From a virus (taxonomy: Duplodnaviria; Heunggongvirae; Uroviricota; Caudoviricetes): a DNA stretch of 21,272 nucleotides. A model generated the notes under the pieces. The model did not search any database and was not told where the DNA came from. It saw only the letters and a list, made by a program, of their open reading frames with translations. The position numbers were made by a program, and so were the translations under genes. Positions within the stretch are counted from its first letter, which is position 1. Each line of letters opens with the position of its first letter. Positions 1 to 21,272 of the stretch are shown here, piece after piece. The DNA lies in IMG/VR virus record IMGVR_UViG_2617270964_000007, positions 1 through 21,272 of that record; one strand, written 5' to 3'.

Positions 1-1254
1 ATGCTGGAACAAATGGGCATTGCCGCGAAGCAAGCCTCGTATAAATTAGCGCAACTCTCCAGCCGCGAAAAAAATCGCGTGCTGGAAAAAATCGCCGATG
101 AACTGGAAGCACAAAGCGAAATCATCCTCAACGCTAACGCCCAGGATGTTGCTGACGCGCGAGCCAATGGCCTTAGCGAAGCGATGCTTGACCGTCTGGC
201 ACTGACGCCCGCACGGCTGAAAGGCATTGCCGACGATGTACGCCAGGTGTGTAACCTCGCCGATCCGGTGGGGCAGGTAATCGATGGCGGCGTACTGGAC
301 AGCGGCCTGCGTCTTGAGCGTCGTCGCGTACCGCTGGGGGTTATTGGCGTGATTTATGAAGCGCGCCCGAACGTGACGGTTGATGTCGCTTCGCTGTGCC
401 TGAAAACCGGTAATGCGGTGATCCTGCGTGGTGGCAAAGAAACCTGTCGCACTAACGCGGCAACGGTGGCGGTGATTCAGGACGCCCTGAAATCCTGTGG
501 CTTACCGGCGGGTGCCGTGCAGGCGATTGATAATCCTGACCGTGCGCTGGTCAGTGAAATGCTGCGTATGGATAAATACATCGACATGCTGATCCCGCGT
601 GGTGGCGCTGGTTTGCATAAACTGTGCCGTGAACAGTCGACAATCCCGGTGATCACAGGTGGTATAGGCGTATGCCATATTTACGTTGATGAAAGTGTAG
701 AGATCGCTGAAGCATTAAAAGTGATCGTCAACGCGAAAACTCAGCGTCCGAGCACATGTAATACGGTTGAAACGTTGCTGGTGAATAAAAACATCGCCGA
801 TAGCTTCCTGCCCGCATTAAGCAAACAAATGGCGGAAAGCGGCGTGACATTACACGCAGATGCAGCTGCACTGGCGCAGTTGCAGGCAGGCCCTGCGAAG
901 GTGGTTGCTGTTAAAGCCGAAGAGTATGACGATGAGTTTCTGTCATTAGATTTGAACGTCAAAATCGTCAGCGATCTTGACGATGCCATCGCCCATATTC
1001 GTGAACACGGCACACAACACTCCGATGCGATCCTGACCCGCGATATGCGCAACGCCCAGCGTTTTGTTAACGAAGTGGATTCGTCCGCTGTTTACGTTAA
1101 CGCCTCTACGCGTTTTACCGACGGCGGCCAGTTTGGTCTGGGTGCGGAAGTGGCGGTAAGCACACAAAAACTCCACGCGCGTGGCCCAATGGGGCTGGAA
1201 GCACTGACCACTTACAAGTGGATCGGCATTGGTGATTACACCATTCGTGCGTAA
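1..1254 (+). CDS. proA: Gamma-glutamyl phosphate reductase (glutamate-5-semialdehyde dehydrogenase), complete 417 aa
   Basis: Full-length ORF starting with ATG at position 1. The translation ([16 protein letters not shown]...GDYTIRA) matches enterobacterial ProA as I recall it, including length. Chromosomal gene flanking the prophage. Confidence 0.93.
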
Positions 1255-1368
1255 ATAAAACCGGGTGATGCAAAAGTAGCCATTTGATTCACAAGGCCAT
1301 TGACGCATCGCCCGGTTAGTTTTAACCTTGTCCACCGTGATTCACGTTCGTGAACATGTCCTTTCAGG

Positions 1369-1444
1369 GCCGATATAGCTCAGTTGGTAGAGCAGCGCAT
1401 TCGTAATGCGAAGGTCGTAGGTTCGACTCCTATTATCGGCACCA
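1369..1444 (+). tRNA. thrW: tRNA-Thr, anticodon CGU, 76 nt including encoded CCA
   Basis: GCCGATATAGCTCAGTTGGTAGAGCAGCGCATTCGTAATGCGAAGGTCGTAGGTTCGACTCCTATTATCGGCACCA folds as a cloverleaf: 7-bp acceptor stem GCCGATA/TATCGGC, anticodon loop with CGT, T-arm GGTTCGACTCC. It lies downstream of proA, as thrW does in E. coli, and is a known integration site for P22-type integrases. Confidence 0.9.
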
Positions 1445-1458
1445 TTAAAATCAAGTAG
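1400..1458. other. attL: Probable attL (prophage left attachment junction overlapping the 3' end of thrW); exact core not delimitable without attR
   Basis: The integrase stop codon is at 1459, 15 bp after the tRNA 3' end. tRNA-targeting integrases recombine within the tRNA 3' end. The extent is inferred. Confidence 0.35.
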
Positions 1459-2619
1459 TTACCCCATATTTAAATACACCACGTTCTCCTCTTGTGCCGT
1501 ATTTGTGCCATTGCGACTTATAATCGCATCGATTTTGCTTGCGTGCTCGGTGAGATGCCCGGCTGAAAGGTGGGCGTATCTTTGAACCATTTCGAGAGTT
1601 TCCCATCCTCCCATCTCTTTAAGTGCAAGAAGAGAGACACCGGACTGAACCAGCCAGCTTGCCCAGGTATGCCTCAGATCATGGAAGCGGAAGTTACTAA
1701 TGCCTGCCCGCTTTAACGCTCCCTTCCATGCCTTGTTGCTGTCGGTTCTCATCTTCCTTACCGCTGCTGTTTTTGTTCCGTCGCTTCGGTAGGCAGGTTT
1801 GGTGTGGACAAATACCCATCTCTTATGGAGCCCCTGCTGTTTTCTTAATATCTGGCATGCGGTTTCGTTAAGAGGAACTCCGATCGCATTGCCAGCTTTT
1901 GTTTCATCAGGGTGTATCCATGCCATTTTCTTATCCAGATCGACCTGTGACCACTCAAGGTCTGTAACGTTGGAACGGCGAAGGCCTGTCGTGATTGCAA
2001 ACATGACCACAGGGAAGAAGTGAGGAGCAATTTCTGCAAACAGGCGCTTCGATTCCTCCTCTGTAAGCCATCTGATGCGTCCATTCTTAACGCGTGGTGT
2101 TGATATTTTGGGTGCCCTGTCAAGCCATCCCCATTCAACAGCCATATTGAGAATGGCGCGAAGTATTGCCAGATGCCTCGTCTTCGTTCCTTTGCTTGCA
2201 AGCTTTGGTTTATACTCCGGCACCGGATTGCCAAGTCGCAAACACCTGTCCCGGCTCATCTCCCAGTTCAGGCGATGGCGGCGGTTTTCCATCCCATCTA
2301 CCGCCTCCATTATTTTTTCTGTTGTTATGTCAGAGAGAATGGCTTCTCTGAAGTGCAACATCCAGAACGATATAATGCTCTTGTCATCATCAATGGACTT
2401 CTTATCCGATTTCTCACGCAGCCACCGTATGCAGGCTTCCTTGAATAGCTTTTTCGGTGATTCCCCGAGATTTTTTACTCTCCACGCTTCTGCTTTCAGA
2501 CGATCGTGAAGTTCTTGCGCTTGCCTTTTGTCCGATGTTTCAAGAGAGCGTCTAACTCTTGATCCATCTGGCGCGACGAAATCGCAGTGCCACGTGCCAC
2601 CGCGTAGTTTGATTGACAT
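1459..2619 (-). CDS. int: Tyrosine-type site-specific integrase (P22/CP4-6 IntF-like), 386 aa
   Basis: ATG at 2619 preceded by AGGAGG. C-terminal catalytic region HDLRHTWASWLVQSGVSLLALKEMGGWETLEMVQRYAHLS carries the tyrosine-recombinase HxxR...Y signature. Position next to a tRNA att site. Confidence 0.9.
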   Translation of the reverse strand: MSIKLRGGTWHCDFVAPDGSRVRRSLETSDKRQAQELHDRLKAEAWRVKNLGESPKKLFKEACIRWLREKSDKKSIDDDKSIISFWMLHFREAILSDITTEKIMEAVDGMENRRHRLNWEMSRDRCLRLGNPVPEYKPKLASKGTKTRHLAILRAILNMAVEWGWLDRAPKISTPRVKNGRIRWLTEEESKRLFAEIAPHFFPVVMFAITTGLRRSNVTDLEWSQVDLDKKMAWIHPDETKAGNAIGVPLNETACQILRKQQGLHKRWVFVHTKPAYRSDGTKTAAVRKMRTDSNKAWKGALKRAGISNFRFHDLRHTWASWLVQSGVSLLALKEMGGWETLEMVQRYAHLSAGHLTEHASKIDAIISRNGTNTAQEENVVYLNMG

Positions 2620-2843
2620 GCTTTAACCTCCTGCACATCAACCGCATTCACCGCGCTATTGTGTCTCACAGACTTAAGCGCCGCAATGCAGTCTGACTTG
2701 CAAATGCGATATGGGCTTTTAGGTTTATCTGGATTTATCTTTGCGGCCTGAAGTCGTCCACTTCGTATCCACTGCGTGATAGTGCCTTTGTCTACCTTCA
2801 GATACGACGCTGCCTCTTCACGAGTGAAGATTTCTTCTTCCAC
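2496..2843 (-). CDS. xis: Excisionase / AlpA-like HTH DNA-binding protein; GTG start, 3' end overlaps int by about 124 nt
   Basis: Directly upstream of int on the same strand. The N-terminus (FTREEAASYLKVDKGTITQWIRSGRL) looks like an excisionase-type winged helix. GTG at 2843 is preceded by GGAGAT. The overlap with int is typical of lambdoid xis-int. Confidence 0.6.
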   Translation of the reverse strand: MEEEIFTREEAASYLKVDKGTITQWIRSGRLQAAKINPDKPKSPYRICKSDCIAALKSVRHNSAVNAVDVQEVKACQSNYAVARGTAISSRQMDQELDALLKHRTKGKRKNFTIV

Positions 2844-2933
2844 CTGGAATCTCCATTTATTGGATTGGTATTATTGCGGTAGGTCTGGATATCATTGAGC
2901 AATGAACAGGCCTCATCGAGTATGAGGCTGTGG

Positions 2934-3278
2934 TTAGTCCTTGCGTAACTCGCTAATTCTTCTGTAAGTCTCTGGTGCTTTGTTTCCGTGTATCTTCATT
3001 TCAGACTTCAACAGATCAACGAGGGAATCCCATTCGTTGAGGATTCCTTTGAATGCCGGAACGCGCTTTGCAACCTTGTCGAATGAATCTCTGATTTCTG
3101 GAATCTGCTCAACAAGTGCAACGCATAGTCGGAAATCTGCTGCGTCATGTGGAGCGCCGAAGTGATGACCATAGATATTCTTTTTCAGTCCACATGCGAT
3201 TGAGGCAAGAGTTGCGCTACTGATGCCGACATCGCCAGTCGATTGCCATTTCAAAACCTTCATAGCCAAATCTGACAT
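2934..3278 (-). CDS. Hypothetical protein, 114 aa, int-proximal accessory gene
   Basis: ATG at 3278 with GGAG 7 nt upstream. I recognise no family. It sits in the xis-proximal accessory region of the leftward early operon. Confidence 0.5.
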   Translation of the reverse strand: MSDLAMKVLKWQSTGDVGISSATLASIACGLKKNIYGHHFGAPHDAADFRLCVALVEQIPEIRDSFDKVAKRVPAFKGILNEWDSLVDLLKSEMKIHGNKAPETYRRISELRKD

Positions 3279-3358
3279 TTCTTGTCTCCATAAAACAAAC
3301 CCCGCCGTAGCGAGTTCAGATAAAAGAAATCCATCAATTGGTTAGGGTTTTTGTAATT

Positions 3359-3550
3359 CTATGAATTATGTTGTTTTTTAGCTTCAGCTTTCCATTCATC
3401 AAAGGCAGTGTCTTTGTTCATGGTGCTGATATTGATCTTACGGTCAATATCATATACACGCCACTCACCGTTAGGCCTCTCTTCGCATCTAACTAAGTAT
3501 GAATTGCCATTAATATCTATGCGTCTGTCTATTTGCATGAACATTTTCAA
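3359..3550 (-). CDS. Hypothetical small protein, about 61-63 aa (TTG at 3550 or ATG at 3544)
   Basis: ORF with AGAGGA 8-9 nt upstream of the TTG. Local sequence is visibly AT-rich. No family recognised. Confidence 0.4.
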   Translation of the reverse strand: MKMFMQIDRRIDINGNSYLVRCEERPNGEWRVYDIDRKINISTMNKDTAFDEWKAEAKKQHNS

Positions 3551-3664
3551 TTTTCGAATCCTCTTTAATATGCATTTTTTTTTGCTATTTCAGTAGTTTA
3601 CTATTGATGAGGCGTTATTATACACACTTCATTAATGCAAGCATCTTTATGCTATGCTACTAAT

Positions 3665-3946
3665 TTAGCAATTGATATTCACCTTTATCGCGTATACCTT
3701 TACCGGTTTATCACCGAAGTGGGGGTGTGTGATTGTTTTCACTTCATATCCTCCATACGGAACATCAATTCTGCGACTGGAGTCGTCGCGCTTCGGATAT
3801 CCCTTTGTGATAATCAGGCGGTCATACTCCCGGAACATAATTCGCTTATTCCAATAGTCATTACACAGGCGATACTCTTCCGTTTTCTCTCCTCGAATCA
3901 TGGCATCGAAGTATTCACCTTTGACGGCAAGTTGTAGGTTAGCCAC
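3665..3946 (-). CDS. Small PUA/ASCH-like domain protein (tentative), 93 aa, GTG start
   Basis: GTG at 3946 preceded by AGGAGG at optimal spacing. The N-terminus LQLAVKGEYFDAMIRGEKTEEYR resembles the beta-barrel opening of ASCH/PUA-like domains. The fold assignment is a guess from sequence pattern. Confidence 0.45.
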   Translation of the reverse strand: MANLQLAVKGEYFDAMIRGEKTEEYRLCNDYWNKRIMFREYDRLIITKGYPKRDDSSRRIDVPYGGYEVKTITHPHFGDKPVKVYAIKVNINC

Positions 3947-4673
3947 GGTTAACCTCCTGCGGCGGTTCTGGCAGCGGCATCCAGTGGGTTACGTCATCCA
4001 AGATATTTCCTGATAAATATGTGAAAGCTCTATATTTTTTGTAATCAATTGGACTCATTACCCAGTTCCAATATGCTGCCACTATTTGACCTTGACTAAA
4101 TGCCAGTAACATTTTGGTGTCGTCCGGCATTCGCTCACTACAGCTTATCCAACCATCCGGAGTTACCGGAGAGTTGCCATTTACATCGAAGTTTGGCTCT
4201 GCGTCCTGAATCAGGAGGATGTAGCCATTCTTGGCAGTATCAAGTTCTAACGCCTCGGTGACGGTGCCGAAATAGCGATTACCTAAATCAGCATCACAAG
4301 TACTTACATCAATGGAAACTTCCATGCCTTCGATTAATTCTGGCAAGTTGTAAGCTTGGCTTACAGGTTCGGCTTCCAGTTCTGCAATGCGCTTTTTTGC
4401 TGTTTCCAGCTCGCCCAGCAGCGCCAAGACGGTAGCCGGATTGGCTGCAGCGATGAATTCAGCATTGGCCTGCTGTTCCATTTGGAAATCTTCATCGAAA
4501 CCGCTTTCTGGATGCGCTCCTTCAATTCTGCAAATGGGAAGATATCCAACAACTTCACGATGAATTAGTGCATCACCAGCATCAAATCTCTCCTCTCCAT
4601 ATTCGAGCGACCACACACCACACGTTGCTTTCTCTGCCGCCTCACGCAGTGCCTGATAGTCAATCTTGCTCAC
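3939..4673 (-). CDS. Ead/Ea22-like protein with C-terminal DUF551-like domain; probable GTG start at 4673 (track ORF extends to 4694)
   Basis: AAAGGAGG lies 6 nt upstream of the GTG at 4673, giving [16 protein letters not shown]..., as Ead/Ea22-family proteins begin in my recollection. The C-terminal segment [11 protein letters not shown]...[10 protein letters not shown] resembles DUF551. Confidence 0.6.
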
Positions 4674-4837
4674 TGTTTGCCTCCTTTGCGCCACATCGCA
4701 TTCAGATATTTGTTTTGATTCACTGATGGAAAAGAATTTCTCTTAAGCAATTCCTCTCTCGATGGCATTGGCTTTACGCGTTGGCGAATAATCATTTCTG
4801 CCGGAAGAATGCCGGGATTGTATGCAAGTCCTCTCAT
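4670..4837 (-). CDS. Small basic hypothetical protein, 55 aa
   Basis: ATG at 4837 with AGAGGAA upstream. Its stop overlaps the start of the downstream Ea22-like gene (GTGA), suggesting translational coupling. Below the 60-aa ORF-track threshold. Confidence 0.3.
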
Positions 4838-4853
4838 GGTAAATTCCTCTTTG

Positions 4854-5168
4854 TTAATTTATTCGTATGCCAGCTCTTTCTTCATCGAGTTTTTTTAGCT
4901 TGTATCGCATAGCTCTTACTGAATAAATTGAGCGGCAGGTTGCAATTGCTATTTCTTCTGCGGAGAACTTACCGAAAAGTGATACTTCGGCTCTTGTCCA
5001 GCGTCTTCCACGAAGTCGGCTAACAATGTCAGCGCCAATCCTTGTTGCTTTCGCCATAACTGCTTTTTCAGTCCTTTCCAGTTTTTCAGCGATAACTTCA
5101 ACTGGCATTGTCGCCGCTACTTCGCGCAAGAAATCGACTTCCCATTTCTCCCATGGAGTCTTTTTCAT
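4854..5168 (-). CDS. Hypothetical protein with two Myb/SANT-like helix-turn-helix repeats (tentative)
   Basis: Two segments with spaced tryptophans ([17 protein letters not shown]... and [24 protein letters not shown]...) resemble tandem Myb-like repeats. The start is probably the ATG at 5168; the track begins at a TTG at 5174. Confidence 0.45.
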
Positions 5169-5179
5169 AGGCAATACCG

Positions 5180-5662
5180 TTATTTGATAAGAAGTGAAGG
5201 TTTCCCAACTTTGAGTTGAGCGCCGGGGATATTTATTCCTGCTTTTAGTTGGTGTTTGATTGCCAGTTTGTCGGCTTTAATTGTCGTTTCAAACTCAACG
5301 TATTCAGGAGGAAGGGCGCTTGAGTCGATTATTTCTACAATTTCTGACGGTTTGCGGATTGTTACCTGGTGAATACCTGCTCGAATATTTTTCTTGCCAA
5401 CCATTTCAAGCGATGACGCTATATATGATTTGATGCTGTCAATCTTATTTTGAATTACTGCGGCTCGCTCATTTAGTGACTTTGCCTCTTCCTTGAGGCG
5501 TTCAGCATAACCATATTCATTTTTAATAATGGCAAGAAGTTGCTCTATTTTATCGGTAAATTCTCCTTCCATGCCTTCTATTGTGTCAGCAATCATCTCT
5601 GGCTCTAAATCTGAATCCATCAGCTTTGCATATTCATTGGCTATTTCATACAGTTTGCTCAC
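5180..5662 (-). CDS. Siphovirus Gp157-family protein (recombination-module accessory), about 160 aa, probable GTG start
   Basis: Coiled-coil-rich sequence immediately downstream of recT. AGAGGT lies 5 nt upstream of the GTG at 5662. Gp157-family proteins commonly accompany RecT/Sak recombinases. Confidence 0.55.
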   Translation of the reverse strand: MSKLYEIANEYAKLMDSDLEPEMIADTIEGMEGEFTDKIEQLLAIIKNEYGYAERLKEEAKSLNERAAVIQNKIDSIKSYIASSLEMVGKKNIRAGIHQVTIRKPSEIVEIIDSSALPPEYVEFETTIKADKLAIKHQLKAGINIPGAQLKVGKPSLLIK

Positions 5663-6548
5663 TGGCAACCTCTAGTTTCGCTTTGCATTCTATGTAAATG
5701 GCTTGTACGTTCTGCTGCAATTTCATTCCAGATGTCAGGCGATATGCTTCTGCAAAATATCGCTTCAAATCATCCATGTTTTCTGCCTGAGCCATTTCAT
5801 CACAAAGAAGTTGTGCTTTTTCCATAATTTCCTGCTGGTGTTTCCGTTCATCTTCGCGGATATCTTCCTCTGATTTGTGCGGCATAACTGGTTCCTGATG
5901 CATACCTTCATCTTCGTTAAGCAGGTGAATGGCATTATCCAGTCGCTGGGCTTTAGGCCAGTATTTGCTGGCGCGTTTAACTATTGTTTTACGCGCCATC
6001 TCTTCCCAGAATGTTTTCCACGGTCCATTCTTTGCCTTGCTCGTTGCTTCCACTGCTTTAATTTCTGCCAGACTCATTTCTTCAGTCAGGTAGTCACCAT
6101 CTGCTGTTTTTACCGTGCAATAACCACCAACAATAGAGCCTCGCTCTCCAAATGCGTTGTATTTGTGAGTTGGTGCTGAATCAAGGCCGTTTGATTCATA
6201 GGTGTCGTTTGAGTACACCAGTTTGCATTGCCCCCACTTAATTGATCCTGTCGATTGCGCAAGATGAAGTAATCCCATGTAACTGATATCAAGGCACACC
6301 ATGCCGTCGCGAGGAACCAGATAAGCTAGTTTGCTGGCCGGGTTTAAGGTGATGCCGATCGCCGCAACATTGATGATGGCGTTCTGTGCGCTGGTTGGAT
6401 TTGCCAGTGCTGTTTTAGCCAGGTAATCGTTTTTCTGGAAATACTGAATTGCAAACTGGCTTTCCTTAGCCCATGTCACCGTCTGTTCAGTCAATGCTCC
6501 GCAGAATAACTGCTCTTGCTGTTTAACGAATTCAACGATATTGCTCAT
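5646..6548 (-). CDS. recT: RecT-family single-strand annealing recombinase, 300 aa
   Basis: ATG at 6548 with GGAGAAG upstream. The translation has the RecT/Red-beta core as I recognise it (…PRDGMVCLDISYMGLLHLA…FGERGSIVGGYC…). It sits in the recombination position of the leftward early operon. Confidence 0.8.
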   Translation of the reverse strand: MSNIVEFVKQQEQLFCGALTEQTVTWAKESQFAIQYFQKNDYLAKTALANPTSAQNAIINVAAIGITLNPASKLAYLVPRDGMVCLDISYMGLLHLAQSTGSIKWGQCKLVYSNDTYESNGLDSAPTHKYNAFGERGSIVGGYCTVKTADGDYLTEEMSLAEIKAVEATSKAKNGPWKTFWEEMARKTIVKRASKYWPKAQRLDNAIHLLNEDEGMHQEPVMPHKSEEDIREDERKHQQEIMEKAQLLCDEMAQAENMDDLKRYFAEAYRLTSGMKLQQNVQAIYIECKAKLEVASEQTV

Positions 6549-6856
6549 GCAGCTTCTCCATAAATATGTCTGCGTTTGAATATTGCGAAGGCATATTCAG
6601 CCTTAACTCTTTCGGTTATTGCATCCCAGAACCATTCAGCGGCTTTTTCCTGATAGTTACAGTCATCATCTTCCAGCCAGTCGATAGCGTCCTTAGTGTG
6701 TTCATCTGGTTTATATGAGCGAAGCATTTCGCTTATTGGGTCGCAACGTTTGCAGAGGCGATCAACTTCACTGTTGATTCGCTCGTAATCTTCATCAGTA
6801 AAACTTGCGATTATTTGCGATATTTCACGCTTATCATTCAGAGTCAGAATCATCAT
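6545..6856 (-). CDS. Hypothetical acidic protein, 103 aa
   Basis: ATG-ATG start at 6856 with AGGAGA upstream. Translationally coupled to recT (ATGA overlap). No family recognised. Confidence 0.5.
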   Translation of the reverse strand: MMILTLNDKREISQIIASFTDEDYERINSEVDRLCKRCDPISEMLRSYKPDEHTKDAIDWLEDDDCNYQEKAAEWFWDAITERVKAEYAFAIFKRRHIYGEAA

Positions 6857-6941
6857 CTTTCTCCTGTTCTTTGTGCTGATTGAGCATTTCTTTCATCTGA
6901 CGAATGAATTCTTCGTCTGACCAGTTATCTGTAAAACTCAT
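6834..6941 (-). CDS. Small hypothetical protein, 35 aa, acidic C-terminus
   Basis: Start overlaps the stop of the upstream Kil-like ORF (ATGA). The short SD spacing makes it uncertain. Confidence 0.2.
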   Translation of the reverse strand: MSFTDNWSDEEFIRQMKEMLNQHKEQEKDDDSDSE

Positions 6942-7090
6942 TTCCTGCGATACCATGGAAGGTTGATAGCTGATTTCATCGCTTTATTTGCTTCAAGCCA
7001 CATTTTTGAATCACCAATAAATCGGGCTATTACTGCTTTGTTTTGTGCAGCACGAAGCATCTGGTGATTGATGGCTATTTCATTGCGCAT
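6938..7090 (-). CDS. Small protein, possibly Kil-like (50 aa)
   Basis: ATG at 7090 with GGAGG 5 nt upstream. The segment IARFIGDSKMW resembles what I recall of lambda Kil, but the recollection is uncertain. Its position, just promoter-distal of the CIII-like ORF, matches lambda gene order. Confidence 0.35.
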   Translation of the reverse strand: MRNEIAINHQMLRAAQNKAVIARFIGDSKMWLEANKAMKSAINLPWYRRK

Positions 7091-7209
7091 AACGCCTCCA
7101 GTTGTTTCTTTGCTGCTCTGATTAATTGTTTAACTCGGCGTGATAATTCAGATTCGTGCGGGGAGAAAGCGGACATGACGCCGCTACCCGCGAGCTGAAA
7201 GTGCATCAT
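7075..7209 (-). CDS. Small protein, possibly CIII-like FtsH inhibitor (44 aa)
   Basis: ATG at 7209 with AAGGAG upstream. The translation MMHFQLAGSGVMSAFSPHESELSRRVKQLIRAAKKQLEAL echoes the lambda CIII pattern (…AIAG…SESLLERITRKLRDGWKRL…) as an amphipathic helix after an AG-rich start. Confidence 0.4.
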   Translation of the reverse strand: MMHFQLAGSGVMSAFSPHESELSRRVKQLIRAAKKQLEALCAMK

Positions 7210-7292
7210 GGGTAACTCCTTATATTTGATTGCATAACGAAAACGCCTCAAGTGAAGCGTTATTGGTATGCGGTAAAGCCGCGCTCAGGCGG

Positions 7293-7541
7293 CTACTCTA
7301 TTTCTTCTTCGAATGATTTTATTAGCCGGTCAATAACATCATCTGTTTCAATATCATTTCCGTCTGATTGCTTTAATACGTCTATTGATTCTGCTGCGGT
7401 AAATTCCATCGCTGTGAGAAACTCGACAATTGCACACTCAACGACATGTCGTTCTTCATCTGTACGACATGAGATAAAAGAGCATTTAATTGCTGTTATT
7501 ACTTTTTGTTTAAGTTCTGCAGGATAATCAGTTTTTATCAT
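7293..7541 (-). CDS. Hypothetical acidic protein, 82 aa
   Basis: ATG at 7541 with GGAG 7 nt upstream. It is the first gene after the intrinsic terminator at 7555-7584. No family recognised. Confidence 0.5.
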   Translation of the reverse strand: MIKTDYPAELKQKVITAIKCSFISCRTDEERHVVECAIVEFLTAMEFTAAESIDVLKQSDGNDIETDDVIDRLIKSFEEEIE

Positions 7542-7554
7542 CGTTTACTCCGTC

Positions 7555-7584
7555 AAAAAAAATTGCCCTCACACTGGAGGGCAA
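7555..7584 (-). terminator. Rho-independent terminator in the leftward early operon (tL-like)
   Basis: On the minus strand an 8-bp stem (TTGCCCTC / GAGGGCAA, 6-nt loop) is followed by a run of 8 U. It lies between the 7687-8157 gene and downstream early genes, so N-dependent readthrough would be needed. Confidence 0.6.
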
Positions 7585-7686
7585 AGAAGATTTCCAATAA
7601 TCAGAACAAGTCGGCTCCTGTTTAGTTACGAGCGACATTGCTCCGTGTATTCACTCGTTGGAATGAATACACAGTGCTTATTCGTA

Positions 7687-8157
7687 CTAATAAAACACCC
7701 AGTTTTCTGTTTCTTGGTTGTGTCCAAAGTTATATTCAATATCTGGTGTTGATGTATCAATATTCTTCATCCCATCAACAAGAGTTGATACAACAGCCAA
7801 ATCTTGTTTGATTCTCATTAAATGGTATTTCTTCCGGCGAAATAAACTTTCAATGGCAAGTTTCTTCGTTGGGAATGCAAAAGATCTTTCTGCATTTTTT
7901 GCTACTTTCTTAATTGCATATCTATTTCTCTTTTGTTTCCATTCCTGTAACCACTGATTTGGTGCTGGTTTAAAATTAACGATCCAATACGCAGGAACCA
8001 ACCATGCATAATGCTCTGTCTGATGAAAAGCTATATATTGAAGTGCGAATATTTTGATTCCATCTTCTTCAACTGTCGCCTGGAATCTCCAGAAAACAGG
8101 CATTCCATCATGTTCAGTTTCTGATTCAGGAAAAGGTACGCTCCATGATATTGTCAT
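7687..8157 (-). CDS. Hypothetical protein, 156 aa, moron-like gene in the N-proximal region (the position occupied by ral/sieB in lambda)
   Basis: ATG at 8157 with GAGGTG upstream. The gene is visibly AT-rich compared with its neighbours and is followed by a hairpin and an intrinsic terminator. I recognise no family. Confidence 0.55.
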   Translation of the reverse strand: MTISWSVPFPESETEHDGMPVFWRFQATVEEDGIKIFALQYIAFHQTEHYAWLVPAYWIVNFKPAPNQWLQEWKQKRNRYAIKKVAKNAERSFAFPTKKLAIESLFRRKKYHLMRIKQDLAVVSTLVDGMKNIDTSTPDIEYNFGHNQETENWVFY

Positions 8158-8219
8158 ATCTCACCTCAAATAAGTGGTTTGCTGCCAAAACAATAAACCA
8201 TCCGGAAATTCCAGATAGC

Positions 8220-8444
8220 TCATAATTCACTCTTCAATACTTCCAACTTACTAATCGCCGATAGATATCCGCGCTGATAGGGCATCATCATTCCTTCTAG
8301 CTTGCCACTTCTTAACTCCTCCCTGAGCAATTGTATTGCTTGATCAATAACCTCTGCCTTAGCGTCCTTTATGGCTTGCTTGCGGGGCTTTGCTTTCTGC
8401 TTTGGCAGATTTCTCAAGCATGATGGAATGTATGTCTGATTCAT
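8220..8444 (-). CDS. Hypothetical protein, about 74 aa, immediately downstream of the N-like gene
   Basis: ATG at 8444 abuts the N stop codon (TAA-GTG-ATG), with GAGG upstream. Lys/Arg-rich N-terminus. Unknown function. Confidence 0.45.
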   Translation of the reverse strand: MNQTYIPSCLRNLPKQKAKPRKQAIKDAKAEVIDQAIQLLREELRSGKLEGMMMPYQRGYLSAISKLEVLKSEL

Positions 8445-8447
8445 CAC

Positions 8448-8720
8448 TTACCTCGCCGTCAGTTGTTTTGATTTCCGGTAGCCTGCCGCGTAAATGGCTA
8501 CGTTTGGCAGGCAAATACTTCCGCTGCATTCATCTGCCTTCTTGCAGCGAAGGCTTCCGAGTGATGCTGCTTTATCTGCTCTGACGCAACCAGAGAGCTT
8601 TAGCGCAATCTTTCGCGCCAGTCGCTGTTCTTGCATTGCCTGTTCACGTTGAGCCTGTCTGCGTGCTCTGCGGCGATTTCTGGCGTTATCGTCAGCCAGA
8701 TATGTAATGACTACTGTCAT
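8448..8720 (-). CDS. N: N-like transcription antitermination protein with arginine-rich motif, 90 aa
   Basis: ATG at 8720 with GGAGGT upstream; the track ORF extends further 5' into the leader. It contains the arginine-rich motif NARNRRRARRQAQREQ near the N-terminus, and the ends (MTVVITY… / …YAAGYRKSKQLTAR) resemble P22 gp24 as I recall it. It is the first gene downstream of pL and nutL. Confidence 0.65.
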   Translation of the reverse strand: MTVVITYLADDNARNRRRARRQAQREQAMQEQRLARKIALKLSGCVRADKAASLGSLRCKKADECSGSICLPNVAIYAAGYRKSKQLTAR

Positions 8721-9031
8721 GTTGACCTCCGATGAAACAACTTTGGAATTGATAGTGATTGCAAAGTGGTTTCTGGCCCCTCGAACTGAGGGGCAGAAAG
8801 AGCATCTCGCCACCTAATAGGTCAATGCTCGGATCGAGAGATTTAATTAACCTCGGTTTTGAAGTTATGCATTCACATAAATCCTCCTGTTGCATGTGCA
8901 GCATTGGCTGTGTTTGGCGGCTGCATTTCGCCTATGGAATTGACTTTGGCGGTGACGCGCCGGGTGCTTATCTTCCGGTTGCCGTCGTGCAGCTGCACTT
9001 CACGTCACCCCAAAGCCAACTACTCTTTGGT

Positions 9032-9072
9032 TCCCGCATTTCGGCGGGACAATCCCATCAATGTTAAAGAGC
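9032..9072 (-). promoter_or_regulatory. nutL: nutL: boxA (GGCTCTTTAACA) and boxB hairpin (UCCCGCCGAAAUGCGGGA) on the leftward transcript
   Basis: Read on the minus strand, boxA at 9072-9062 matches the boxA consensus (TGCTCTTTAACA) in 11 of 12 positions. It is followed by a boxB stem-loop at 9049-9032 identical to the boxB found after cro at 10189-10206. Confidence 0.6.
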
Positions 9073-9119
9073 CTGCCAATCTGTTCCGTTTAGCTACCAG
9101 CGTCCTGCTGATGGCTTAA

Positions 9120-9201
9120 ATTTAAGATCTCTTTAATTAATGGTCAAGAGTATTTTTGAAGAAAACTTAAATTTTCTTTCGTAACTTAAGTTTGGCTTTG
9201 A
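9120..9201 (-). promoter_or_regulatory. oL/pL region: P22-type operators and leftward early promoter
   Basis: An 18-bp site ATTTAAGATCTCTTTAAT (9120-9137) fits ANTNAAG-N4-CTTNANT. A second site (9155-9172, TTTGAAGAAAACTTAAAT) has one mismatch, and a weaker third lies near 9184-9201. On the minus strand TTGACC (complement of 9142-9147), a 16-nt spacer and TTAAAT (complement of 9120-9125) form a sigma70-like promoter pointing at nutL and N. Confidence 0.6.
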
Positions 9202-9215
9202 TTTTTAAAGGAAAT

Positions 9216-9240
9216 AAAAAAAAAGGGGCGAATGCCCCCT
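9216..9240 (-). terminator. Rho-independent terminator at the 3' end of the repressor gene
   Basis: On the minus strand the hairpin GGGGGCATTCGCCCC overlaps the cI stop and is followed by 9 U (A-run 9216-9224 on the plus strand). It would insulate pL from repressor-gene transcription. Confidence 0.6.
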
Positions 9241-9890
9241 TATGGAAGGTTTGCTAGTTTTGCATCGACAACTACGCCGATGATTTTGCAGTTTCCGTTG
9301 ATCTCGATCATCGGATATTGTGGGTTAAGTGGTTTTAGAAACTTCCTGCCTGCATCAATAACTAACTTCTTGAAAGTTGCCTCGTTTTCTCCTTCGAGCT
9401 TTGCAACTACCAGTTTCCCGTTACGCGGCTCTACTTCAGGATCGACGAGTATTATCATTCCTTCAGGGATACTGAGACCGGCCGGAGCCGTCATTGAGTC
9501 TCCCTTCACGTCCAACCAAAACGAATCTTCTGAACAGTCTACGGTTGTATCGTACCAGTTATCTATTGCACGCTTATGATATGGTTCTACAGCTTCCATC
9601 CAGCATCCTGCGCTCACCCAGCTAATCAGAGGGTATGACCCTCTTGGATCATGCCTACTGTGATAGGCAATGTTTGAAAGACTTTCCTCTCCTTTCATCA
9701 GATAGTCAGGGGAACACTTCAACGCATTAGCCAGGGCGAGAAGATTCTCTCCATTTGGCTCTGTCTCAGAGCGTTCCCACTGAGATATGGCAACATTAGA
9801 CACGCCGACCATCTTTCCAAGTGCGGCCTGCCTGATCTTGAGTTCTTTTCTCCGAGCGCGAATGCGCTCTCCCATCAATTGAGTTTTCAT
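9240..9890 (-). CDS. c2: Phage repressor, P22 C2-type (HTH_XRE N-terminal domain plus LexA-like S24 autopeptidase domain), 216 aa
   Basis: HTH segment LKIRQAALGKMVGVSNVAISQWERSE. The C-terminal domain has the S24 catalytic motif GDSM and a downstream Lys (…VVAKLEG…). The whole protein closely resembles P22 C2 as I recall it. It is divergent from cro across operator sites. Confidence 0.9.
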   Translation of the reverse strand: MKTQLMGERIRARRKELKIRQAALGKMVGVSNVAISQWERSETEPNGENLLALANALKCSPDYLMKGEESLSNIAYHSRHDPRGSYPLISWVSAGCWMEAVEPYHKRAIDNWYDTTVDCSEDSFWLDVKGDSMTAPAGLSIPEGMIILVDPEVEPRNGKLVVAKLEGENEATFKKLVIDAGRKFLKPLNPQYPMIEINGNCKIIGVVVDAKLANLP

Positions 9891-9956
9891 AGTTAAGACA
9901 TCTTAAATAAACTTGACTTAAGATTCCTTTAGTGGATAATTTAAGTGTTCTTTAAT
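9891..9956. promoter_or_regulatory. oR (three 18-bp P22-type operators) with overlapping pR and pRM
   Basis: Three sites fit ANTNAAG-N4-CTTNANT: AGTTAAGACATCTTAAAT (9891-9908), ACTTAAGATTCCTTTAGT (9916-9933) and ATTTAAGTGTTCTTTAAT (9939-9956). pR is read as -35 TTGACT (9913-9918) and -10 GATAAT (9935-9940), pointing at cro (ATG 9971). Confidence 0.75.
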
Positions 9957-9970
9957 TTCGGAGCGAGTCT

Positions 9971-10156
9971 ATGTACAAGAAAGATGTTATCGACCACTTC
10001 GGAACCCAGCGTGCTGTAGCTAAAGCGTTAGGCATTAGCGACGCAGCAGTCTCTCAGTGGAAGGAAGTCATCCCAGAGAAAGACGCCTATCGACTGGAAG
10101 TCGTTACAGCTGGCGCCCTGAAGTATCAAGAAAGCGCTTACCGCAAAGCGGCATAA
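9971..10156 (+). CDS. cro: Cro repressor, P22 Cro-like, 61 aa
   Basis: First rightward gene after oR. HTH segment TQRAVAKALGISDAAVSQW. The length and sequence resemble P22 Cro as I recall it. Confidence 0.85.
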   Translation: MYKKDVIDHFGTQRAVAKALGISDAAVSQWKEVIPEKDAYRLEVVTAGALKYQESAYRKAA

Positions 10157-10162
10157 GCAAAT

Positions 10163-10206
10163 TGCTCTTTAACAGTCATGGTCCTCATTCCCGCCGAAAT
10201 GCGGGA
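10163..10206 (+). promoter_or_regulatory. nutR: nutR: boxA TGCTCTTTAACA (10163-10174) and boxB hairpin (10189-10206), followed by a weak tR1-like hairpin
   Basis: A perfect boxA consensus sits 7 nt after the cro stop. The boxB stem-loop TCCCGCCGAAATGCGGGA is identical to the one in nutL. A GCGCA/TGCGC hairpin with a U-rich tail follows at about 10213-10245. Confidence 0.65.
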
Positions 10207-10264
10207 ATACAACGCGCATCAGTTGGTGCGCATAACTTCTTATTTGTTAAGGAAATACTTACAT

Positions 10265-10543
10265 ATGCAACTTACAAGTACTCGCAAGAAAGCGAATGCA
10301 ATTACAAGCAACATCCTAAATCGAATTGCTGTACGTGGTCAGCGAAAGGTTGCTGATGCATTAGGGATCAATGAATCGCAAATTTCGCGATGGAAAGACA
10401 GCTTTATCCCAAAGATGGCCATGCTTCTGGCTGTGCTGGAGTGGGGTGTTGAAGACAAGGAATTAGCGGAGCTGGCAAAGAAAGTAGCCATGGTGCTGAC
10501 AAAAGAAAAGCCTCAAGACTGCGGCAACAGTTTTGAGGCCTGA
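10265..10543 (+). CDS. c1: CII/C1-like transcriptional activator (lysogeny establishment), 92 aa
   Basis: ATG at 10265 with AAGGAAA upstream; the track ORF starts further upstream at an alternative codon. HTH segment QRKVADALGINESQISRWK. It occupies the cII position after cro-nutR, and 92 aa matches P22 C1 as I recall. Confidence 0.7.
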   Translation: MQLTSTRKKANAITSNILNRIAVRGQRKVADALGINESQISRWKDSFIPKMAMLLAVLEWGVEDKELAELAKKVAMVLTKEKPQDCGNSFEA

Positions 10544-10577
10544 TGTAGAAAGACTGGATCAATCCACAGGAGTAATT

Positions 10578-10739
10578 ATGACAAAACGTCGTAAGAAATA
10601 CCAGGAAAAAGAAGAGATTCGACACCCTGATTCACCTGAGGGATTAGTGGTAGCCGCAGCAAATAACAGGGCGTTCGCAGAGCGCCTTGTTGGTGTTTAC
10701 AGACTAGCCAAAGCAGGAGTGAAACATGGGCGTCGTTAA
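10578..10739 (+). CDS. Small basic hypothetical protein, 53 aa, between c1 and the replication gene
   Basis: ATG at 10578 with CAGGAG 6 nt upstream. Its 3' end overlaps the start of the O-like gene by 14 nt. No family recognised. Confidence 0.35.
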   Translation: MTKRRKKYQEKEEIRHPDSPEGLVVAAANNRAFAERLVGVYRLAKAGVKHGRR

Positions 10740-11547
10740 GTTAGCTGATTACAGGCCTCAACTGGAGGTCGTGGAGCATCGCGTGGCAGATACCGAAGAT
10801 GGTTTCATGCGCGTTGCTAACGAGATTACCGACAGTCTGCTGATGGCTGATTTAACCGTCCGGCAGTTGAAGGTGATGCTCGCTATCATGCGCAAGACAT
10901 ACGGATTCAATAAGCCGATGGATCGACTCACAAACACGCAGATAGCAGCCATGACAGGTATTCATCACACTCATGTTTGCGCTGCTAAGCGCCAGCTTAT
11001 TGAGCGTAAATTCCTCATTGCTGATGGCGTGAAAATCGGAGTGAACAAGGTGGTTTCGCAGTGGATTAGCCAGGACAGCTTAACATTAGCTAAAACAGCT
11101 AATAAAACATTAGCCAAGTCGGCTAATGGGCATAAGCCAAGTCAGCTAAACACAAAAGACAATATACAAAAGACAATAAATACAAATACCCCCTTCCCCC
11201 CTAACGGGGGCGGCGATGGGCAGGTTAAACCTGAACGTCGCAAGGCAGAACGAATCGACTACGAATCCTTCCTGAACGCCTACAACACCGAAGTCGGTGA
11301 CAGACTTCCACACGCTGTTGCGGTCAACGAGAAACGCAAACGCCGCCTGAAGAAAATCATCCCGCAACTGAAAACGCCAAACGTGGACGGTTTCAGGGCG
11401 TATGTCAGGGCGTTTGTGCATCAGGCCAAGCCGTTTTACTTCGGAGACAACGACACGGGCTGGACAGCTGATTTTGATTACCTGTTGAGGGAAGATTCGT
11501 TAACGGGAGTACGGGAAGGGAAGTTTGCAGACAGGGGGATTGCATGA
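10726..11547 (+). CDS. O: Replication initiator, lambda O-like N-terminal DNA-binding domain with a divergent C-terminal domain, 273 aa
   Basis: The N-terminal segment [37 protein letters not shown] resembles lambda O (…DLTKRQFKVLLAILRKTYGWNKPMDRITDSQLSEIT…). The gene contains an iteron/AT-rich origin and is translationally coupled to the helicase gene (ATGA). Confidence 0.85.
11083..11190. repeat. ori: Candidate origin of replication inside the O-like gene: three dyad-symmetric iterons plus an AT-rich unwinding element
   Basis: Iterons TTAGCTAAAACAGCTAA (11086-11102), TTAGCCAAGTCGGCTAA (11110-11126) and AGCCAAGTCAGCTAA (about 11135-11149) sit on a 24-bp phase, each a TTAGC-N7-GCTAA dyad. 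They are followed by AT-rich ACACAAAAGACAATATACAAAAGACAATAAATACAAATAC (11151-11190) and a GC-rich clamp. Confidence 0.55.
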
Positions 11548-12920
11548 GACAGGATATCGAAGCGAGCGTTATCGGTGGCCTGCTGATTGGTGGATTAACT
11601 CCAACCGCCAGTGACGTTCTGGCAACGCTGGAGCCGGAAGCGTTTTCAATTCCGCTCTACCGGAAAGCCTTCGAGGTTATCCGCAAGCAGGCGCGAAACA
11701 GAAACCTAATCGACGCGCTGATGGTTGCCGAGGCGTGCGGAGAGGAGCATTTCACGTCAATCCTGATGACCAGCAAAAACTGCCCGAGTGCCGCAAACCT
11801 GAAGGGATATGCAGGAATGGTCGCGGATAACTATCACCGCCGTCTGGTGCTGGAAATCATGGATGAAATGCGTGAACCAATTCAGAGCGGAACCATCGAC
11901 GCATCGAGTCAGGCGATGGATGAACTTGTAAAGCGTCTTTCAGCCATCAGAAAGCCACGTGACGAGGTTAAACCTGTGCGGTTAGGGGAAATCATCACCG
12001 ACTACACTGACACGCTTGACAGGCGTCTGAGGAACGGAGAAGAGTCAGATACCCTGAAGACCGGAATCGAAGAACTTGACGCTATCACCGGAGGGATGAA
12101 CGCAGAAGACCTGGTGATTATCGCTGCTCGTCCGGGTATGGGGAAAACCGAACTGGCGCTGAAGATTGCCGAAGGCGTTGCAAGCCGCGTTATTCCTGGT
12201 TCTGACGTCCGGCGCGGAGTGTTGATTTTCTCAATGGAAATGAGCGCATTGCAGATTGCAGAGCGAAGCATTGCCAACGCCGGGAGGATGTCGGTTAGTG
12301 TGCTGCGAAATCCTGCAGCGATGGATGACGAAGGCTGGGCGCGCGTTGCTAACGGCATGAGTCAGCTTGCGGATTTGGATGTATGGGTAGTCGATGCCTC
12401 GCGGTTATCGGTCGAAGAAATACGCTCAATCGCAGAACGGCATAAACAGGAAAATCCAAACCTGTCTCTAATCATGGCGGATTATCTTGGCCTGATTGAG
12501 AAGCCGAAAGCAGACCGCAACGACCTAGCAATTGCTCACATCTCCGGAAGCCTGAAGGCGATGGCGAAAGACCTGAAAACGCCTGTTATCTCCCTAAGTC
12601 AGCTTTCGCGCGATGTTGAGAAGCGACCAAACAAACGCCCGACAAACGCAGATTTGCGTGATTCAGGAAGCATTGAACAGGACGCAGACTCAATCATCAT
12701 GCTCTATCGGGAAGCGGTATATGACGAGAACAGTAGCGCCGCGCCATTTGCTGAAATCATCGTGACGAAAAACCGTTTTGGCTCGCTTGGTACGGTTTAC
12801 CAGCGGTTCTGTAACGGACACTTTGTTGCATGTGACCAGGATGAAGCCAGACAGATTTGCACAGCATCAAATGCACCTGCTGCGCGTGGCAGACGATATG
12901 CACAAGGGGCGGACGTATGA
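11544..12920 (+). CDS. DnaB-family replicative DNA helicase (P22 gene 12-like), 458 aa
   Basis: Walker A motif ([15 protein letters not shown]) and a DnaB-like C-terminal RecA-fold region with N-terminal helical domain. It is coupled to the O-like gene, so the phage brings its own helicase rather than a lambda P-type loader. Confidence 0.88.
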
Positions 12921-12945
12921 CCATCTACATCACTGAGTTAATAAC

Positions 12946-12976
12946 AGGCCTGCTGGTAATCGCAGGCCTTTTTATT
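12946..12976 (+). terminator. Rho-independent terminator (tR2-like) between the replication genes and the nin region
   Basis: AGGCCTGC-(5-nt loop)-GCAGGCCT followed by TTTTTATTT, immediately after the helicase stop. Confidence 0.6.
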
Positions 12977-12993
12977 TGGGGGAGAGGGAAGTC

Positions 12994-13434
12994 ATGAAAA
13001 AACTAACCTTTGAAATTCGATCTCCAGCACATCAGCAAAACGCTATTCACGCAGTACAGCAAATCCTTCCAGACCCAACCAAACCAATCGTAGTAACCAT
13101 TCAGGAACGCAACCGCAGCTTAGACCAGAATAGAAAGCTTTGGGCTTGCCTTGGTGACGTCTCTCGTCAGGTTGAATGGCATGGTCGCTGGCTGGATGCA
13201 GAAAGCTGGAAGTGTGTGTTTACCGCAGCATTAAAGCAGCAGGACGTTGTTCCTAACCTTGCCGGGAATGGCTTTGTGGTAATAGGCCAGTCAACCAGCA
13301 GGATGCGTGTAGGCGAATTTGCGGAGCTATTAGAGCTTATACAGGCATTCGGTACAGAGCGTGGCGTTAAGTGGTCAGACGAAGCGCGACTGGCTCTCGA
13401 ATGGAAAGCGCGATGGGGAGATCGGGCAGCATGA
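12994..13434 (+). CDS. ninB: NinB (Orf-family recombination mediator), 146 aa
   Basis: ATG at 12994; the track ORF begins 18 nt upstream at a different start. The translation MKKLTFEIRSPAHQQNAIHAVQQILPD… matches lambda NinB as I recall it. Confidence 0.85.
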   Translation: MKKLTFEIRSPAHQQNAIHAVQQILPDPTKPIVVTIQERNRSLDQNRKLWACLGDVSRQVEWHGRWLDAESWKCVFTAALKQQDVVPNLAGNGFVVIGQSTSRMRVGEFAELLELIQAFGTERGVKWSDEARLALEWKARWGDRAA

Positions 13435-13958
13435 CTATCAAATCAAATACGCCAGCACACGACAAGGACTGCTGGCAAACGCCGCTTTGGCTTTTTGATG
13501 CACTGGATATTGAGTTTGGATTCTGGCTGGATTCGGCAGCGAGCGACAAAAATGCTCTGTGCGCTCACTGGCTAACTGAGGCCGACGATGCGCTCAATTC
13601 TGAGTGGGTAAGCCACGGTGCAATCTGGAATAACCCACCGTACAGCAATATCAGGCCGTGGGTGGAAAAAGCCGCTGAGCAGTGCATACAACAGCGACAG
13701 ACGGTAGTGATGCTTGTGCCAGAGGATATGTCTGTCGGATGGTTCAGCAAGGCTCTGGAGAGTGTTGACGAAGTTCGCATTATCACTGATGGACGGATTA
13801 ATTTTATCGAACCATCGACGGGGCTGGAGAAGAAGGGAAACAGCAAAGGCTCCATGCTGCTGATTTGGCGACCGTTCATCAGTCCTCGACGGATGTTTAC
13901 TACCGTATCCAAAGCGGCATTGATGGCGATCGGGCAGGGTGTCAGGAGGGCTGCATGA
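13431..13958 (+). CDS. Phage DNA N6-adenine methyltransferase (Dam family, NPPY motif)
   Basis: ATG at 13431 overlaps the ninB stop. It contains the catalytic motif WNNPPYS and the conserved WQTP motif near the N-terminus, typical of the phage Dam-family MTases. It sits between ninB and ninC, which are adjacent in lambda. Confidence 0.75.
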   Translation: MTIKSNTPAHDKDCWQTPLWLFDALDIEFGFWLDSAASDKNALCAHWLTEADDALNSEWVSHGAIWNNPPYSNIRPWVEKAAEQCIQQRQTVVMLVPEDMSVGWFSKALESVDEVRIITDGRINFIEPSTGLEKKGNSKGSMLLIWRPFISPRRMFTTVSKAALMAIGQGVRRAA

Positions 13959-14800
13959 TAAATGTCGTTAGTTTCTCAGGTGGCAGGACGTCAGCATATT
14001 TGCTCTGGCTAATGGAGCAAAAGCGACAGGCAGGTGAAGACGTGCATTACGTTTTCATGGATACAGGGGCAGAGCACCCTAAAACATATGAGTTCATCCG
14101 AAATATCGTCAGTAACTGGAAAATAGACTTACATTGCCTTCGTGTAATACCTAATCCAGAAATGGGGAAGGCCAGTAGTTATGAAGAGATAGGTGACAAT
14201 GATATTGGTCCAGATCTTATACCGTGGAAAAGGATGTTAAATAAATACGGACATCCATATATCGGCGGTGCGTTCTGTACCGACAGAATGAAGTCTGTTC
14301 CATTCACCAAATATTGTCAGGAAAAGTTTGGGAAAGGAAATTACATCACATGGCTTGGCATTCGCACAGATGAACCAAACAGGCTTAAAAGGGCTAATGG
14401 TTTTCGGTACCTGGCTGATATAAGCGATTTTGACAAACAGGATGTGCTTGATTGGTGGAGTGGGCAGAAGTTTGATCTTGGCATACAGGAGCATCTTGGT
14501 AATTGTGTTTTCTGTATAAAAAAAAGTATGCAAAAGGTTGCGCTGGCAGCCATGGATGAGCCAGAACTTGCAGATGCATTTATCAACATCCTTGATACAG
14601 AAATAAAAACAGGAAAGGAACCGGTTATGTATCGAGGGAATAATACACTTAAATCACTGATTGCCTTGTTTAGTGATATATCAAGAGATGAGTTAGCCTC
14701 AAGAATGACATCAATGCGACAGTATGATTCAGGTTCGTGTTCTGAATCATGTGAAGCATTTTCATGTCAGCTTGGATTTAATTTTGAGGATGCGGCATGA
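13955..14800 (+). CDS. ninC: NinC, PAPS-reductase-like PP-loop protein, 281 aa
   Basis: ATG at 13955 with AGGAGG upstream. PP-loop motif SFSGGRTS near the N-terminus and cysteine clusters CVFC and [10 protein letters not shown] near the C-terminus. The N-terminus [20 protein letters not shown] resembles lambda NinC as I recall. Confidence 0.8.
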
Positions 14801-14973
14801 GACGACAGCGACGAAGCATCACCGACATCATCTGCGAAAACTGCAAATACCTTCCAACGAAACGCTCCAGAAATAAACGCAAGCCAATCCCAAAAGAATC
14901 TGACGTAAAAACCTTCAATTACACGGCTCACCTGTGGGATATCCGGTGGCTAAGACATCGTGCGAGGAAATGA
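14797..14973 (+). CDS. ninD: NinD-like small protein with CxxC motif, 58 aa
   Basis: ATG overlaps the ninC stop (ATGA). The translation [58 protein letters not shown] is below the 60-aa track threshold and matches lambda NinD as I recall. Confidence 0.6.
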
Positions 14974-14975
14974 CA

Positions 14976-15260
14976 ATGGATTATTCACAGTTAAGTGATT
15001 TTGAAATTAACGTGGCGGTATTCGAAGCCATTCATAACGGATCACCGGATTACAAAGAAGGTGAGAATGGCGCGATGGTGTTTATCTCATTTGAGGGAGA
15101 CATTGTAAACGGAGACGCAGTTGAAGTAGAAGTTGAGCGCGGATCCTTTAACCCATGCGCAAACCCAGCAGACGCATGGCCGATTATTGAAAAATACAGG
15201 ATTAGCATTATCAATCTCGATGAAGACGAGTGGGGGTGCACGCGGTGTGGCCTACTGTAA
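14976..15260 (+). CDS. Hypothetical acidic protein, 94 aa, at the position where lambda carries ninE
   Basis: ATG at 14976 with GAGGAA 6 nt upstream. No family recognised. The C-terminus has a CxxC (CTRCG). Confidence 0.45.
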   Translation: MDYSQLSDFEINVAVFEAIHNGSPDYKEGENGAMVFISFEGDIVNGDAVEVEVERGSFNPCANPADAWPIIEKYRISIINLDEDEWGCTRCGLL

Positions 15261-15335
15261 ATCTAAGCGAGCTATACATGAAAATCCCCTCCGCGCCGCC
15301 ATGATTGTCTTTCTCATGATGCAGAGAATCCAATA

Positions 15336-15515
15336 ATGCTTAGCCCATCCCAATCCATTCAATACCAGAAAGAAAGCGTCGAGCGAGCTTTAACGTGCGC
15401 TAAATGCGGTCAGAAGCTGCATGTGCTGGAAGTTCACGTGTGTGAGCACTGCTGCGCAGAACTGATGAGCGATCCGAATAGCTCAATGTACGAGGAAGAA
15501 GACGATGGTGATTAG
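15336..15515 (+). CDS. ninF: NinF-like small cysteine-rich protein, 59 aa
   Basis: The translation MLSPSQSIQYQKESVERALTCAKCGQKLHVLEVHVCEHCCAELMSDPNSSMYEEEDDGD carries CxxC…CxxCC (a zinc-ribbon-like pattern) and resembles lambda NinF as I recall. It falls below the track length cutoff. Confidence 0.6.
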   Translation: MLSPSQSIQYQKESVERALTCAKCGQKLHVLEVHVCEHCCAELMSDPNSSMYEEEDDGD

Positions 15516-15897
15516 CCGATACGGAAAAATAACGTTTAAACATTTTCAAGACAATCCAACATGGGCTGCTGCGGCTGGATATGACTTTAATTATTTTGAT
15601 TGTCTGTCAGTCGCATGTATTGCAACTACCAATGTTGCTAACAACATAATCGATGAATTCTTGGATTTTCCAGACTATCAGGTCAGAGAGTTGCCTGCAT
15701 TTTTTGTGAAAGTATCTGTTGCTACAGCTCTGTTATTTATTTTGTTATTCGCATATCCATTGCTTGCCGTATTTGTTTATGTGAGATGCAAGCACTCACA
15801 AAATGAATACACCGGAGAGCATACCGATATTACCAGCCAAAATATGCGAGTGTGGTTGAGGAGATGCCAAGAGAAATGGGGGAGAAGTCATGGCTAA
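15505..15897 (+). CDS. Hypothetical membrane protein, 130 aa, one predicted transmembrane helix, moron-like
   Basis: ATG at 15505 overlaps the ninF stop, with GAGGAAG upstream. The hydrophobic segment FFVKVSVATALLFILLFAYPLLAVFVYV is followed by a basic stretch. The gene is AT-rich and has no counterpart in the lambda nin region as I recall it. Confidence 0.5.
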   Translation: MVISRYGKITFKHFQDNPTWAAAAGYDFNYFDCLSVACIATTNVANNIIDEFLDFPDYQVRELPAFFVKVSVATALLFILLFAYPLLAVFVYVRCKHSQNEYTGEHTDITSQNMRVWLRRCQEKWGRSHG

Positions 15898-16180
15898 CCT
15901 ACGCAAAGAAGCGCGCGGAAGAGAATGCCAGGTACGTATTTACGGCATATGCAATGGAAATCCTGAAACTACAGTTCTGGCACATTACCGGATGGCTGGA
16001 ATTTGCGGAACGGGAATGAAACCTGACGACCTGATCGGCGCATGGGCTTGTAGTGACTGCCACGCGGAGATCGACCGACGCACAAGGATTCTCGACAACA
16101 AAGACGCCAGACTTTACCACCTCGAAGGCGTGATCAGGACGCAGGCGATACTGCTGAAGGAGGGGAAGATTAAGTCATGA
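15890..16180 (+). CDS. DUF1364 / YbcO-like putative metal-binding nuclease, 96 aa
   Basis: Cys/His pattern C-x7-C…H…C…C-x3-C-x2-H as in DLP12 YbcO. It lies immediately upstream of rusA, as ybcO does in DLP12. Confidence 0.7.
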   Translation: MANLRKEARGRECQVRIYGICNGNPETTVLAHYRMAGICGTGMKPDDLIGAWACSDCHAEIDRRTRILDNKDARLYHLEGVIRTQAILLKEGKIKS

Positions 16181-16539
16181 ACGAATATCAGTTTGTGCTT
16201 CCATACCCGCCGTCGGTGAACACCTACTGGCGAAGACGGGGAAGCCAATACCACATCAGCGATAAAGGCCAGAAATACCGAAAAGACGTTCAGCAAATCA
16301 TCCGCCAACTTAAGTTAGACATTTTCACCAAATCACGACTCCGCATCAAAGTCATCGCAGACGTTCCAGACTCCCGCCGCCGCGACCTCGACAACATCCT
16401 GAAAGGTTTACTCGACTCCCTTATCCACGCCGGATTTGCGGAAGACGACGAGCAATTCGATGACATTCGCGTAATTCGTGGTGTGAAAGTACCAGGCGGA
16501 CGGCTTGGAATAAAAATCACCGAACTGGAGAACGTATGA
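16177..16539 (+). CDS. rusA: RusA-family Holliday junction resolvase (NinG-position endonuclease), 120 aa
   Basis: Conserved RusA segments: PPSVNTYW near the N-terminus, the catalytic-aspartate region DVPDSRRRDLDNILKGLLDSL, and the GGRLGIKITEL C-terminus. Confidence 0.85.
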   Translation: MNEYQFVLPYPPSVNTYWRRRGSQYHISDKGQKYRKDVQQIIRQLKLDIFTKSRLRIKVIADVPDSRRRDLDNILKGLLDSLIHAGFAEDDEQFDDIRVIRGVKVPGGRLGIKITELENV

Positions 16540-16724
16540 ACGCCACAATTCAAACGATACCAGAGCTTCTTATCCAGACACGAGGCAATCAGACCGAAGT
16601 GGCGAGGATGCTTTCCTGCGCAAGAGGAACAGTGCTCAAGTACAACCGAGACAGCAAAGGCGAGCGTCATGTAATAGTTAACGGCGTCCTGATGGTCAAA
16701 CAGGGCAAGAGGGGAAGACGATGA
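16536..16724 (+). CDS. ninH: NinH-like small DNA-binding protein, 62 aa
   Basis: The translation …GNQTEVARMLSCARGTVLKYNRD… resembles lambda NinH (…GNQTEVARRLKCSRGTVRKY…). It is translationally coupled between rusA and Q. Confidence 0.65.
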   Translation: MNATIQTIPELLIQTRGNQTEVARMLSCARGTVLKYNRDSKGERHVIVNGVLMVKQGKRGRR

Positions 16725-17344
16725 GACTCGAAAGCGTAGCTAAATTTCATTCGCCAAAAAGCCCGATGATGAGCGACTCACCACGGGCTACGGCTTCTGA
16801 CTCTCTTTCCGGTACTGATGTGATGGCTGCTATGGGGATGGCGCAATCACAAGCCGGATTCGGTATGGCTGCATTCTGTGGTAAGCACGAACTCAGCCAG
16901 AACGACAAACAAAAGGCTATCAACTATCTGATGCAATTTGCACACAAGGTATCGGGGAAATACCGTGGTGTGGCAAAGCTCGAAGGAAATACTAAGGCAA
17001 AGGTACTGCAAGTGCTCGCAACATTCGCTTATGCGGATTATTGCCGTAGTGCCGCGACGCCGGGGGCAAGATGCAGAGATTGCCATGGTACAGGCCGTGC
17101 GGTTGATATTGCCAAAACAGAGCTGTGGGGGAGAGTTGTCGAGAAAGAGTGCGGAAGATGCAAAGGCGTCGGCTATTCAAGGATGCCAGCAAGCGCAGCA
17201 TATCGCGCTGTGACGATGCTAATCCCAAACCTTACCCAACCCACCTGGTCACGCACTGTTAAGCCGCTGTATGACGCTCTGGTGGTGCAATGCCACAAAG
17301 AAGAGTCAATCGCAGACAACATTTTGAATGCGGTCACACGTTAG
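16721..17344 (+). CDS. Q: Late-gene antiterminator Q, lambda-type, 207 aa
   Basis: The translation MRLESVAKFHSPKSPMMSDSP… with the zinc-binding CRDCHGTG…CGRCKG region matches lambda Q as I recall. It is followed by the lambda pR'/qut/tR' sequence. Confidence 0.9.
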   Translation: MRLESVAKFHSPKSPMMSDSPRATASDSLSGTDVMAAMGMAQSQAGFGMAAFCGKHELSQNDKQKAINYLMQFAHKVSGKYRGVAKLEGNTKAKVLQVLATFAYADYCRSAATPGARCRDCHGTGRAVDIAKTELWGRVVEKECGRCKGVGYSRMPASAAYRAVTMLIPNLTQPTWSRTVKPLYDALVVQCHKEESIADNILNAVTR

Positions 17345-17386
17345 CAGCATGATTGCCACGGATGGCAACATATTAACGGCATGATA

Positions 17387-17425
17387 TTGACTTATTGAAT
17401 AAAATTGGGTAAATTTGACCCAACG
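17387..17425 (+). promoter_or_regulatory. Late promoter pR' with overlapping qut site (Q-utilisation)
   Basis: -35 TTGACT (17387-17392), a 17-nt spacer and -10 TAAATT (17410-17415), with the transcription start near 17422. The sequence is essentially the lambda pR' region. Confidence 0.75.
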
Positions 17426-17615
17426 ATGGGTTAATTCGCTCGTTGTGGTAGTGAGATGAAAAGAGGCGGCGCTTACTACCGATTCCGCCTAGTTGGTCAC
17501 TTCGACGTATCGTCTGGAACTCCAACCATCGCAGGCAGAGAGGTCTGCAAAATGCAATCCCGAAACAGTTCGCAGGTAATAGTTAGAGCCTGCATAACGG
17601 TTTCGGGATTTTTTA
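17422..17615 (+). ncRNA. Lambda-type 6S RNA (short pR' transcript terminated at tR' in the absence of Q), about 194 nt
   Basis: The distance from the predicted pR' start to the end of the tR' U-run is 194 nt, the known size of lambda 6S RNA. The two track ORFs over this region (17456-17650, 17489-17773) are therefore not called as coding. Confidence 0.6.
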
Positions 17616-17616
17616 T
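17556..17616 (+). terminator. tR' intrinsic terminator
   Basis: A long imperfect hairpin AATCCCGAAAC…GTTTCGGGATT is followed by TTTTTTAT (U-run 17609-17616). Confidence 0.7.
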
Positions 17617-18020
17617 ATCTGCACAACAGGTAAGAGCATTGAGTCGATAATCGTGAAGAGTTGGCGAGCCTGGTTAGCCAGTGCTCTTTCCGTTGTGCTG
17701 AATTAAGCGAATACCGGAAGCAGAACCGGATCACCAAATGCGTACAGGCGTCATCGCCGCCCAGCAACAGCACAACCCAAACTGAGCCGTAGCCACTGTC
17801 TGTCCTGAATTCATTAGTAATAGTTACGCTGCGGCCTTTTACACATGACCTTCGTGAAAGCGGGTGGCAGGAGGTCGCGCTAACAACCTCCTGCCGTTTT
17901 GCCCGTGCATATCGGTCACGAACAAATCTGATTACTAAACACAGTAGCCTGGATTTGTTCTATCAGTAATCGACCTTATTCCTAATTAAATAGAGCAAAT
18001 CCCCTTATTGGGGGTAAGAC

Positions 18021-18344
18021 ATGAAGATGCCAGAAAAACATGACCTGTTGGCCGCCATTCTCGCGGCAAAGGAACAAGGCATCGGGGCAATCCTTGCGTT
18101 TGCAATGGCGTACCTTCGCGGCAGATATAATGGCGGTGCGTTTACAAAAACAGTAATCGACGCAACGATGTGCGCCATTATCGCCTGGTTCATTCGTGAC
18201 CTTCTCGACTTCGCCGGACTAAGTAGCAATCTCGCTTATATAACGAGCGTGTTTATCGGCTACATCGGTACTGACTCGATTGGTTCGCTTATCAAACGCT
18301 TCGCTGCTAAAAAAGCCGGAGTAGAAGATGGTGGAAATCAATAA
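18021..18344 (+). CDS. S: Class I holin S with dual start (S107 antiholin / S105 holin)
   Basis: The translation [20 protein letters not shown]… carries the Met1-Lys2-Met3 dual-start motif and three hydrophobic segments. It matches lambda S. Confidence 0.9.
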
Positions 18345-18804
18345 TCAACGTAAGGCGTTCCTCGATATGCTGGCGTGGTCAGAGGGAACTGATAACGGAC
18401 GACAGAAAACCAGAAATCATGGTTATGACGTCATTGTAGGCGGAGAGCTATTCACTGATTACTCCGATCACCCTCGCAAACTTGTCACGCTAAACCCAAA
18501 ACTCAAATCAACAGCAGCCGGTCGCTATCAGCTTCTTTCCCGTTGGTGGGATGCCTATCGTAAGCAGCTTGGCCTGAAAGACTTCTCTCCCAAAAGCCAG
18601 GACGCTGTGGCATTGCAGCAGATTAAAGAGCGTGGCGCTTTACCGATGATTGATCGCGGTGATATTCGTCAGGCTATCGACCGTTGCAGCAATATCTGGG
18701 CTTCACTTCCGGGGGCTGGTTATGGTCAGTTCGAGCATAAGGCTGACAGCCTGATTGCAAAATTCAAAGAAGCTGGCGGAACGGTCAGAGAGATTGAGGT
18801 ATGA
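18328..18804 (+). CDS. R: Endolysin R (lytic transglycosylase), 158 aa
   Basis: The translation [26 protein letters not shown]… matches the lambda R family, with the catalytic Glu in the WSEGTD context. It overlaps the S 3' end as in lambda. Confidence 0.9.
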
Positions 18805-19268
18805 GCAGAGTAACCGCGATTATTTCCGCTCTGGTTATCTGCATCATCGTTTGCTTGTCATGGGCTGTTAATCATTACCGTGATAATGCAATCGCCTACA
18901 AAGAACAGCGCGATAACAAGGCCAGTGAACTGGAGAAGGCGAACGCCACCATTACTGACATGCAGCAACGCCAGCGTGCTGCTGATGCACTCGATGCTAA
19001 ATACACGAAGGAGTTAGCTGATGCGAAAGCTGAAAATGATGCTCTTCGGCGCAAGCTTGATAATGGTGGCAGGGTGCTCGTCAAAGGAAAATGCCCTGTG
19101 CCATCGTCAGCCGAAACCTCCGGCGCCTCCGGCATGGGCAATGATGCCACCGTCGAACTCTCTCCAGTTGCTGGACGAAACGTTCTCGATATCCGGGACG
19201 GAATTATCCGCGACCAAACAGCACTGAGAACGCTTCAGGAATACATTAGGACGCAATGCCTTCGATGA
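18801..19268 (+). CDS. Rz: Spanin inner-membrane subunit Rz (i-spanin), 155 aa
   Basis: N-terminal transmembrane helix ([18 protein letters not shown]) followed by a coiled-coil periplasmic domain. The N-terminal half is lambda-like and the C-terminal third diverges from lambda Rz as I recall it. Confidence 0.85.
19021..19227 (+). CDS. Rz1: Spanin outer-membrane lipoprotein Rz1 (o-spanin), embedded in the +1 frame of Rz
   Basis: Signal peptide with lipobox (…LIMVAGC) followed by a proline-rich mature region ([14 protein letters not shown]). It lies entirely within Rz in a different frame. Confidence 0.7.
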
Positions 19269-19442
19269 TAGCGATAATTTTACTCATCATCCTTCACATC
19301 TGGCTCTGTAGACAGGGTGATGATCACTTCTGGAGTGAATCCAGATTAAACATCTCATTGCTGATGCTTGATATTGAGCATCTGGCGCGCGGTAAGGGGC
19401 TGCGTTGAGATAAGAGCCAGTCATTACAAATACCAGGATTTA

Positions 19443-19466
19443 GCCTCGCATTTGCGGGGCTTTTTT
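19443..19466 (+). terminator. Candidate rho-independent terminator downstream of the lysis cassette
   Basis: GCCTCGC-ATTT-GCGGGGC (7-bp stem with one G-U pair) followed by TTTTTT. Confidence 0.5.
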
Positions 19467-19614
19467 GCATCTGCAGTAAACCGCGCATCGCAGCGCGTAA
19501 CAATCCCGAGTCTTTCAGAAAGCTGAGCCTGAGAATTGCCGTATATGGTGGCGACCATCTCGGGGACGGCTTTTCTGTGCGAACAGGCTCATCTTTCTAA
19601 AAGGTAAAGACGCA

Positions 19615-20157
19615 ATGAACTACCCAACCGTTGTTAACGATATAGATTTCAGAGACCTAATTTTTGTAGCAAACAACGATCCGGTTACAGATTCTTTTAT
19701 GGTGGCAAAAGCATTTGGAAAGCTGCCGAAGAACGTGGTTCGTGACATTGAACGAACCATAGAAGCTTGCCCTCCTGAGTTTGATACAAAGCTCAACTTT
19801 GAGCTTTGCTATAAAAACAATGAGTTACAGAATGGTAAGCCGCAAAAATTCTACCGTCTCCGCAAGGATGGGTTGATGCTTTTGGTTATGTCCTACACCA
19901 AAAAAGAAGCAATGCGTATCAAAATTGCTTACATCAACGCATTTAACTGGATGTACGCCATGCTTCAGGTTGGTCATCGTCAATTTGAAGAAGAGAGAAA
20001 TGCCGTAATGCTGGAGTACATGAAAGAGAAGGATGTTGCCAGCATGTCAGGGCGCCTGCTTAATCGCTGGGGAAAAATTAAGAAGCCTCAGCTACTGGCG
20101 AGAATTGAACGCCTTGAACAGCACGGGCAAACCGTAATCCCCGGACTCACTAATTAA
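19615..20157 (+). CDS. rha: Rha-family phage regulatory protein, 180 aa
   Basis: The N-terminal domain pattern …VTDSFMVAKAFGKLPKNVVRDIERT…GKPQKFYRLRKDGLMLLVMSYTKKEAMRIKIAYINAFNWM matches the Phage_pRha family signature as I recall it (VxTDSxxVAxxFGKxHKNVLRDI…). ATG at 19615. Confidence 0.7.
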   Translation: MNYPTVVNDIDFRDLIFVANNDPVTDSFMVAKAFGKLPKNVVRDIERTIEACPPEFDTKLNFELCYKNNELQNGKPQKFYRLRKDGLMLLVMSYTKKEAMRIKIAYINAFNWMYAMLQVGHRQFEEERNAVMLEYMKEKDVASMSGRLLNRWGKIKKPQLLARIERLEQHGQTVIPGLTN

Positions 20158-20452
20158 CGGCAGTACAGCGAAACAACCCAAGCCAGTAAGTGGGGAAATA
20201 ACACTGGCAGCCACTGAAAGATGAACCTCCTGCATTATGGCAAAAAAGATTCTTTGTGGTGGCGGACTGATGGAAAGACATCGGTTATTGCAGAGACCAT
20301 TCAATGAGTGGTCTCGACAATGGCTTATACCCTACACGGGATAACTTAACTGATATCCCCACAAGCGGATAAAGAGGTCCCTCAATGTCAGGAATCTACT
20401 TTTAGTCCTAGTAATGATGAACTAGATATCAGTTGAGTCGCTTGGGTGGTGA

Positions 20453-20661
20453 TTACGATTCTGCTTCAAACTCAGAAATTAGTTGATGAACACGTTCAGT
20501 ATATGATGGGTTAGAACCTAGAAACTCTTCCACTGTCTGAATGGTTTCATCACCCTCCCATTCAAAATGGCTCACAGGCGACGAATGACCAACCCTGACT
20601 TGGTAGGAGCCATTGTCCAATTTGTCCAGGAATATATAAGTTTCATTATCATGACCTGTAT
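20453..20661 (-). pseudogene. 3' fragment (about 69 codons) of an unidentified minus-strand gene, with the IS1 end abutting its upstream boundary
   Basis: An open frame without an in-window start, …HYHTGHDNETYIFLDKLDNGSYQVRVGHSSPVSHFEWEGDETIQTVEEFLGSNPSYTERVHQLISEFEAES, ends at the TAA complementary to 20453-20455. It runs open up to the IS1 terminal inverted repeat at 20662 and continues into IS1 sequence, so any 5' part must lie beyond the IS1 copy. Confidence 0.4.
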
Positions 20662-20676
20662 GGTAATGACTCCAAC

Positions 20677-21180
20677 TTATTGATAGTGTTTTATGTTCAG
20701 ATAATGCCCGATGACTTTGTCATGCAGCTCCACCGATTTTGAGAACGACAGCGACTTCCGTCCCAGCCGTGCCAGGTGCTGCCTCAGATTCAGGTTATGC
20801 CGCTCAATTCGCTGCGTATATCGCTTGCTGATTACGTGCAGCTTTCCCTTCAGGCGGGATTCATACAGCGGCCAGCCATCCGTCATCCATATCACCACGT
20901 CAAAGGGTGACAGCAGGCTCATAAGACGCCCCAGCGTCGCCATAGTGCGTTCACCGAAAACGTGCGCCACAACTGTCCTCCGTATCCTGTCATACGCGTA
21001 AAACAGCCAGCGCTGACGTGATTTAGCACCGACGTAGCCCCACTGTTCGTCCATTTCCGCGCAGACGATGACGTCACTGCCCGGCTGTATGCGCGAGGTT
21101 ACCGACTGCGGCCTGAGTTTTTTAAATGGCGGAAAATCGTGTTGAGGCCAACGCCCATAATGCGGGCGGTTGCCCGGCAT
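20677..21180 (-). CDS. insB: IS1 transposase InsB reading frame (expressed as the InsAB' fusion by -1 frameshift)
   Basis: The translation …[53 protein letters not shown]… is the IS1 InsB sequence. Confidence 0.88.
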
Positions 21181-21272
21181 CCAACGCCATTCATGGCCAT
21201 ATCAATGATTTTCTGGTGCGTACCGGGTTGAGAAGCGGTGTAAGTGAACTGCAGTTGCCATGTTTTACGGCA
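21099..21272 (-). CDS. insA: IS1 InsA (C-terminal portion; 5' end beyond the window)
   Basis: Reverse-complement translation gives …[18 protein letters not shown] ending at the TAA complementary to 21099-21101. The A6C frameshift window TTTAAAAAAC is present on the minus strand near 21118-21127. Confidence 0.7.

Follow-up and report, generated by a model that had tools for sequence, protein, structure and literature searches.

A mosaic lambdoid prophage at thrW, most probably built by repeated recombination in the E. coli lambdoid gene pool

In the window, i.e. the whole 21,272-nt stretch analysed, the host gene proA and thrW are followed by a temperate lambdoid prophage, of which the left ~19.3 kb are present (Table 1). 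From the observed identities and junction positions we infer with high confidence that the prophage arose by repeated recombination in the E. coli lambdoid gene pool rather than by a single cross between P22 and lambda. The highest coverage of the window was 48% among 50,697 phage records and 64% among 5,426 complete E. coli genomes, so that 80% coverage was not reached in either set. The preliminary description of a mosaic prophage was thus borne out, uniform similarity to a single phage not being found.

The prophage extended from thrW to the IS1 element at 20662 and carried integration, recombination, immunity, replication, nin, late control and lysis regions. In E. coli TUM9803 and MLI108K3 proA also adjoins thrW, and the att overlap from 1399 on is shared by P22, HK446 and this prophage. 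With the contig ending in IS1, the window does not reach the virion half or attR, and the results cover the left part of the prophage.

Table 1. Features of the window; gene functions are putative and assigned by homology.
Feature	Position	Strand	Evidence
proA, host flank, 3' part	1-1254	+	98-100% identity to proA of E. coli TUM9803 and MLI108K3
tRNA-Thr(CGT), thrW	1369-1444	+	ARAGORN; Rfam tRNA 71.8 bits
attL overlap, left prophage boundary	1399-1444		Common to P22 attP region and annotated HK446 attP
Tyrosine integrase, HK446 type, P22 Int family	1459-2619	-	Xer/tyrosine-recombinase profiles
Excisionase, P22 Xis type	2496-2843	-	HK446 counterpart annotated excisionase
phrog_1229, early-left accessory	2934-3278	-	Pfam and PHROG scans
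phrog_16329, early-left accessory	3359-3550	-	Pfam and PHROG scans
phrog_625, early-left accessory	3665-3946	-	Pfam and PHROG scans
Ead/Ea22-DUF551, early-left accessory	3939-4694	-	Pfam and PHROG scans
DUF2737, like P22 orf56	4670-4837	-	77% protein identity to P22 orf56
Abc1-like or hypothetical, recombination module	4854-5174	-	
Gp157 family, recombination module	5180-5668	-	PF05565 on source contig
RecT	5646-6548	-	PF03837 RecT on source contig
phrog_3486, recombination module	6545-6856	-	
kil	6938-7090	-	PF06301 Lambda_Kil on source contig
cIII	7075-7251	-	PF02061 Lambda_CIII on source contig
phrog_14587, labelled anti-restriction, small pL-operon gene	7293-7541	-	PHROG scan
phrog_1636, small pL-operon gene	7687-8157	-	PHROG scan
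phrog_5305, small pL-operon gene, named ral in phi367 record	8220-8447	-	PHROG scan
N antiterminator, 90 aa, chimeric	8448-8720	-	phrog_271 N-like; PF25694 N_peptide
nutL: boxA 9060-9072, boxB hairpin 9032-9049	9032-9072	-	Direct sequence reading
pL and OL operators	9119-9190	-	Promoter scan TTGACC/TAAATT at 9147-9119; aligns with P22 OL region
Prophage repressor, P22 C2 type	9240-9890	-	100% identical to CUS-3 cI
OR3 9891-9908, OR2 9916-9933, OR1 9939-9956, with pRM and pR	9891-9956	+	
cro, P22 type	9971-10156	+	PF14549 P22_Cro; 95% protein identity to P22 Cro
nutR: boxA 10163-10175, boxB 10189-10206	10163-10206	+	
c1 (cII-like activator), P22 type, 92 aa	10265-10543	+	PF05269 Phage_CII
Small ORF, replication module	10578-10739	+	
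O-like initiator	10726-11547	+	50% protein identity to P22 gp18
DnaB-type helicase	11544-12920	+	90% protein identity to P22 gp12
tR2 terminator (hairpin 12946-12969)	12946-12979	+	Terminator scan
ninB	12994-13434	+	
dam methyltransferase	13431-13958	+	
ninC-like PAPS reductase	13955-14800	+	
ninE	14797-14973	+	
ninX, frameshifted	14976-15336	+	
ninF	15336-15515	+	
phrog_2638 ORF, 130 aa	15505-15897	+	
YbcO/DUF1364	15890-16180	+	
rusA	16177-16539	+	
ninH	16536-16724	+	
Q late antiterminator	16721-17344	+	Lambda Q: 207/207 aa, 621/624 nt
pR' (-35 at 17387, -10 ending 17415), qut, 6S leader RNA, tR'	17387-17617	+	Promoter scan
orf-64	17456-17650	+	100% protein identity to lambda
tR' hairpin	17556-17617	+	
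S holin, lambda type	18021-18344	+	99% protein identity; 100% nucleotide over 18021-18327
R endolysin, lambda type	18328-18804	+	98.7% protein, 95.6% nucleotide identity
Rz spanin	18801-19268	+	61.7% protein identity to lambda overall
Rz1, embedded in Rz, with lipobox (VAGC)	19021-19227	+	
Rha-family regulator	19615-20157	+	PF09669 and PF10549
Small hypothetical gene, 5' end lost to IS1	20453-20661	-	
IS1 (IS1B-like), to window and source-contig end	20662-21272	-	97-99% identity to IS1 copies
IS1 insB	20677-21180	-	PF03400 DDE_Tnp_IS1

An alternative origin, which the preliminary description implies, is a hybrid of two parents: a left arm resembling P22 (integration, immunity, replication) and a right arm resembling lambda (from ninB to mid-Rz) meet near tR2, and the lambda-like part ends at a second junction within Rz. 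The lambda homology indeed started at 12917 beside tR2 and stopped at 19048 in Rz, the C2, Cro and C1 proteins were of P22 type, and the prophage occupied the P22 att site. However, only 14% and 12.5% of the 100-bp windows of the prophage were at least 90% identical to lambda and P22, respectively, and 21% to either phage, compared with about 86% when the best match among ten E. coli phage and prophage references was taken. Greedy tiling with these ten references required at least 15 segments. Together with the continuity of P22 similarity at tR2, described below, these values refute the simple two-parent model, which we consider highly improbable. For each functional module nearly identical copies (95-100%) occur in different coliphages or prophages. 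The nearest relative of a module was an E. coli phage or prophage rather than P22, where a nearest relative depends on the sampled references and is not necessarily the actual parent.

The int/xis module was closest to HK446 (97% nucleotide identity, also for int itself), the record of which likens its Int to that of SfX. The preliminary assignment of this module to the P22 type held for the architecture, the 124-nt int/xis overlap being the same in P22 (22393-22743 vs 21353-22516), and for the att site; it did not hold for the proteins, as Int shared 54% (68% in nucleotides) and Xis 42% identity with P22, the Int value being a further argument against a P22 parent. The early-left accessory genes (2934-4837) had patchy 94-99% matches among other E. 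coli genomes. The recombination module (4854-6856), including RecT, was 98% identical to the TUM9803 prophage, whose record annotates these genes; it corresponded neither to lambda exo/bet nor to P22 erf, and no tblastn match was obtained against lambda and P22. The kil and cIII genes (6938-7251) were 96-99% identical to HK446 and Kapi1. The three small pL-operon genes (7293-8447) shared 97-100% identity with the Stx-type phage phi367 and gave no matches in PADLOC and NCBIfam searches; phi367 was also the nearest relative (~98%) of the block adjoining N (7558-8735).

The N-like gene had been described as P22-type, yet over its whole length its product shared only 35% identity with P22 gp24. 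In the alignment its N-terminus carries the arginine-rich RNA-binding motif (ARM) of CUS-3, Gally and phi367, and its C-terminal end (~25 aa) matches both P22 gp24 and phi367. This chimeric N is not the gp24 of P22. The boxB sequences of nutL and nutR were identical to each other and differed from those of both P22 and lambda. The ARM, both boxB sites, the operators and the repressor all lay within one CUS-3-like block; these interacting parts are co-inherited.

The P22 type of the repressor, Cro and C1 was confirmed by protein identities of 92, 95 and ~90%, respectively, with conserved operators. Only 2 positions differed from P22 in repressor residues 1-53, within which the helix-turn-helix lies. 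The value for C1 refers to the 92-aa gene (9 differences); for the long ORF it is 82%. Of 80 nt in the OR region, 77 were the same as in P22 (OR1 18/18, OR2 17/18, OR3 17/18), and pR was matched by the promoter scan at 9913-9940. The immunity region as a whole was nevertheless 99.4% identical to CUS-3 and ~83% to P22, which disagrees with a P22 parent. Phage Gally shares this C2 immunity region and, along with it, the types of Q, S and R.

The replication module (10578-12920) was ~97-98% identical in nucleotides to HK446 and TUM9803, whereas its identity to P22 was patchy (56% to 100% per 100 nt), and the low identity of the O-like protein to P22 gp18 also speaks against the two-parent origin. 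The predicted tR2-like terminator at about 12950 was found as the lambda tR2 hairpin; lambda was 100% identical over 12950-13099, tR2 being the same. As a P22-to-lambda junction this position failed, since P22 itself was 90.7% identical across 12917-13434.

The nin region (12994-16724) is a mosaic in its own right. Close similarity to lambda had been claimed from ninB through Q, but at least 96% identity was limited to 12917-13434, 14804-14970 and 15370-15508, i.e. 824 of the 3,804 nt in 12917-16720, which the two-parent origin does not predict. Among the nin genes, such matches covered ninB, ninE and a portion of ninF and no others. The ninC-like gene was 68.6% identical to lambda in nucleotides and 54% in protein, NinH was a divergent allele (56% protein identity), and lambda had no counterpart of Dam, NinX, the 130-aa ORF, YbcO/DUF1364 and RusA. 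Conversely, the lambda genes ninG and ninI were absent here. The nearest relative of Dam and NinC was E. coli ST540 and that of the 130-aa ORF E2348/69, both with 99.8% identity.

The similarity to lambda described for Q, pR'-qut-6S-tR', S, R and the first half of Rz was well founded, with 97.4% nucleotide identity over the 2,339 nt of 16711-19048 and a single mismatch, at 17420, in pR'/qut/6S/tR'. The identity fell stepwise from 99.69% (16721-18327) to 95.6% (18328-18850) and 81.8% (18851-18998), both steps before the Rz breakpoint being significant by Fisher's exact test (p = 2e-10 and 3e-7). A junction in Rz had been placed near 18950; it does lie inside the gene, at 19048, i.e. at residue 83 of 155 and 27 nt into Rz1. 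Residues 1-83 were lambda-like, and the Rz C-terminal half and mature Rz1 changed together to the allele of Kapi1 and TUM9803 (98% nucleotide identity over 19001-19200). In P22 itself Q is of lambda type (97% protein identity to Q here), and so is the holin (90%); therefore, P22 immunity with lambda late control needs no special junction and is the normal state of the P22-like phage group. The same mosaic pattern, with Q proteins that share 99% identity with that of lambda, has been described for P22-like phages (PMC2629481).

Alignment ends common to several references were found at 7677, 12948 (tR2), 13434, 13958, 14797, 15507, 15890, 17616 (tR') and 20148, all coinciding with gene or signal boundaries. 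With two intragenic junctions, in N at about 8600 and in Rz at 19048, the gene-boundary rule is not absolute; most junctions follow it, and parts required to cooperate remain linked. Such joins could in principle be produced by misassembly of reads from several lambdoid prophages or by laboratory lambda DNA, since the source is a draft assembly with a contig ending in a repeat (IS1) and E. coli carries many related prophages (median 14 window-matching places per genome). However, the same joins were present with 1-2 mismatches in two further, independent assemblies, SRR1186660 (4976-18480) and SRR28158972 (12917-18480), many of them occurred in complete genomes, the window was 100% identical to the NCBI contig JHDG01000081.1, and the ORFs were unbroken across the junctions. 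A laboratory contaminant would be identical to lambda, whereas 5 of 1,607 positions differed in 16721-18327 and divergence increased gradually thereafter. An artefact is accordingly the least probable of the explanations, with almost no weight left. Repeated recombination is further in line with recombinase-driven exchange with prophages, for which an experimental demonstration has been reported (PMC3945230).

At the right end rha was 100% identical in nucleotides to CUS-3, its product shared 56% identity with P22 Rha, and the exact protein was indexed in 8,592 blocks of the assembly collection. The truncated gene at 20453-20661 was 98-99% identical to a 78-aa gene which in E. coli BY63 lies directly upstream of the terminase small subunit gene; this segment was present in 12 of 5,426 genomes. 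A terminal inverted repeat was read at 20662, and the source contig extends 2 nt beyond the window. As the virion genes, wherever these are located, are cut off from the lysis/rha region by IS1, the late operon is probably interrupted. Decay to a remnant in which immunity and exclusion functions alone are kept for the host is suggested by this IS1, which separates the lysis/rha region from the terminase gene position of relatives, and by the +1 frameshift of ninX, reproduced in independent assemblies. Lambda stays viable without the nin region, to which ninX belongs. All ORFs of the window with essential early, regulatory or lysis roles were intact and shared 95-100% identity with their counterparts in functional phages, and one IS1 does not prove loss of the virion genes, which may be on another contig. 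A remnant is thus possible but rather unlikely; it concerns the present state and not the origin, and is compatible with repeated recombination.

If the modules act as their homologues do, Int and Xis would act on the thrW att site, and the repressor of P22 C2 specificity would shut pL and pR at P22-type operators. After induction the chimeric N would work on its own matching boxB in nutL and nutR, and the genome would be replicated by the O-like initiator and the DnaB-type helicase. Lambda Q would load at qut on pR' and read past tR' into lambda S and R, and the transcription should also reach the hybrid Rz/Rz1 spanin. The combination of modules is new, the modules themselves are known, and a mosaic of this sort is the textbook norm for the lambda family.

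The prophage was compared with lambda (NC_001416) and P22 (NC_002371) by blastn, tblastn and sliding-window identity. The 100-bp windows with at least 90% identity made up 14% of the prophage with lambda, 12.5% with P22, and 21% with either of the two. When ten references were used (lambda, P22, CUS-3, HK446, Gally, Kapi1, phi367 and three E. coli prophages), 86% of the 100-bp windows reached 90% identity to at least one of them, and at least 15 segments were required in the greedy tiling. The remainder, outside the ten references, had 97-99.8% matches elsewhere in E. coli. Annotated relatives that are nearly identical existed for every gene. The exact combination of modules, at a coverage of at least 80%, was absent among 50,697 phage records and 5,426 complete E. 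coli genomes, and the uniform descent from one known phage was rejected on this coverage. The number of segments and the lack of a record covering at least 80% of the window confirm the preliminary description of a mosaic prophage. However, its division into a P22 arm and a lambda arm with two junctions was too simple, considering the low share of windows close to either phage and the number of segments in the tiling.

The gene order, determined by the ORF map and homology, was the canonical lambdoid one: att-int-xis ... recombination-kil-cIII ... N-nutL-pL/OL-repressor-OR/pR-cro-nutR-cII-O-P-nin-Q-pR'-tR'-S-R-Rz/Rz1. It matches the annotations of lambda, P22, CUS-3, HK446, Gally and Kapi1, and patches of high identity to other lambdoid phages alternate with unrelated DNA. 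The boundaries in the table are the alignment ends common to several references, and their distribution is classically lambdoid. For P22-like phages, the epsilon34 genome paper (PMC2629481) describes the early operons as highly mosaic. The exchange between phages and resident prophages via phage recombinases was shown experimentally (PMC3945230). The prophage encodes a RecT-family recombinase.

Coordinates of the prophage limits, the lambda matches and the alignment ends shared by several references
Feature	Position	Content or location	Identity or basis
proA	1-1254		ORF listing and comparison with annotated genomes
thrW tRNA-Thr(CGT)	1369-1444	lambdoid prophage starts inside the tRNA	tRNA search and annotated-genome comparison
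Prophage right limit in the window	20661		IS1 terminal inverted repeat at 20662
Lambda match	12917-13434	tR2 and ninB	96.7% nucleotide identity
Lambda match	13947-14535	ninC-like gene	68.6% nucleotide identity
Lambda match	14804-14970	ninE	96.4% nucleotide identity
Lambda match	15370-15508	ninF, part	97.1% nucleotide identity
Lambda match	16711-19048	Q to mid-Rz	97.4% nucleotide identity
Shared alignment end	7677	intergenic, after terminator	
Shared alignment end	12948	tR2	
Shared alignment end	13434	ninB stop	
Shared alignment end	13958	dam stop	
Shared alignment end	14797	ninE start	
Shared alignment end	15507	ninF end	
Shared alignment end	15890	ybcO start	
Shared alignment ends	17444 and 17616	flanking 6S RNA and tR'	
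Shared alignment ends	17777 and 17850	conserved sequence upstream of S	annotation of CUS-3: boundary sequence bsq3
Shared alignment end	18916	within Rz	
Shared alignment end	20148	rha stop	
Shared alignment end	20359	intergenic	

The window and the final 21.27 kb of the NCBI draft contig JHDG01000081.1 (GCA_000601135.1) were 100% identical. The contig stops 2 nt later inside IS1, therefore the virion genes and attR lie outside the available sequence. The same joins, including the frameshift in ninX, recurred with 1-2 mismatches in two more assemblies built from different read sets. The mosaic is real and not an assembly artefact.

The prophage shares with P22 the thrW site, the int/xis architecture, the C2/Cro/C1 immunity type and the operators. 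The att overlap is the 3' part of the tRNA from position 1399, which is common to the attP region of P22 (identical) and the annotated attP of HK446. The Int beside thrW belongs to the P22 family, and the xis gene, which encodes a long Xis, overlaps int by 124 nt both here and in P22. The protein identities to P22 were 54% for Int and 42% for Xis, with 68% nucleotide identity for int. The int/xis allele is that of HK446 and not P22's own: the proA-thrW-int-xis stretches of HK446 and of the thrW prophages in E. coli TUM9803 and MLI108K3 were 97-98% identical to the window. In the HK446 record, attP is annotated as similar to thrW and Int as similar to the Int of Shigella phage SfX. The att core of CUS-3 differs from the thrW overlap used here, indicating that CUS-3 uses another attachment site. 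No detectable similarity was found between the int/xis and recombination genes of lambda and their counterparts in the prophage.

The repressor protein was identical to that of CUS-3, a Lederbergvirus of E. coli K1 strain RS218. In residues 1-53, 51 of the 53 positions matched P22 C2, and the helix-turn-helix stretch (17-53) was identical. The operator OR1 matched P22 in 18 of 18 positions, whereas OR2 and OR3 had one base difference each (17/18). A C2-type DNA-binding domain is thus accompanied by matching OR/OL operators, and the repressor likely has the P22 immC specificity. The nucleotide identity of the immunity block was 99.4% with CUS-3 and JEP4, 97.6-97.9% with N7 and IME10, and about 83% with P22. 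For c2-cro-c1 the nucleotide identity with P22 was 82.7%, and the protein identities were 92% (C2), 95% (Cro) and about 90% (C1). The lambda repressor (35%) and O (37%) are distant protein relatives of those in the prophage.

The antiterminator N had been read as P22-type, which holds for the two ends of the protein only. The similarity to P22 gp24 is limited to a short N-terminal stretch, MTV(V)ITY, and to the last ~25 amino acids; the latter match both gp24 and the Stx-type phage phi367. The arginine-rich RNA-binding motif (ARM) and the middle part match CUS-3, Gally and phi367 instead. The ARM is NARNRRRARRQAQRE here and GNAKTRRHERRRKLAIER in P22. The boxB hairpin, CCCGCCGAAATGCGGG, is identical in nutL and nutR, whereas those of P22 are ACCGCCGACAACGCGGT (nutR) and GCGCTGACAAAGCGC (nutL); the hairpins of the prophage differ from lambda's as well. 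Neither the gp24 ARM nor a P22-type boxB was thus found. N is a chimera at the domain level, with an ARM of the CUS-3/phi367 type and a C-terminus of the P22 gp24 type. The repressor and the operators lie in one co-inherited block with the ARM and the nutL and nutR sites, and the RNA-binding arm appears to have been inherited together with its cis sites while the C-terminus came from another lineage. A scan of the window at the Rfam gathering thresholds returned the tRNA alone, with no curated family covering nut, 6S RNA or oop.

Between cIII and N, the pL operon (7293-8447) carries three small genes, phrog_14587 (labelled anti-restriction), phrog_1636 (156 aa) and phrog_5305, which are ~98% shared with phi367. 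Lambda and P22 hold ral and other host-interaction genes in the cIII-N region.

A junction between P22-like and lambda-like DNA had been placed at about 12950, near a tR2-like terminator. The tR2 hairpin of lambda was indeed located at 12946-12969, and the lambda homology begins at 12917, 3 nt before the stop codon of the helicase gene. However, P22 was 90.7% identical over 12917-13434 and 100% over 12700-12799, so no switch from P22 to lambda occurs. Lambda and P22 are mutually homologous in the tR2 area, which is a recurrent boundary of the family.

The region from ninB through Q had been described as a lambda-like block, which was not the case. The determined order was ninB, Dam, NinC-like, ninE, ninX, ninF, a 130-aa ORF (phrog_2638), YbcO/DUF1364, RusA, NinH and Q. 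Lambda ninG and ninI are absent from this region, and Dam, NinX, the 130-aa ORF, YbcO and RusA are interposed. The NinC-like PAPS reductase and NinH are divergent, with 54% and 56% protein identity to the lambda counterparts, respectively. Dam was assigned to PF05869 (E = 6e-65). The non-lambda nin segments were 99.8% matched in other E. coli, Dam and NinC in ST540 and the 130-aa ORF in the prophage of EPEC E2348/69. Outside the nin region and the late genes, similarity to lambda was detected in four short patches (50-121 nt) of the early-left region.

The Dam and NinC-like pair (13431-14800), located between ninB and ninE, was covered to at least 80% in only 28 of the 5,426 complete genomes. 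The NinC-like protein had only generic PAPS-reductase-domain matches (SspD, BrxP, DndC), far below family level, and its assignment to a defence system was not adopted on these grounds. The scans of the small early genes of unknown function with PADLOC and NCBIfam gave no hits. The 130-aa ORF (15505-15897) occupies the slot of the roi/KilAC antirepressor of most relatives; it had no Pfam, NCBIfam or PADLOC hit. The P22-type ninX (14976-15336) contains a +1 frameshift compared with the intact NinX of MLI108K3, due to one additional G in a run of Gs near 15232. The two independent read-set assemblies encode the truncated product of 94 aa as well, therefore the frameshift looks real rather than a sequencing error.

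The late control region was of the lambda type. Q was identical to lambda Q in 207 of 207 amino acids, tR' was identical, and the sole difference from lambda in pR'-qut-6S-tR' was a T-to-C substitution at 17420, downstream of the -10 hexamer and before the start of transcription. At the equivalent position, P22 carries the lambda base. Over 16721-18327 (Q, pR', qut, 6S, tR', orf-64 and S), 5 mismatches in 1,607 nt were detected (99.69% identity). The identity was 95.6% over 18328-18850 (R), 81.8% over 18851-18998 and 96% over 18999-19048, and beyond 19048 it fell to the background (~49%). The identity steps were statistically sharp (Fisher p = 2e-10 and 3e-7). Contamination with laboratory lambda was considered for the 99.7% block and rejected, since the block is not identical to laboratory lambda: it carries five substitutions, beyond it the identity declines in a graded manner, and non-lambda DNA adjoins it in three assemblies.

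The lysis cassette is also of the lambda type, with protein identities of 99% for the holin S and 98.7% for the transglycosylase-type endolysin R, and with Rz1 (19021-19227, lipobox VAGC) embedded in the +1 frame of Rz. The junction proposed within Rz at about 18950 falls in the zone of declining identity, but the true loss of homology was found ~100 nt further right, at codon 83 of 155 of Rz and 27 nt into the embedded Rz1. The C-terminal half of Rz and the whole mature Rz1 switch jointly to the Kapi1/TUM9803 allele (98% identical). These two parts interact within the spanin complex, so that a joint at 19048 makes functional sense. The alignments with Kapi1 and TUM9803 extend across the entire Rz, therefore the junction is an old feature of a common allele and not private to this prophage.

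The preliminary description had joined immunity of the P22 type to Q and lysis genes of the lambda type. A lambda-type Q (97%) and the holin (90% protein identity) are already present in P22, and the full set in Gally, which has a lambda-type Q like the prophage. P22 also shares the DnaB-type helicase (90% protein identity), the NinE, NinF and NinX types and the C-terminus of gp24/N. The nucleotide identity with P22 was 83%, unevenly distributed (56-100% per 100 nt), over the 3' part of gene 18, gene 12 and ninB; 78.6% for ninE/ninX/ninF; 94% for gene 23 (Q); 83% for the holin gene; and 88% for the 3' part of rha with the sequence downstream. In most shared genes it was 68-83%, and O was 50% identical in protein. 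In contrast to the prophage, P22 has erf in place of recT and the endolysin gp19 in place of lambda R, and the N ARM and boxB differ.

Among the closest systems were CUS-3, Gally and JEP4. In CUS-3, the 99.4% identity extends from nutL and OL over the repressor, OR and cro into the beginning of cII, N has the same N-terminal half, and the helicase, ninB, ninE, YbcO-RusA-NinH, S, R and rha were 96-100% identical. However, CUS-3 covers 39% of the window: it has a different Q of 172 aa, erf instead of recT, another O and roi in place of the 130-aa ORF, and lacks Dam and NinC. The replication genes of HK446 and TUM9803 were 97-98% identical to those of the prophage, whereas the accessory genes of HK446, TUM9803 and MLI108K3 differ. 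Neither HK446 nor TUM9803 shares the immunity region of the prophage, and the P22-type C2 allele of MLI108K3 has only ~83-85% nucleotide identity. HK446 also carries lambda-type ninG, ninH and ninI, unlike the prophage.

At the right end, a terminal inverted repeat and an InsB DDE transposase identified IS1 (20662-21272, 611 nt of the element in the window), which is IS1B-like with 97-99% identity. It is inserted ~10 codons into a small hypothetical gene on the minus strand (20453-20661). The junction of the prophage with IS1 had no exact match among genomes sampled at one per species. In E. coli BY63, the counterpart of the interrupted gene lies ~25 nt upstream of the terminase small subunit gene, and IS1 probably interrupts the late operon.

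The last 302 nt before IS1 (20360-20661) were present in only 12 of the 5,426 complete E. coli genomes. Of these 12, BY63 was examined, and there the segment is located directly upstream of TerS, a 540-aa protein, a DUF1073 portal and a Mu-F-like protein (BY63 stretch L010, 4001-8302). By tblastn, the portal was not matched in lambda, P22, CUS-3 or Kapi1, and the large terminase was only 31% identical to that of CUS-3. On the other hand, in all 10 places listed for a protein identical to the Rha just upstream of the segment, portal and coat genes of the P22 type come next. Due to this conflict between the 302-nt segment and the neighbours of Rha, the virion type is uncertain. An attachment of the early/lysis half across IS1 to a non-P22-like virion module, resulting in a cross-morphotype hybrid, is conceivable but rather unlikely.

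The prophage is a new combination of modules of a very well-known kind. The preliminary description was confirmed in part. It probably confers immunity of the P22/CUS-3 type. It carries the lambda Q/S/R late-control and lysis cassette, and owing to the IS1 interruption it may not produce phage. The apparent linkage of the N arm with its boxB sites would be a natural example of cis/trans co-inheritance. The tempting idea of a P22 x lambda hybrid is corrected as an over-simplification, and the significance extends little beyond annotation: the prophage illustrates cleanly and at good resolution how lambdoid phages evolve by modules, since its junctions lie mostly at gene boundaries and its interacting parts are inherited together.

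Follow-up and report, generated by a model that had tools for sequence, protein, structure and literature searches.

Two hypothetical genes next to xis in a thrW-integrated lambdoid prophage are probably accessory genes of the early leftward operon

In phage lambda, the decision between lysis and lysogeny is modulated collectively by the genes that separate the recombination genes from xis (PMC8614690, PMC3824215). These exo-xis genes (orf55, ea8.5, ea22, orf61, orf63, and orf60a) are small, non-essential ORFs of the early pL operon, and they occupy the same niche as the two genes described here. A closer counterpart has been on record beside xis of phages 434 and HK022 since 1989-1990. "ORF114" was annotated in phage 434 in 1990 (M60848, AAA67902.1), with a counterpart in HK022 (X51962/AF069308). 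The order annotated in M60848 is xis, t'I, ORF114, ORF55, and tL4, and tL4 is annotated in the same place in X51962.

The stretch of DNA analyzed here (21,272 nt in full, hereafter the window) contains a lambdoid prophage integrated at thrW, and two ORFs at 2934-3278 and 3359-3550, on the strand of xis and int, lie at the distal end of its leftward early (pL) operon (Table 1). Both were present in the ORF list as the original prediction had described them. The predicted length of 114 aa was exact for the first (hereafter, ORF114), and that of about 62 aa for the second (hereafter, ORF63) corresponds to 63 or 61 aa depending on the start codon. All genes from N through int are encoded on the minus strand, in the order N-like, anti-restriction, RecT, Mu-Gam-like, Ea22/DUF551, ASCH, ORF63, tL4, ORF114, xis, and int; the anti-restriction gene (minus strand) and cII were identified in addition to the features listed. 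The longest int ORF, starting at 2619, shares 124 nt (2496-2619) with the 3' end of xis, and RefSeq calls the equivalent int of E. coli 13C1065T (L053) with a similar overlap.

Table 1 Features of the window around ORF114 and ORF63 (nt positions counted from the first letter of the window).
Feature	Position	Strand	Details	Source
proA	1-1254		window start	
tRNA-Thr(CGT), thrW	1369-1444			
Tyrosine integrase, int	1459-2619	minus	adjoins thrW	ORF list
Excisionase, xis	2496-2843	minus	HTH_17, phrog_2907; downstream of ORF114	
7-bp hairpin	2910-2928	minus	right past the ORF114 stop codon; no T-run	terminator scan
ORF114	2934-3278	minus	114 aa, ATG start; equivalent of phage 434/HK022 ORF114 (phrog_1229)	
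ORF114 ribosome-binding site	3285-3289	minus	GGAGA, 6 nt before ATG	read from sequence
tL4-type intrinsic terminator	3291-3314	minus	5-bp GC-rich stem, then GTTTGTTTTA	terminator scan
ORF63 cassette	3335-3664	minus	330 nt, 33.6% GC; insertion relative to HK022 between the ASCH gene and tL4	
ORF63	3359-3550	minus	phrog_16329; 63 aa from TTG, 61 aa from first ATG	
ORF63 ribosome-binding site	3559-3564	minus	AGAGGA, 8 nt before TTG	read from sequence
ASCH-domain gene	3665-3946	minus	phrog_625; upstream neighbor of ORF63	also RefSeq annotation
Ea22/DUF551 protein	3939-4694	minus		
Mu-Gam-like gene	5180-5668	minus		
RecT	5646-6548	minus		
N-like antiterminator	8448-8813	minus		
CI-type repressor	9240-9890	minus		
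cro	9971-10156	plus		

The statement that the two ORFs match nothing that could be named did not hold. The first corresponds to ORF114 of phages 434 and HK022, and the second belongs to a protein family exemplified by STM14_1438, so both genes are already known as sequences and are catalogued without functional annotation. Both were confirmed as real and protein-coding. On balance, they are likely to be translated, non-essential accessory genes of the distal pL operon of this thrW prophage, expressed in the lytic phase. The window shares an Ea22-like gene with the lambda exo-xis region, whereas lambda has no homologue of ORF114 or ORF63, and its orf63 has only the number in common with the ORF63 described here.

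The DNA at 2878-3332 is ~96% identical to that of 434, HK022, mEp043, mEp213, and many Stx phages, with matches in 161 phage records. Across the gene itself, the nucleotide identity to 434/HK022 is 95.6-96% and the amino-acid identity 95-97%, and the phrog_1229 HMM matched residues 1-114 (E = 2.8e-50). The window gene and those of 434 and HK022 have the same length, ribosome-binding site, downstream hairpin, and slot between tL4 and xis. They differ in that the window protein carries R51L and A88D, and in that ORF55, which lies between tL4 and ORF114 in 434 and HK022, is absent from the window. The hairpin behind the gene is conserved in 434, HK022, and Stx2_16002; homology to the 434/HK022-like module is lost ~30-40 nt beyond it. 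The xis/int module downstream is P22-type, thrW-specific, and unrelated to that of 434 and HK022. ORF114 DNA was found in 940 of 5,426 complete E. coli genomes (17%, about one in six), with up to four copies each and Shiga-toxin phages included, and every copy is annotated as "hypothetical protein". Among 17 close copies (136 pairs) the dN/dS was 0.14, indicating that the coding sequence is under purifying selection. The predicted protein is soluble, of 12.7 kDa and mildly basic (pI 8.6).

With 45.5% GC, ORF114 equals the prophage average (mean 46.6%), so the AT-rich block into which both ORFs had been placed is confined to the ORF63 cassette. The part of that description that stood concerns the spacers (37.5% GC at 3279-3358 and 28.9% at 3551-3664) and the cassette with ORF63 (37% GC), which are AT-rich. 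The cassette was delimited by alignment with HK022, 434, and Stx2_16002.

The genes at this end of the operon vary from prophage to prophage. In related prophages, this place holds ORF55 with or without ORF114, ORF114 without ORF55, neither of the two, or other genes altogether. At the ORF55/ORF114 junction, a repeated linker of a T-run and a ribosome-binding site, TTTTAT(T)GGAGA, precedes both genes. The junction lacking ORF55 (window 3285-3300 compared with 2052-2300 of locus L001) also occurs in L011, L017, L022, L042 (from Shimwellia), and L044, and it follows that the absence of ORF55 is a circulating allele rather than a private deletion. Of 32 related loci, 31 have the ASCH gene directly upstream of ORF63, which may reflect a functional coupling or just recent linkage. 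In the Salmonella-type group (L029-L036), a dinI gene with a LexA box and DUF1367 stand behind ASCH-ORF63, and tL4, ORF55, and ORF114 are missing. Presence and absence also differ between prophages that are otherwise near-identical, and each gene would be an independently shuffled unit consisting of a hairpin or T-run, a ribosome-binding site, and a small ORF.

Two neighborhoods were seen beside this pattern. The thrW prophage of E. coli 13C1065T has the same int, xis, and ORF114 as the window, and ORF63 and the ASCH gene are replaced there by genes for an 'Eag protein' and a dATP/dGTP pyrophosphohydrolase and by a remnant of the 3' part of ORF55, which shows that cassettes turn over rapidly among thrW prophages that are nearly identical otherwise. 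In the Mu-like prophage L046, the ORF114 homologue is followed immediately by DUF3850, which we take to be an ASCH-like domain.

The position of the terminators bears on when the two genes are transcribed. The tL4 of M60848 and X51962 has its homologue at 3291-3314 of the window (fold energy of -11.2 kcal/mol for 3290-3335), directly next to the ORF114 ribosome-binding site, as the window lacks ORF55 between them. ORF63 thus has tL4 behind it, and ORF114 has a hairpin without a T-run. In a consensus scan, which is insensitive and thus a weak test, no minus-strand sigma-70 site was found in 3551-3664 or 3279-3358, and the sole sigma-70-like site on this strand (3394-3365) is inside ORF63 and upstream of tL4. 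A TTGCAT...TATAAT pair upstream of ORF63 was rejected as a promoter, as its spacer is only 12 nt and the -10 element is altered in one clade. Given that no own promoter was found and that ORF114 lies behind tL4, we infer a dependence on antiterminated pL transcription. Both ORFs would then be made mainly by N-antiterminated read-through from pL, that is, upon infection or induction and not in the quiescent lysogen, a timing deduced from the gene order and from the terminators annotated in 434 and HK022.

This timing is to be weighed against the reading of the two genes as lysogenic-conversion or defense cargo (morons), expressed from the prophage and protecting the host from other phages or changing its phenotype. 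A variable region proximal to att with presence/absence polymorphism would suit such cargo, as would the ORF63 cassette with its atypically low GC, its terminator, and its insertion relative to HK022, and also the ORF114 homologue of Mannheimia phage 1152AP2, which is bracketed by annotated terminators. We nevertheless consider this unlikely, since neither ORF has a predicted coding-strand promoter upstream, ORF114 is of average GC, and family members in virulent 9NA-like phages and in Mu-like early operons point to a role in the lytic cycle (PMC4153490). No PADLOC-DB 2.0 family matched ORF114, ORF63, the ASCH protein, or three fused homologues at E<=1. The proposal of att-proximal accessory cargo was borne out as far as variable accessory genes are concerned, and a defense role found no support in the PADLOC models.

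To describe the spread of ORF114, its profile was searched against 1.84 billion cluster representatives (clustered at 50% identity), of which 2,769 matched at E<=1e-3 and 587 at E<=1e-10; a word-indexed search retrieved enterobacterial relatives only. By tblastn, family members were found in 275 phage records, all annotated as hypothetical, from phages of Vibrio, Salmonella, Yersinia, Klebsiella, Mannheimia, Pseudomonas, and Arthrobacter. The members are about 110 residues long and occur in lambdoid, Mu-like, Vibrio, Arthrobacter, and virulent 9NA-like phages. PHROGs 1229, 15291, 4212, and 8038 match the superfamily, including its fused and distant members, and none of them is functionally annotated; membership in such families gives ORF114, like ORF63, a name and not a mechanism. 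The gene matched no Pfam, NCBIfam, or PADLOC model.

The genomic contexts of the homologues are diverse. In P22-like Salmonella phages the gene is immediately upstream of xis, in Mannheimia phage 1152AP2 (31% identity) directly upstream of xis-int, and in two metagenomic prophages near the integrase. In Mu-like prophages it is between Kil/DUF3164/GemA and Mor, in another lambdoid phage it is in the nin region, past P/DnaB and ahead of Rha/NinG, and in an Arthrobacter phage it is placed behind an HNH gene. Sashavirus Sergei, which is 9NA-like (PMC8273493), has it in an early cluster behind an exonuclease gene, and it is also found in the 9NA-like phage FSL SP-062; phage 9NA has been described as virulent, without lysogeny genes (PMC4153490). 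Its presence in Mu-like, nin, and virulent-phage contexts indicates a gene that is accessory in phage early operons generally, rather than a companion of int/xis or thrW, and nothing was seen to tie it to the thrW-integrated prophages across which the original prediction had proposed a conservation survey. No recurrent partner gene emerged from the GenBank phage records and the homologue-encoding contigs surveyed. The search for related loci returned nothing from one distant family query, and close alignment gave three genomes only.

The same contexts speak to the idea that ORF114 is a DNA-binding accessory of excision or integration, or another transcription regulator, acting via its helix-turn-helix-like G-I-S-S-A-T-L-A segment. 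The position immediately upstream of xis in E. coli, P22-like Salmonella phages, and the Mannheimia phage, the int-proximal position in the two metagenomic prophages, the mildly basic protein, and the W-x3-G-x2-G-[IV]-S-S-x-T motif, which is superficially like a helix-turn-helix, are all compatible with it. Given that the homologues in Mu-like prophages, the nin region, and virulent Sergei have no int or xis nearby, and that the helix-turn-helix models of Pfam and NCBIfam gave no match, we regard this as very unlikely.

Longer family members were inspected for fused domains. Only 1 of 39 had a Pfam partner, a CCA-adding tRNA nucleotidyltransferase. This fusion is a hint, and no proof, of a link between the family and RNA or nucleotides. 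In this 558-aa metagenomic protein (P0170), NF008137 matched residues 19-362 (E = 8e-99) and the ORF114-family domain is C-terminal, at 451-537. The remaining longer members have Ea22-like, zinc-ribbon-like, or unknown extensions or a tandem duplication, and PHROG scans of the extensions returned only families of unannotated function. A MazG-like N-terminus, suspected for P0110, was not supported on checking.

Apparent fusions of E. coli ORF114 to dATP/dGTP pyrophosphohydrolase, Erf, Kil, or a methyltransferase were set aside, as they look like recombinant or mis-called chimeras. Chimeric ORFs with ORF114 parts were seen in the Stx phages PA28, P27, phi315, and phiSTEC801 (H78-H81) and in P0015, P0051, and P0063. 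In one type, a DNA methyltransferase gene is attached to the first 56-79 ORF114 codons, and in the other, the N-terminus of dATP/dGTP pyrophosphohydrolase is joined to ORF114 at shared 'GIS' codons. These chimeras are footprints of recombination at short homologies in the ORF114 region. A partial Salmonella homologue (P0070) was discarded from a divergence test, as it has a mosaic junction at the contig end and was uninformative.

The alignment of 55 diverse members was used to identify conserved residues. S20, P43, D45, D48, C52, and W83 are invariant, and W11, G18, S21, G30, R51, L55, and P60 nearly so. Most of these residues are located at the N-termini of predicted helices, and they may be structural helix caps rather than a catalytic site. 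The invariant residues together with R51 could alternatively line a pocket for catalysis or a ligand instead of providing a surface for protein contacts.

The His-rich segment GHHFGAPHD, which had been considered a potential metal site, is present at residues 37-45. However, its histidines are not conserved across the family, and a His-based metal site was rejected. H38 and H39 are in a mostly gapped, variable loop, with a gap at position 38 in 43 of the 55 members and His at position 39 in six. At position 44, 14 of the 55 members have His and the others Y, L, R, W, or S, and close homologues read YGSGFGAPHD, YGSRFDAPHD, or YGGRFDAPSD at this segment.

The window copy deviates from the family at one conserved position. 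Codon 51 (3126-3128, minus strand) is changed from CGA to CTA, giving R51L, a change private to this copy; position 51 is Arg in 54 of the 55 diverse members and in 16/16 close copies. The other family-wide residues (W11, G18, S20, S21, P43, D45, D48, C52, and W83) are retained. The nearest copy, that of E. coli 13C1065T in the same proA-thrW-int-xis setting, differs by the R51L nucleotide alone, and the exact window protein (WP_032234303.1) is recorded on one contig. Because R51L hits a near-invariant Arg, the window copy, though clearly a family member, may be functionally impaired, judging by conservation.

The remote homology search and structure prediction that the original prediction had proposed thus delivered 2,769 family representatives for ORF114 and confident AlphaFold2 models of both ORFs. 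The ORF114 model has seven helices (pLDDT 93, pTM 0.86). A structure comparison against BFVD returned uncharacterized phage proteins only, and a profile search of the PDB gave no match. In the literature, nothing was found on ORF114 of 434, on STM14_1438, or on anti-defense in HK022.

Most characterized genes of such early accessory regions act by binding host or phage components, and Gam, Kil, CIII, and Ral are neighboring-type early genes of this kind. By analogy with these genes, and given the spread of the family to virulent and transposable phages and the soluble, helical nature of the protein, our best guess is a lytic role. ORF114 would most likely be a cytoplasmic protein that, in lytic development, binds some component of the host or phage that is broadly conserved, and it would act neither via int/xis nor via a His metal site. 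A small enzymatic or ligand-binding role is possible as well. It is conceivable, though doubtful, that the family represents a new fold with an undescribed, broadly useful early function. For example, a universally conserved host component or small molecule could be bound or modified via S20, P43-x-D45-x-x-D48, R51-C52, and W83. If so, the ORF114 family would be a new class of host-takeover or counter-defense protein. For the two ORFs together, host-modulating proteins of the lytic cycle are most likely.

The wider interest of these genes is modest and comes from the size, spread, and structural novelty of the ORF114 family, ORF63 being rarer. ORF114 represents one of the larger unnamed phage protein families, with a confident model and no counterpart among solved structures, and its occurrence in the early regions of temperate and virulent phages makes it a reasonable target for work on host takeover or counter-defense, for which HK022, 434, and the mEp phages are genetically tractable. 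For the window itself little changes, as it holds two catalogued hypothetical genes of ordinary phage dark matter.

The phrog_16329 profile matched ORF63 across 63/63 positions (E = 8.5e-49). Copies of the cassette, 97.6-99.4% identical, were detected in 30 of 5,426 complete E. coli genomes; the cassette also occurs in 29 IMG/VR loci and, among deposited phages, in the Stx2a phage Stx2_16002 only. The exact protein is encoded on 449 contigs of E. coli, Salmonella, and Shigella, and STM14_1438, a two-residue variant, is on at least 1,000 Salmonella contigs. RefSeq PGAP calls no gene over ORF63 in 30/30 complete E. coli genomes, leaving a gap of ~380 nt, and the gene is called in GenBank records of Salmonella and E. 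coli and in PHROGs. ORF63 is thus probably a small gene with a TTG start that has been systematically missed. Its reading frame is intact in 33/33 copies. Across these copies, it has six variable sites in 189 nt, compared with 16 substitution sites in the 114 nt upstream, and is thus ~4 times less variable than its 5' flank. Three of the changes are synonymous and three conservative (I>V, N>D, and I>V), with a dN/dS of 0.24, although such tests are weak given the very low sequence diversity and the seven protein clusters known.

The PGAP silence, the TTG start, and the low diversity would lend themselves to the notion of a fortuitous ORF in a cassette without coding function, which would serve as an RNA or as a linker in regulation or recombination. 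This notion is highly improbable in view of the intact and less variable frame, the ribosome-binding site, the GenBank annotation, the separate PHROG family, and a model of good confidence from five sequences. An RNA element in the AT-rich cassette was also rejected, as Rfam covariance models gave nothing at E<=1 across 2700-4000. The defense-cargo, excision-cofactor, and non-coding readings are each less well supported than that of accessory genes of the early operon.

Neither ORF matched a structural or housekeeping family, homology that had been named as an observation that would speak against the original prediction, and no regulatory family matched them either. ORF63 also has no sequence similarity to ORF55 of lambda or 434. 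The AlphaFold2 model of the 7.6-kDa protein has four beta-strands and a C-terminal helix (pLDDT 85.6, from a five-sequence alignment). Weak fold resemblances were found to MmoD (6d7k_H), TriX (8s2m_A), and the N-terminal domain of HicB (6g1c_V), at 8-13% identity, in a list that also holds dsRNA-binding domains and unrelated enzymes; no toxin partner gene adjoins ORF63. On the basis of these modeled resemblances, ORF63 is probably a small binding or inhibitor protein.

Right past the stop codon of the ASCH gene, at 3625-3664 on the minus strand, is an imperfect inverted repeat, GCATAGCAT-AAAG-ATGCTTGC (~-10 kcal/mol), which has no T-run and is located at the 5' edge of the ORF63 cassette.

Follow-up and report, generated by a model that had tools for sequence, protein, structure and literature searches.

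Two adjacent minus-strand genes of a lambda/P22-like Escherichia coli prophage, one encoding a 93-residue protein of the ASCH fold and the other a 244-residue fusion of an Ea22 region with a C-terminal DUF551 domain, assort independently in related phages and, as judged from these sequence comparisons, are not a functional pair. The explanation that accounts best for the whole of our results, and which we consider likely, is that they are two separate early accessory genes, of which one would provide a pro-lysogenic Ea22 scaffold carrying DUF551 and the other an ASCH protein acting on modified bases. Both genes are already recognized by standard annotation and the Ea22–DUF551 architecture is in print as variant Ea22_V2 (PMC10834534), so that a preliminary description made from the DNA alone went too far in calling them poorly characterized. 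As a discovery they carry little weight, being ordinary accessory genes rather than new ones.

Prophage context and gene structure

The window, by which we mean the whole stretch of 21,272 nucleotides analysed here (IMG/VR record IMGVR_UViG_2617270964_000007), opens with proA. Next comes a tRNA-Thr(CGU) gene (1369–1444), which sits directly before the integrase gene (1459–2619) and, standing between proA and integrase, marks the attachment site of the prophage and the left end of the element. From there the minus strand carries the tyrosine integrase, an HTH excisionase-like gene, two small function-unassigned genes, the ASCH gene, the Ea22–DUF551 gene and a DUF2737 gene, and beyond these a small HTH-like gene, Gp157, RecT, more small genes, an N-type antiterminator and a cI/LexA-type repressor. 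The plus-strand series runs through cII, O, a DnaB-type helicase, NinB, a Dam-type methylase, a PAPS-reductase-like gene, NinX, YbcO, RusA, Q, holin and a Rha-like gene, with IS1 last. The element is a lambda/P22-like E. coli prophage at a thrW-type site, and would have integrated at this tRNA-Thr(CGU) gene beside proA.

The leftward early strand carries the two genes in the interval from int/xis to RecT/N/cI, in keeping with their preliminary assignment to the early accessory pool of lambdoid phages; lambda workers know such a location as the exo-xis region. An early leftward accessory position, with recombination genes on one side and xis and int on the other, is where an Ea22 gene is expected and where Ea22_V2 is found, although the recombination module of the window phage is RecT/Gp157 and not the exo/bet of lambda. 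Both genes would be separate accessory members of the leftward early (pL- and N-dependent) operon. A scan for promoters and terminators gave no convincing internal promoter or terminator flanking them, and promoter-like sites around the two genes were fewer than in shuffled sequence. This is consistent with N-antiterminated read-through from pL, which, by extension from lambda biology and from published work on ea22 (PMC7093339), is the default expectation for their expression.

Both open reading frames singled out in the preliminary description are present on the minus strand (Table 1), and their homologues and profile matches exclude chance frames. The small one falls into phrog_625, a PHROGs family without an assigned function (E = 4e-50), and has 627 homologues; the large one matches Ead_Ea22 (E = 1e-22) and DUF551 (E = 7e-22) and has at least 8000. 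The strong translation signals described earlier are equally real, each gene having AGGAGG six bases before a GTG start. The order given there, with the Ea22–DUF551 gene following downstream of the ASCH gene, is right in plus-strand coordinates but not in transcription, which runs from DUF2737 through Ea22–DUF551 to ASCH, so that the ASCH gene is the downstream one.

For the larger gene, the mechanically called frame begins at 4694 and reads 251 residues, whereas the GTG at 4673 is the better start and gives 244. The latter is almost certainly the true start, since it has AGGAGG six bases 5′ of it, overlaps the DUF2737 stop as GTGA and yields a product of the same length as, and 100% identical to, a RefSeq protein of exactly 244 residues (P0121), named "ead/Ea22-like family protein". 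Further downstream, the GTG start of the ASCH gene overlaps the stop of the Ea22–DUF551 gene by 8 nt (GTGGCTAA). Overlapping starts are the norm across the whole operon, and DUF2737, Ea22–DUF551 and ASCH would be translationally coupled through their overlapping stop and start codons.

Table 1. Coordinates of the two genes, their translation signals and their domains in the window
Feature	Position	Strand	Details
ASCH-fold protein gene, 93 aa	3665..3946	minus	GTG start, TAA stop
Ea22-family gene with C-terminal DUF551, 244 aa	3939..4673	minus	Ea22_V2-type architecture, GTG start
Shine-Dalgarno AGGAGG, ASCH gene	3953..3958	minus	6 nt before GTG; inside last codons of Ea22–DUF551 gene
Shine-Dalgarno AGGAGG, Ea22–DUF551 gene	4680..4685	minus	6 nt before GTG at 4673..4671
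DUF2737 gene (context)	4670..4837	minus	TGA stop overlaps Ea22 GTG start (GTGA)
Ea22 N-terminal domain and short coiled coil, aa 1–101	4371..4673	minus	Pfam Ead_Ea22
Conserved middle segment, aa 102–168	4170..4370	minus	alignment of relatives
DUF551 domain, aa 174–239	3957..4154	minus	hypervariable core between conserved flanks

Independent assortment of the two genes

We surveyed the neighbourhoods of ASCH genes on 80 IMG/VR contigs, all of them close relatives (93–99% identical to the window copy), and 76 of these were usable. A DUF551 gene stands directly upstream of ASCH in 25 of the 76 loci; in 51 the upstream gene is unrelated. By sequence inspection, from which all upstream labels were assigned, the products of these unrelated neighbours include Lar-like zinc-ribbon proteins, a Cys-rich protein resembling TraR/DksA, a small one that resembles a winged helix and another small one whose N-terminal segments are hydrophobic. 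Compared with the window, the contigs are about 100% identical in DNA within the ASCH gene and 50–98% identical over its ribosome-binding site, and identity is random beyond about 45 nt upstream of its start. An obligate gene pair was rejected on these counts and on the loss of similarity at the ribosome-binding site, and the 5′ boundary of ASCH resembles a recombination joint conserved where mosaic modules meet, a classic mosaic joint of lambdoid phages.

The same picture emerges from complete genomes. Parts of the 1151-bp two-gene region are present in 3271 of 5426 complete E. coli genomes, a measure of how widespread the ASCH family is in enterobacterial prophages, and at least 80% of the region is contiguous in only two of them, from which we conclude that the combination seen in the window is one shuffle among many.

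The ribosome-binding site and start of the ASCH gene (CAGGAGGTTAACCGTGGCTAA; window 3939–3960, minus strand) are embedded in the 3′ end of whichever gene lies upstream. Unrelated upstream proteins in other phages end alike, in ...QEVNRG (or ...EEGRG) immediately before the stop codon, and the common ...QEVNRG tail is explained by the ASCH ribosome-binding site and start codon lying within their last codons. About one third of ASCH homologues have ATG in place of the GTG start.

A common operon and an 8-nt stop/start overlap might suggest that the Ea22–DUF551 and ASCH proteins are a two-component unit in which, for example, DUF551 recruits the ASCH enzyme to its target, but such overlaps are general in this operon. 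The DUF551 gene is the most frequent single class directly upstream of ASCH, yet it is outnumbered by unrelated neighbours taken together; similarity does not extend past the ASCH ribosome-binding site, and in other E. coli prophages the two are separated by further genes. Even P0242 and P0268, cluster representatives whose Ea22 N-terminus leads directly into the ASCH frame, cross the ribosome-binding site in a shifted frame and look like deletion derivatives. We regard a two-component unit as very unlikely, and treat the genes as independently assorting in what follows.

In three cluster representatives (P0242, P0268 and P0241), an Ea22-type N-terminus or another accessory protein runs into the ASCH domain by way of the ribosome-binding site, which is read in a shifted frame. 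Such proteins probably derive from deletions in prophages undergoing decay, although they could be genuine fusions of an Ea22 scaffold with ASCH. Separately, neither of the two proteins nor any of five neighbours matched a PADLOC model, and the pair was rejected as a defence system for that reason.

The Ea22–DUF551 protein

Both domains of the fusion proposed in the preliminary description were recovered in a single polypeptide, far over the Pfam gathering scores: Ead_Ea22 (PF13935) at 81.4 bits against 27 (E = 1.2e-22; residues 9–126 of the 251-residue reading) and DUF551 (PF04448) at 78.6 bits against 22 (E = 6.6e-22; profile positions 1–68 of 68). In PHROGs the protein matches phrog_60 (E = 1e-62), and a search of NCBIfam gave no model matching either it or the 93-residue protein. 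Among the homologues scored, the best 120 all carry both Pfam domains; names that occur are 'ead/Ea22-like family protein' and 'DUF551 domain-containing protein', and HK629_032, 95% identical, is one of them.

The modular build of the protein was read from an alignment of 27 relatives. Residues 1–87 are nearly invariant and are followed by a coiled-coil segment that varies in length. At the other end, the core of DUF551 (residues ~184–229) is wholly different among proteins that are elsewhere at least 90% identical, and is bounded by conserved flanks (WISCSERMP on the N-terminal side, with the W...P and HW-P-P flanks present), a pattern that suggests cassette-like exchange of a binding module. 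The AlphaFold model of the full-length protein is poor (mean pLDDT 48), which we attribute to an alignment nearly invariant over the N-terminal two-thirds; the DUF551 part reaches 70–87 and shows four β-strands, and a helix is predicted with low confidence at residues 79–101. A fold search of the PDB with this model returned nothing significant, with weak Tudor/SH3-like hints for the DUF551 part.

The closest described relative is Ea22_V2 (Sci Rep 2024, PMC10834534). In the Stx-phage Ea22 variants reported there by Donaldson and colleagues, the N-terminal and coiled-coil region is common, as is a 63-residue segment absent from lambda Ea22, and the C-terminal domains are unrelated to one another, that of V2 being DUF551. 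Compared with V2 by its published description (PMC10834534), the window protein has the same N-terminal segment and coiled coil with IPR025153/PF13935, an extra conserved segment and a C-terminal DUF551 domain, and its middle segment (residues 102–168) is probably the 63-residue segment. It differs in having a short coiled coil, where some relatives have 28–60 extra residues, and its own variant of the DUF551 core. With lambda Ea22, which is pro-lysogenic and tetrameric (C-terminal domain, PDB 8DSX), it shares the Ead_Ea22 N-terminal region and coiled coil, the operon position and, presumably, the role of an oligomeric scaffold that displays a C-terminal domain. The displayed domains are nevertheless unrelated: that of lambda is an α/β dimer, neither the middle segment nor DUF551 is present in the lambda protein, and a PDB sequence search with the Ea22–DUF551 protein gave no match to the lambda C-terminal domain.

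Full-length Ea22 is tetrameric (PMC10834534, PMC7093339), and ea22 was found by the same group to favour lysogeny and host survival, a phenotype measured on the lambda and Phi24B proteins only (PMC7093339). We infer that the N-terminal domain and coiled coil of the 244-residue protein would likewise act as an oligomerizing scaffold, and that the small β-rich DUF551 domain would be a module for target binding that can be exchanged. If it behaves like the Ea22 of lambda and Phi24B, the protein may tip the lysis–lysogeny decision towards lysogeny and host survival by binding a host partner. A swappable DUF551 domain on an oligomeric Ea22 scaffold is therefore a plausible handle on the host partner of Ea22.

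Fold and sequence of the ASCH protein

The AlphaFold model of the 93-residue protein has a pLDDT of 87.5, two of the five models being of low confidence, and follows the order β1-α1-β2-α2-β3–6, with the octapeptide placed after a strand at residues 2–8 and a helix at residues 10–17. When it was compared with the PDB by Foldseek, ranks 1–17 went without exception to ASCH-family structures, and YTH domains, which belong to the same clan, came next; the ASCH/PUA-like fold anticipated from the DNA thus stood up to a check that could have returned an inconsistent one. The ASCH-family matches are 3IUW, 2Z0T, 1XNE, 5GUQ/5GUS, 1WK2, 1S04 and 9KYF/9KYH, with PH0355, PF0470, ZmASCH, PF0455 and YqfB among the names at the top. 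The scores that place the protein in the PUA-like β-barrel fold of ASCH are modest (E = 0.02–0.8, TM 0.48–0.58). Among its remoter matches in a library of predicted viral structures are proteins that bear the annotation DUF3850, ASCH or 'activating signal cointegrator'.

At the sequence level the relationship is more distant. The protein scores 15.7 bits against Pfam ASCH (PF04266), below the gathering score of 21.2 (E = 0.024), and its homologues carry the RefSeq name 'ASCH domain-containing protein'. An exhaustive profile search extended the family to 1222 cluster representatives at 50% identity. The N-terminal motif noticed in the preliminary description is the ASCH octapeptide GxKxxExR, which here reads G19-E-K21-T-E-E24-Y-R26: across 83 diverse sequences (41–76% identical to the query), K21 is invariant and G19, E24 and R26 are at least 90% conserved, with W32, G49-Y50-P51, H74 and F77-G78 as further conserved positions. 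Eight of these 83 relatives gave weak Pfam ASCH matches (best E = 0.001) and two gave DUF3850 matches. Searches of PDB chains with the single sequence and with profiles of 34 and 83 sequences yielded no significant ASCH match, the sole hint from the profile searches being 3IUW (E = 0.49), over the N-terminal motif. A fair description is that of a divergent, minimal ASCH/DUF3850-like family, which has the fold and the motif and lies under the curated sequence threshold.

Among characterized structures, three comparisons place the family more closely. GKER-type ASCH proteins (Thermus TthASCH, 2DP9; human EOLA1; the ASCH domain of TRIP4; Zymomonas ZmASCH, 5GUQ) share with it GxKxxExR, including its lysine and glutamate, and a small PUA-like β-barrel, and ZmASCH is among its top structural matches (TMq 0.56–0.58). 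Identity over the structural alignments is nevertheless 11–17%, the phage protein is shorter at 93 residues and falls under the Pfam ASCH threshold, and the GYP and xTHxHFG motifs are specific to the phage family. E. coli YqfB, an N4-acetylcytidine amidohydrolase (9KYF/9KYH), is likewise a single domain, of 103 residues, with the octapeptide in register (G19, K21, R26) and TMq 0.52–0.55. Alignment of the family profile to YqfB with hhalign pairs positions 19, 21, 24 and 26 exactly with the same positions in YqfB, but covers 18 columns of the octapeptide region and is not significant (E = 0.14); with Glu24 in place of the Thr24 of YqfB, the phage protein is not of the YqfB (GKTR) type. Finally DUF3850 (PF12961), an ASCH-related family common in phages, provides the best PDB match, the Enterococcus 'activating signal cointegrator' 3IUW (E = 0.02, probability 0.99), whose N-terminal β1-α1-octapeptide region aligns to the phage family profile, although sequence matches to DUF3850, which several relatives show weakly, are all under threshold and TM is 0.48–0.55.

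Extensions rich in Cys and similar to zinc ribbons recur in more distant members of the ASCH family, at the N-terminus in P0270, P0281, P0292, P0331 and P0351 and at the C-terminus in P0295, P0315 and P0364. In some close relatives, a Lar-like zinc-ribbon gene is found directly upstream of ASCH. Examined as candidate Lar-type zinc ribbons, the extensions gave no Pfam match at threshold (Lar, E = 0.4), and the resemblance is a lead only.

Possible function of the ASCH protein

In E. coli, N4-acetylcytidine (ac4C) occurs at the wobble position of elongator tRNA-Met. All 19 ASCH proteins tested in a recent preprint are reported to remove ac4C from tRNA, and in the 'GKER' subgroup (TthASCH, EOLA1, TRIP4) the lysine and glutamate of the octapeptide are the essential dyad for this activity (bioRxiv 10.64898/2026.02.27.708502). 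Since the phage protein is of the GKER type and conservation is highest at precisely those residues, an amidohydrolase or reader for ac4C-like bases is, by analogy, the most economical hypothesis. The protein would be a minimal ASCH β-barrel of the 'GKER' type that binds a cytosine-type base, N4-acylated or modified in some other way, within RNA or nucleotides, and probably also hydrolyses it, with K21 and E24 as the putative catalytic dyad; we infer that ac4C, in E. coli on elongator tRNA-Met, is the likeliest substrate. The erasure of ac4C by ASCH proteins with the same octapeptide, as reported in 2026, provides a cheap and specific assay for the phage family; were the family active, it would exemplify a temperate phage that edits the epitranscriptome of its host.

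Strict conservation of a catalytic-type Lys/Glu pair is needless in a pure binder, which makes it improbable that the ASCH protein is instead a non-catalytic reader or sponge of a modified nucleotide or base, one that blunts a host defence sensing or depending on such molecules. Candidate ligands would be m6-dAMP, modified DNA or the signals of PUA-domain or type IV restriction systems. Recognition of modified bases is common in domains of the PUA/ASCH clan, and m6-dAMP triggers a PUA-Cal-HAD defence of E. coli (bioRxiv 10.64898/2026.01.15.699771); the prophage has a Dam-type methyltransferase of its own, and the accessory region of its relatives also holds Lar-like restriction-alleviation and anti-RecBCD genes. 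The protein matches no PADLOC model or known anti-defence family, however, and a structural match in the viral library annotated 'restriction alleviation protein' owes that label to the unverified annotation of a longer protein.

A third possibility is that the 93-residue protein retains the ASCH domain as a structural relic and serves only as a small accessory factor that binds RNA, DNA or protein, without taking part in base modification. Its length (against 103–150 residues in canonical ASCH proteins) and its score under the Pfam threshold point that way, as does the caution, in the preprint that reported the activity, that it may be an evolutionary remnant in some members (bioRxiv 10.64898/2026.02.27.708502). 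Strong purifying selection on the octapeptide, on GYP and on H74/F77-G78 (xTHxHFG), with K21 invariant in a family of 1222 cluster representatives, speaks against this, and we hold a relic to be decidedly unlikely.

Of the catalytic reading itself, a fuller version can be drawn by analogy, although in all its details we think it a long shot. In it, the 93-residue protein would be a minimal amidohydrolase of the GKER ASCH type, made from pL at an early stage of infection or induction, and would remove ac4C from the elongator tRNA-Met of the host, or else hydrolyse or sequester some related modified nucleotide, and so retune host translation or defeat a modification-sensing defence. Independently of this, the hypervariable DUF551 domain on its Ea22 scaffold would form the interface of an arms race with a variable host protein.

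Other features of the prophage

Elsewhere in the minus-strand early operon, four conserved open reading frames (2934–3278, 3359–3550, 6545–6856 and 7687–8157) have strong PHROG matches, to phrog_1229, 16329, 3486 and 1636, respectively, and returned no Pfam, PADLOC or functional annotation. On the plus strand, in the nin region, the gene for a Dam-type N6-adenine methyltransferase (13371–13958) overlaps the start of the PAPS-reductase-like gene (13865–14800; phrog_33262), and the two form a pair related to DNA modification that shares its prophage with the ASCH gene. Towards the right-hand end, an IS1 transposase open reading frame (20677–21180, minus strand) comes right after the Rha/ORF11CD3 antirepressor-like gene, at the place expected for late genes, and the prophage may be interrupted or truncated at this IS1, close to where the window ends (21272).

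Follow-up and report, generated by a model that had tools for sequence, protein, structure and literature searches.

Background

Since the 1980s, Abc1 of phage P22 has gone by 'anti-RecBCD' protein or recombination accessory, labels that name no mechanism. It aids P22 recombination but is not essential, and its phenotype is genetic only (PMC12315714, PMC9836394). The protein has a helix-turn-helix (HTH), and its expression leads to P4 satellite prophage-dependent lethality (bioRxiv 10.1101/2023.04.06.535777) and makes wild E. coli more sensitive to phages (bioRxiv 10.1101/2023.04.06.535777; PMC12373910). The record of a second phage protein, T5 D5, describes it as binding DNA and as being required for both replication and late transcription. 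Outside phages, two characterised proteins offer points of comparison—GcrA, whose binding depends on N6-adenine methylation (PMC3667746, PMC5887438), and Cbp2, in which two imperfect HTH repeats are tethered by a basic linker so that DNA is bound with high affinity (PMC3597662). Our search of the literature on phage SANT/Myb proteins found nothing relevant.

Here we describe a 104-aa protein encoded by a virus of the Caudoviricetes, using a stretch of 21,272 nucleotides that we refer to in its entirety as the window. We consider it probable that this is a small, basic, early-expressed phage DNA-binding protein made of two HTH units of Myb/SANT-GcrA type joined by a basic linker. The analysis brings Abc1, the window protein, and T5 D5 together in one repeat family of predicted Myb/GcrA-like DNA binders.

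An internal gene of the leftward early operon

The gene lies on the minus strand at 4854..5168, with its ATG at 5168 and its stop at 4854-4856 according to both the ORF list and the sequence. A preliminary description of this DNA had the coordinates right but gave a length of 105 aa; the 315-nt ORF encodes 104 aa plus a stop. A TTG two codons upstream is a possible alternative start, and orthologues use the ATG. Upstream are genes for a RecT-family single-strand annealing protein (5646..6548, minus strand), recognised from the annotations of matching phages and from co-occurrence, and for a Mu Gam-like end-protection protein (5180..5620, minus strand; phrog_253, E 1.4e-47). The Mu Gam-like stop and the ATG of the 104-aa protein are 11 nt apart, there is no Shine-Dalgarno sequence in the gap, and translation of the protein probably occurs in succession to that of the Mu Gam-like gene. 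On the other side, a DUF2737 gene (4670..4837, minus strand; Pfam PF10930, E 8.8e-32) starts 16 nt past the stop and is followed by an Ead/Ea22-DUF551 gene (3939-4694) and, further downstream, by an integrase-sized ORF (1459-2619) at a position where matching phages have excisionase and integrase. The gene is thus internal to a leftward early operon. RecT and the Mu Gam-like gene lie on one side of it and DUF2737/Ea22/xis/int on the other, an arrangement that bears out its earlier assignment to the early-left accessory region. No promoter or terminator patterns were found flanking it on its own strand.

Some further features of the window deserve mention. The mechanical ORF of the Mu Gam-like gene spans 5180-5668 on the minus strand, with a TTG start at 5668 that makes it overlap RecT; annotated phages start this gene at the ATG at 5620, yielding 146 aa. 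In the nin region, an ORF for a Dam-family DNA adenine methyltransferase (13371-13958, plus strand) is overlapped by 94 nt by a PAPS-reductase-domain ORF (13865-14800, plus strand). Close to the window's right-hand end, a transposase-like ORF on the opposite strand (20677-21180, minus strand; phrog_720, E 2.3e-79) may be an insertion sequence.

A conserved and already catalogued gene

The gene is genuine and under strong purifying selection. This judgement is based on a dN/dS of 0.07 (dS 0.79, dN 0.058) relative to the copy of Salmonella phage SEN22, which is 91% identical, on the existence of 2,553 representative relatives, and on a confident AlphaFold2 model. Proteins that are 100% identical are encoded by phages Gally, mEpX1, Louie, and vB_EcoP-683R2, and the wider set of identical or near-identical proteins comprises those of Gally, mEpX1, HK140, Kapi1, Louie, and Dewey. 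Among complete E. coli genomes, 299 of 5,426 (~5%) carry the gene, always on the chromosome, and it is found in 320 viral contigs. A tblastn search of phage genomes returned 16 records only, all at least 91% identical, with P22 beyond the reach of BLAST. RefSeq names the identical mEpX1 and HK140 proteins, as well as the SEN22 copy, 'transcriptional regulator, D5-like', and the Gally record labels its identical protein 'similar to P22 Abc1'. The family is therefore already catalogued, reference phages already have annotations for identical proteins, and the gene is an ordinary member. By itself, as a catalogued HTH gene of lambdoid prophages, it matters little.

Two homologous repeats of unequal charge

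The protein divides into four segments, all on the minus strand. Residues 4-46 (5031..5159) form HTH unit 1, with helices at 8-17, 23-30, and 34-44 in the AlphaFold2 model; residues 47-55 (5004..5030) form a basic inter-unit linker, DIVSRLRGR, that is non-helical in the model (pLDDT 75); residues 56-93 (4890..5003) form HTH unit 2, with helices at 59-66, 70-77, and 81-99 in the AlphaFold2 models; and residues 94-104, together with the stop (4854..4889), form a C-terminal tail that is variable or absent in orthologues (pLDDT 57). Across 21 orthologues, the invariant residues are E10, F13, I26, K29, L30, R32, and G45 in unit 1 and W57, T77, and R79 in unit 2. Unit 1 bears the subfamily signature I-A-E-K-L-E-R-[ST], and unit 2 the motif RW-T-x-x-E...EIA..T-[CG]-R-S-I-x-S-V-R.

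That the protein contains two similar segments, as the preliminary description had proposed, is well supported. BLASTP of one half against the other gave no alignment, and profiles of the two units, each built from 17 orthologues, align over 40 columns (hhalign probability 92%, E 5.6e-7). Because of this alignment, and because a subfamily of ~152-aa relatives carries a third, inserted copy of the unit, the two halves are, on profile evidence, true homologous repeats. The regular spacing of tryptophans that had been reported is correct in one respect: W6 and W57, 51 residues apart, are equivalent, each standing at the first Trp position of its unit. The protein has only three tryptophans in all (W6, W9, and W57), only the first Trp position per unit is conserved among orthologues, and the second and third positions of Myb are not Trp, so that the Myb triad is absent. 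Likewise, the protein is basic overall, as had been noted (pI ~10, net charge +8), but unevenly so, with a net charge of about 0 in unit 1 and +9 in the linker plus the strongly basic unit 2. Unit 1 also has an unusual, conserved acidic turn in which L-E-R stands instead of L-G-R.

Predicted fold

Structure prediction with fold comparison had been put forward as the check on a Myb-like assignment, with a fold unrelated to HTH or Myb domains counting against it. From a 21-sequence alignment of the whole protein, AlphaFold2 predicts two three-helix bundles (mean pLDDT 86), and unit 2 modelled alone from an alignment of 82 family units reaches pLDDT 90; the pTM of 0.48 means that the orientation between the two units is not confidently predicted. 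Foldseek comparison of the whole model and of a single unit with the PDB returned HTH DNA-binding proteins only—Pax paired domains, Cbp2 (2lvs), the Myb repeats of SNAPC4, the bipartite HTH of Mos1 and Tc3, and also RcsB, NarL, and homeodomains—at E-values that do not reach significance (best 0.13 for the whole model and 0.63 for the single unit). All top matches are HTH and a non-HTH fold was not seen, consistent with the proposed assignment. Since a fold search cannot separate Myb from homeodomain, Tc3, or LuxR-type HTH, the predicted fold is a generic tri-helical HTH, compatible with the Myb/homeodomain-like class and not diagnostic of it. Against predicted viral structures (BFVD), 15 fold matches were found at E < 1e-3, mostly phage proteins of ~100 aa, with names among the matches listed that include 'AsnC family protein', 'GcrA cell cycle regulator', 'D5 protein', and 'Myb-like domain-containing protein'.

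Transitive profile links to Myb/SANT and GcrA

Profile searches place the 104-aa protein in PHROG 323, 'transcriptional regulator, D5-like', which matches residues 2-99 (E 2.8e-20, 74 bits); its best PHROG is phrog_11492, whose function is unannotated (E 4.6e-23). It passes none of the curated Pfam/NCBIfam models. The only Pfam match is a sub-threshold one to HTH_12, there is no Pfam Myb match even at E<=10 and none to Pfam GcrA, Sigma70_r2, or Sigma70_r4, and NCBIfam and PADLOC returned nothing meaningful. A profile search of 1.8 billion representative proteins recovered the 2,553 relatives at E<=1e-3, many of which have the unit 4-10 times in tandem, recurring every 44-54 aa. Several of these multi-unit relatives pass the Pfam models Myb_DNA-binding, Myb_DNA-bind_6, GcrA, or Sigma70_r4_2, with Pfam Myb scores of 140 bits for P0056 and 50 bits for P0061.

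The relatives include large proteins: P0054, P0056, P0057, and others have 300-900 aa and up to 10 tandem copies of the HTH unit, which in P0056 is fused to a ResIII/Helicase_C helicase. P0113, used as a query against viral contigs, gave no match.

To relate single units to known proteins, we used a unit profile made from 82 family units, both units of the window protein included, with the consensus W-T-x-x-E-x-x-x-L...E-I-A-x-x-L-G-R-x-x-x-S-V-x-x-K-x-x-x-L-G-L. Against PDB sequences this profile matched Cbp2 (E 4.4e-10), c-Myb R1R2R3 (E 9.5e-8), B-Myb (E 1.8e-6), the GcrA DNA-binding domain (5yiu; E 6.8e-6), and RcsB (E 5e-5). Other queries reached less far: phmmer with the protein itself against PDB sequences gave noise only (an antibody light chain and a glycosyl hydrolase), and the two-unit family profile gave a borderline match to NarL (E 0.016) and an E-value of 0.25 for Cbp2. 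Taken singly, 17 of the 82 units match Pfam Myb, 16 match Sigma70_r4_2, and 10 match GcrA (PF07750).

The description of the protein as tandem Myb-like repeats is thus supported at the superfamily level, and by transitive homology only, since the unit profile matches c-Myb and B-Myb and relatives pass Pfam Myb whereas the protein itself falls below the Pfam Myb threshold and lacks the Trp triad. The accompanying remark that such repeats are uncommon in phages did not survive, given PHROG 323, the 2,553 relatives, the many look-alikes of ~100 aa in BFVD, and the identical proteins annotated in known phages. A separate candidate, a sigma-70 family sigma factor, was rejected: there is no Sigma70_r2 or Sigma70_r4 Pfam match, and 104 aa is too short.

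Probable remote homology to P22 Abc1 and T5 D5

Abc1 itself matches PHROG 323 (E 1.3e-23), and the stretches of this repeat profile that the two proteins match are register-shifted by one unit (145-269 for the window protein and 93-190 for Abc1). BLASTP of the window protein against P22 Abc1 gave no alignment, and a profile of its family aligned with the Abc1-family profile over 76 collinear columns spanning both units (hhalign 93.9%, E 1.5e-7), with unit 2 opposite unit 2 of Abc1. The unit profile scores 33 bits on Abc1 unit 2 and 42.6 bits on T5 D5. These comparisons support the view that the protein is a remote, collinear homologue and the positional counterpart of P22 Abc1.

Homologues of Abc1 with 94 aa (P22 locus 26970-27254; P0196-P0212) are named 'sigma-70 family RNA polymerase sigma factor' by NCBI, a name that apparently derives from the Sigma70_r4_2 match alone and that belongs to proteins far too short for it.

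The uncharged unit 1 and its acidic L-E-R turn, part of the conserved E-K-L-E-R, would also suit contact with a protein, of the sort that SANT domains make, and one might imagine that one or both units act as a SANT-like or sigma region-4 decoy directed at RNA polymerase, at a host regulator, or at a defence protein. Relatives and Abc1 do match Sigma70_r4_2, and expression of Abc1 in wild E. coli gives counter-defence-like phenotypes (PMC12373910). We nevertheless regard such mimicry as very unlikely: the whole protein is very basic, the closest characterised proteins (Cbp2, Myb, the GcrA DNA-binding domain, RcsB, and T5 D5) are all DNA binders, AP-MS of Abc1 yielded no clear partner (PMC12373910), and the window protein has neither a sigma region 2 nor a Pfam match to Sigma70_r4.

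Exchangeable recombination modules upstream

All 80 of 80 viral contigs that encode the identical or a near-identical protein also encode Mu Gam-like and RecT proteins. In SEN22, by contrast with the window, the 91%-identical gene follows an exonuclease VIII-like (RecE-like) gene and phrog_11517 (locus positions 1111-2815), and its ATG overlaps the upstream stop. Because SEN22 thus has a different upstream module from the RecT and Mu Gam-like genes of the window, sequence comparison places a mosaic joint at the 5' end of the gene. A second joint can be placed at its 3' end, between it and DUF2737, because phages HK620, HK633, and HK629 share ~95-98% identical DNA with the window at 4403-4849 only, up to the stop of the gene, beyond which abc2 replaces the block of the 104-aa protein, Mu Gam-like, and RecT. 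The abc2 that HK620-type phages have at that place was not found in the window. Three-unit relatives follow RecT+YqaJ, RecT+MuGam, Rad52+phrog_38486, or ERF+phrog_38486; counting RecE-like+phrog_11517, family members directly follow at least five kinds of module.

As a side observation, a phrog_3486 gene lies just upstream of the RecT-type recombination module in the window (6545-6856, minus strand) and also upstream of the RecE-like-type module in SEN22 (locus positions 803-1114).

An obligate Mu Gam-like partner was considered and rejected. No family member lies downstream of the diverged Mu Gam-like genes of phages KO-TP1, PdC23, Aeromonas 4_L372X, Vibrio 1.247.B, and YX3973, and SEN22 and the three-unit relatives use other modules.

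The same neighbourhood invites the reading that the protein is a dedicated recombination accessory—a functional Abc1 analogue that acts at DNA ends, on recombination proteins, or on host RecBCD, and not a transcription regulator. Family members are always immediately promoter-distal to recombination genes, with stop and start often overlapping or nearly abutting; the pairing with Mu Gam-like and RecT genes is without exception in the 80 contigs; and Abc1, a probable remote homologue, aids P22 recombination (PMC12315714, PMC9836394). Tight packing is normal in phage operons, however, the diverged Mu Gam-like phages do without a family member downstream, and the window has no abc2. Moreover, the free exchange of recombination modules argues against a specific protein partner and fits a general accessory role. 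On balance, we think a dedicated function of this kind unlikely.

DNA-modification genes beside three-unit relatives

In the subfamily with three units, 37 of 40 loci (L086-L154; homologue match ~4001-4456) have a gene for a DNA-modification enzyme directly downstream, and these enzymes belong to unrelated families: Dam (27 loci), MT-A70 (5), N6_N4 methylase (3), DpdA-like (1), and DndB (1). The 40 loci come from related phages and are not independent samples. Family members adjoin interchangeable recombination modules and, in this sister subfamily, interchangeable DNA-modification genes. The window differs in this respect, the gene that follows being DUF2737 and not a modification enzyme.

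Such an arrangement could suggest a GcrA-like reader of methylated or otherwise modified DNA that couples modification state to transcription. In its favour are the match of the unit profile to the GcrA DNA-binding domain and of 10 of the 82 units to Pfam GcrA, the modification enzyme that comes next in nearly all of the three-unit loci, and the Dam methyltransferase encoded by the window phage itself at 13371-13958. Yet that Dam gene belongs to another operon, at a distance of 8 kb, the window protein has no Pfam GcrA match of its own and no GcrA C-terminal sigma-70-binding domain, and the adjacency in the three-unit loci, which are not independent, may merely reflect the conserved slot order of lambdoid early-left operons. 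For the window protein, we consider this role highly improbable, and slightly more so than a decoy function.

A broader generalisation would join these observations. Under it, Abc1-like tandem Myb/GcrA-type HTH proteins would be one widespread phage class, lodged between the recombination module and, often, a DNA-modification gene, and would link what they sense in DNA (its methylation, another modification, or its ends) to early transcription, to recombination, or to counter-defence. We hold this to be speculative and quite unlikely to be right in full; if true, E. coli would have its commonest member of the class in the window protein, and P22 Abc1 would gain a molecular function.

Proposed mode of action

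We return to the interpretation we prefer, that of an early DNA-binding protein, for which a role as a regulator or as a recombination accessory, with early expression, is most likely. The gene would be transcribed from the early-left promoter as an internal gene of the operon, and its translation would follow on from that of the Mu Gam-like gene. Like Cbp2, Pax paired domains, and c-Myb R2R3, the protein might then bind double-stranded DNA as a bipartite reader. Each unit would place its third helix in the major groove, and most of the affinity would come from unit 2 together with the basic linker. Binding could alter how target DNA is expressed or handled, be it phage DNA, host DNA, or that of co-resident mobile elements. 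If the protein also helps recombination, as genetic work has reported for Abc1, that effect would come second to DNA binding.

Comparison with known systems

In overall architecture, the protein resembles Cbp2 of Hyperthermus butylicus (2lvs), which likewise has ~105 aa with two HTH repeats and a basic linker, is the natural PDB sequence that the unit profile matches best, and ranks second among the fold matches of the whole model, though with an E-value (0.15) that is not significant. Cbp2 is an archaeal, chromosomal binder of CRISPR DNA repeats, whereas the window protein has no CRISPR association, and we read its likeness to the linked HTH of Cbp1/Cbp2 as an architectural analogy. With the Myb/SANT proteins c-Myb and B-Myb (PF00249, PF13921) it shares tandem tri-helical units of ~50 aa and the pattern W-T-x-x-E...L...I-A-x-x-L-x-G-R-[ST]; Myb has a Trp triad, of which the window protein keeps the first Trp only, and it scores below the Pfam threshold. 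The DNA-binding domain of GcrA (PF07750; 5yiu) has a pattern resembling that of the family, W-T-x-E...L...I-A...A-V-x-x-K-x-x-R-L-G, but GcrA has one DNA-binding unit and a C-terminal sigma-70-interacting domain, whereas the window protein has two units and ends 11 residues past the second, leaving no room for such a domain.

Among phage proteins, T5 D5, the namesake of PHROG 323, contains a unit of the same type and is also the product of an early gene; at 255 aa, it is more than twice as long, has three or more degenerate units, and belongs to a lytic phage in a replication-gene context. P22 Abc1 ('anti-RecBCD protein 1', 94 aa) is closer in several respects, being small and basic, with two HTH-like units, and encoded in the early-left operon directly after recombinase genes (erf-abc1 in P22; RecT, Mu Gam-like, and then the 104-aa protein in the window). 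It differs in that neither the conserved Trp nor the EKLER signature is present in its unit 1, in that its neighbours are erf before and abc2 after in place of Mu Gam-like/RecT and DUF2737, and in that its family is narrow and confined to Salmonella, unlike that of the window protein. As an abundant and tractable E. coli member, the window protein could clarify the role of the whole Abc1-like family, and it offers a handle on the loose end that Abc1 has represented.

Follow-up and report, generated by a model that had tools for sequence, protein, structure and literature searches.

A nuclease-less RecT–Gp157 recombination module in a lambdoid prophage, in which the RecT tail changes with the downstream partner

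Introduction

Recombination (Rec) modules with an annealase but no nuclease are common among lambda-like phages, and the classic precedent is that of P22 (arf-erf-abc1-abc2). Phages of the Abc2 type have no exonuclease of their own and use RecBCD instead (PMC9836394). The closest described relative of the locus studied here is the HK140/mEpX1 type, catalogued by Zheng, Casjens, Davidson, Amundsen and Smith (2025, Genome Res; PMC12315714). In HK140 an annealase of SAP type 4 is combined with an anti-RecBCD protein named 'MuGam', with neither a phage nuclease nor an SSB. In the same catalogue a nuclease is missing from 84 of 246 lambdoid Rec modules, and the modules of P22 and HK620 do not encode one (PMC12315714). 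The premise of a preliminary description of the present locus, that RecT-type annealases are normally paired with an exonuclease, was thus overstated.

Results and Discussion

The cassette and its prophage

The window (the whole stretch of 21,272 nucleotides that was analysed, IMG/VR record IMGVR_UViG_2617270964_000007) is a lambdoid, P22/HK140-like prophage integrated at the tRNA-Thr gene thrW. Its late region carries an IS1 transposase. On the gene map the Rec module lies between kil/cIII and int, within the early-left operon. The cassette is driven by pL and follows kil and cIII in the order orf40 (Arf-like), orf103, recT, gp157, abc1-like and orf55 (Table 1).

Table 1. Position of the cassette genes and of other recombination or nuclease-type genes in the window
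Feature	Position	Strand	Description
orf40	6834..6941	-	35–40 aa acidic ORF (pI 4.2) right after kil; candidate Arf analogue
orf103	6545..6856	-	103 aa, acidic; phrog_3486; translationally coupled to recT
recT, annealing domain (residues 1–215)	5904..6548	-	Pfam RecT PF03837 over residues 31–214
recT, C-terminal tail (residues 216–300) and stop codon	5646..5903	-	Partner-specific; co-occurs with Gp157
gp157	5180..5662	-	160 aa, GTG start; Pfam Sipho_Gp157 PF05565, phrog_253
Abc1-like gene	4854..5168	-	104 aa, basic (pI 10); phrog_323
orf55	4670..4837	-	Small basic ORF; phrog_1117; accompanies the block at most of the related loci
NinB (lambda Orf family recombination mediator)	12976..13434	+	Pfam NinB PF05772, E 2.3e-54; rightward operon, outside the cassette
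RusA Holliday-junction resolvase	16177..16539	+	Pfam RusA PF05866, E 1.2e-15; nin region
YbcO 'putative nuclease'	15890..16180		Rightward nin region

The three co-oriented ORFs that the preliminary description had placed between 5180 and 6856 are present as described, on the minus strand and tightly overlapped. The stop codon of orf103 overlaps the start of recT (ATGA), and the start of gp157 overlaps the 3' end of recT by 17 nt. For gp157 the GTG start at 5662, located behind a GAGG, is preferred over the TTG at 5668 because the homologues are uniformly 160 aa long. The module extends beyond this interval, and the Abc1-like gene downstream of gp157 had been overlooked.

The module shares 92–98% DNA identity with those of HK140, mEpX1, Kapi1, Gally and EC.P3. 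Among 5,426 complete E. coli genomes, 302 carry the block orf103-RecT-Gp157-Abc1-like-orf55, which is also conserved across 80 IMG/VR loci. Serratia keeps the four-gene cassette, with small proteins that are just 31–39% identical. Purifying selection acts on each of the four core genes (dN/dS of 0.08 for orf103, 0.04 for RecT, 0.11 for Gp157 and ≈0 for the Abc1-like gene), and the value for orf55 is 0.24.

These observations bear on the idea that the module is a decaying remnant left after loss of an exonuclease gene, for which the prophage context and the IS1 element could be cited. The same cassette is found in the viable, plaque-forming phages mEpX1, HK140 and Kapi1, its gene overlaps are precise, dN/dS is 0.04–0.11 and the cassette is conserved across genera. 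We regard decay as effectively refuted, and the 17-nt overlap of recT and gp157 leaves no room for an exonuclease pseudogene between them.

The module has the same genes, gene order, operon position and class as the HK140/mEpX1 type, and there is essentially no difference between the two, except that only RecT and MuGam are counted as module genes in the published catalogue (PMC12315714), whereas the present comparison shows that orf103, the Abc1-like gene, orf40 and orf55 travel with them. It is thus an ordinary, previously catalogued recombination cassette of lambda-like prophages, represented by another HK140-type allele. With an annealase, an annotated anti-RecBCD protein, no nuclease and no SSB, it falls into the functional class that Zheng et al. 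(2025) name 'P22'. The gene map agrees on the latter two points, as no SSB or nuclease Pfam match was found in the module, while the anti-RecBCD label comes from annotation only ('MuGam' for HK140, PMC12315714; PHROG 253). The window contains no Chi site, against 0.46 expected by chance, which is uninformative by itself. Zero sites fits the expectation for phages of the anti-RecBCD class, and the count speaks neither for nor against a hijack of RecBCD.

No exonuclease gene in the early-left operon

Searches with Pfam, PHROGs and PADLOC identified no exonuclease family in any ORF of the early-left operon, between the repressor (9240–9890) and the integrase (1459–2619). The earlier statement that recT has no recognisable exonuclease partner is therefore confirmed for this operon. 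Profile searches of the two ORFs flanking recT, which had been proposed as a check, gave phrog_3486 for orf103 and Sipho_Gp157 for gp157, and no exonuclease domain. PADLOC found no defence-system match among the module genes.

In the two-component exonuclease–annealase type (lambda Red/RecET) the annealase gene adjoins that of YqaJ/lambda Exo or RecE; no such neighbour is found here. Nuclease-type ORFs in the window are limited to those of RusA and YbcO. Both belong to a different operon ≈9 kb away, and they are not exonucleases of the resection type. With no exonuclease in the early-left operon, reliance on host nucleases, one of the two options raised in the preliminary description, is the most likely consequence. 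Dependence on host nuclease activity is known for P22 (PMC9836394), and the present module probably resembles P22 in this respect.

The RecT tail changes with the downstream partner

RecT (300 aa, 5646–6548) matches PF03837 with an E-value of 2.6e-33 (115.7 bits, cut-off 24) and phrog_148 at 1.5e-91. [quoted passage not shown] The annealing domain is 73–82% identical to that of RecTs partnered with an exonuclease, whereas the C-terminal tail is unrelated to theirs. Tail identity is 34–94% among Gp157-partnered RecTs and 13–20% between these and the YqaJ-partnered ones. The tail of the Gp157-partnered proteins carries the conserved motif EPVM.H...LK..F..AYK.T.GMKLQQ.VQAIY.

The gene that overlaps the 3' end of recT encodes either a YqaJ exonuclease or Gp157, depending on the locus. 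All 14 loci with the window-type RecT tail have Gp157, and all eight with the unrelated tail have the YqaJ exonuclease, so that the RecT tail switches with the downstream partner (Gp157 in 14/14 versus 0/8 loci). On the tree of the annealing domains at least two exchange events are needed, and two suffice. The association could reflect plain linkage of adjacent DNA. When a profile of the tail was compared with the annealases adjoining distant Gp157 genes, the best matches were C-terminal but had E-values of 0.018 or weaker, and we make no claim from them.

[quoted passage not shown] For RecT, a 2023 review gives it as unknown whether the partner is bound via the C-terminal tail (PMC11611040).

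The cassette has the same three slots as lambda Red (gam-bet-exo) and the gamL-recT-exo modules of phi80 and Stx phages, in that the annealase gene is preceded by one for a small acidic protein and overlapped at its 3' end by that of the partner. It differs from gamL-recT-exo in that slot three holds Gp157 instead of YqaJ/lambda Exo and slot one holds orf103 instead of GamL.

Is Gp157 a nuclease?

The position of gp157, which is that of the exonuclease gene in the sister modules, could mean that Gp157 is a cryptic minimal nuclease supplying the missing activity. An AF2 model (pLDDT 82.6) predicts a long helix (residues 21–88) followed by a small β domain, and the order of elements, α-β-β-β-α-β, is like that of a PD-(D/E)XK core. 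Foldseek/BFVD searches returned phage PD-(D/E)XK, YqaJ and RecB-like exonucleases, with E-values of 4.5e-3 to 0.7; these matches are weak and may stem from the long helix. Conservation is high at several polar positions (D26, E29, K38, D131 and K132). Across 116 diverse members, however, the family conserves basic residues and no catalytic motif. No D...(D/E)xK pattern is kept in β2 or β3, where neither an acidic residue nor a Lys is conserved. The acidic content of β2 does not exceed 9%, 38% of the members have an acidic residue at E110, and at D113 Asp occurs in 76% and Asn in 16%. The protein is also, at 160 aa, well under the size of known resection exonucleases and matches no nuclease family in Pfam, PHROGs or PADLOC. 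Judged from residue conservation, a hidden PD-(D/E)XK nuclease is unlikely, and we consider nuclease activity of Gp157 very improbable overall. The suggestion that a neighbour of recT supplies an unrecognised function retains some probability; Gp157 fills exactly the slot of the YqaJ exonuclease, but it has no conserved nuclease-type catalytic motif.

The Gp157 family and its neighbours

The protein had been called Gp157-like, and it matches PF05565 over its full length (E-value 5.9e-37; 127.6 bits, cut-off 28.6; profile positions 1–162) as well as phrog_253 (4.6e-53). The family is large, with 7,141 representative clusters (50% identity) at E ≤ 0.001. When the viral contigs were scanned again, with the distant representative P0156, there were no matches. 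In nine diverse clusters the adjoining gene encodes ERF in five cases and a Rad52-like protein in two, and phage records show Gp157 beside RecT, Sak4 and Rad52-like genes.

According to the Pfam description of the family, Gp157 is associated with greater phage resistance in Streptococcus thermophilus, and one source calls a homologue a 'resistance protein'. Gp157 might on this basis be a phage-resistance or superinfection-exclusion protein that merely adjoins recT and has no role in recombination. Such a role is at odds with its tight linkage, often with overlapping coding sequences, to the unrelated RecT, ERF and Rad52-like families, and by annotation to Sak4, in distant phage groups. In addition, the gene takes turns with that of the exonuclease, Gp157 and the RecT tail co-vary, and PADLOC gives no match to Gp157. 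We find the resistance role highly doubtful.

Possible likeness of Gp157 to Mu Gam

The preliminary description did not mention that Gp157 proteins are widely annotated as Mu Gam-like; PHROG 253 carries the annotation Mu Gam-like end protection. Mu Gam (PF07352) binds double-strand ends in a Ku-like manner. The two proteins are of similar size (160 aa for Gp157 and 174 aa for Mu Gam), and both are predicted to have a helix of ≈60 residues followed by a small β/α domain. An Abc1-family gene adjoins Gam in Mu and Gp157 in the window. In Firmicutes phages members of either family neighbour annealase genes, sipho_gp157 and Mu gam taking the same position next to erf and sak4 (PMC8093625).

The two belong to different Pfam and PHROG families, and a Pfam search of the window protein gave no match to PF07352. 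Among the 116 Gp157 relatives, 26 touch PF07352 at E ≤ 1, the best at 9.3e-5, but coiled-coil noise families score similarly. An hhalign comparison placed residues 41–153 of Gp157 collinear with 47–159 of Mu Gam over 102 columns (E-value 0.0024, probability just 12%). The weak score can be ascribed to the shallow Mu Gam profile, as the homologue search returned only relatives that were at least 72% identical. In the AF2 models of both proteins the elements follow one another in the same order, and their register agrees with this alignment. PDB sequence searches with a single Gp157 sequence and with the A2 profile gave coiled-coil noise only, and fold searches with Gp157 did not retrieve 2p2u, a solved structure of a putative Mu Gam homologue. 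Our own evidence for homology between Gp157 and Mu Gam, drawn from profiles and models, is consequently weak and statistically insecure, although consistent. No published biochemistry on the Gp157 family was found in the literature, and we know of no experiment in which a Gp157 protein was shown to bind DNA ends or to inhibit RecBCD.

Small accessory genes

The acidic protein upstream of RecT, orf103, has a pI of 4.65 with 24 acidic and 15 basic residues, and its gene is preceded by an AGGAG ribosome-binding site. It matches phrog_3486 only (1.7e-59), with no Pfam match, and the Serratia homologue in the same position is 39% identical. In phi80, HK639 and phiON-2011 the slot directly upstream of recT is held by GamL (phrog_1050). 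A direct profile-profile comparison of orf103 with GamL was not significant (E-value 0.066). Three bridging ORFs (L193, L176 and L198) match GamL in their N-terminal half (8.7e-9) and orf103 in their middle and C-terminal part (3.8e-5). Through these bridging sequences only, orf103 is possibly linked to GamL as a divergent anti-RecBCD protein. A relationship to P22 Abc2 was rejected, as BLASTP showed no similarity.

The Abc1-like protein contains two helix-turn-helix-like repeats (W...E...IA.KL.R...AV). Its phrog_323 match (5.5e-21) is shared with P22 Abc1 (1.3e-23) and Mu gp9 (5.2e-29). BLASTP aligned it with Mu gp9 (5e-5) and gave no pairwise alignment with P22 Abc1. By these profile matches the ORF belongs to the P22 Abc1/Mu gp9 family, and the gene is annotated as 'similar to P22 Abc1' in phage Gally. 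PDB profile searches with orf103 and the Abc1-like protein gave nothing significant.

The N-terminal motif SDEEFI of orf40 resembles that of P22 Arf (accessory recombination function). The ORF matches phrog_2123/17766 over its N-terminal 21–32 aa, has a dN/dS of 0.31 and precedes orf103 at most of the related loci as a conserved element, which makes it a possible Arf analogue.

The module thus resembles P22 in having no exonuclease, in the small accessory genes that flank the annealase, in an Arf-like ORF after kil and in an Abc1-family gene downstream. It differs in that the annealase is RecT and not Erf, and in that Gp157 takes the place of Abc2, of which there is no homologue here. P22 hijacks RecBCD by binding RecC; of a Gam-like protein one would instead expect that it keeps RecBCD from DNA ends.

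A rival reading is that Gp157 is no passive end cap but works as an adaptor, recruiting or reprogramming a host nuclease (RecBCD, as with P22 Abc2, or another) and passing the single strand to RecT via the tail. Replacement of YqaJ by Gp157 in its slot, together with the switch of the RecT tail, is what would be expected if resection were coupled to annealase loading. The Abc1-family gene next to gp157 points the same way, and P22 provides a precedent, since Abc2 modifies RecBCD to load Erf (PMC9836394). Gp157 has no similarity to Abc2 (phrog_656), however, and both the published annotation and the weak homology favour Mu Gam, a DNA-end binder that blocks RecBCD. We consider the adaptor unlikely.

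A model for the module

The explanation we favour, and think probable, is that of a known type of nuclease-less Rec module in which Gp157 shields the DNA ends, host enzymes resect and RecT anneals. RecT would, as a member of its family, anneal complementary single strands. Gp157, in the slot of YqaJ/lambda Exo, would bind DNA ends as a Mu Gam-like dimer and so shield those of the phage from RecBCD, and it probably docks to the dedicated C-terminal tail of RecT, as lambda Exo does on Red-beta. Resection of the 5' strand would be left to the host, and with RecBCD blocked a RecQ/RecJ-type route seems most likely. If the block of RecBCD is complete, resection would fall to some other nuclease. Alternatively, RecT might act on single-stranded DNA at replication forks.

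Accessory roles would fall to orf103, which is possibly GamL-like, to the Abc1-like protein and to orf40 as an Arf-like factor. The P22 and phi80 counterparts of these three aid recombination or inhibit RecBCD. NinB and RusA, encoded elsewhere in the prophage, may provide the mediator and resolution steps.

A broader reading is that Gp157 proteins are more than Gam-like end caps, being dedicated, tail-docked annealase partners that functionally replace the exonuclease and act on the DNA end, either by recruiting a host nuclease or helicase or by end-processing of their own. We think this quite improbable. If true, it would represent a second, exonuclease-free type of two-component phage recombinase, working with RecT, Erf, Rad52-like and Sak4 annealases.

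The practical value of the finding is modest; it concerns a very large family that is found beside annealases of several families. When RecT systems are ported for recombineering, the tail and the partner are best kept together. What is added here to the known module is that the RecT tail and the downstream partner appear to move jointly as a cassette, which supports the idea that RecT binds its partner through the C-terminal tail.

Gene content of the recT module

The 21.3 kb analyzed cover the early part of a lambdoid prophage that sits beside tRNA-Thr(CGT), a thrW-type attachment site of the kind also used by P22-like phages. The leftward (minus-strand) operon runs from N-like, orf75, orf156, orf82, cIII, kil, orf40, orf103 and recT to gp157, Abc1-like, orf55, Ea22/DUF551, ASCH-like, orf63, orf114, xis and int. 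The rightward operon contains CII, O, DnaB-type helicase, NinB, Dam, PAPS-reductase-like, NinX, YbcO, RusA and Q genes, with lysis genes, a Rha-like gene and an IS1 transposase 3' of Q. The prophage may be disrupted at the IS1 site, and the PAPS-reductase-like ORF may serve in DNA modification or anti-defence.

Features of the prophage early region (positions in the window)
Feature	Position	Strand	Remarks
proA-like aldehyde dehydrogenase gene	1-1254		upstream of prophage
tRNA-Thr(CGT)	1369-1444	+	after proA-like gene, directly adjoins integrase gene
Integrase	1459-2619		left end, as is a putative excisionase
Abc1-like ORF	4854-5168	-	104 aa, basic, two helix-turn-helix-like repeats
Gp157 gene	5180-5662	-	GTG start at 5662, 17 nt within recT; GAGG ahead of start
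recT	5646-6548	-	Pfam RecT, 115.7 bits
orf103	6545-6856	-	acidic, pI 4.65; good ribosome-binding site; ATGA overlap with recT
orf40	6834-6941	-	acidic; directly after kil
orf82	7293-7541	-	phrog_14587 'anti-restriction protein', E 9.2e-48; upstream of cIII, same operon
CI/C2-type repressor	9240-9890
cro-like gene	9971-10156
Dam methylase	13371-13958		adjoins PAPS-reductase-like ORF
PAPS-reductase-like ORF	13865-14800	+	nin region; PADLOC models SspD (3.8e-14), BrxP, DndC matched
YbcO 'putative nuclease'	15890-16180	+	PF07102, E 1.2e-43; nin region, immediately upstream of RusA
RusA	16177-16539	+	nin region
Rha-like regulator	19615-20157
IS1 transposase ORF	20677-21180	-	PF03400, E 1.1e-77; late region, just past Rha-like regulator

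The three ORFs of the preliminary description, orf103 (103 aa), recT and a Gp157-like gene, are real and correctly placed. The start of the Gp157 gene is best read as the GTG, which gives a protein of 160 aa, the length common to all homologues, that matches PF05565 (Sipho_Gp157) from end to end. The preliminary description had also seen no recognisable exonuclease. Every substantial ORF in the window was scanned with Pfam, and the leftward ORFs with PHROGs and PADLOC as well; no exonuclease family was found across the early-left operon, nor was an overlooked exonuclease domain detected in the ORFs neighbouring recT. Apart from YbcO and RusA, the window has no nuclease-type ORF. These two belong to the other operon, outside the Rec module, and neither is a resection exonuclease. 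A decaying locus is ruled out by the clear purifying selection on all four core genes (dN/dS 0.04–0.11).

Distribution of the cassette

The block is found at 92–98% identity in phages Kapi1, 683R2, Louie, Gally, mEpX1, HK140 and EC.P3. The gene order orf103 > RecT > Gp157 > Abc1-like > orf55 hardly changes across 80 IMG/VR loci while the flanks are variable, as is typical of a mosaic module. The cassette occurs in 302 of 5,426 complete E. coli genomes, with the RefSeq label 'RecT family recombinase | siphovirus Gp157 family protein'. Serratia prophages retain all four genes despite identities of only 39% (orf103) and 31% (Abc1-like), and this retention argues for a functional linkage of orf103, recT, gp157 and the Abc1-like gene. 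Two contigs of 1.9 kb labelled Micromonospora sp. (L182) and Streptomyces sp. (L183) carry orf103-like genes 98% identical to the Serratia prophage ones, adjoining an enterobacterial-type recT; they are probably contaminant contigs within actinomycete assemblies.

Among 325 lambdoid phages, 13 functional Rec-module types have been distinguished (Zheng, Casjens, Davidson, Amundsen, Smith, Genome Res 2025, PMC12315714). Since HK140 carries the module seen here, the nuclease-less arrangement has already been described and the module is known. The earlier observation is confirmed and its interpretation partly supported: the exonuclease gene is missing, but the pairing is not unusual.

Joint variation of RecT tail and downstream gene

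The RecT annealing domain (residues 1–215) is common to many phages at 72–81% identity, and tblastn matches end at about residue 215, before the C-terminal tail (residues 216–300). In phiON-2011, Vibrio phage 1.119.O and Aeromonas phage 51 a gene for YqaJ, a lambda-Exo type exonuclease, overlaps the 3' end of recT. HK639 and Vibrio phage 1.247.B, like Serratia and mEpX1, have gp157 at this place and keep the RecT tail.

Identity of RecT proteins to the window RecT
RecT	Partner	Residues 1-215	Residues 216-300
Serratia	Gp157	88%	53%
HK639	Gp157	75%	45%
Vibrio 1.247.B	Gp157	56%	34%
phiON-2011	YqaJ	73%	16%
Vibrio 1.119.O	YqaJ	81%	14%
Aeromonas 51	YqaJ	76%	15%

In a species-dereplicated genome scan, the window-type tail had Gp157 downstream in all assessable loci (14/14), and unrelated tails were accompanied by YqaJ, without Gp157, in 8/8. 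This alternation in the slot, with co-variation of the RecT tail, is a new result. The tail lies right next to the partner gene, so part of the association stems from linkage itself, and on the annealing-domain tree just two switches are enough to account for the pattern. The breakpoint lies at the RecT domain boundary, not the gene boundary, in agreement with annealase C-terminal domains as partner binders; such binding has been demonstrated between Red-beta and lambda Exo and is listed as 'unknown' for RecT (PMC11611040). RecTs with an Exo partner can also be preceded by orf103-like genes, as in L189 and L192, and in L195 YqaJ is followed by an Abc1-like gene, so the exchanged unit is precisely the tail and its partner.

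Properties of Gp157

The Gp157 family comprises 7,141 clusters at 50% identity and 566 phage records. In nine diverse viral-metagenome clusters the adjacent gene was ERF (five), Rad52-like (two), a helicase (one) or unknown (one), and no exonuclease domain was found in the genes adjoining Gp157. Annotated phages have it beside RecT, Sak4-like and Rad52-like genes. Judged by these neighbours, Gp157 appears to be a general annealase companion. In Firmicutes phages sipho_gp157, Mu gam, DUF2483 and DUF1351 share the position beside erf / sak4 (Steczkiewicz et al., 2021, PMC8093625).

BLASTP gave no match between Gp157 and Mu Gam. With hhalign, a 116-member Gp157 profile aligned collinearly with Mu Gam (41–153 to 47–159, E 0.0024, probability 12%), and 26 of the 116 members touched PF07352 at E ≤ 1 (best 9.3e-5), scores close to those of some coiled-coil families. 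The AF2 model of Gp157 (pLDDT 82.6) has a 68-residue helix, then beta-beta-beta, a short helix, a helix and two strands; in the model of a Mu Gam homologue the elements follow one another in the same way, and their register agrees with the hhalign alignment. These faint but consistent likenesses make 'Mu Gam-like' the best available reading of Gp157.

It is very unlikely that Gp157 itself is the missing nuclease: the element order of its model resembles the PD-(D/E)XK core, but beta2 and beta3 carry no conserved acidic residue or lysine in the 116 diverse members. Foldseek against BFVD gave, beneath Gp157 relatives, weak matches to phage PD-(D/E)XK, YqaJ and RecB-like exonucleases (280–400 aa, E from 4.5e-3 to 0.7), which may stem from a fused domain of Gp157 type, from the topology of the nuclease core or from the long helix alone. 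Most of the conserved polar positions are basic (K38, R62, K78, K104, K132, K140 and K160), the acidic ones being D26, E29 and D131; such a profile suits a DNA-binding protein more than an enzyme.

Neighbouring small proteins

The slot directly upstream of recT, occupied here by orf103, holds GamL (phrog_1050, the phi80 anti-RecBCD protein) in phi80, HK639 and phiON-2011. Direct profile comparison of orf103 with GamL was not significant (E 0.066). In Yokenella and Citrobacter, hybrid-looking ORFs that precede recT (L193:2693-2989, L176:2693-2989 and L198:2693-2989) match GamL in the N-terminal half (E 8.7e-9) and orf103 in the remainder (E 3.8e-5), collinearly. As these bridge the two, the chances are roughly even that orf103 is a GamL-type protein that has diverged, or else a protein that shares the slot with GamL and can recombine with it.

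The Abc1-like ORF belongs to phrog_323, with P22 Abc1 and Mu gp9. Mu gp9 (L004:5482-5781) is immediately upstream of gam (L004:5801-6325), and the phrog_323 gene here adjoins the putatively Gam-like Gp157 gene. Small Abc1-type proteins recur beside known or putative DNA-end-acting proteins (Mu gam, the window Gp157, YqaJ in L195). Orf40 shares with P22 Arf (accessory recombination function) an N-terminal 'SDEEFI', acidity and the position right after kil. Abc1 and Arf are uncharacterised helpers (Wilkinson et al., PMC9836394).

Possible mode of action

Exo-annealase complexes and Mu Gam dimers have been treated as alternative DNA-end-binding factors, both kinds holding RecBCD off phage ends (Hong et al., bioRxiv 2025, PMC12407980). 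The weak homology and published annotation suggest that Gp157 may act on DNA ends and keep RecBCD off, while the co-varying tail and the example of lambda suggest that it may dock to the RecT tail. RecT would, from what is known of its family, perform single-strand annealing. The RecF pathway operates in E. coli with RecBCD inactive. From established E. coli genetics, resection could be provided by host RecQ/RecJ-type functions, or RecT could work at replication forks; mediator and resolvase functions come from NinB and RusA.

Follow-up and report, generated by a model that had tools for sequence, protein, structure and literature searches.

A known cIII-kil small-gene cluster of the HK022 class in the probable leftward operon of a lambdoid prophage

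The CIII proteins comprise two classes, a lambda class and an HK022 class that contains the proteins of phages HK022, HK97, and H-19B (Kobiler et al. 2007, PMC1838920). The three members of the latter are identical to one another (Kobiler 2007, PMC1838920). CIII is a competitive inhibitor of FtsH (PMC1838920). Kil acts through ZipA to block FtsZ, and its core, a helix-turn-helix (PMC3961180, PMC11762379), was defined in the second of these studies (PMC11762379). The small genes of this region are tightly packed. In lambda, cIII and kil overlap by 32 nt and kil and gam by 46 nt; the P22 overlaps are 20 nt for c3 and kil, 11 nt for kil and arf, and 4 nt for arf and erf.

The window analysed here, that is, the whole stretch of 21,272 nt, represents a lambdoid prophage adjoining tRNA-Thr(CGU), in which an integrase, a LexA-like cI repressor, O, a DnaB-like helicase, and Q are present. 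To the left of cI, the order is a pL-like promoter, a nutL-like site, an N-like antiterminator, two ORFs, a terminator, the small genes that are the subject of this work, and a recombination module. In the reading considered best, with a probability of roughly 0.88, the prophage is lambdoid and P22-like, has a tRNA-Thr gene as its integration site, and carries the small genes in the delayed-early portion of its leftward (pL) operon. The features between cI and the small genes are:

9240-9890, cI-like repressor gene, with matches to Peptidase_S24 and HTH_3
9119..9147, minus strand, pL-like promoter (TTGACC, 17 nt, TAAATT), downstream of the cI-like gene, from a consensus scan
~9033..9073, minus strand, nutL-like site, a boxA-like GCTCTTTAA and then the hairpin CCCGCCGAAATGCGGG, read from the sequence
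8448..8720, minus strand, N-like antiterminator of 90 aa with an arginine-rich motif (PF25694 N_peptide, E 2.7e-15; phrog_271, E 4e-35)
7645..7672, minus strand, perfect 12-bp hairpin with a 4-nt loop, from RNA folding
7555..7584, minus strand, intrinsic terminator (tL-like), an 8-bp G+C-rich stem (hairpin 7584-7563) and then T8, from a terminator scan

The promoter is putative, being named pL from its position only. The N-like gene starts with an ATG at 8720 and has a GGAGG upstream of it. The terminator hairpin is annotated as a terminator in both HK97 and mEpX1, and across about 80 loci its stem is conserved and its loop variable. The terminator closes a non-coding stretch of some 125 nt that also includes the 12-bp hairpin; HK97, Kapi1, and mEpX1 all conserve this stretch, although the genes upstream differ. 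Rfam families gave no match around the hairpins and the terminator. A 36-aa ORF that spans the terminator (7528-7638) was judged spurious because the length of the T-run differs between phages, which shifts the frame.

Downstream of this strong terminator lie four small minus-strand ORFs of 82, 44, 50, and 35 aa, followed by RecT and a Gp157/Mu-Gam-like protein (Gp157 profile, E 5.9e-37). An initial annotation of this DNA had placed the four ORFs at 7293-7541, 7075-7209, 6938-7090, and 6834-6941, and all of these coordinates and frames are correct. The features of the small-gene region, in the same right-to-left order, are:

7293..7541, minus strand, 82-aa acidic protein, a predicted four-helix bundle, in an optional cassette
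7277..7294, minus strand, hairpin AGCCGC-CTGAGC-GCGGCT without a T-run, from an inverted-repeat scan (reported on the plus strand) and sequence reading
7242..7261, minus strand, conserved 8-bp cIII leader hairpin with UUUUCGUU after it, from a scan
7075..7209, minus strand, cIII of the HK022 class, 44 aa (PF08134, E 2e-28; phrog_550, E 9e-13)
6938..7090, minus strand, kil, 50 aa (PF06301, E 1.7e-20; phrog_2055, E 1.2e-35)
6834..6941, minus strand, acidic ORF of 35 aa, placed as arf is in P22, with an ATGA joining its start to the stop of kil (Kapi1_014; phrog_17766, E 7.5e-16)
6545..6856, minus strand, 102/103-aa acidic ORF (phrog_3486, E 1.7e-59), annotated in Kapi1 and mEpX1
5646..6548, minus strand, recT-family single-strand annealing protein, next in the chain (PF03837, E 2.6e-33)

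The ORFs are beyond chance, given the Pfam E-values of 2e-28 and 1.7e-20 and the annotation of 98% identical DNA in sequenced phages. The 44-aa ORF had originally been described as resembling lambda CIII. Its membership in the cIII family stands: the product scores 98.3 bits against PF08134 (cut-off 25) and covers profile positions 1-37 of 37. The resemblance to lambda does not extend to the lambda class, whose profile, PF02061, gives 13.1 bits (E 0.11), below its cut-off of 25.7; a BLAST search against lambda CIII returned no alignment. By profile and alignment, CIII here is a member of the HK022 class, not of the lambda class, and 43 of its 44 residues are identical to those of HK97 CIII, the one substitution being Tyr16 to Ser. 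Features general to cIII are also present, namely the conserved N-terminal glycines and a central amphipathic helix that corresponds to the essential lambda residues 14-37. This helix, residues 21-38, has a maximal hydrophobic moment of 0.72 versus 0.83 for the same residues of lambda CIII. The helix, an N-terminal (I/L)AG motif, and a central ES.L.R...L region are common to this protein, lambda CIII, and P22 C3. Within the pL operon, the gene follows N and the terminator and directly precedes kil, which it overlaps. Since there is no BLAST match to lambda CIII and PF02061 is below threshold, FtsH inhibition is inferred through the HK022 class and the shared motifs. By homology, then, this amphipathic-helix peptide would inhibit FtsH competitively, stabilise CII, and favour lysogeny.

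The cIII gene runs from an ATG at 7209, which a 6-nt spacer separates from the AAGGAG at 7221-7216, to a TAG stop at 7077-7075. Kapi1 and HK446 carry annotations of a longer product that begins at an upstream start, and the longest form of the ORF in the window does begin at a TTG (7251), giving 58 aa. However, a CIII of 58-61 aa is highly improbable here. The upstream ATG of Kapi1 and HK446 is made by a C-to-T change in the stem of the leader hairpin; this change is absent from the window, and it explains the 61-aa versions annotated in the two phages. The AAGGAG 6 nt ahead of the ATG at 7209 supports the 44-aa form, the PF08134 profile starts at residue 2 of that form, and HK97 and HK022 both annotate a cIII of 44 aa. 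As for the leader hairpin itself, a compensatory change of C-G to U-A is seen in HK446 and Kapi1, and the loop varies across loci.

The kil ATG (7090) follows a GGAGG (7099-7095), and the gene stops at a TGA (6940-6938). The initial annotation had associated this FIGD-containing ORF with Kil, an assignment that is borne out by 72.6 bits against Lambda_Kil PF06301 (cut-off 27.6) and by identity with HK97 Kil at 50 of 50 residues. Alignment to CIII and Kil family profiles was the check proposed beforehand, and both identifications passed it. The Shine-Dalgarno sequences ascribed to these two ORFs are likewise present, with spacers of 6 nt for the AAGGAG of cIII and a short 4 nt for the GGAGG of kil. 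Lambda Kil shares 17 of 30 core residues (57%) with the protein here, including the FIGD turn (FIGD.KM), and the predicted peptide thus aligned carries the helix-turn-helix core with its FIGD turn. The two differ at their ends: the protein here has eight extra N-terminal residues and a basic C-terminus, LPWYRRK, whereas lambda Kil has an RSSK-containing tail. The RSK/RSSK motif, reported to be important in lambda-type Kil, is absent from the C-terminus ...NLPWYRRK. By homology, the helix-turn-helix peptide would block FtsZ ring assembly in a ZipA-dependent manner, and induced cells would filament.

The small ORFs had also been described as overlapping through ATGA or similar junctions. This holds for kil and the 35-aa ORF, where the ATG (6941-6939) and the kil TGA (6940-6938) form an ATGA, but not for cIII and kil, which share a 16-nt overlap. 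The chain extends past 6834, because the 35-aa ORF overlaps the 103-aa ORF by 20-23 nt and the 103-aa ORF overlaps recT by the 4 nt of another ATGA. Such a succession of overlapping stops and starts (16 nt, ATGA, 20-23 nt, ATGA) makes coupled translation likely, and the similar gene compaction in lambda and P22 makes it plausible as well. Thus, translation may plausibly be coupled along the whole cIII-kil-35-aa-103-aa-recT chain. For kil and the 35-aa ORF, translation may even depend wholly on coupling, since the kil spacer is short (4 nt) and the 35-aa ORF is without a usable Shine-Dalgarno sequence, having only a poorly spaced AGGA upstream.

The 35-aa ORF is probably a real, coupled small gene. 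In 80 of 80 IMG/VR viral loci, it is intact and its ATGA start overlaps the previous stop. That previous gene is kil in about half of the 80 loci and a lambda-type cIII, without kil, in the other half; in two further contigs (L092 and L095), a third, unrelated gene of 54 aa precedes the ORF, again through an ATGA. The first 18 residues, MSFTDNWSDEEFIRQMKE, are common to HK97 gp42 (83 aa), HK446 gp33 (56 aa), and a 60-aa Salmonella-phage protein, and past residues 16-18 the ORF and these relatives diverge completely. Relatives sharing the N-terminus occur alongside Erf in HK97 and sal4.

This mosaic pattern lends itself to another explanation, in which the ORF is not functional and its first ~50 nt are a recombination linker at a module boundary of lambdoid phages, with the open frame a by-product. 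The breakpoints fall exactly around the 35-aa segment, homology to HK97 and HK446 stopping after codon 18. Three or four unrelated tails follow the shared N-terminus (in products of 35, 56, 60, and 83 aa), and three different genes are found upstream. Furthermore, codons 17-28 show no fewer non-synonymous than synonymous changes, and the next gene, through its start, constrains the final 21 nt. Nevertheless, a linker of this kind seems somewhat unlikely. More than 85 sequences were examined, and in all of them the frame is unbroken; the start is always fused through ATGA to the preceding stop, whichever gene precedes. Residues 7-16 (WSDEEFIRQM) are nearly invariant as protein, with synonymous changes present, and the motif and position recur in P22 Arf, a protein with genetic evidence of function. 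The input to a selection test, 80 viral loci and 8 reference sequences, comprised only 15 distinct sequences, whose 4 synonymous and 12 non-synonymous variants are too few to show purifying selection; the pN/pS of more divergent copies ranges from 0.2 to 2.8, with underlying counts too low for interpretation.

As the product of a real gene, the 35-aa peptide most likely plays an accessory role like that of P22 Arf. Like the 35-aa peptide, Arf (47 aa, PF17585) is small and acidic, and its gene directly follows kil with overlapping junctions; a (F/W)SDEEFI motif stands in register in the two. However, their C-terminal halves are unrelated, and the recombinase partner is Erf for Arf and RecT here. 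In P22, arf lies immediately before the recombinase module, while the 35-aa ORF itself would head the recombination module (103-aa ORF, RecT, and the Gp157/Mu-Gam-like protein), with the 103-aa ORF between it and recT. Homology to Arf is not established. A 40-aa version with an upstream start and an alignment served as queries in the searches for the 35-aa family. The Pfam Arf profile, PF17585, gave no match to the ORF or its family at E up to 10. The Arf family phrog_2445 matched five family members weakly (E 0.03-0.07), in the same register in 5 of 5, and hhalign of the family against Arf gave P 9.4e-4 with a probability of 22%.

The 82-aa ORF was correctly recognized in the initial annotation as acidic (the pI is 4.35, with 20 D+E versus 9 K+R) and as the first ORF after the tL-like terminator (hairpin 7584-7563 and T8). 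A 6-nt spacer separates its ATG at 7541 from the GGAG at 7551-7548. Aligning the region with HK97 and mEpX1 places the ORF in a cassette of about 283 nt (~7270-7560) that also contains its Shine-Dalgarno sequence and a trailing hairpin; the cassette is cleanly inserted after the T-run of the terminator and ahead of the cIII leader. That hairpin, 7277..7294, starts on the final base of the 82-aa stop codon and is seen only where the cassette is present. The cassette is absent from HK97 and is carried by only 3 of 80 related loci. The protein family is also small. An exhaustive search of 1.84 billion proteins yielded 16 cluster representatives, none informative; relatives at 35-42% identity occur in virulent Salmonella and Klebsiella siphophages. 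A 91-aa ORF on the plus strand runs antisense to the gene.

Database labels present the 82-aa protein as a Ral-like anti-restriction protein. It falls in phrog_14587, which is labelled "anti-restriction protein," and the copy in phage ECP1 is named "antirestriction protein ral." The gene is situated between N and cIII, in the stretch of optional genes that includes ral in lambda and P22; the protein is small and acidic; and the Skatevirus homolog, examined in one phage (SeSz-2), is the first gene of an early operon. Yet the protein has no similarity to lambda Ral and no match in Pfam, including PF11058 Ral, or in NCBIfam, and on these grounds a Ral identity was rejected. The predicted fold, a four-helix bundle of generic type, gave no anti-restriction match, and no paper in the literature searched reports an anti-restriction test of the protein. 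Moreover, an annotation note in mEpX1 puts "ral protein" on an unrelated cIII gene, which suggests label propagation. An anti-restriction function is thus quite unlikely, and the "anti-restriction" or "ral" label is unsupported. Also unsupported is the initial suggestion that the 35-aa and 82-aa products target FtsH, FtsZ, or nucleases: the former is arf-like in position and one motif, and the latter is without an informative relative.

Expression of these genes would be governed by the features upstream. Transcription from pL is expected to arrive at the small genes only if the N-like antiterminator carries RNA polymerase past the hairpin at 7584-7563, which would occur after infection or induction and not in the lysogen. 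In RNA-seq of a Kapi1 lysogen, kil, CIII, Kapi1_017 (the 82-aa ORF), and Kapi1_014 (the 35-aa ORF) were undetected (PMC12922286), which is what a repressed pL and an intervening terminator predict.

A wider pair of readings, which taken jointly are unlikely, would make the 35-aa N-terminus, MSFTDNWSDEEFIRQM, a portable Arf-type recombination cofactor and, separately, the 82-aa protein a new early host-takeover or anti-defence factor. In that case, the 16-18-residue peptide may be translated by coupling from whichever gene precedes it and may serve different strand-annealing proteins, RecT here and Erf in HK97. The four-helix acidic 82-aa factor may likewise be common to virulent Skatevirus phages. 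If this were true, the long-unexplained Arf of P22 would become part of a larger family, with a minimal motif open to testing.

The segment itself is widespread, being found in 2,267 of 5,426 complete E. coli genomes, with parts of it in 328 phage records. Because it is already known and widely annotated, the cluster is ordinary and of low interest. Its discovery value is small, the sequences and names of the HK022-class cIII and kil going back to HK022 and HK97. The main use of the analysis is in the annotation of existing records. Most RefSeq E. coli genomes name kil, and in these genomes the HK022-class cIII and the 35-aa and 82-aa ORFs are "hypothetical" or uncalled; a false long N-terminus of cIII stands in some phage records.

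Among described systems, lambda CIII and P22 C3 (PF02061), which are FtsH inhibitors, are like CIII here in operon position and in the overlap with kil. As in lambda, kil starts inside the 3' end of cIII. However, CIII here is 10 residues shorter than lambda CIII and is without the NQPGVP tail, and the gene after kil is gam in lambda and the 35-aa ORF here. The proteins of HK022, HK97, and H-19B agree with it more fully: the length, the Shine-Dalgarno sequence, the leader hairpin, the 16-nt overlap with kil, and the place in the pL operon are all alike. Unlike these relatives, the window has the 82-aa cassette between the terminator and cIII. Over the five ORFs, which keep their order and are each annotated (Kapi1_013 to Kapi1_017), phage Kapi1 has DNA 98% identical to that analysed here. 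It differs in the genes upstream of the terminator, in a few substitutions, and in its integration site, which is argW in Kapi1 and tRNA-Thr here. Judged from its sequence, the cIII-kil small-gene cluster of the window is a known one, almost letter-for-letter that of HK97 and HK022.

The leader of the 44-aa cIII gene contains a short hairpin, whose stem was compared with those of phages HK446 and Kapi1 and across about 80 loci.

7242-7261, minus strand: cIII leader hairpin
Kapi1 locus (L001), 3176-3361: cIII, annotated in the phage as 61 aa
HK446 locus (L003), 2188-2373: cIII, annotated in the phage as 61 aa

A C-G pair of the stem is replaced by U-A in both HK446 and Kapi1, and the loop differs among the roughly 80 loci. 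This combination of a compensatory stem change with variable loops suggests a conserved RNA structure, which may act either as a weak second terminator or as a translational control element; the latter has been described for lambda cIII. The ATG that starts the 61-aa cIII of Kapi1 and HK446 is made by a C-to-T change within the hairpin stem, and AAGGAG lies 6 nt upstream of the 44-aa start. Judged from the sequence, the real cIII product is likely the 44-aa form rather than the annotated 61-aa one.

A second hairpin precedes the terminator by about 60 nt.

7563-7687, minus strand: non-coding block of ~125 nt
7645-7672, minus strand: perfect 12-bp hairpin with a 4-nt loop

When the locus is aligned with those of HK97, Kapi1, and mEpX1, the block is almost unchanged despite different upstream genes. 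An Rfam search with it returned no matching family; it could be a target of RNase III or some other element for RNA processing or regulation.

Among 15 listed RefSeq E. coli records carrying the cluster (H31-H45), PGAP labels kil and mostly leaves the HK022-class cIII as "hypothetical protein"; cIII is named FtsH-inhibitory factor CIII in only one. No NCBIfam model matches either peptide.

The kil position is variable in related phages.

mEpX1 locus (L005), 2039-2200: lambda-type cIII
Contig L092, 1139-1303: 54-aa ORF starting MKKPTYEELEEALKELRR, at the kil position
Contig L095, 1340-1504: 54-aa ORF starting MKKPTYEELEEALKELRR, at the kil position

In mEpX1 and about half of the 80 related viral loci (L011-L090), kil is absent and a different, lambda-type cIII (C-terminal ...LWDILKQQGRP) is present, its stop joined straight to the 35-aa ORF by ATGA. 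The mEpX1 annotation draws this gene out through the terminator, giving a 91-aa product. The 54-aa ORF represents a third gene type at this position, and it too is ATGA-coupled to the 35-aa ORF.

6545-6856, minus strand: 103-aa acidic ORF (phrog_3486)

This ORF, which has no Pfam match, is the constant companion of the 35-aa ORF and RecT, and is a further member of the RecT recombination module. In a 69-aa protein (P0098), the 31 N-terminal residues of the 35-aa ORF are fused to the C-terminal portion of this 103-aa ORF, apparently the result of a deletion between repeats that encode DDD in these two overlapping genes.

SeSz-2 locus (L091), 2501-2761: 82-aa protein homolog (42% identical)

In this virulent Salmonella phage (Skatevirus), the homolog opens an early operon, before ParB-like and RusA-like genes.

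1-1254, plus strand: host aldehyde-dehydrogenase-family gene, proA-like
1369-1444, plus strand: tRNA-Thr(CGU)
1459-2619, minus strand: tyrosine integrase

The prophage adjoins the tRNA gene, with the proA-like host gene on one side and the integrase on the other, a junction that we take to be the thrW-type attachment site of P22-like phages.

Follow-up and report, generated by a model that had tools for sequence, protein, structure and literature searches.

A predicted mosaic of P22-type immunity and an HK620-type N/nut cassette in an Escherichia coli lambdoid prophage

The early-control region in this stretch of DNA raises two questions, namely which immunity it specifies and whether its N protein recognizes a boxB different from those of lambda, P22 and phage 21. 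In lambdoid phages, mosaic exchange of immunity and N/nut cassettes is textbook knowledge. Our sequence comparison indicates that the region is very probably the early-control module of a P22-like/HK620-like lambdoid prophage of E. coli, which combines two known cassettes, P22 immC and an HK620-type N/nut set. The prophage adjoins a tRNA-Thr gene in E. coli. Within the window, i.e. the whole 21,272-nucleotide stretch that was analysed, Pfam families were matched for N, C2, Cro, CII and O. A previous sequence-only reading had read the sequence of the early-control region correctly, as all of the sequence features which it claimed were found at the positions it gave, and the region is an ordinary one that is already catalogued. 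Its features are as follows.

8448 to 8720, minus strand: N antitermination gene, 90 aa (Pfam N_peptide, E = 1.3e-15; GGAGG Shine-Dalgarno sequence 5′ of the ATG)
8735 to 8938, minus strand: insertion of 204 nt within the leader of N, 3′ of nutL and 5′ of the ribosome-binding site (from the alignment with HK620, CUS-3 and HK629)
9032 to 9072, minus strand: nutL, composed of boxA GCTCTTTAACA (9072-9062), spacer and boxB UCCCGCCGAAAUGCGGGA (9049-9032); equal to the annotated HK620 nutL
9119 to 9147, minus strand: pL promoter (TTGACC, 17 nt, TAAATT), from a promoter scan; aligns with the annotated P22 pL
9120 to 9204, no strand: oL, with a perfect site at 9120-9137, a site with one mismatch at 9155-9172 and a left half-site only at about 9187-9204 (pattern scan and alignment with P22 OL1-3)
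9222 to 9241, minus strand: intrinsic terminator just after c2 that ends the repressor transcript, 8-bp stem followed by a T run (terminator scan; HK620 tIMM is annotated at the same place)
9240 to 9890, minus strand: c2 repressor, 216 aa, helix-turn-helix and S24 self-cleaving peptidase domain (Pfam HTH_3, 1.4e-16; Peptidase_S24, 1.1e-30)
9891 to 9956, no strand: oR, three perfect 18-bp operators (9891-9908, 9916-9933, 9939-9956) between the divergent c2 and cro genes, overlapping pR
9913 to 9940, plus strand: pR promoter (promoter scan)
9971 to 10156, plus strand: cro, 61 aa, P22 type, divergent from c2 (Pfam P22_Cro, E = 8.7e-28)
10164 to 10206, plus strand: nutR, composed of boxA GCTCTTTAACA (10164-10174), spacer and boxB (10189-10206); equal to the annotated HK620 nutR from boxA through boxB
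10265 to 10543, plus strand: c1/cII-type activator gene, the first gene 3′ of nutR (Pfam Phage_CII, E = 2.7e-44)

The repressor is identical to P22 C2 at 199 of 216 positions (92%), including every one of residues 17-53, which contain the helix-turn-helix, and Cro agrees with P22 Cro at 58 of 61 positions (95%). Moreover, the c2-cro intergenic region differs from that of P22 by only three substitutions, two of which lie inside operator sites, and the P22 record (BK000583) annotates OR1-3, pR and pRM at the aligned position. Because both proteins are this similar to their P22 counterparts and the operators are nearly identical, the region can be assigned to P22 immC, in agreement with the P22-type immunity region that had been proposed.

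The sequence-only reading had also suggested three operators per side. This applies directly to oR, where three sites fit ANTNAAG-N4-CTTNANT without mismatch between the divergent C2-like and Cro-like genes. Only four such perfect matches exist in the window, three in the c2-cro gap and one at pL; matches elsewhere all carry one or two mismatches, and the total at up to two mismatches (18 versus 11.8 expected) is at chance level. On the left side, the more cautious count of at least two sites was exact, with one perfect and one single-mismatch site, the latter having the same letters as the aligned P22 sequence. At the third oL position, just the left half-site (ACTTAAG) is good, and the same is true of the aligned P22 sequence within the annotated OL1-3, which the P22 record marks as one overall span. 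Therefore, a count of three sites in oL would follow from homology to P22 and not from the pattern. A two-mismatch match at 9165-9182 was not counted as an operator because it overlaps the better site at 9155-9172.

The remaining differences to P22 could be taken to mean that substitutions in C2 together with operator changes have shifted specificity, so that the phage would be P22-like yet heteroimmune and represent a new immunity type. Of the 17 C2 positions (out of 216) that differ, seven fall into residues 1-68; two of the three oR sites deviate from P22 at one base each, and several central bases of oL1 are changed. We consider such a shift very improbable, as the helix-turn-helix stretch is the same as in P22 C2, the conserved operator positions (ANTNAAG / CTTNANT) are all retained and Cro has hardly diverged. 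Instead, we infer that the immunity is identical to that of P22: C2 would bind the three 18-bp oR operators as well as the homologous oL sites and thereby shut off pR and pL, while Cro made from pR would occupy the same operator sites during lytic growth.

The immunity genes are flanked by the two nut sites. The boxB 18-mer TCCCGCCGAAATGCGGGA is present in exactly two copies in the window, at 9032-9049 on the minus strand and at 10189-10206 on the plus strand, where 0.02 matches with up to three mismatches would be expected by chance; identical hairpins in nutL and nutR had been described before and both were recovered as exact copies. Each is predicted to fold into a 6-bp stem with a CGAAAU loop (-9.7 kcal/mol). 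The boxA elements at 9062-9072 (minus) and 10164-10174 (plus), which likewise had been said to fit the consensus, are found 5′ of their boxB on the transcribed strand in both the pL and the pR transcript. In their sequence context, the hairpins fold only modestly better than shuffled sequence (z = -1.6 and -0.7), as might be the case if they served as terminators or RNase III sites, or were inverted repeats that arose by chance, and N acted elsewhere. This reading is extremely improbable given that the two 18-mers are identical without a further copy in 21 kb, that a consensus boxA precedes each of them by 12-14 nt on the strand read from pL or pR, and that neither hairpin is followed by a T run. 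Furthermore, their positions correspond to the annotated nut sites of HK620, P22, Sf6 and VT1-Sakai, and hairpin type and N motif vary together. The nut assignments coincide with the annotated nutL and nutR of HK620.

N is the first gene of the pL operon, located after pL and nutL, and scored 58.1 bits against Pfam N_peptide (cut-off 27.9). The previously noted resemblance of its ends to P22 gp24 is seen at both termini (MTVVITY at the start, YAAGYRKSKQLTAR at the end), and its C-terminal half corresponds to a module common to phi21-type N proteins, the end of which resembles gp24. The arginine-rich motif, DNARNRRRARRQAQREQ at residues 11-27, had been taken for a different one. Our alignment, which took in N of VT1-Sakai, HK629, CUS-3, P22 and lambda, bears this out for the lambda, P22 and phi21 types, and the motif also differs from that of H-19B. 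About 6 of 18 positions match lambda or P22 when counted on the alignment, and the position of lambda Trp18 is occupied by Ala. H-19B N was considered as a source because notes on HK629 and HK620 mention H-19B and CP-933V; it was ruled out, as its motif is RSRRRER and the protein has 127 aa (PMC3526286).

In the mechanism that we propose, translation of the pL transcript would begin with N. Both early transcripts, from pL and from pR, would present boxA followed by the same boxB hairpin with its G+C-rich 6-bp stem and C-GAAA-U loop. The N-terminal arginine-rich helix of N would bind boxB, boxA would recruit NusB/NusE, and the remainder of N would contact NusA and RNA polymerase, which would then ignore the terminators downstream and go on to transcribe the recombination and replication genes. 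Downstream of N, the terminator scan detected a strong leftward intrinsic terminator at 7584-7563. For the HK620-type cassette, both N-boxB binding and Nus dependence are inferred from sequence.

The novelty that had been implied for the N/nut set does not hold. N of phage HK620 (AF335538; AAK28866.1), one of the phages that had been proposed for alignment, is identical at 88 of 90 positions (98%), the arginine-rich motif is 100% identical, and nutL and nutR have the same boxA, spacer and boxB. N is also 100% identical to that of phage JEP4, and the same N/nut set is found in JEP4, HK140, HK630, CUS-3, N7, IME10 and Gally. Moreover, the N-to-nutR block is present in 263 of 5,426 complete E. 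coli genomes and the boxB in at least 120 viral contigs of IMG/VR, making the HK620-type motif/boxB pair very common in E. coli prophages. The combination of P22 immC with HK620-type N/nut has little weight for general phage biology, since it is already known from several named phages and from hundreds of E. coli genomes. Identity to a characterised N, which had been named as an argument against a separate specificity, applies only in a weak sense: the N is published and annotated in HK620, but the literature searched contained no biochemical or structural study of the HK620-type N-boxB pair. A full-text search for the HK620-type motif and boxB strings returned zero papers, and no relevant structure emerged from a sequence search of the PDB with N. 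In general terms, P22-like phages are said to carry varied N specificities (PMC2629481, PMC8022706).

To which class does this pair belong? Neither the P22 gp24 combination (motif GNAKTRRHERRRKLAIERD with a GACAA pentaloop in boxB), nor that of lambda N (motif DAQTRRRERRAEKQAQW with boxB GCCCUGAARAAGGGC), nor that of phage 21 N (motif GTAKSRYKARRAELIAERR with a CUAAC-containing boxB loop) is present, whereas the region has the HK620-type motif DNARNRRRARRQAQREQ, with boxB UCCCGCCGAAAUGCGGGA in nutL as well as nutR. Among 80 contigs that were picked by the C-terminal half of N only, 67 have the HK620-type motif, nutL and nutR, four are of phi21 type throughout and none is mixed; the remaining nine are uninformative for nutR (three without either nut site, six without nutR). 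Motif type and boxB type thus agree in 71 of 71 informative loci, with HK620-type pairing in 67 of 67, although these counts represent non-independent events. The motif and nutL are only 100-300 nt apart, and linkage alone therefore accounts for the motif-nutL half of the association. The link between the motif and nutR persists across unrelated intervening DNA, because at least seven repressor types, lambda cI among them, occur between the same two boxBs. In addition, an HK620-type motif lies downstream of one of the boxBs in every two-boxB contig with enough flanking sequence, and the boxB 18-mer hardly varies, with 208 of 214 copies alike in contigs that had been chosen for an exact match to it. 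In all likelihood, the motif co-evolves with both boxBs as a single specificity unit, which is swapped as a block for the phi21-type unit in otherwise homologous phages.

The strict co-switching of the motif with both boxBs supports a separate class and, with it, the earlier suggestion of a boxB specificity distinct from lambda, P22 and phage 21; on these grounds the RNA-binding specificity of HK620-type N looks distinct from all three. Cross-recognition of lambda or P22 boxB has to be weighed, as the motif core A-x-N/T-RRR-x-RR is shared and the loop contains GAAA. N would then have its usual role without a class of its own, reading a GNRA-like loop as lambda N does and cross-reacting with lambda and/or P22 boxB, and the differences would reflect neutral drift. 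Lambda, P22 and the present N indeed have A-x-(T/N)-R-R-(R/H)-(E/A)-R-R in common, and CCGCCGA-AA-U-GCGG differs from the P22 nutR boxB CCGCCGACAACGCGG only by the loss of one C and a C-to-U change. Reportedly, Legault and colleagues found in 1998 that replacement of GAAAA by a GAAA tetraloop is tolerated by the lambda N peptide. We nevertheless regard cross-reaction as unlikely. The low agreement of the motif with lambda or P22 and the Ala at the Trp18 position speak against it, as does the near-invariant boxB that is always paired with the HK620-type motif. Where the phi21 type is present, the motif and both boxBs are exchanged together, and a diverged relative (L017) with the motif DTAKNRRRERRAALRDQ has retained the CGAAAU loop at both nut sites.

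A separate HK620-type specificity might be realized by a fourth mode of boxB recognition. Here, N may read either a true GAAA tetraloop bordered by a C.U mismatch or a hexaloop, CGAAAU, and no loop base would be extruded. If so, this would differ from the solutions of lambda, P22 and phi21 and provide a naturally orthogonal peptide-RNA pair. As a potential fourth natural N-boxB pair, the HK620 type might serve RNA tethering and help to explain how arginine-rich helices recognize GNRA-like loops. A joint reading that combines such a structurally distinct mode with a regulatory role of the N leader insertion is tentative and, in our opinion, somewhat doubtful.

The 204-nt leader insertion is present in CUS-3 and absent from HK620. 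A consensus fold based on 15 distinct copies from two diverged haplotypes shows conserved stems in each of four hairpins as well as an invariant AGGAGGAUUUAUGUGA, in which a Shine-Dalgarno sequence is combined with AUG-UGA. No Rfam family was found for the insertion or for boxB, either at gathering thresholds across the window or at permissive E-values in 8650-10300; the matches overall were tRNA and one chance match only. Two minus-strand ORFs of 70 and 41 aa inside the N leader were rejected as genes, as the CUS-3 haplotype does not preserve their reading frame. A survey of leader lengths revealed that the stretch from nutL to the N start is an insertion hot spot, which, depending on the phage, is occupied by a structured RNA element or by an ORF, either a hydrophobic one of 39 aa or an HNH endonuclease-like one. 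Inserts at this place could modulate N expression, and the 204-nt insertion could act in cis, as a regulator not described so far, on N translation or Rho access.

Comparison with named phages places both cassettes. HK620 has the same gene order, with pL, nutL and N on one side and cro, nutR and cII on the other, but its immunity cassette is different, as the record describes a cI similar to those of 434 and L and 17-bp operators, and its N leader has 110 nt without the insertion. Conversely, P22 immC (BK000583) has near-identical operators and promoters in the same layout and a related c1, whereas its gene 24 protein carries the motif GNAKTRRHERRRKLAIERD in place of DNARNRRRARRQAQREQ, and its left and right boxBs, both with GACAA loops, are not the same, where both boxBs are identical here and have the CGAAAU loop. 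The same combination of P22-type c2/cro with HK620-type motif and nut sites is found in CUS-3 (CP000711), JEP4, N7, IME10 and Gally with a block identity of 96-99%; CUS-3 carries the other haplotype of the leader insertion, and the C-terminal module of its N is lambda-like (...GRQKMKLGSKPLI), where the present N has the P22-like end. The lambda N/boxB pair, as carried by Sf6, belongs to the same protein family and has the same nut architecture, but differs in its motif MDAQTRRRERRAEKQAQWK and in its boxB GCCCUGAA(G/A)AAGGGC, the pentaloop of which is closed by a U-A pair. Finally, the C-terminal half of N is nearly identical in VT1-Sakai and HK629 (100% for residues 38-90 in VT1-Sakai), and both phages have the same boxA. 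HK629 also shares the P22-type c2/cro, but its motif and its boxBs on either side are all of phi21 type. With the motif GTAKSRYKARRAELIAERR and a CUAAC-containing loop in both phi21-type boxBs, HK629 and VT1-Sakai represent the reciprocal cassette.

The sequence-only reading described the features at 9032-10206 correctly. Judged by its sequence, the region combines in a routine mosaic two cassettes that are already catalogued, the P22 immunity region immC and an N/nut module of the type found in phage HK620 (an N arginine-rich motif with its boxB hairpins). Together with its flanks it forms a complete lambdoid early-control region, and the features of the region and its setting are as follows:

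1-1254: host ORF
1369-1444 (+): tRNA-Thr gene (anticodon CGT), directly adjoining the integrase-position ORF
1459-2619 (-): 386-aa ORF in the integrase position; homologous stretches in related phages are annotated as integrase
7687-8157 and 8220-8447 (-): two ORFs of 156 aa and 75 aa in the pL operon, immediately 3' of N
8448-8720 (-): N, 90 aa; Pfam N_peptide, E 1.3e-15
9240-9890 (-): c2, the repressor gene; HTH_3 and Peptidase_S24 domains
9971-10156 (+): cro; Pfam P22_Cro
10265-10543 (+): cII/c1-type gene
10726-11547: O-type replication gene
11544-12920: ORF after the O-type gene; its homologues in related phages carry the annotation DnaB-like replicative helicase

Since the tRNA-Thr(CGT) gene adjoins the integrase-position ORF, the window takes in the left end of a prophage whose insertion site is a tRNA-Thr gene. 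Pfam gave no match for the 75-aa or the 156-aa ORF 3' of N. A strong intrinsic terminator after these two ORFs, at 7584-7563(-), is a candidate for the tL that N would override.

A pattern scan of the 21 kb for the operator ANTNAAG-N4-CTTNANT returned four perfect matches, at 9891, 9916 and 9939 in the c2-cro gap and at 9120 at pL; other matches in the window carried one or two mismatches each, which is chance level. The sequence-only reading had placed three such operators in oR and at least two in oL, and both counts hold: in addition to its perfect site, oL contains a one-mismatch site at 9155-9172 and, at its third position (~9187-9204), only a left half-site. When aligned, P22 oL also shows a one-mismatch site and a left half-site, within the span that its record annotates as OL1-3. 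The P22-type immunity proposed in that reading is borne out by identities to P22 of 199/216 residues in C2, with residues 17-53 all identical, and 58/61 in Cro. Moreover, three bases distinguish the c2-cro intergenic region from that of P22, and the alignment is continuous over oL, pL and the c2 terminator.

The boxB hairpins of nutL and nutR are identical, as had been claimed: the 18-mer occurs exactly twice in the window, once per strand (0.02 expected by chance), at 9032-9049(-) and 10189-10206(+). Each copy lies 12-14 nt 3' of boxA, GCTCTTTAACA, in the orientation of the pL (9147-9119) or pR (9913-9940) transcript, and folds into a hairpin whose stem has 6 bp and whose loop is CGAAAU (-9.7 kcal/mol). 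It resembles the P22 nutR boxB, CCGCCGACAACGCGG, minus the extruded-type C and with U in place of the C that flanks the loop on the 3' side; in both, a pyrimidine mismatch flanks the loop. With its flanking bases, nutR boxA (10164-10176(+)) reads TGCTCTTTAACAG, which we take to be closer to the E. coli rrn boxA consensus, UGCUCUUUAACAA, than lambda's CGCUCUUA is; this closeness hints that NusB/NusE binding there may be strong.

The termini of N resemble P22 gp24, and its arginine-rich motif, DNARNRRRARRQAQREQ, differs from those of lambda (DAQTRRRERRAEKQAQW), P22 (GNAKTRRHERRRKLAIE), the phage 21 (phi21) type found in VT1-Sakai and HK629 (GTAKSRYKARRAELIAE) and H-19B (RSRRRER; PMC3526286). The earlier claim of a distinct motif stands against all of these but not as a claim of novelty: HK620 N matches at 88/90 residues with an identical motif, and the nutL and nutR annotated in the HK620 record have the same boxA, spacer and boxB. 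Furthermore, N of JEP4 is 100% identical to that of the window, and N of HK140 and HK630 97.8%. HK620-type N has either of two C-terminal modules, a P22-like or a lambda-like one.

Natural genetics point towards a separate specificity of the HK620-type motif and boxB. HK629 shares with the window the P22-type c2/cro, boxA and the C-terminal half of N, yet its motif is of the phi21 type, and so is boxB on either side. Among 80 contigs for which the C-terminal half of N was the sole selection criterion, the motif, nutL and nutR were all of the HK620 type in 67 and all of the phi21 type in four, with no mixed case; the remaining nine were uninformative for nutR (three lacking nutL as well as nutR, six lacking nutR). 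This split has a naive Fisher probability of ~1e-6 (1/C(71,4)), for events that are not independent. The association of motif with nutL is partly plain linkage; that with nutR is more telling, because unrelated immunity cassettes lie between them. Among the matches listed, every two-boxB contig with enough flank has the HK620-type motif or a one-residue variant 3' of one boxB. The diverged relative L017, an IMG/VR viral contig (N at 2938-3213, motif DTAKNRRRERRAALRDQ / SDTAKNRRRERRAALRDQ), combines an exact HK620-type boxB in nutL (~2660-2692) with a stem variant, UCCCGCCGAAAUGCAGGA, in nutR (~1062-1095), the CGAAAU loop being kept while motif and stem drift. Next to this class member lie a different repressor, C2-like, and a Cro that is P22-like. 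Since lambda, P22 and window N have the motif core A-x-N/T-RRR-x-RR in common, HK620-type N might partially cross-recognise the lambda or P22 boxB, which we consider rather unlikely.

The N leader varies in length among these phages. Counted from boxB to the N ATG inclusive, it measures 110 nt, the short form of HK620, in 48 of 95 contigs and 314 nt in the window, where a 204-nt insertion (8735-8938(-)) separates nutL from the N ribosome-binding site; HK620 lacks this insertion and CUS-3 has it. In IMG/VR it occurs in 15 distinct leader variants, which form two diverged haplotypes and recombinants, with four conserved hairpin stems and variable loops and linkers. A paired G/C insertion sits in one of the stems, the last stem abuts the ribosome-binding site, and AGGAGGAUUUAUGUGA (Shine-Dalgarno plus AUG-UGA) is invariant. 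The lambda N leader is RNase III-processed, and by analogy an effect of the insertion on N translation is plausible. Across phages the nutL-to-N interval is a hot spot for insertions, other contigs having different inserts: leaders reach 334 nt in L012, L062, L075, L119 and L124, 361 nt in L024, L049, L070 and L121, and 621 nt in L091, with inserts that include a 39-aa hydrophobic ORF (MLDIMTNPILGGLVTTFAICFGFTIWSEVDDWMWERKNK), a block of 250 nt immediately 3' of boxB and an HNH endonuclease-like ORF.

The N-to-nutR block is present at >=80% coverage in 263 of 5,426 complete E. coli genomes, and the exact boxB 18-mer in at least 120 IMG/VR contigs. Among the matches listed, boxB occurs mostly as a divergent pair, in spacing classes of 1152-1157, 1231, 1695-1698, 1740, 2009, 2291, 2862 and 2968-2990 nt that match at least seven different repressors, lambda cI among them. 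In L028 and L047, the repressor, presumably lambda cI as recognised by sequence, is flanked by HK620-type boxBs and not by lambda nut sites, which would join lambda immunity to a non-lambda N/nut module.

P22-like genome papers routinely read divergent N termini as 'novel BoxB specificity' (PMC2629481), so that inferring specificity from a divergent N is standard practice. A full-text search, with Clark 2001, Degnan 2007 and Cocozaki 2008 outside its reach, found no paper for the motif and boxB strings; literature searches found no study of HK620-type N binding, a PDB sequence search no solved structure for the window N, and Rfam held no family matching boxB or the N-leader insertion. The HK620-type motif has already been published and annotated, and it is very common. 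Of the phages against which alignment had been proposed, HK620 alone has the N type of the window, P22 and, according to PMC8022706, L carrying P22-type and Sf6 lambda-type N. The immunity cassette is, by alignment, P22 immC in an E. coli phage, an arrangement also found in CUS-3, JEP4, N7, IME10, Gally and HK629.

Follow-up and report, generated by a model that had tools for sequence, protein, structure and literature searches.

The window, that is the whole stretch of 21,272 nt which was analyzed, comprises the left and early part of a lambdoid prophage that is integrated beside a tRNA-Thr gene. It begins with a proA-like ORF (positions 1–1254), followed by the tRNA-Thr(CGT) gene (1369–1444) and, on the minus strand, by the integrase gene (1459–2619), after which a RecT gene and the gene of an N-like antiterminator are found. 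A P22-type c2 repressor gene (9240–9890, minus strand) and a P22-type cro gene (9971–10156) form the immunity region and are followed by the gene of a cII/c1-like activator. Between c2 and cro, upstream of the latter, a consensus scan placed a pR-like promoter (TTGACT-16-GATAAT; 9913–9940, plus strand). Further to the right lie the initiator gene and the helicase gene described below and, downstream of the 458-aa helicase ORF, nin-region genes, Q, lysis genes, rha and IS1. The prophage homology stops at about 20661, just beyond the rha region, at the point where the head genes would come next; the IS1 element starts at about 20662, some 9.5 kb downstream of the origin segment, carries its transposase gene at 20677–21180, and the window ends there. 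Given the IS1 element the whole prophage may be defective; the O gene, the origin segment and the helicase gene are intact. A scan of the whole window with Rfam at the gathering thresholds returned the tRNA only and nothing in the origin or in the oop region.

The initiator gene (10726–11547, plus strand) encodes a protein of 273 aa, which is marked as a homologue of lambda O and of the P22 gene 18 product by its ORF, by Pfam, by PHROG and by its nucleotide identity to phage genes. The Pfam family Phage_rep_O (PF04492) matches aa 19–113 with an E value of 6e-33, which bears out the O-like gene proposed in the initial annotation, and phrog_345 (‘replication initiation O-like’) matches the initiator with 5.8e-104. 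The protein is nearly the same as gp18 of ST104 (269 of 273 aa identical, 99%). On the DNA level the gene is 98.4–98.8% identical over 822 nt to gene 18 of ST104 (98.8%), to the O genes of the coliphages HK446 and mEp213 and to the O genes of Stx phages, e.g., Nil2 and 1717.

The origin-binding domain, presumably a winged-helix or HTH fold, is assigned to the N-terminal part of the protein (aa 19–113; 10780–11064, plus strand) from the Pfam match and from the similarity to lambda O, to which BLASTP finds 37% identity over aa 17–170 (E = 6e-30). A candidate recognition helix may be located at about aa 76–90, as suggested by weak, sub-threshold HTH matches at aa 66–98 and by the covariation with the iteron arms described below. 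The C-terminal domain (aa 171–273; 11236–11547, plus strand) is of the P22 gp18 type and presumably recruits the helicase; it can be aligned with P22 gp18 as far as aa 265, whereas the similarity to lambda O stops at aa 170. A Pfam search with this C-terminal domain gave no family, and a search of the PDB sequences with the initiator gave no match at E ≤ 1. The single-sequence AlphaFold2 model of the initiator (mean pLDDT 38.7, pTM 0.23) was too poor for use. The following gene (11544–12920, plus strand) overlaps the stop codon of the initiator gene by 4 nt and encodes a replicative helicase of the DnaB family with 458 aa (Pfam DnaB_C, 1e-77; DnaB, 4.5e-13), which is the homologue of the P22 gene 12 product and shares 90% of its residues with P22 gp12.

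Iteron array, AT-rich region and G+C-rich block

Within the initiator gene there are four dyad-symmetric iteron cores of the form TTAGC-N7-GCTAA, which start at positions 11066, 11086, 11110 and 11133. Iterons 2 (TTAGCTAAAACAGCTAA; 11086–11102) and 3 (TTAGCCAAGTCGGCTAA; 11110–11126) have perfect dyad arms without mismatch, whereas iteron 1 (TTAGCCAGGACAGCTTA; 11066–11082) has a degenerate right arm with one mismatch and iteron 4 (TAAGCCAAGTCAGCTAA; 11133–11149) has one mismatch in its left arm, which reads TAAGC. All four were found by pattern search, and iteron 1 occupies the same relative position as ITN1 of lambda and repeat 1 of P22. The initial annotation had described three such iterons on a 24-bp phase; these three are present, but a fourth one lies to the left of the position at which the origin had been taken to begin, and the start-to-start distances are 20, 24 and 23 bp instead of a regular 24 bp. 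When up to one mismatch is allowed the motif occurs five times in the 21-kb window, and four of these matches fall inside 84 bp. Shuffling the window 1000 times with its dinucleotides preserved gave 0.68 matches on average; two or more within 100 bp were seen in 1 of the 1000 shuffles and three or more in none. A terminator-like match on the minus strand (11128–11108) consists of the iteron 3 palindrome and the T-run of spacer 2, and we judged it to be incidental, because it lies antisense inside a gene and because the scan gave no higher count than the shuffled sequences.

The iterons begin at codon 114, immediately after the end of the Phage_rep_O domain at aa 113, and encode aa 114–142 ahead of the C-terminal domain. 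This is in line with the earlier proposal that they encode the linker between the O-like domain and a different C-terminal domain, which is unlike that of lambda O and matches P22 gp18. The iterons are read with offsets of 1, 0, 0 and 2 and consequently are translated in three frames.

Directly to the right of iteron 4 lies an AT-rich region of 38 bp (11150–11187), which had been predicted as an AT-rich stretch with repeated motifs and which by analogy with lambda (PMC6022878) is presumed to be the DNA-unwinding element. It contains 79% A+T, its plus strand is 66% A, and it harbors two tandem copies of ACAAAAGACAATA(T/A), the 14-nt copies being ACAAAAGACAATAT and ACAAAAGACAATAA. AT-richness alone is not discriminating, as 64 of the 21235 38-nt segments in the window reach the A+T content of this region. 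The AT-rich region at the same time codes for a conserved peptide (NTKDNIQKT), and constraint on the protein level could explain part of its conservation.

A G+C-rich block follows at 11188–11225 (74% G+C), likewise as had been described. It contains a CCCCC-TAAC-GGGGG inverted repeat, for which folding of the DNA gives a hairpin, and it is taken to bound the origin on the right and to be a module junction.

Relation to known phage origins and proposed function

A known relative is ori-lambda, in which four hyphenated inverted repeats of 18 bp are each bound by a dimer of O and the adjacent high-AT region of 39 bp unwinds (Hayes et al., PMC6022878). Lambda O binds DNA with its N-terminal domain and the P protein with its C-terminal domain, and a flexible linker connects both domains (PMC6022878). 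In lambda the four iterons of 17–18 bp lie in the middle of the gene directly after the Phage_rep_O domain as they do in the window, and the offset of the array in the gene is 341 here compared with 350 in lambda and 353 in P22. The lambda iterons ITN1–4 start at 39034, 39054, 39078 and 39101, which gives exactly the spacing of 20, 24 and 23 bp found in the window; spacer 2 (TAAAACA), too, is shared by lambda and the window. The origins of lambda, P22 and the window can be aligned without gaps through the iterons; furthermore the start of the AT-rich region, ACACAAAAGACA..TACAAAAGA, is common to all three, the AT-rich region of lambda is homologous to that of the window and both are followed by an inverted repeat to the right. 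An ori-lambda-like architecture, as claimed initially, is therefore borne out by homology, by the identical spacing, by the shared spacer 2 and by the alignable AT-rich region. The arms of the iterons are, however, different (TCCCT..AGGGA in lambda, TTAGC..GCTAA in the window), and the C-terminal domain of lambda O is unrelated to that of the window initiator.

A further relative is P22, whose gene 18 contains four repeats of about 20 bp unlike those of lambda (Gilcrease et al., PMC8022706). The curated P22 record BK000583 has a rep_origin at 32840–32984 inside gene 18 (32488–33303), although this annotation (‘similar to phage lambda’) itself rests on similarity with lambda. It starts at P22 repeat 1, and according to the alignment of the genes its equivalent in the window is 11066–11210. 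P22 and the window have in common the position in the gene, the four repeats and their 20/24/23 spacing, an identical AT-rich region, a nearly identical GC block and a homologous C-terminal domain of the initiator. The differences lie in the arms, which in P22 are TTTAC..GTAAA, and in the N-terminal domain, which is only about 45–50% identical and in which the helix motif is PTKCS in P22 but HHTHVC in the window. Since arms and helix motif differ from those of P22, a different origin specificity is predicted.

With HK97 and ST104 the correspondence is almost complete. In the origin segment of 171 nt both phages differ from the window at 2 nt only, namely at 11131, in the spacer that separates iterons 3 and 4, and at 11196 in the GC block, where the substitution changes Leu to Phe; neither position falls in the arms or in the AT-rich region, and all the iterons as well as the AT-rich region are the same. 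HK97 has the same pair of genes, O (822 nt) and a DnaB-like P (1377 nt), and the order small ORF, O and helicase with an HK97-type O and a DnaB-type ‘P’ is found in HK97, ST104, HK446, mEp213 and the Stx phages Nil2 and 1717 as in the window. The immunity region is another matter, being of the P22 type (c2/cro) in the window and of the HK97 type in HK97. In the records of HK97, ST104, HK446, mEp213 and these Stx phages the origin itself carries no annotation. ST104 gp18 has been classed as having ‘HK97 specificity’ for origin recognition (Villafane et al., PMC2629481), where an origin-specificity type in the Casjens classification is defined by an initiator identity of at least 92% on the amino acid level (PMC2629481). 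In the Stx phages 933W and P27 the origin likewise lies inside a lambdoid O gene, and O was found to bind the iterons in vitro (PMC7466680). These phages, however, have six lambda-type iterons, an O protein that is 13 aa longer and a lambda-P-type partner (PMC7466680), whereas in the window the iterons number four and differ in sequence, and the partner is a helicase.

Taken as a class, the element is of the ori-lambda type: it lies within the initiator coding sequence just downstream of the Phage_rep_O domain, it has at least four hyphenated inverted repeats of about 18 bp with 20/24/23 spacing, a high-AT region of about 39 bp is located to the right of the last iteron and the N-terminal domain of the initiator is homologous to lambda O. 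The surrounding module is not a lambda O–P module, for a C-terminal domain of the lambda O type is missing and the next gene encodes a DnaB-family helicase and not a P-type loader; it is a P22 gene 18/gene 12 module, in which a gp18-type C-terminal domain is followed by a phage-encoded DnaB-type helicase. The P22 origin specificity with its TTTACC..GGTAAA iterons does not apply, because the arms are TTAGC..GCTAA and the helix motif is different. The HK97/ST104 specificity type does, with 269 of 273 residues shared with ST104 gp18 and iterons identical to those of HK97 and ST104.

From these comparisons the segment 11066–11225 is very probably the replication origin of the lambdoid prophage, situated inside its own initiator gene and of the HK97/ST104 specificity type. 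By analogy with lambda, dimers of the initiator N-terminal domain would bind to the four iterons with their TTAGC/GCTAA arms, and the resulting nucleoprotein complex would distort or stress the DNA and open the adjacent A-rich 38 bp. Binding and opening of this kind have indirect support in the conservation of the arms on the DNA level and in the covariation of arms and helix motif. The P22-gp18-type C-terminal domain would then deliver the phage's own DnaB-type helicase, which is encoded by the next gene, in place of the P loader and the host DnaB used by lambda. As the helicase would be delivered by the C-terminal domain itself, neither a P-type loader nor the hijacking of host DnaB would be needed. 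Because the origin is part of the rightward early operon and has the pR-like promoter upstream, transcription is expected to pass through it as in lambda; this rightward transcription could have a role in activation. The initial interpretation is thus supported in its essentials.

It might be objected that the segment is an origin by descent only and now an inactive relic in a decaying prophage disrupted by IS1. The IS1 transposase gene and the end of the prophage homology at about 20661 would fit such a history. Against this, neither the O ORF nor the helicase ORF is truncated, their products being 99% and 90% identical to ST104 gp18 and P22 gp12, respectively, no difference from the viable, plaque-forming phages HK97 and ST104 is seen in any of the four iterons or in the AT-rich region, and the repressor gene, cro, the c1 gene and the pR-like promoter are all present. 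Moreover the late genes are not needed for replication after induction. We therefore regard a dead relic as improbable. For the annotation this means that the prophage has an intact replication module of the HK97/ST104 type consisting of origin, initiator and its own DnaB-type helicase, and therefore it could amplify in situ after induction even if IS1 breaks the late region.

Helicase partner and module junction

In a scan with one genome per species 62 O-like loci were recovered. A C-terminal domain of the window type was followed by a DnaB-type helicase in all 11 species-level loci in which both could be scored. In comparison, lambda-O-type C-terminal domains were followed by P-type loaders at three of five loci, and C-terminal domains of the phiES15 type by P-like loaders or by a third type of partner. 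It is presumed from this pattern that the P22-gp18-type C-terminal domain recruits the DnaB-type helicase of the phage itself.

The N-terminal and C-terminal parts are found in different combinations. BTP1 is a mosaic in which the N-terminal domain and the iterons of P22 are joined to the C-terminal domain of the window, and in Gally an unrelated N-terminal part with different repeats of its own is joined to this same C-terminal domain; in both mosaics the junction is in the AT-/GC-rich stretch. The Cronobacter phage phiES15 on the other hand has TTAGC iterons but a different C-terminal domain and a P-like loader. Divergence among the IMG/VR copies of the window gene starts at 11194, that is in the G+C-rich block. 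Judged from these arrangements, the G+C-rich block is the junction at which N-domain/origin modules meet varying C-domain/helicase modules.

The question arises whether the AT-rich and GC-rich stretch owes its conservation mainly to its use as a shared recombination joint at the module boundary and not to a role as unwinding element. It is true that the stretch is identical in P22 and the window gene while its flanks are only about 50–60% identical, and the BTP1 and Gally junctions as well as the divergence of the IMG/VR copies from 11194 on would be expected of a joint. But sequences starting with ACACAAAAGAC are found directly 3′ of the last iteron in O-like genes from Enterobacterales to Burkholderiales despite many C-terminal domains and partners, and because this start is kept beside the iterons across such varied C-terminal domains it is in keeping with a role connected with the iterons. 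In addition, deletions in the homologous region of lambda are ori⁻ mutations (PMC6022878). We consider it highly unlikely that the joint is the main reason for which the stretch is kept; it is only as the sole explanation that a joint fails, since the two roles are compatible, and the unwinding element and the recombination joint probably coexist in this stretch.

Conservation of the iterons and covariation with the initiator

The IMG/VR scan yielded only copies of about 99% identity, which were used for polymorphism counts, and the diversity was taken from the one-genome-per-species scan. From the latter we compared seven diverged loci with TTAGC arms, namely the window and prophages of Erwinia, Yokenella, Serratia, Pantoea and an Erwiniaceae isolate, whose N-terminal domains are 66–93% identical to that of the window. 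The mean pairwise identity among these seven loci was 93.8% in the iteron arms (40 positions) and 94.4% in the AT-rich region, compared with 67.9% in the iteron centers (28 positions), 71.4% in the spacers, 75.4% in the DNA coding for the N-terminal domain (290 nt) and 47% in the 30 nt immediately upstream. Among 64 distinct, nearly identical IMG/VR copies none of the 40 arm sites was segregating, whereas 12 of the 44 center and spacer sites were (Fisher p = 2e-4); in the AT-rich region 1 of 38 sites was segregating.

The scan across species also showed how widely this architecture is distributed and what varies in it. Most proteobacterial O-like loci, from Enterobacterales to Burkholderiales and Pseudomonadales, have at least four dyad repeats, and after the array most of these loci have a stretch beginning with (A/C)CACAAAAGA. 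The 20/24/23 spacing is kept in most enterobacterial arrays. The arms are of several kinds: TTAGC, TTTAC, TTACC, GTCAC, GTAGC, GTTAC, GTTGT and AGTCC. We aligned the N-terminal domains of 41 O-like genes and compared the motif at window residues of about 79–84 with the type of arm. In the TTAGC-type copies H-x-T-H is present in 20 of 20, and these copies come from two clearly different subfamilies of the N-terminal domain. Initiators with TTTAC arms have the motif (x)TKCS, those with TTACC arms PHKCS (in one case SHKCS), those with GTCAC arms RQKV, lambda with its TCCCT arms has VKRC and the single locus with GTAGC arms has HRTH. Such a covariation is expected if the presumed recognition helix reads the arms.

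These data leave little room for the explanation that the repeats are nothing but a peptide linker, repeated through small duplications within a flexible stretch between the domains, and have no role as DNA sites. Iterons 2 and 3 do share a frame, giving a LAKTAN/LAKSAN repeat, and the region is an inter-domain linker without Pfam match; yet iterons 1 and 4, translated in two further frames, give unrelated residues, each unit has an internal dyad symmetry that a peptide repeat does not need, the arms are conserved and free of polymorphism while the centers drift, the spacing is identical to that of lambda despite completely different arms, and the arms covary with the helix motif of the N-terminal domain. 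On the basis of the reading frames and of the conservation of arms relative to centers we rejected the peptide repeat as the explanation, which we rate as extremely improbable. The iteron repeat, as judged from these comparisons, is maintained as DNA and not as peptide, because the iterons are read in the frames 1, 0, 0 and 2.

Somewhat speculatively, and with more doubt than confidence, the comparison might yield a readable recognition code together with naturally orthogonal origin/initiator pairs, with the HK97-type pair of the window being one candidate specificity. Under such a code the scaffold, that is the 20/24/23 spacing and the ACACAAAAGAC start of the unwinding element, may be invariant in O-type initiators from Enterobacterales to Burkholderiales and Pseudomonadales, and only the 5-nt arms and three or four residues of one helix may vary. 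In the searchable literature we found no description of a recognition code or of a set of orthogonal origin/initiator pairs. Nor did we find binding, footprinting or ori-plasmid work on HK97-type iterons there; no paper was returned when the literature was searched for these exact sequences of the iterons and the AT-rich region, and a search for origin work on HK97 gp54/gp55 gave nothing relevant.

The kind of element described here is textbook knowledge and already known: its P22 homologue is annotated, and nearly the same sequence is present in HK97, ST104 and hundreds of genomes. New are only the explicit coordinates and the comparative pattern of arms and helix. The predicted origin specificity of the module differs from that of lambda and P22, and the covariation of arms and helix on a fixed scaffold could be a modest lead for the engineering of orthogonal phage or plasmid origins, which will not come as a surprise to specialists. 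The module is common in Escherichia coli, including many Stx-converting phages: the initiator gene has matches in 713 of 5426 complete E. coli genomes, and in 395 of them at least 80% of the gene is covered.

Module junction and iteron arrays of O-like genes

The GC-rich block at 11188-11225, which forms the right boundary of the origin inside the lambda-O-like initiator gene, is a natural module junction. In the O gene of phage BTP1 (L010 among the O-like loci compared) the N-terminal domain and the iterons of P22 are fused to the C-terminal domain of the window's initiator, and in phage Gally (L009) an unrelated N-terminal part is joined to the same C-terminal domain and carries its own CCGCACATGA-type repeats at about L009 1380-1500.

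Arrays expanded to seven iterons occur in several of the O-like genes, namely L101 from Trabulsiella guamensis, where seven TTTACCGAATCGGTAAA units are arranged on a 24-bp phase, L122 from Cupriavidus and L128 from a Pseudomonadales MAG. These arrays are reminiscent of the six-iteron origins of the Stx phages 933W and P27 (PMC7466680). Further O-like genes (L091, L120, L129, L144) were found in metagenome bins labelled Bacillota (L091), Nitrospirota, Woesearchaeota and Methanosarcinales. The gene in the Bacillota bin is 99% identical to the enterobacterial gene of the window, and at least this case looks like contamination with a phage contig or mis-binning.

Within the window, iteron 3 together with the T-run of the adjoining spacer scores as an intrinsic-terminator-like site (11108-11128, minus strand) antisense to the initiator gene; this site is probably incidental.

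Region upstream of the initiator gene

A small ORF of 53 codons (10578-10739) overlaps the initiator gene at its 5′ end. It belongs to phrog_1331, of unknown function, and its counterparts are HK97 gp53, ST104 orf27 and P22 orf48. The sequence around its Shine-Dalgarno and ATG (ACAGGAGTAATTATGACAAA) shares homology with the beginning of gene O in lambda, so that the ancestral start of O seems to have been retained for a separate small ORF.

At 10480-10585, where the c1/cII-like gene ends and an intergenic stretch follows, the minus strand is nearly identical to P22 sequence that carries the annotations oop terminator (P22 32277-32319) and oop promoter (P22 32346-32374). An oop-like antisense RNA is thus probably encoded just 5′ of the initiator gene. 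A search of Rfam gave no match at 10480-10585.

Left end of the prophage, nin region and IS1

At the left end (1-2843) a proA-like ORF of the aldehyde dehydrogenase family (1-1254) is followed by tRNA-Thr(CGT) (1369-1444), the integrase (1459-2619, minus strand) and an excisionase-like HTH_17 ORF, an order which is the thrW-type attachment arrangement, as in P22-like phages. Two overlapping ORFs lie in the nin region at 13371-14800, one for a Dam-family N6-adenine methyltransferase (13371-13958) and one of 311 codons (13865-14800) that has a PAPS-reductase domain.

Directly after the rha region the similarity to other prophages ends at the start of an IS1 element (~20662-21272, extending past the window end; transposase ORF 20677-21180, minus strand), and the prophage may be interrupted or truncated ahead of the head genes.

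Follow-up and report, generated by a model that had tools for sequence, protein, structure and literature searches.

The dam and ninC genes in the nin region

The window, that is the whole stretch of 21,272 nucleotides analyzed here (IMG/VR record IMGVR_UViG_2617270964_000007), stems from a lambdoid E. coli prophage with its integration site at tRNA-Thr (thrW)/proA and carries genes for an integrase, RecT, an S24 repressor, O-like and DnaB replication proteins and Q. The genes of concern lie in the delayed-early nin region of this prophage. On the plus strand, ninB (12994-13434; PF05772, E = 2e-54), which encodes an Orf-family recombination mediator, is followed by the gene for an orphan phage Dam-type N6-adenine methyltransferase of 175 amino acids (13431-13958), by ninC for a PP-loop enzyme of 281 amino acids from the PAPS-reductase superfamily (13955-14800) and by ninE (14797-14973; PF05322, E = 7e-44); ninX and ninF belong to the same neighborhood. 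Adjacent genes share ATGA overlaps, in which the stop codon of ninB overlaps the start of the methylase gene (13431-13434), the stop of the methylase gene overlaps the start of ninC (13955-13958, with an AGGAGG sequence 5 nt upstream) and the stop of ninC overlaps the start of ninE (14797-14800). The translational coupling of ninB, the methylase gene and ninC put forward in the initial annotation is thus borne out as far as the overlaps go. The same overlaps recur along the nin chain at 14970, 16177, 16536 and 16721, however, and such coupling is generic to nin genes and not particular to the dam/ninC pair. By itself, this locus is a nin-region mosaic of the ordinary kind, made up of genes that have already been annotated.

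The placement of a Dam-family enzyme between ninB and ninC agrees with coordinates and profile scores. The methyltransferase matches PF05869 (Dam) with E = 6.4e-65 and 218.4 bits (cutoff 28.1) over profile positions 1-167 of 169, and the NCBIfam model TIGR01712 (phage_N6A_met) with 265.9 bits (cutoff 97.05). These profiles identify it as a true N6-adenine methyltransferase of the phage Dam type. Its catalytic motif IV, read directly as NPPY at residues 68-71 (13632-13643, plus strand) just as initially noted, conforms to the (D/N)PP(Y/F) pattern and aligns with NCPY or NPPY of homologs that are fused to NinC. The protein is 100% identical to the methyltransferase of VT2-Sakai (Stx2 phage VT2-Sakai/933W), an enzyme with the same PF05869 and TIGR01712 assignments and the same position after ninB. 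For this enzyme, M.EcoVT2Dam from prophage VT2-Sa, GATC has been reported as the target (PMC6602927), so that the adenine of GATC can be taken as the target of the window methylase by virtue of the sequence identity, and motif discovery is not needed. The gene order differs: dam is followed directly by ninE in VT2-Sakai and most of its relatives, whereas ninC comes next in the window.

NinC reaches the gathering threshold of PF01507 (PAPS_reduct; E = 1.9e-8, 34.9 bits, cutoff 22.5) and has the adenine-nucleotide alpha-hydrolase fold. The PP-loop, SFSGGRTS at residues 6-13 (13970-13993, plus strand), is an ATP-pyrophosphatase signature of the SGGxxS type; it is intact as originally described, and among 47 NinC homologs with identities down to about 30%, S8 and S13 are invariant and G9 and G10 are conserved in at least 90%. 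The cysteines are distributed over three regions. C108 (14276-14278, plus strand), situated at the start of a modeled helix spanning residues 107-125, is invariant in two alignments (A1 and A2) and was missed in the initial annotation. A CVFC sequence (C184-x2-C187; 14504-14515, plus strand) is embedded in the aligned motif GNCxxCxKK, of which G182, N183, C184, C187 and K190 are invariant in the 47 homologs. These three cysteines are candidate Fe-S ligands. Finally, the sequence contains a ten-residue stretch with C262, C266 and C271 (14738-14767, plus strand), in which the pair C262-x3-C266 within GSCSESCE (14738-14752, plus strand) is well conserved in the same 47 homologs (C266 invariant, C262 in at least 90%) and C271, the last cysteine of AFSC, is not. 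Of the clustered cysteines, C184, C187, C266 and C262 are thus conserved and C271 is not. Because they are invariant or nearly so in 47 homologs with identities down to about 30%, the PP-loop and cysteine features of NinC are, on the evidence of these alignments, not due to chance.

The predicted structure of NinC has a pLDDT of 90.3, with residues 258-281 below 50, and the C262/C266 pair resides in this disordered C-terminal tail. This tail is a candidate for a mobile arm bearing a persulfide or nucleophile or, alternatively, for the source of a fourth cluster ligand. In fold comparison the nearest solved structures are APS and PAPS reductases, and the nearest folds are those of Fe-S enzymes. 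The structural scores of the tRNA enzymes TilS, NcsA and TtuA nearly equal that of APS reductase.

Relation of NinC to named enzyme families

NinC belongs to the family of the lambda NinC protein (PHROG 33262/424; E = 1.8e-110 against PHROG 33262). By tblastn the two proteins are 56.3% identical (residues 1-277), in alignment A1 57%, and both genes occupy the slot after ninB in an ATGA-linked chain, the window ninC lying between ninB/dam and ninE. Lambda has no methylase gene between ninB and ninC and continues with ninD, whereas the window has dam before and ninE after ninC. The allele itself is not of the lambda type and is of the type represented in E. coli 042 and in Salmonella phage SE16 (98% identity). 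Lambda still forms plaques without ninC, a non-essential gene in this phage (PMC10695390).

Among defense-related profiles (PADLOC), NinC is matched best by SspD (E = 2.7e-14), followed by BrxP (6.4e-8) and DndC (5e-4). The SspD match (PDLC02782; 51.5 bits, from a library without curated cutoffs) extends over NinC residues 4-144 and positions 3-122 of the 277 in the profile. NinC resembles these DNA phosphorothioate writers in its N-terminal PP-loop domain, its richness in cysteine and its probable Fe-S nature, but it is phage-borne while they are encoded in host defense islands, and its likeness to SspD is confined to the N-terminal part. It is not a DndC equivalog, as the score against TIGR03183 (11.7 bits) falls far below the cutoff of 290.4. 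Genes for the partners SspA, SspB and SspC are absent from the window, and the operon partners DndA/IscS, DndD and DndE were not found beside ninC, where ninB, dam, ninE, ninX and ninF are the neighbors. DndC and SspD have been described as sulfur-transfer components (PMC12707154).

Curated models for CysH-type reductases give 13.2 bits (TIGR02057, cutoff 254.2), 12.5 bits (TIGR00434, cutoff 165.1) and 16.6 bits (TIGR02055, cutoff 235.3) with NinC. CysH and APS reductase carry a catalytic cysteine in a C-terminal ECGLH motif. The twelve-residue tail sequence of NinC contains GSCSESCE and no ECGLH, and CysH reads SSSFGIQA at the position where NinC has the canonical ATP-type SGGxxS. Although some 160-200 residues of CysH and APS reductase (PDB 2goy, 6vpu and 1sur) superpose on NinC, the identity amounts to only 17-20%.

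Separate cassettes and fusions of NinC with DNA methyltransferases

Near-identical alleles of the two genes are found in the arrangements ninB-dam-ninE, ninB-ninC-ninE and ninB-dam-ninC-ninE, with ninE as the flank common to all three. The overlap at 13955-13958 is also a cassette boundary, as ninC is present or absent at this point among relatives. The nearest relative of the methylase gene resides in a ninB-dam-ninE context (98% nucleotide identity), that of NinC in a ninB-ninC-ninE context (98% amino acid identity). Phage Sf101 matches in two pieces, such that 2,084 query bases correspond to only 1,242 Sf101 bases, which fits the absence of the 843-nt ninC. Within 5,426 E. coli genomes, this ninC allele occurs in 28, and dam is located upstream in 18 of them (64%); the full order ninB-dam-ninC-ninE is accordingly represented by 18 complete E. 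coli genomes. The dam allele was detected in 1,540 of the 5,426 genomes. Its 2,193 sites, set against roughly 3,556 matches to the nin region, give a baseline of about 62%. In E. coli prophages dam therefore adjoins this ninC with about the same frequency as it adjoins any nin region. Salmonella phage vB_SosS_Oslo (JQ806764) exhibits the same ninB-dam-ninC order with ATGA-type overlaps, the products being annotated as NinB, DNA methyltransferase and NinC. Its NinC is of the lambda type, with 57% identity to that of the window, and is followed by ninD. As this is a different cassette, the ninB-dam-ninC arrangement arose independently. Cassettes with ninC can also lie apart from ninB, in the early-left operon, and unrelated phages (Chi-like ones, for instance) have them too.

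NinC is in addition found fused to DNA methyltransferases, and clustering of these fusions at 90% identity gives no fewer than 48 groups. Four partner families are confirmed, namely PF05869 Dam and MT-A70 PF05063 (each in both orders), D12 Dam PF02086 and N6_N4_Mtase PF01555, with a C5 methylase as a tentative fifth; the order Dam-NinC is represented by P0126, P0122 and P0281. The fused proteins have kept the PP-loop, the cysteines and NPPY, and beyond DNA methyltransferases no other recurrent fusion partner of NinC was seen. The C-terminal domain of a further protein, P0128, contains DPxxG and NPPF motifs and is graded a probable rather than a proven methylase because its Pfam matches are sub-threshold (MTS 14.9 bits, Dam 13.7 bits). 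Eight of 80 NinC loci in IMG/VR are fusions, and a Dam gene lies within 4 kb in 13; 67 of the 80 are devoid of a PF05869 Dam within this distance. Methylases of the D12 or P0128 type were not found near unfused NinC in the IMG/VR loci by single-sequence phmmer, a search of low sensitivity. In the searchable literature we found no description of NinC fusions to several DNA methyltransferase families.

One of the fused proteins has been studied experimentally. The protein p0018 of Vibrio phage 44E38.1 (QZI91755.1; "Dam methyltransferase with PAPS reductase domain"; Piel et al., 2022) is encoded by a P22-like phage, in an early region that resembles nin. Its N-terminal half is 61% identical to residues 1-270 of the window NinC (E = 2e-119), including an identical start of 16 residues, GNCVFCIKK and GSCSESCE, and its Dam half is 38% identical to the window methylase. 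While p0018 is a single polypeptide of 479 amino acids with the order NinC-Dam and NCPY as motif IV, the window has two separate reading frames that overlap by ATGA, in the order Dam-NinC and with NPPY. In Vibrio crassostreae phages, p0018 is a phage-specific determinant of escape from Dnd, and introduction of p0018 together with p0019, both group-specific genes of these phages, into a sister phage led to infection of a Dnd-positive host lacking a retron defense (10.1101/2021.05.05.442762), a result later cited in the same sense (PMC13551039). In this swap two genes went in and two methylases came out at once, and the NinC and Dam halves of p0018 were not separated (10.1101/2021.05.05.442762). 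With Dnd escape, p0018 is the sole NinC relative with a phenotype, and since this anti-Dnd role is published, NinC can no longer be called wholly unresolved as it was in the initial annotation.

Homologs of p0017, p0019 and p0020 are absent from the window. At other NinC loci p0019 had no match and p0017 a single weak one (34% over 59 residues, in L086); p0019 itself matched only PHROG families of unknown function and no Pfam-like, defense or NCBIfam model. In an AlphaFold2 model of p0018 (pTM 0.59) the linker that joins the two domains, about 40 residues long and including GSCSESCE, is disordered, and inter-domain confidence is low. The model lends no support to a fixed interface between Dam and NinC, which is not strong evidence against cooperation.

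Possible roles in counter-restriction

The suggestion that methylase and NinC form a DNA-modification module holds in so far as a functional link is indicated by the multi-family fusions and by the Dnd escape linked to the fused ortholog; the pair is not obligate, and its alleles occur separately. In the reading that we prefer, to which we give about an even chance, the locus would contain two separable counter-restriction cassettes, and NinC would act as an SspD/DndC-like ATP-pyrophosphatase and sulfurtransferase on phage DNA. Both cassettes would be independently mobile accessories between ninB and ninE and would be read off the early rightward transcript. Going by its identity to a characterized enzyme, the methyltransferase would methylate GATC in replicating phage DNA and thereby protect it from methylation-sensitive restriction. 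In NinC the ordered residues C108, C184 and C187 would probably hold an Fe-S cluster, while the C262/C266 pair would be carried on the flexible tail. Host cysteine desulfurase would charge either the cluster or the cysteines of the tail with sulfur, and NinC, having activated a site in phage DNA with ATP, would then transfer the sulfur to it. A phosphorothioate-like or other sulfur mark arising in this way could blind phosphorothioate-dependent restriction of the Dnd, Ssp or BREX type 4 kind. That phages repeatedly combine NinC with a methylase, at times in one polypeptide, would be explained by their guarding a common substrate against restriction. Several points count against this reading: NinC scores far below the DndC, CysH and APS-reductase cutoffs, its match to SspD is N-terminal only, it occurs without the DndD/E or SspB/C partners required by Dnd and Ssp writers, the tRNA enzymes come structurally close to APS reductase as a match, and the fusion model shows no fixed two-domain arrangement. 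We also know of no report of sulfur modification in the DNA of lambda, which possesses NinC.

The locus joins a textbook gene, lambda ninC, with the Dnd-escape phenotype of a relative and with fusions to methyltransferases of several families, which renders the question of NinC function directly testable in the best-developed phage-host system. It also suggests that "PAPS reductases" of the NinC type, usually filed as auxiliary metabolic genes, may be counter-defense genes.

Two alternatives would tie NinC more closely to its methylase. It could be part of an obligate two-enzyme pathway, which corresponds to the module of the initial annotation. Here the methyltransferase, either itself or by way of its m6A product, would read the sequence or flip the base and so position NinC, and NinC would set a second mark (such as GpsATC or hypermodified adenine) at or next to GATC, neither enzyme alone being sufficient. 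The recurrence of fusions in either order, each half retaining its catalytic motifs, the adjacency and coupling of the pair in the window and the fused state of the experimentally active Vibrio protein speak for such a pathway, as does the finding that manipulation of Dam and Dnd components redistributed phosphorothioate among sites in a Dnd host (PMC12707154). The partners, though, stem from at least four methylase families that differ in chemistry and specificity (N6-adenine classes and possibly C5-cytosine), so that no single methylated product can be the substrate of NinC. Most IMG/VR loci (67 of 80) have no PF05869 Dam nearby, near-identical NinC and Dam alleles are each found alone, and inter-domain confidence in the fusion model is low. 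Nor are the lambda nin genes around ninC annotated as methyltransferases; to our knowledge lambda encodes no DNA methyltransferase. We consider such a pathway unlikely. NinC could instead be a self-sufficient phage writer of a sulfur mark (phosphorothioate or thio-base) that dispenses with DndD/E or SspB/C and obtains sequence recognition from the fused or coupled methyltransferase, in this case the GATC-specific Dam. If this were true, NinC and methylase would amount to a DNA sulfuration system of minimal size, portable and with two domains only, and lambda NinC would gain a function. This proposal seems rather unlikely to us.

Other explanations dispense with DNA modification by NinC. As a mimic of DndC or SspD, the protein might bind DndFGH or Ssp effectors, or it might sequester the persulfide of IscS or DndA. 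Its resemblance to SspD, BrxP and DndC would suit such an antagonist, the anti-Dnd phenotype comes without a demonstrated DNA product, and other phage anti-Dnd factors target proteins, as exemplified by the kinase JSS1_004 (PMC12345140). Strict conservation of PP-loop and cysteines down to relatives with 30% identity argues for catalysis instead, and the recurring fusions to methylases, which bind and modify DNA, speak for a DNA substrate, which leaves this explanation quite improbable. Much the same must be said of an RNA- or nucleotide-directed PP-loop enzyme, be it a tRNA thiolase, a lysidine-synthetase-like protein or an enzyme of the nucleotide pool, for which the methylase neighborhood would merely reflect shared accessory hotspots: NinC lacks an RNA-binding domain, the recurrent fusion partners are DNA methyltransferases only, and the fused ortholog is experimentally linked to anti-Dnd activity. 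A role as auxiliary metabolic PAPS/APS reductase, in which NinC would stimulate the sulfate assimilation of the host, is what the Pfam and PHROG name "phosphoadenosine phosphosulfate reductase", the PHROG class "moron, auxiliary metabolic gene and host takeover" and the nearest solved folds would imply. With scores far under the cutoffs of TIGR02057, TIGR00434 and TIGR02055, SGGxxS where CysH has SSSFG, the GSCSESCE tail and the fusions to DNA methylases, this view is already disfavored and appears extremely improbable. A recombination accessory acting with NinB (Orf) and NinG/Rap is very improbable as well: ninC does have ninB on one side and further nin recombination genes on the other, and one record (H77) is annotated as "NinC recombination protein", but NinC is a PP-loop enzyme with neither a nuclease nor a DNA-annealing fold, and ninC cassettes also reside in the early-left operon and in Chi-like phages. 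The anti-Dnd factor JSS1_004, a kinase/shutoff protein, bears no relation to NinC.

Separable dam and ninC genes in a lambdoid prophage

The window covers the left half of a lambdoid E. coli prophage and encodes an integrase, RecT, an S24-type repressor, O-like and DnaB-like replication genes, a nin region, Q, lysis genes and a Rha-like gene. Within the nin region, ninB (12994-13434, +; PF05772) is followed by a gene for a 175-aa methyltransferase (13431-13958, +; PF05869 'Dam', 218 bits; TIGR01712 phage_N6A_met, 266 bits), a gene for a 281-aa NinC (13955-14800, +; PF01507 PAPS_reduct, 34.9 bits; PHROG 33262, E = 1.8e-110) and ninE (14797-14973, +). This gene trio, the NPPY motif of the methyltransferase (residues 68-71) and the PP-loop SFSGGRTS (residues 6-13), the CVFC motif (residues 184-187) and the cysteine-bearing stretch at residues 262-271 of NinC all lie where the initial annotation had placed them. 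RefSeq and GenBank already carry annotations of these genes and of their order. The methyltransferase is 100% identical to a protein of phage VT2-Sakai annotated as dam and is an already characterised enzyme; GATC is stated as the target of M.EcoVT2Dam from prophage VT2-Sa (PMC6602927).

All junctions from ninB through the methylase gene and ninC to ninE are ATGA stop/start overlaps. The overlaps from which a coupling of the methylase to ninB and ninC had been proposed are therefore real, but they are not specific to the pair. Further ones follow along the nin chain at 14970, 16177, 16536 and 16721, so that translational coupling is a general property of nin regions, and it is no evidence that dam and ninC work jointly.

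The dam-ninC pair is in fact separable. The two genes are adjacent in only 8 of 50,697 phage records, namely two copies of phage Oslo, in which the same gene order is built with a lambda-type NinC allele, and six Vibrio phages with fused genes. In Salmonella phage SE16 and the P22-like phages related to it, NinC is 98% identical to that of the window, and ninC directly follows ninB without a methylase gene. DNA about 98% identical to the methylase gene occurs in some 430 phage records, and the dam segment is present in 1,540 of 5,426 complete E. coli genomes, nearly always as ninB-dam-ninE. Near-identical sequences are arranged in E. coli genomes as ninB-dam-ninE (the majority), ninB-ninC-ninE (e.g. 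strains 042 and F11) or ninB-dam-ninC-ninE (18 genomes). The ninC allele of the window is full-length in 28 genomes and preceded by dam in 64% of them; compared with a rough baseline of 62% (dam at ~2,193 of ~3,556 matched nin places), dam is not enriched next to this allele in E. coli genomes.

Conserved features and relatives of NinC

NinC of the window shares 56-57% identity with lambda NinC. In 47 homologues, reaching down to about 30% identity, S8 and S13 of the PP-loop, T37, E40, C108, K113, the G135-R-x-D-E block, G182-N-C184-x-x-C187, K190 and C266 are invariant and C262 is conserved in at least 90%. C271, which had been counted as part of a C-terminal cysteine cluster, is not conserved in this set. 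The AlphaFold2 model is confident (pLDDT 90.3, pTM 0.87), with residues 258-281, bearing C262 and C266, disordered. We infer ATP pyrophosphatase activity for NinC. By analogy with three-cysteine [4Fe-4S] thiolases, its three ordered cysteines would bind a cluster, and the mobile cysteine pair would match the nucleophile arm at the C-terminus of APS/PAPS reductases.

As a CysH protein, NinC scores far below the curated cutoffs (e.g. 13.2 versus 254), and the PP-loop site differs, SGGxxS being kept in NinC whereas CysH has SSSFG. Assignment as DndC likewise fails (11.7 bits versus a cutoff of 290). Among defence-system profiles SspD ranks first (E = 2.7e-14, N-terminal 140 residues), ahead of BrxP and DndC. 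Chain C of PDB entry 21fy, 'PptA' (270 aa), ranks second among the sequence matches to the NinC family profile (E = 6.2e-6); it has FSCGAPSA in place of the PP-loop and may be the closest solved relative. Many homologues carry an insertion of ~40-70 residues right after the conserved DEPxR block, near residue 145 of the window's NinC (loci L006:3001-4041, L053, L054, L059 and L064; cluster-search proteins P0124, P0127 and P0145); it is absent from the window and lambda proteins.

NinC-methylase fusions and evasion of Dnd defence

Gene p0018 of Vibrio crassostreae phage 44E38.1 encodes a 479-aa protein with an N-terminal PAPS-reductase and a C-terminal Dam domain (preprint 10.1101/2021.05.05.442762; Piel et al., 2022). 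Transfer of p0018 and the adjacent p0019 to a sister phage led to efficient infection of a Dnd+ host strain without retron defence (10.1101/2021.05.05.442762), and a paper from 2026 cites the Vibrio work as a case of a phage PAPS reductase aiding Dnd evasion (PMC13551039). The N-terminal half of p0018 is 61% identical to the NinC of the window (E = 2e-119), with the first 16 residues identical and the motifs GNCVFCIKK and GSCSESCE in common, and the C-terminal half shares 38% identity with the methylase. The same two domains form one polypeptide there, whereas in the window they are encoded by two genes in opposite order. The locus is the unfused, reverse-order counterpart of the published anti-Dnd fusion and, with annotated genes and a characterised methylase, therefore joins a known kind. 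The earlier view that the function of NinC is unresolved no longer fully holds, since an anti-Dnd role has been published for the fusion, p0018 being the only NinC relative with a phenotype. The locus makes lambda NinC function directly testable.

A NinC-only query of 1.84 billion cluster representatives gave 1,498 matches; of the top 150, six have a Pfam-confirmed methyltransferase as fusion partner and one more has a probable one. With a Dam-NinC fusion as query, the NinC-methylase fusions found amount to at least 48 clusters (90% identity), originating from prophages of Serratia, Morganella, Erwinia, Pectobacterium, Salmonella, Klebsiella, Yersinia, Pantoea and Shewanella and from Vibrio phages. 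Pfam assigns the partners to PF05869 (NinC-Dam and Dam-NinC, the Dam halves falling into several divergent subgroups), PF02086 (NinC-D12 Dam), PF01555 (NinC-N6_N4_Mtase) and PF05063 (MT-A70-NinC and NinC-MT-A70); a truncated C5-methylase-NinC (PF00145) is tentative. Both fusion orders are present in genome assemblies, the catalytic motifs of both halves are kept, and no recurrent partner other than methylases was seen among the fusions found. No description of this multi-family pattern was found in the searchable literature.

Among 80 viral NinC loci in IMG/VR, eight are fusions, three have Dam directly upstream and two have it ~2 kb downstream; Dam is absent at all 25 of the most distant NinCs. 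In isolate phages, NinC-like genes occur in 539 and Dam-like genes in 1,908 records (union 2,172), and the ~275 records with both, against ~20 expected by chance, are heavily inflated by relatedness, many being near-identical Vibrio phages with the two genes far apart. Fusions also reside outside nin regions: in a Shewanella prophage and another genome assembly (L088:5001-6716, L089:6001-7461) they belong to the early-left operon, with Ead/Ea22 or RecT/Gp157 and the integrase as neighbours, so that the cassette is mobile among hotspots of accessory genes.

NinC probably acts on DNA. The many methylase families and specificities, possibly both C5 and N6, speak against action on one specific methylated product. 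They favour a role on DNA in parallel with the methylases, in which NinC would add another protective modification or counter-measure independent of methylation; cassettes that can stand apart but are at times joined in one gene fit such a second protection. A stricter model, in which the methylase is the targeting subunit for NinC, appears unlikely. AlphaFold2 (37 paired sequences) folds both halves of the Vibrio fusion confidently, with residues 263-302 disordered, and predicts no fixed interface between them (pTM 0.59). As the best-supported mechanism for NinC we take sulfur chemistry on phage DNA, which would be ATP-dependent and mediated by an Fe-S cluster or persulfide, with a presumed sulfur donor and a putative mark, and which would defeat phosphorothioate-dependent restriction.

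Neighbouring genes and prophage boundaries

In eight IMG/VR NinC loci among L026-L036 (e.g. L033:3405-4004), the gene directly upstream encodes an HD-domain protein similar to the 5'-deoxynucleotidase YfbR (24.4 bits, just below the Pfam cutoff of 25.9), a second, nucleotide-related neighbour of NinC. Some NinC-Dam fusion genes adjoin a methylase gene (L061:5828-7573; relatives of L002, MW824392). The 581-aa ORF downstream in L061 is C5-cytosine methyltransferase-like by motifs alone, and the annotation of the matched feature in the Vibrio records is that of a BsuMI-type modification methylase subunit; such genes would jointly make small methylase islands.

In the window, a 130-aa ORF (PHROG 2638; 15505-15897, +) with a hydrophobic, probably membrane-spanning segment and no Pfam match forms an insertion between ninF and YbcO/RusA, overlapping both neighbours. 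The YbcO/RusA pair (15890-16539, +) consists of a putative nuclease (YbcO, PF07102) and a Holliday-junction resolvase (RusA, PF05866). No NinG/Rap-type gene was present among the window ORFs scanned, while phages SE16 and Oslo have NinG. A tRNA-Thr(CGT) gene (1369-1444) lies beside the tyrosine integrase gene, downstream of proA; this junction (1369-2619) is the thrW attachment site and assigns the prophage to the E. coli chromosome. At the other end, an IS1 transposase gene (20680-21180, -; PF03400, E = 1e-77) comes right after the Rha/ORF11CD3-type gene, and the prophage may be interrupted or truncated at this IS1 copy.

Follow-up and report, generated by a model that had tools for sequence, protein, structure and literature searches.

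A rare PHROG 2638 gene for a predicted inner-membrane protein in the nin mosaic of a lambdoid prophage

Results

Gene content and boundaries at the locus

The DNA analysed here (the window, meaning the whole stretch of 21,272 nucleotides) is a lambdoid prophage adjoining proA and tRNA-Thr(CGU). Its gene order begins with integrase, Ea22-like, gp157, RecT, N, cI, cro, cII, O and DnaB; after the nin genes come Q, the S holin gene, an ORF for a putative endolysin, Rz and Rha. Pfam matches in the nin region run from Dam through a PAPS-reductase-type NinC homologue, NinE, NinX and NinF to ORF130, and continue with YbcO, RusA, NinH and Q. ORF130 (15505..15897, + strand) has an ATG start and 130 codons plus stop, and is a PHROG 2638 gene. 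Its 5′ neighbour is ninF (15336..15515, + strand; Pfam NinF, E = 2.2e-11) and its 3′ neighbour is ybcO, or DUF1364 (15890..16180, + strand; Pfam YbcO, E = 1.2e-43).

ORF130 overlaps the genes on both sides. Its ATG at 15505 lies within the 3′ end of ninF, so that the start of ORF130 and the stop of ninF overlap by 11 nt (left junction, 15505..15515, + strand, ATGGTGATTAG), and a Shine-Dalgarno sequence, GAGGA (15492..15496, + strand), is found in the ninF 3′ end 8 nt 5′ of that ATG. These features bear out the coupling to ninF proposed in a preliminary description of the locus; lambda ninG has the same ribosome-binding context upstream. At the other end, the TAA stop (15895-15897) is overlapped by the start of ybcO, whose ATG is at 15890, in an 8-nt right junction (15890..15897, + strand, ATGGCTAA). 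Exceptionally tight packing with overlapping stop and start codons has been described for nin genes (PMC8022706), a pattern that both ORF130 overlaps fit.

The gene is AT-rich, as had also been pointed out. Its GC content is 0.394 and its GC3 0.366, compared to 0.49-0.52 and 0.55-0.57, respectively, for ninF, ybcO, rusA and ninH, and a sliding GC profile falls to 0.38-0.405 over 15500-15899. Its low GC3 suggests that the E. coli allele was acquired fairly recently from a lower-GC phage pool. Among homologues, GC3 broadly follows that of their own locus, with values of 0.54-0.59 in phages of ∼50% GC and 0.24 in a Proteus phage.

Three lines of evidence identify ORF130 as a real gene, not a chance ORF. 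The product matches phrog_2638 over its full length (E = 1.3e-54; residues 8-127 on positions 1-120 of the 120-position profile), relatives with as little as ∼20% identity share its architecture, and comparison with a 57%-identical copy from Buttiauxella gives a pN of 0.286, below the pS of 0.776. By this last measure ORF130 is under purifying selection. Six close alleles are identical across residues 9-56 and the membrane helix, and their substitutions fall at K8, D57 and R94 and in the C-terminal tail. RefSeq already catalogues the protein and its relatives (WP_000237093 and others) as hypothetical proteins.

Transcriptional context

A homologue of N is encoded at 8448-8813, and a pR-like promoter (TTGACT-16-GATAAT; 9913..9940, + strand) lies 5′ of cro. 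The gap between DnaB and NinB contains a strong intrinsic terminator (12946..12977 including the T-run, + strand; 12946-12969 in the scan), which is identical at 32 of 32 positions to lambda 40596-40627 in the ren/ninB gap. This gap is the position of tR2 in lambda, and we take the terminator of the window to be tR2 as well. ORF130 lies 2.5 kb downstream of this tR2-type terminator and upstream of Q (16721-17344) on the same strand, and thus also before the pR′-like late promoter that follows Q on its 3′ side (17387..17415, + strand). In a simple consensus scan, which weak or non-sigma-70 promoters may escape, the pR-like promoter was the only + strand promoter-like site within 9800-17386. A consensus scan for + strand terminator-like sites found none between 12969 and its end at 18100. 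On the − strand, a promoter-like site (15870->15841) and a terminator-like site (15830->15809) inside ORF130 were rejected as being within chance expectation.

Given its overlaps with both neighbours and this layout of terminator and promoters, ORF130 is a cistron inside the delayed-early, N-dependent portion of the pR operon. We infer that its transcription needs N antitermination, which would restrict synthesis of the protein to lytic growth and induction and leave the resting lysogen without it; the tR2-type terminator upstream argues against expression from a repressed prophage. The identity and regulation of ORF130 as described here are well supported, and we hold them with high confidence.

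The preliminary description had labelled the gene a moron, a class whose definition is said to go back to Juhala et al. in 2000. Part of this label stands: like HK97 gp15 and the lambda genes bor and lom, ORF130 is an extra gene between genes that adjoin each other in lambda, and its base composition is deviant. Unlike morons, however, it comes with neither a promoter-like nor a terminator-like site on the + strand, it overlaps both neighbours, and its expression from the prophage is not predicted. Judged by the consensus scan, ORF130 lacks the feature that defines a moron, namely an autonomous transcription unit, and would not count as a classical one.

A slot with alternative cassettes between ninF and ybcO or ninG

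In lambda, NinF (42269-42439) directly overlaps NinG (42429-43043) and no gene lies between them, in line with the preliminary description. When 5426 complete E. coli genomes were searched with a 1.3-kb query spanning the ORF130 region, 1829 matched, but only three of them over at least 80% of the query length. Across the 1829 genomes the flank homology ends at query position 409 (window 15508), at the ORF130 start codon, and restarts at query position 791 (window 15890), at the ybcO start codon. Most of these flank-sharing genomes are missing ORF130, as is lambda; at a nucleotide identity of at least 95%, the gene is present in 37 of the 5426. Among the matches listed, it has NinF upstream and DUF1364/YbcO or NinG downstream. 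The nin regions of related prophages therefore differ by presence or absence of the gene, with breakpoints at gene boundaries.

The occupants of the slot were read from an evenly spaced sample of the 1829 matches. It may be empty, with NinF followed by NinG, or it may hold small hypothetical genes, KilAC antirepressors, HNH endonucleases or ORF130. Of the small genes, two were examined: one encodes the basic, 70-aa phrog_3973 protein and the other the 89-aa phrog_1258 protein. Both lack a transmembrane segment, and among the occupants examined ORF130 alone has one. The cassettes share an ATG inside the end of ninF and the terminal octamer ATGGCTAA, which combines the stop of the cassette with the start of the next gene and closes the 70-aa and 89-aa cassettes too. 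Both ybcO and ninG start with this octamer, and the same eight nucleotides form the ninF/ninG junction of lambda. Slot cassettes appear to be exchanged by recombination at these conserved start/stop overlaps, and on the evidence of its sampled contents ORF130 is one of several swappable alternatives. The earlier picture of a one-gene insertion is correct relative to lambda, but the insertion is not a one-off, given that the slot carries alternative cassettes and the family recurs there.

This recurrence extends well beyond the close alleles. In lambdoid phages, members of the family at 47-99% identity are located at or beside the ninF/ninG(ybcO) junction. With X standing for the family member, the Buttiauxella copy (57% identity) has the order NinF-X-YbcO-RusA and a copy on a JGI contig (55% identity) the order NinX-...-X-NinG, while 12 IMG/VR loci at 47-57% identity adjoin NinF or NinE upstream of NinG or YbcO. 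The P22-like Klebsiella phage phiKp_30 carries ORF130 ahead of a Rha/KilAC protein, after which comes DUF1364. Because copies as distant as 47-57% identity occupy the same neighbourhood, the family is, by this comparison, a long-standing resident of the junction.

ORF130 thereby resembles the optional nin genes of lambdoid phages (ninA-ninZ of lambda and P22, and KilAC/Roi-type insertions), which it matches in lying between tR2 and Q within the delayed-early operon of pR, in its start/stop overlaps, and in a presence/absence polymorphism with gene-boundary breakpoints. Unlike the lambda nin set, it has no named lambda counterpart, and we know of no named nin counterpart in P22. Since position, overlap and polymorphism all agree with this class, ORF130 is on these comparative grounds one of the accessory cassettes that make up the nin mosaic of lambdoid phages; its protein family is PHROG 2638. 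The lambda nin region is dispensable, and the same would be expected of ORF130 by analogy.

Predicted features of the protein

Conservation among 36 family members is greatest over residues 9-35 (15529..15609, + strand), where the motif reads T-F-K-H-F-x-D-x-P-x-W-A-A-A-A-G-Y-D-F-N-Y-F-D-C-x-S. Within it, P18 and G25 do not vary, and F14, A21 and Y26 each reach at least 92% conservation. The next most conserved elements are V-R-E-L-P, encoded 5′ of the hydrophobic helix, and P-F-x-F...G...Y within the helix, a pattern present in the hydrophobic segment of most members. Hydropathy predicts a transmembrane helix at residues 70-93 (15712..15783, + strand, VSVATALLFILLFAYPLLAVFVYV), the sole strong hydrophobic segment of the protein, with a 19-residue Kyte-Doolittle mean of up to 2.61. 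All 36 members have a hydrophobic segment (19-residue Kyte-Doolittle mean 1.3-2.8), which is at the equivalent position in 34 of them. The part N-terminal to it is acidic in ORF130 (net −4). It is followed by a basic tail of 37 residues (94-130; 15784..15894, + strand) with 7 K/R and a net charge of +3, so that the succession of one strong transmembrane segment and a basic tail is as first described. The tail includes a predicted amphipathic helix at residues 108-126 (hydrophobic moment 0.37); it is the most variable part of the protein among close alleles, and in distant members it is poorly conserved, shorter or absent.

An AF2 model built from 10 sequences (pLDDT 83, pTM 0.68) contains a beta-hairpin at residues 2-9 and helices at 11-16, 18-23, 30-53, 60-101 and 108-126. 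The predicted transmembrane helix falls within the 42-residue helix 60-101. Modelled by itself, the N-domain (residues 1-63) gave a poor result, with a pLDDT of 58.6. The fold of the N-domain is uncertain, since so few sequences went into the model and the isolated domain scored so low. A helix-turn-helix-like reading of the A21/G25 pattern was dropped, in view of this pLDDT and the acidic character of the would-be recognition helix.

Summed over the 36 members, the 15-residue flanks of the hydrophobic segment hold 72 K+R on the N side versus 150 on the C side, and 99 D+E on the N side versus 61 on the C side. ORF130 itself has 2 K/R in each flank within 15 residues and no signal peptide, and to export an N-tail of ∼69 aa carrying 5 K/R without one would be demanding. 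The family-wide excess of K+R on the C flank favours an N-out/C-in topology, which we consider somewhat more probable than the reverse; the basic C-tail would then be cytoplasmic and the acidic N-domain of ∼65 aa periplasmic. The ORF130 protein is described here as a predicted single-pass inner-membrane protein.

Small size, one transmembrane domain and a charged, basic C-terminus (7 K/R) together make up the generic description of a holin, and ORF130 might on that account be a holin-like, antiholin-like or lysis-timing factor. While it does share with holins at least one transmembrane domain and the charged C-terminus, it differs from them in lying outside the late lysis cassette. It is 2.1 kb upstream of that cassette, and its position before Q and pR′ means that it would be made early. 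The window already encodes an S-type holin (18021-18344), a putative endolysin ORF (18328-18804; no Pfam match) and Rz (18801-19268). Moreover, searches of Pfam, holin families included, returned no match for the ORF130 protein or for 36 relatives, and the family is found away from lysis genes in other phages too. A role in lysis is thus very improbable.

Distribution of the family and function searches

A word-indexed search of 5.8 billion proteins returned 12 relatives of ORF130, and 44 were found at E ≤ 1e-3 when 1.84 billion cluster representatives were searched exhaustively with a profile. Nearly all of the latter are 76-134 aa long; three longer ones match through the hydrophobic/tail region only. 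All 36 aligned relatives match phrog_2638 as well, for which the listed function is unknown. A pattern scan of 185,579 species-representative genomes found seven loci, all in Enterobacterales (Dryocola, Pseudocitrobacter, Xenorhabdus, Escherichia and Morganella), and members were found only in phages of this order. By these searches PHROG 2638 is a rare family that has already been catalogued. Its rarity, extending to 37 of 5426 E. coli genomes, and its lack of a known role speak against the outcome that would have refuted the preliminary description, namely an ordinary and widespread nin gene whose role is known.

Relatives at 33-40% identity occur in a Yersinia phage, in P1-like phage-plasmids, on a metagenomic contig and in Proteus Gorganviruses. 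In the Yersinia phage vB_YenS-P840 the gene is located among recombination genes (RecT-type and ExoVIII) and Dam. The metagenomic copy is accompanied by RdgC, Lar and Dam, and that of the Gorganviruses lies between exonuclease and primase genes in a cluster that also includes a helicase. Gorganvirus PM-CJR has been reported to be lytic and to have no integrase or repressor genes (PMC8539402). The relative in vB_YenS-P840 is misnamed ‘conotoxin’ and the Gorganvirus one ‘ribonucleotide reductase large subunit’. The P1-like phage-plasmids that carry a relative include SJ46 and RCS47, and a plasmid search gave 257 records, mostly non-mobilizable and, among the matches listed, mostly 85-100 kb in size. 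All the contexts inspected place the gene in a compact operon of small early genes that share its orientation.

IMG/VR was scanned with a 10-sequence alignment, and neighbour clustering of the resulting 77 loci revealed no universal partner gene. Neighbours are instead lineage-specific: NinF, NinG and YbcO in lambdoid phages, and phrog_1258 together with a 310-aa protein in P1-like elements, where the phrog_1258 gene precedes the PHROG 2638 gene.

Searches for function were negative. The ORF130 protein had no NCBIfam match, and none of the PADLOC defence models matched it at E ≤ 1. The only matches in the family libraries were below threshold, to the hydrophobic families ATP synthase c (15.5 bits, cut-off 120) and LapA, and these reflect the transmembrane helix. 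A sequence-profile search of the PDB gave no match below E = 0.96. Fold searches, three in all, yielded no lead to function; that of BFVD gave no annotated match. Literature searches on the RefSeq accessions, the PHROG number and phiKp_30 found no papers.

Discussion

ORF130 is best described as one of the exchangeable accessory genes of the lambdoid nin region. Relatives are found in the early replication/recombination clusters of a Yersinia phage, of P1-like phage-plasmids and of Gorganviruses, from which we infer a role in the lytic cycle.

A different role would be that of a moron-type defence gene, expressed from the prophage and protecting the lysogen through abortive infection, superinfection exclusion or toxicity. 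A predicted membrane protein, encoded by an AT-rich gene of foreign composition with a rare, patchy distribution in a hypervariable slot, would suit this, and in the decayed prophage of E2348/69 the ORF130 copy is intact despite rusA and Q having become pseudogenes. However, ORF130 is not flanked by any + strand promoter-like or terminator-like site in the scans, overlaps its neighbours and lies downstream of a tR2-type terminator. The PADLOC models gave no match, and relatives occur in a phage reported to be lytic (PMC8539402) and always within early operons. Its position in the operon, the lack of flanking promoter-like or terminator-like sites and the presence of the family in lytic-reported phage make defence of the lysogen unlikely.

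The genomic neighbourhood could alternatively hint that, by analogy with phi29 p16.7, the protein tethers phage DNA replication or recombination to the membrane, with the basic cytoplasmic tail binding DNA or a nin recombination protein. The family is embedded among genes of this kind, whether NinF, NinG, YbcO and RusA in lambdoid phages, RdgC, Lar and Dam on the metagenomic contig, RecT-type and ExoVIII genes in the Yersinia phage, or helicase, exonuclease and primase in the Proteus phage; the tail is basic and its predicted helix amphipathic. Yet the tail is the least conserved part of the protein, being short or absent in distant members, and the part that is conserved is the acidic N-domain, which is predicted to lie outside the cytoplasm. 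Early operons carry accessory genes of all kinds, making the neighbourhood weak evidence, and a constant partner gene is lacking. Such a tether seems improbable.

There is a precedent for early phage membrane proteins of this size. The phi29 protein p16.7 is a 130-aa early membrane protein that binds DNA, and both it and SPO1 gp56 are early membrane proteins of Bacillus phages, with an N-terminal anchor, that act in replication organisation or cell division. ORF130 is like them in its size class, its single transmembrane segment and its early position near genes for DNA metabolism or host takeover. It is unlike them in that its anchor is C-proximal, and no homology to them was detected.

Another precedent is offered by T4 Imm and Sp, small early membrane proteins that exclude superinfecting phage. 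ORF130 is likewise small, with predicted location in the inner membrane and predicted synthesis early in lytic growth, and lytic-cycle exclusion would fit both this expression pattern and a periplasm-facing domain. Pfam includes an Imm superinfection-immunity family; in contrast to the parallels in size and timing, ORF130 has no sequence or fold similarity to Imm or Sp (Pfam, BFVD).

Hypervariable accessory slots of early operons often carry anti-defence genes, and the protein could thus be a counter-defence factor that neutralises a membrane-associated effector or sensor of host immunity during infection. The patchy distribution of the family is consistent with this, as is the proximity of Lar and Dam-type anti-restriction functions in several contexts, but the protein has no similarity to known anti-defence proteins. 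We consider counter-defence, for which the argument is one of context, rather unlikely.

Taken together, the explanation we favour is as follows. ORF130 is an optional delayed-early (nin) cistron in the pR operon of a lambdoid prophage at tRNA-Thr(CGU)/proA, and its product would span the inner membrane by its hydrophobic helix. The conserved N-domain and the Pro/aromatic/Gly pattern of the helix may bind a component of the envelope, belonging either to the host or to the entry machinery of a competing phage, and the outcome would be a non-essential fitness function in the infected cell. That ORF130 encodes a non-essential, lytic-cycle, inner-membrane accessory factor with an envelope target is an explanation to which we give roughly even chances. 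The likeliest roles for such a factor would be to block secondary infection during the lytic cycle, following the logic of T4 Imm and Sp, or to modify a function of the host envelope or of division. Exclusion of secondary infection is a tentative assignment, and takeover of the host envelope or of division is equally so; any single cellular role is at this point a guess, and none goes beyond that tentative level.

A broader reading of the family is similarly speculative. PHROG 2638 may possibly represent a new class of early inner-membrane effectors with a fold not represented among solved structures, in which the conserved periplasmic N-terminal motif WAAAAGYDFNYFDC acts on an envelope target of Enterobacterales in superinfection exclusion or counter-defence, perhaps together with phrog_1258. 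Members of the family occur in lambdoid phages, in Proteus Gorganviruses and in over 250 P1-like phage-plasmids.

Conclusions

As it stands, ORF130 is an ordinary case of the mosaic make-up of lambdoid phages, being an optional gene within a stretch of the nin region known to be hypervariable. Its modest value is that of a small, well-delimited candidate with a sharply conserved N-terminal motif, found in Enterobacterales phages of three very different lifestyles. Natural isogenic variants with and without ORF130 exist at the slot, and a phenotype, if one were found, would reveal what a family carried by hundreds of P1-like phage-plasmids does.

Mosaic structure of the prophage

The mosaic prophage next to proA and tRNA-Thr(CGU) has no whole-length representative among the 5426 complete E. 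coli genomes searched, no one of which covers more than 64% of window 1-21272 at a single place. An intrinsic terminator at 12946-12977, 5′ of the nin region, is identical at 32 of 32 positions to lambda 40596-40627, which sits between ren and ninB. The flanking genes nevertheless differ, with a DnaB-type helicase here and P plus ren in lambda. Within the nin region, the PAPS-reductase-type NinC homologue (13865-14800; GC 0.426, GC3 0.394) is, like ORF130, AT-rich relative to its neighbours, making it a second nin gene of foreign composition. Translation of this gene probably begins not at the listed TTG but at an ATG at 13955, which overlaps the Dam stop. Further downstream, the late-leader region between Q and the S holin (17345-18020, ∼680 bp) contains a pR′-like promoter (17387-17415, plus strand). 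Its ORFs are all short (43-94 aa, on both strands), and no tRNA or Rfam family was found within it.

ORF130 and its relatives

A 99.7% identical copy of ORF130 (15505-15897, plus strand) is found in a decayed prophage of E. coli E2348/69 (NC_011601, 730389-742781). There, ninF is duplicated, with an HNH pseudogene separating the two copies, rusA carries an internal stop, the antiterminator gene is truncated and lpxR has been inserted; ORF130 is intact despite this surrounding decay. Family members also occur in Yersinia phage vB_YenS-P840 (ORF53, L003:4998-5357, positions being those within the comparison locus) and Proteus phage Isfahan (L014:4001-4354). These proteins (117-119 aa) bear spurious database names, ‘conotoxin’ in the Yersinia phage and ‘ribonucleotide reductase large subunit’ in the Proteus phage.

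On the minus strand inside ORF130, a promoter-like site (15870→15841) is directly followed by a terminator-like hairpin (15830→15809). Such sites are no more numerous in this region than expected from shuffled sequence, and in some cases fewer, so this antisense pair is probably a product of chance.

Alternative occupants of the slot after ninF

In the E. coli HS prophage, the slot between ninF and ybcO is filled by a phrog_1258 gene (L008:705-974) as an alternative to ORF130. A phrog_1258 gene, with a product of 86-89 aa, also lies directly 5′ of an ORF130-family gene in P1-like phage-plasmids (approximately 30 of 80 IMG/VR loci), as in Salmonella phage SJ46, where phrog_1258 (L004:4731-4991) adjoins the family member (L004:4998-5372). 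The two genes are alternates in lambdoid phages and linked in P1-like ones.

The octamer ATGGCTAA, formed by the stop of the upstream gene and the start of ybcO or ninG, is located at 15890-15897 in the window and at the equivalent junctions in the comparison loci L002, L007, L008 and L015. It is common to lambda and three different cassettes and looks like the short stretch of homology through which cassettes are swapped.
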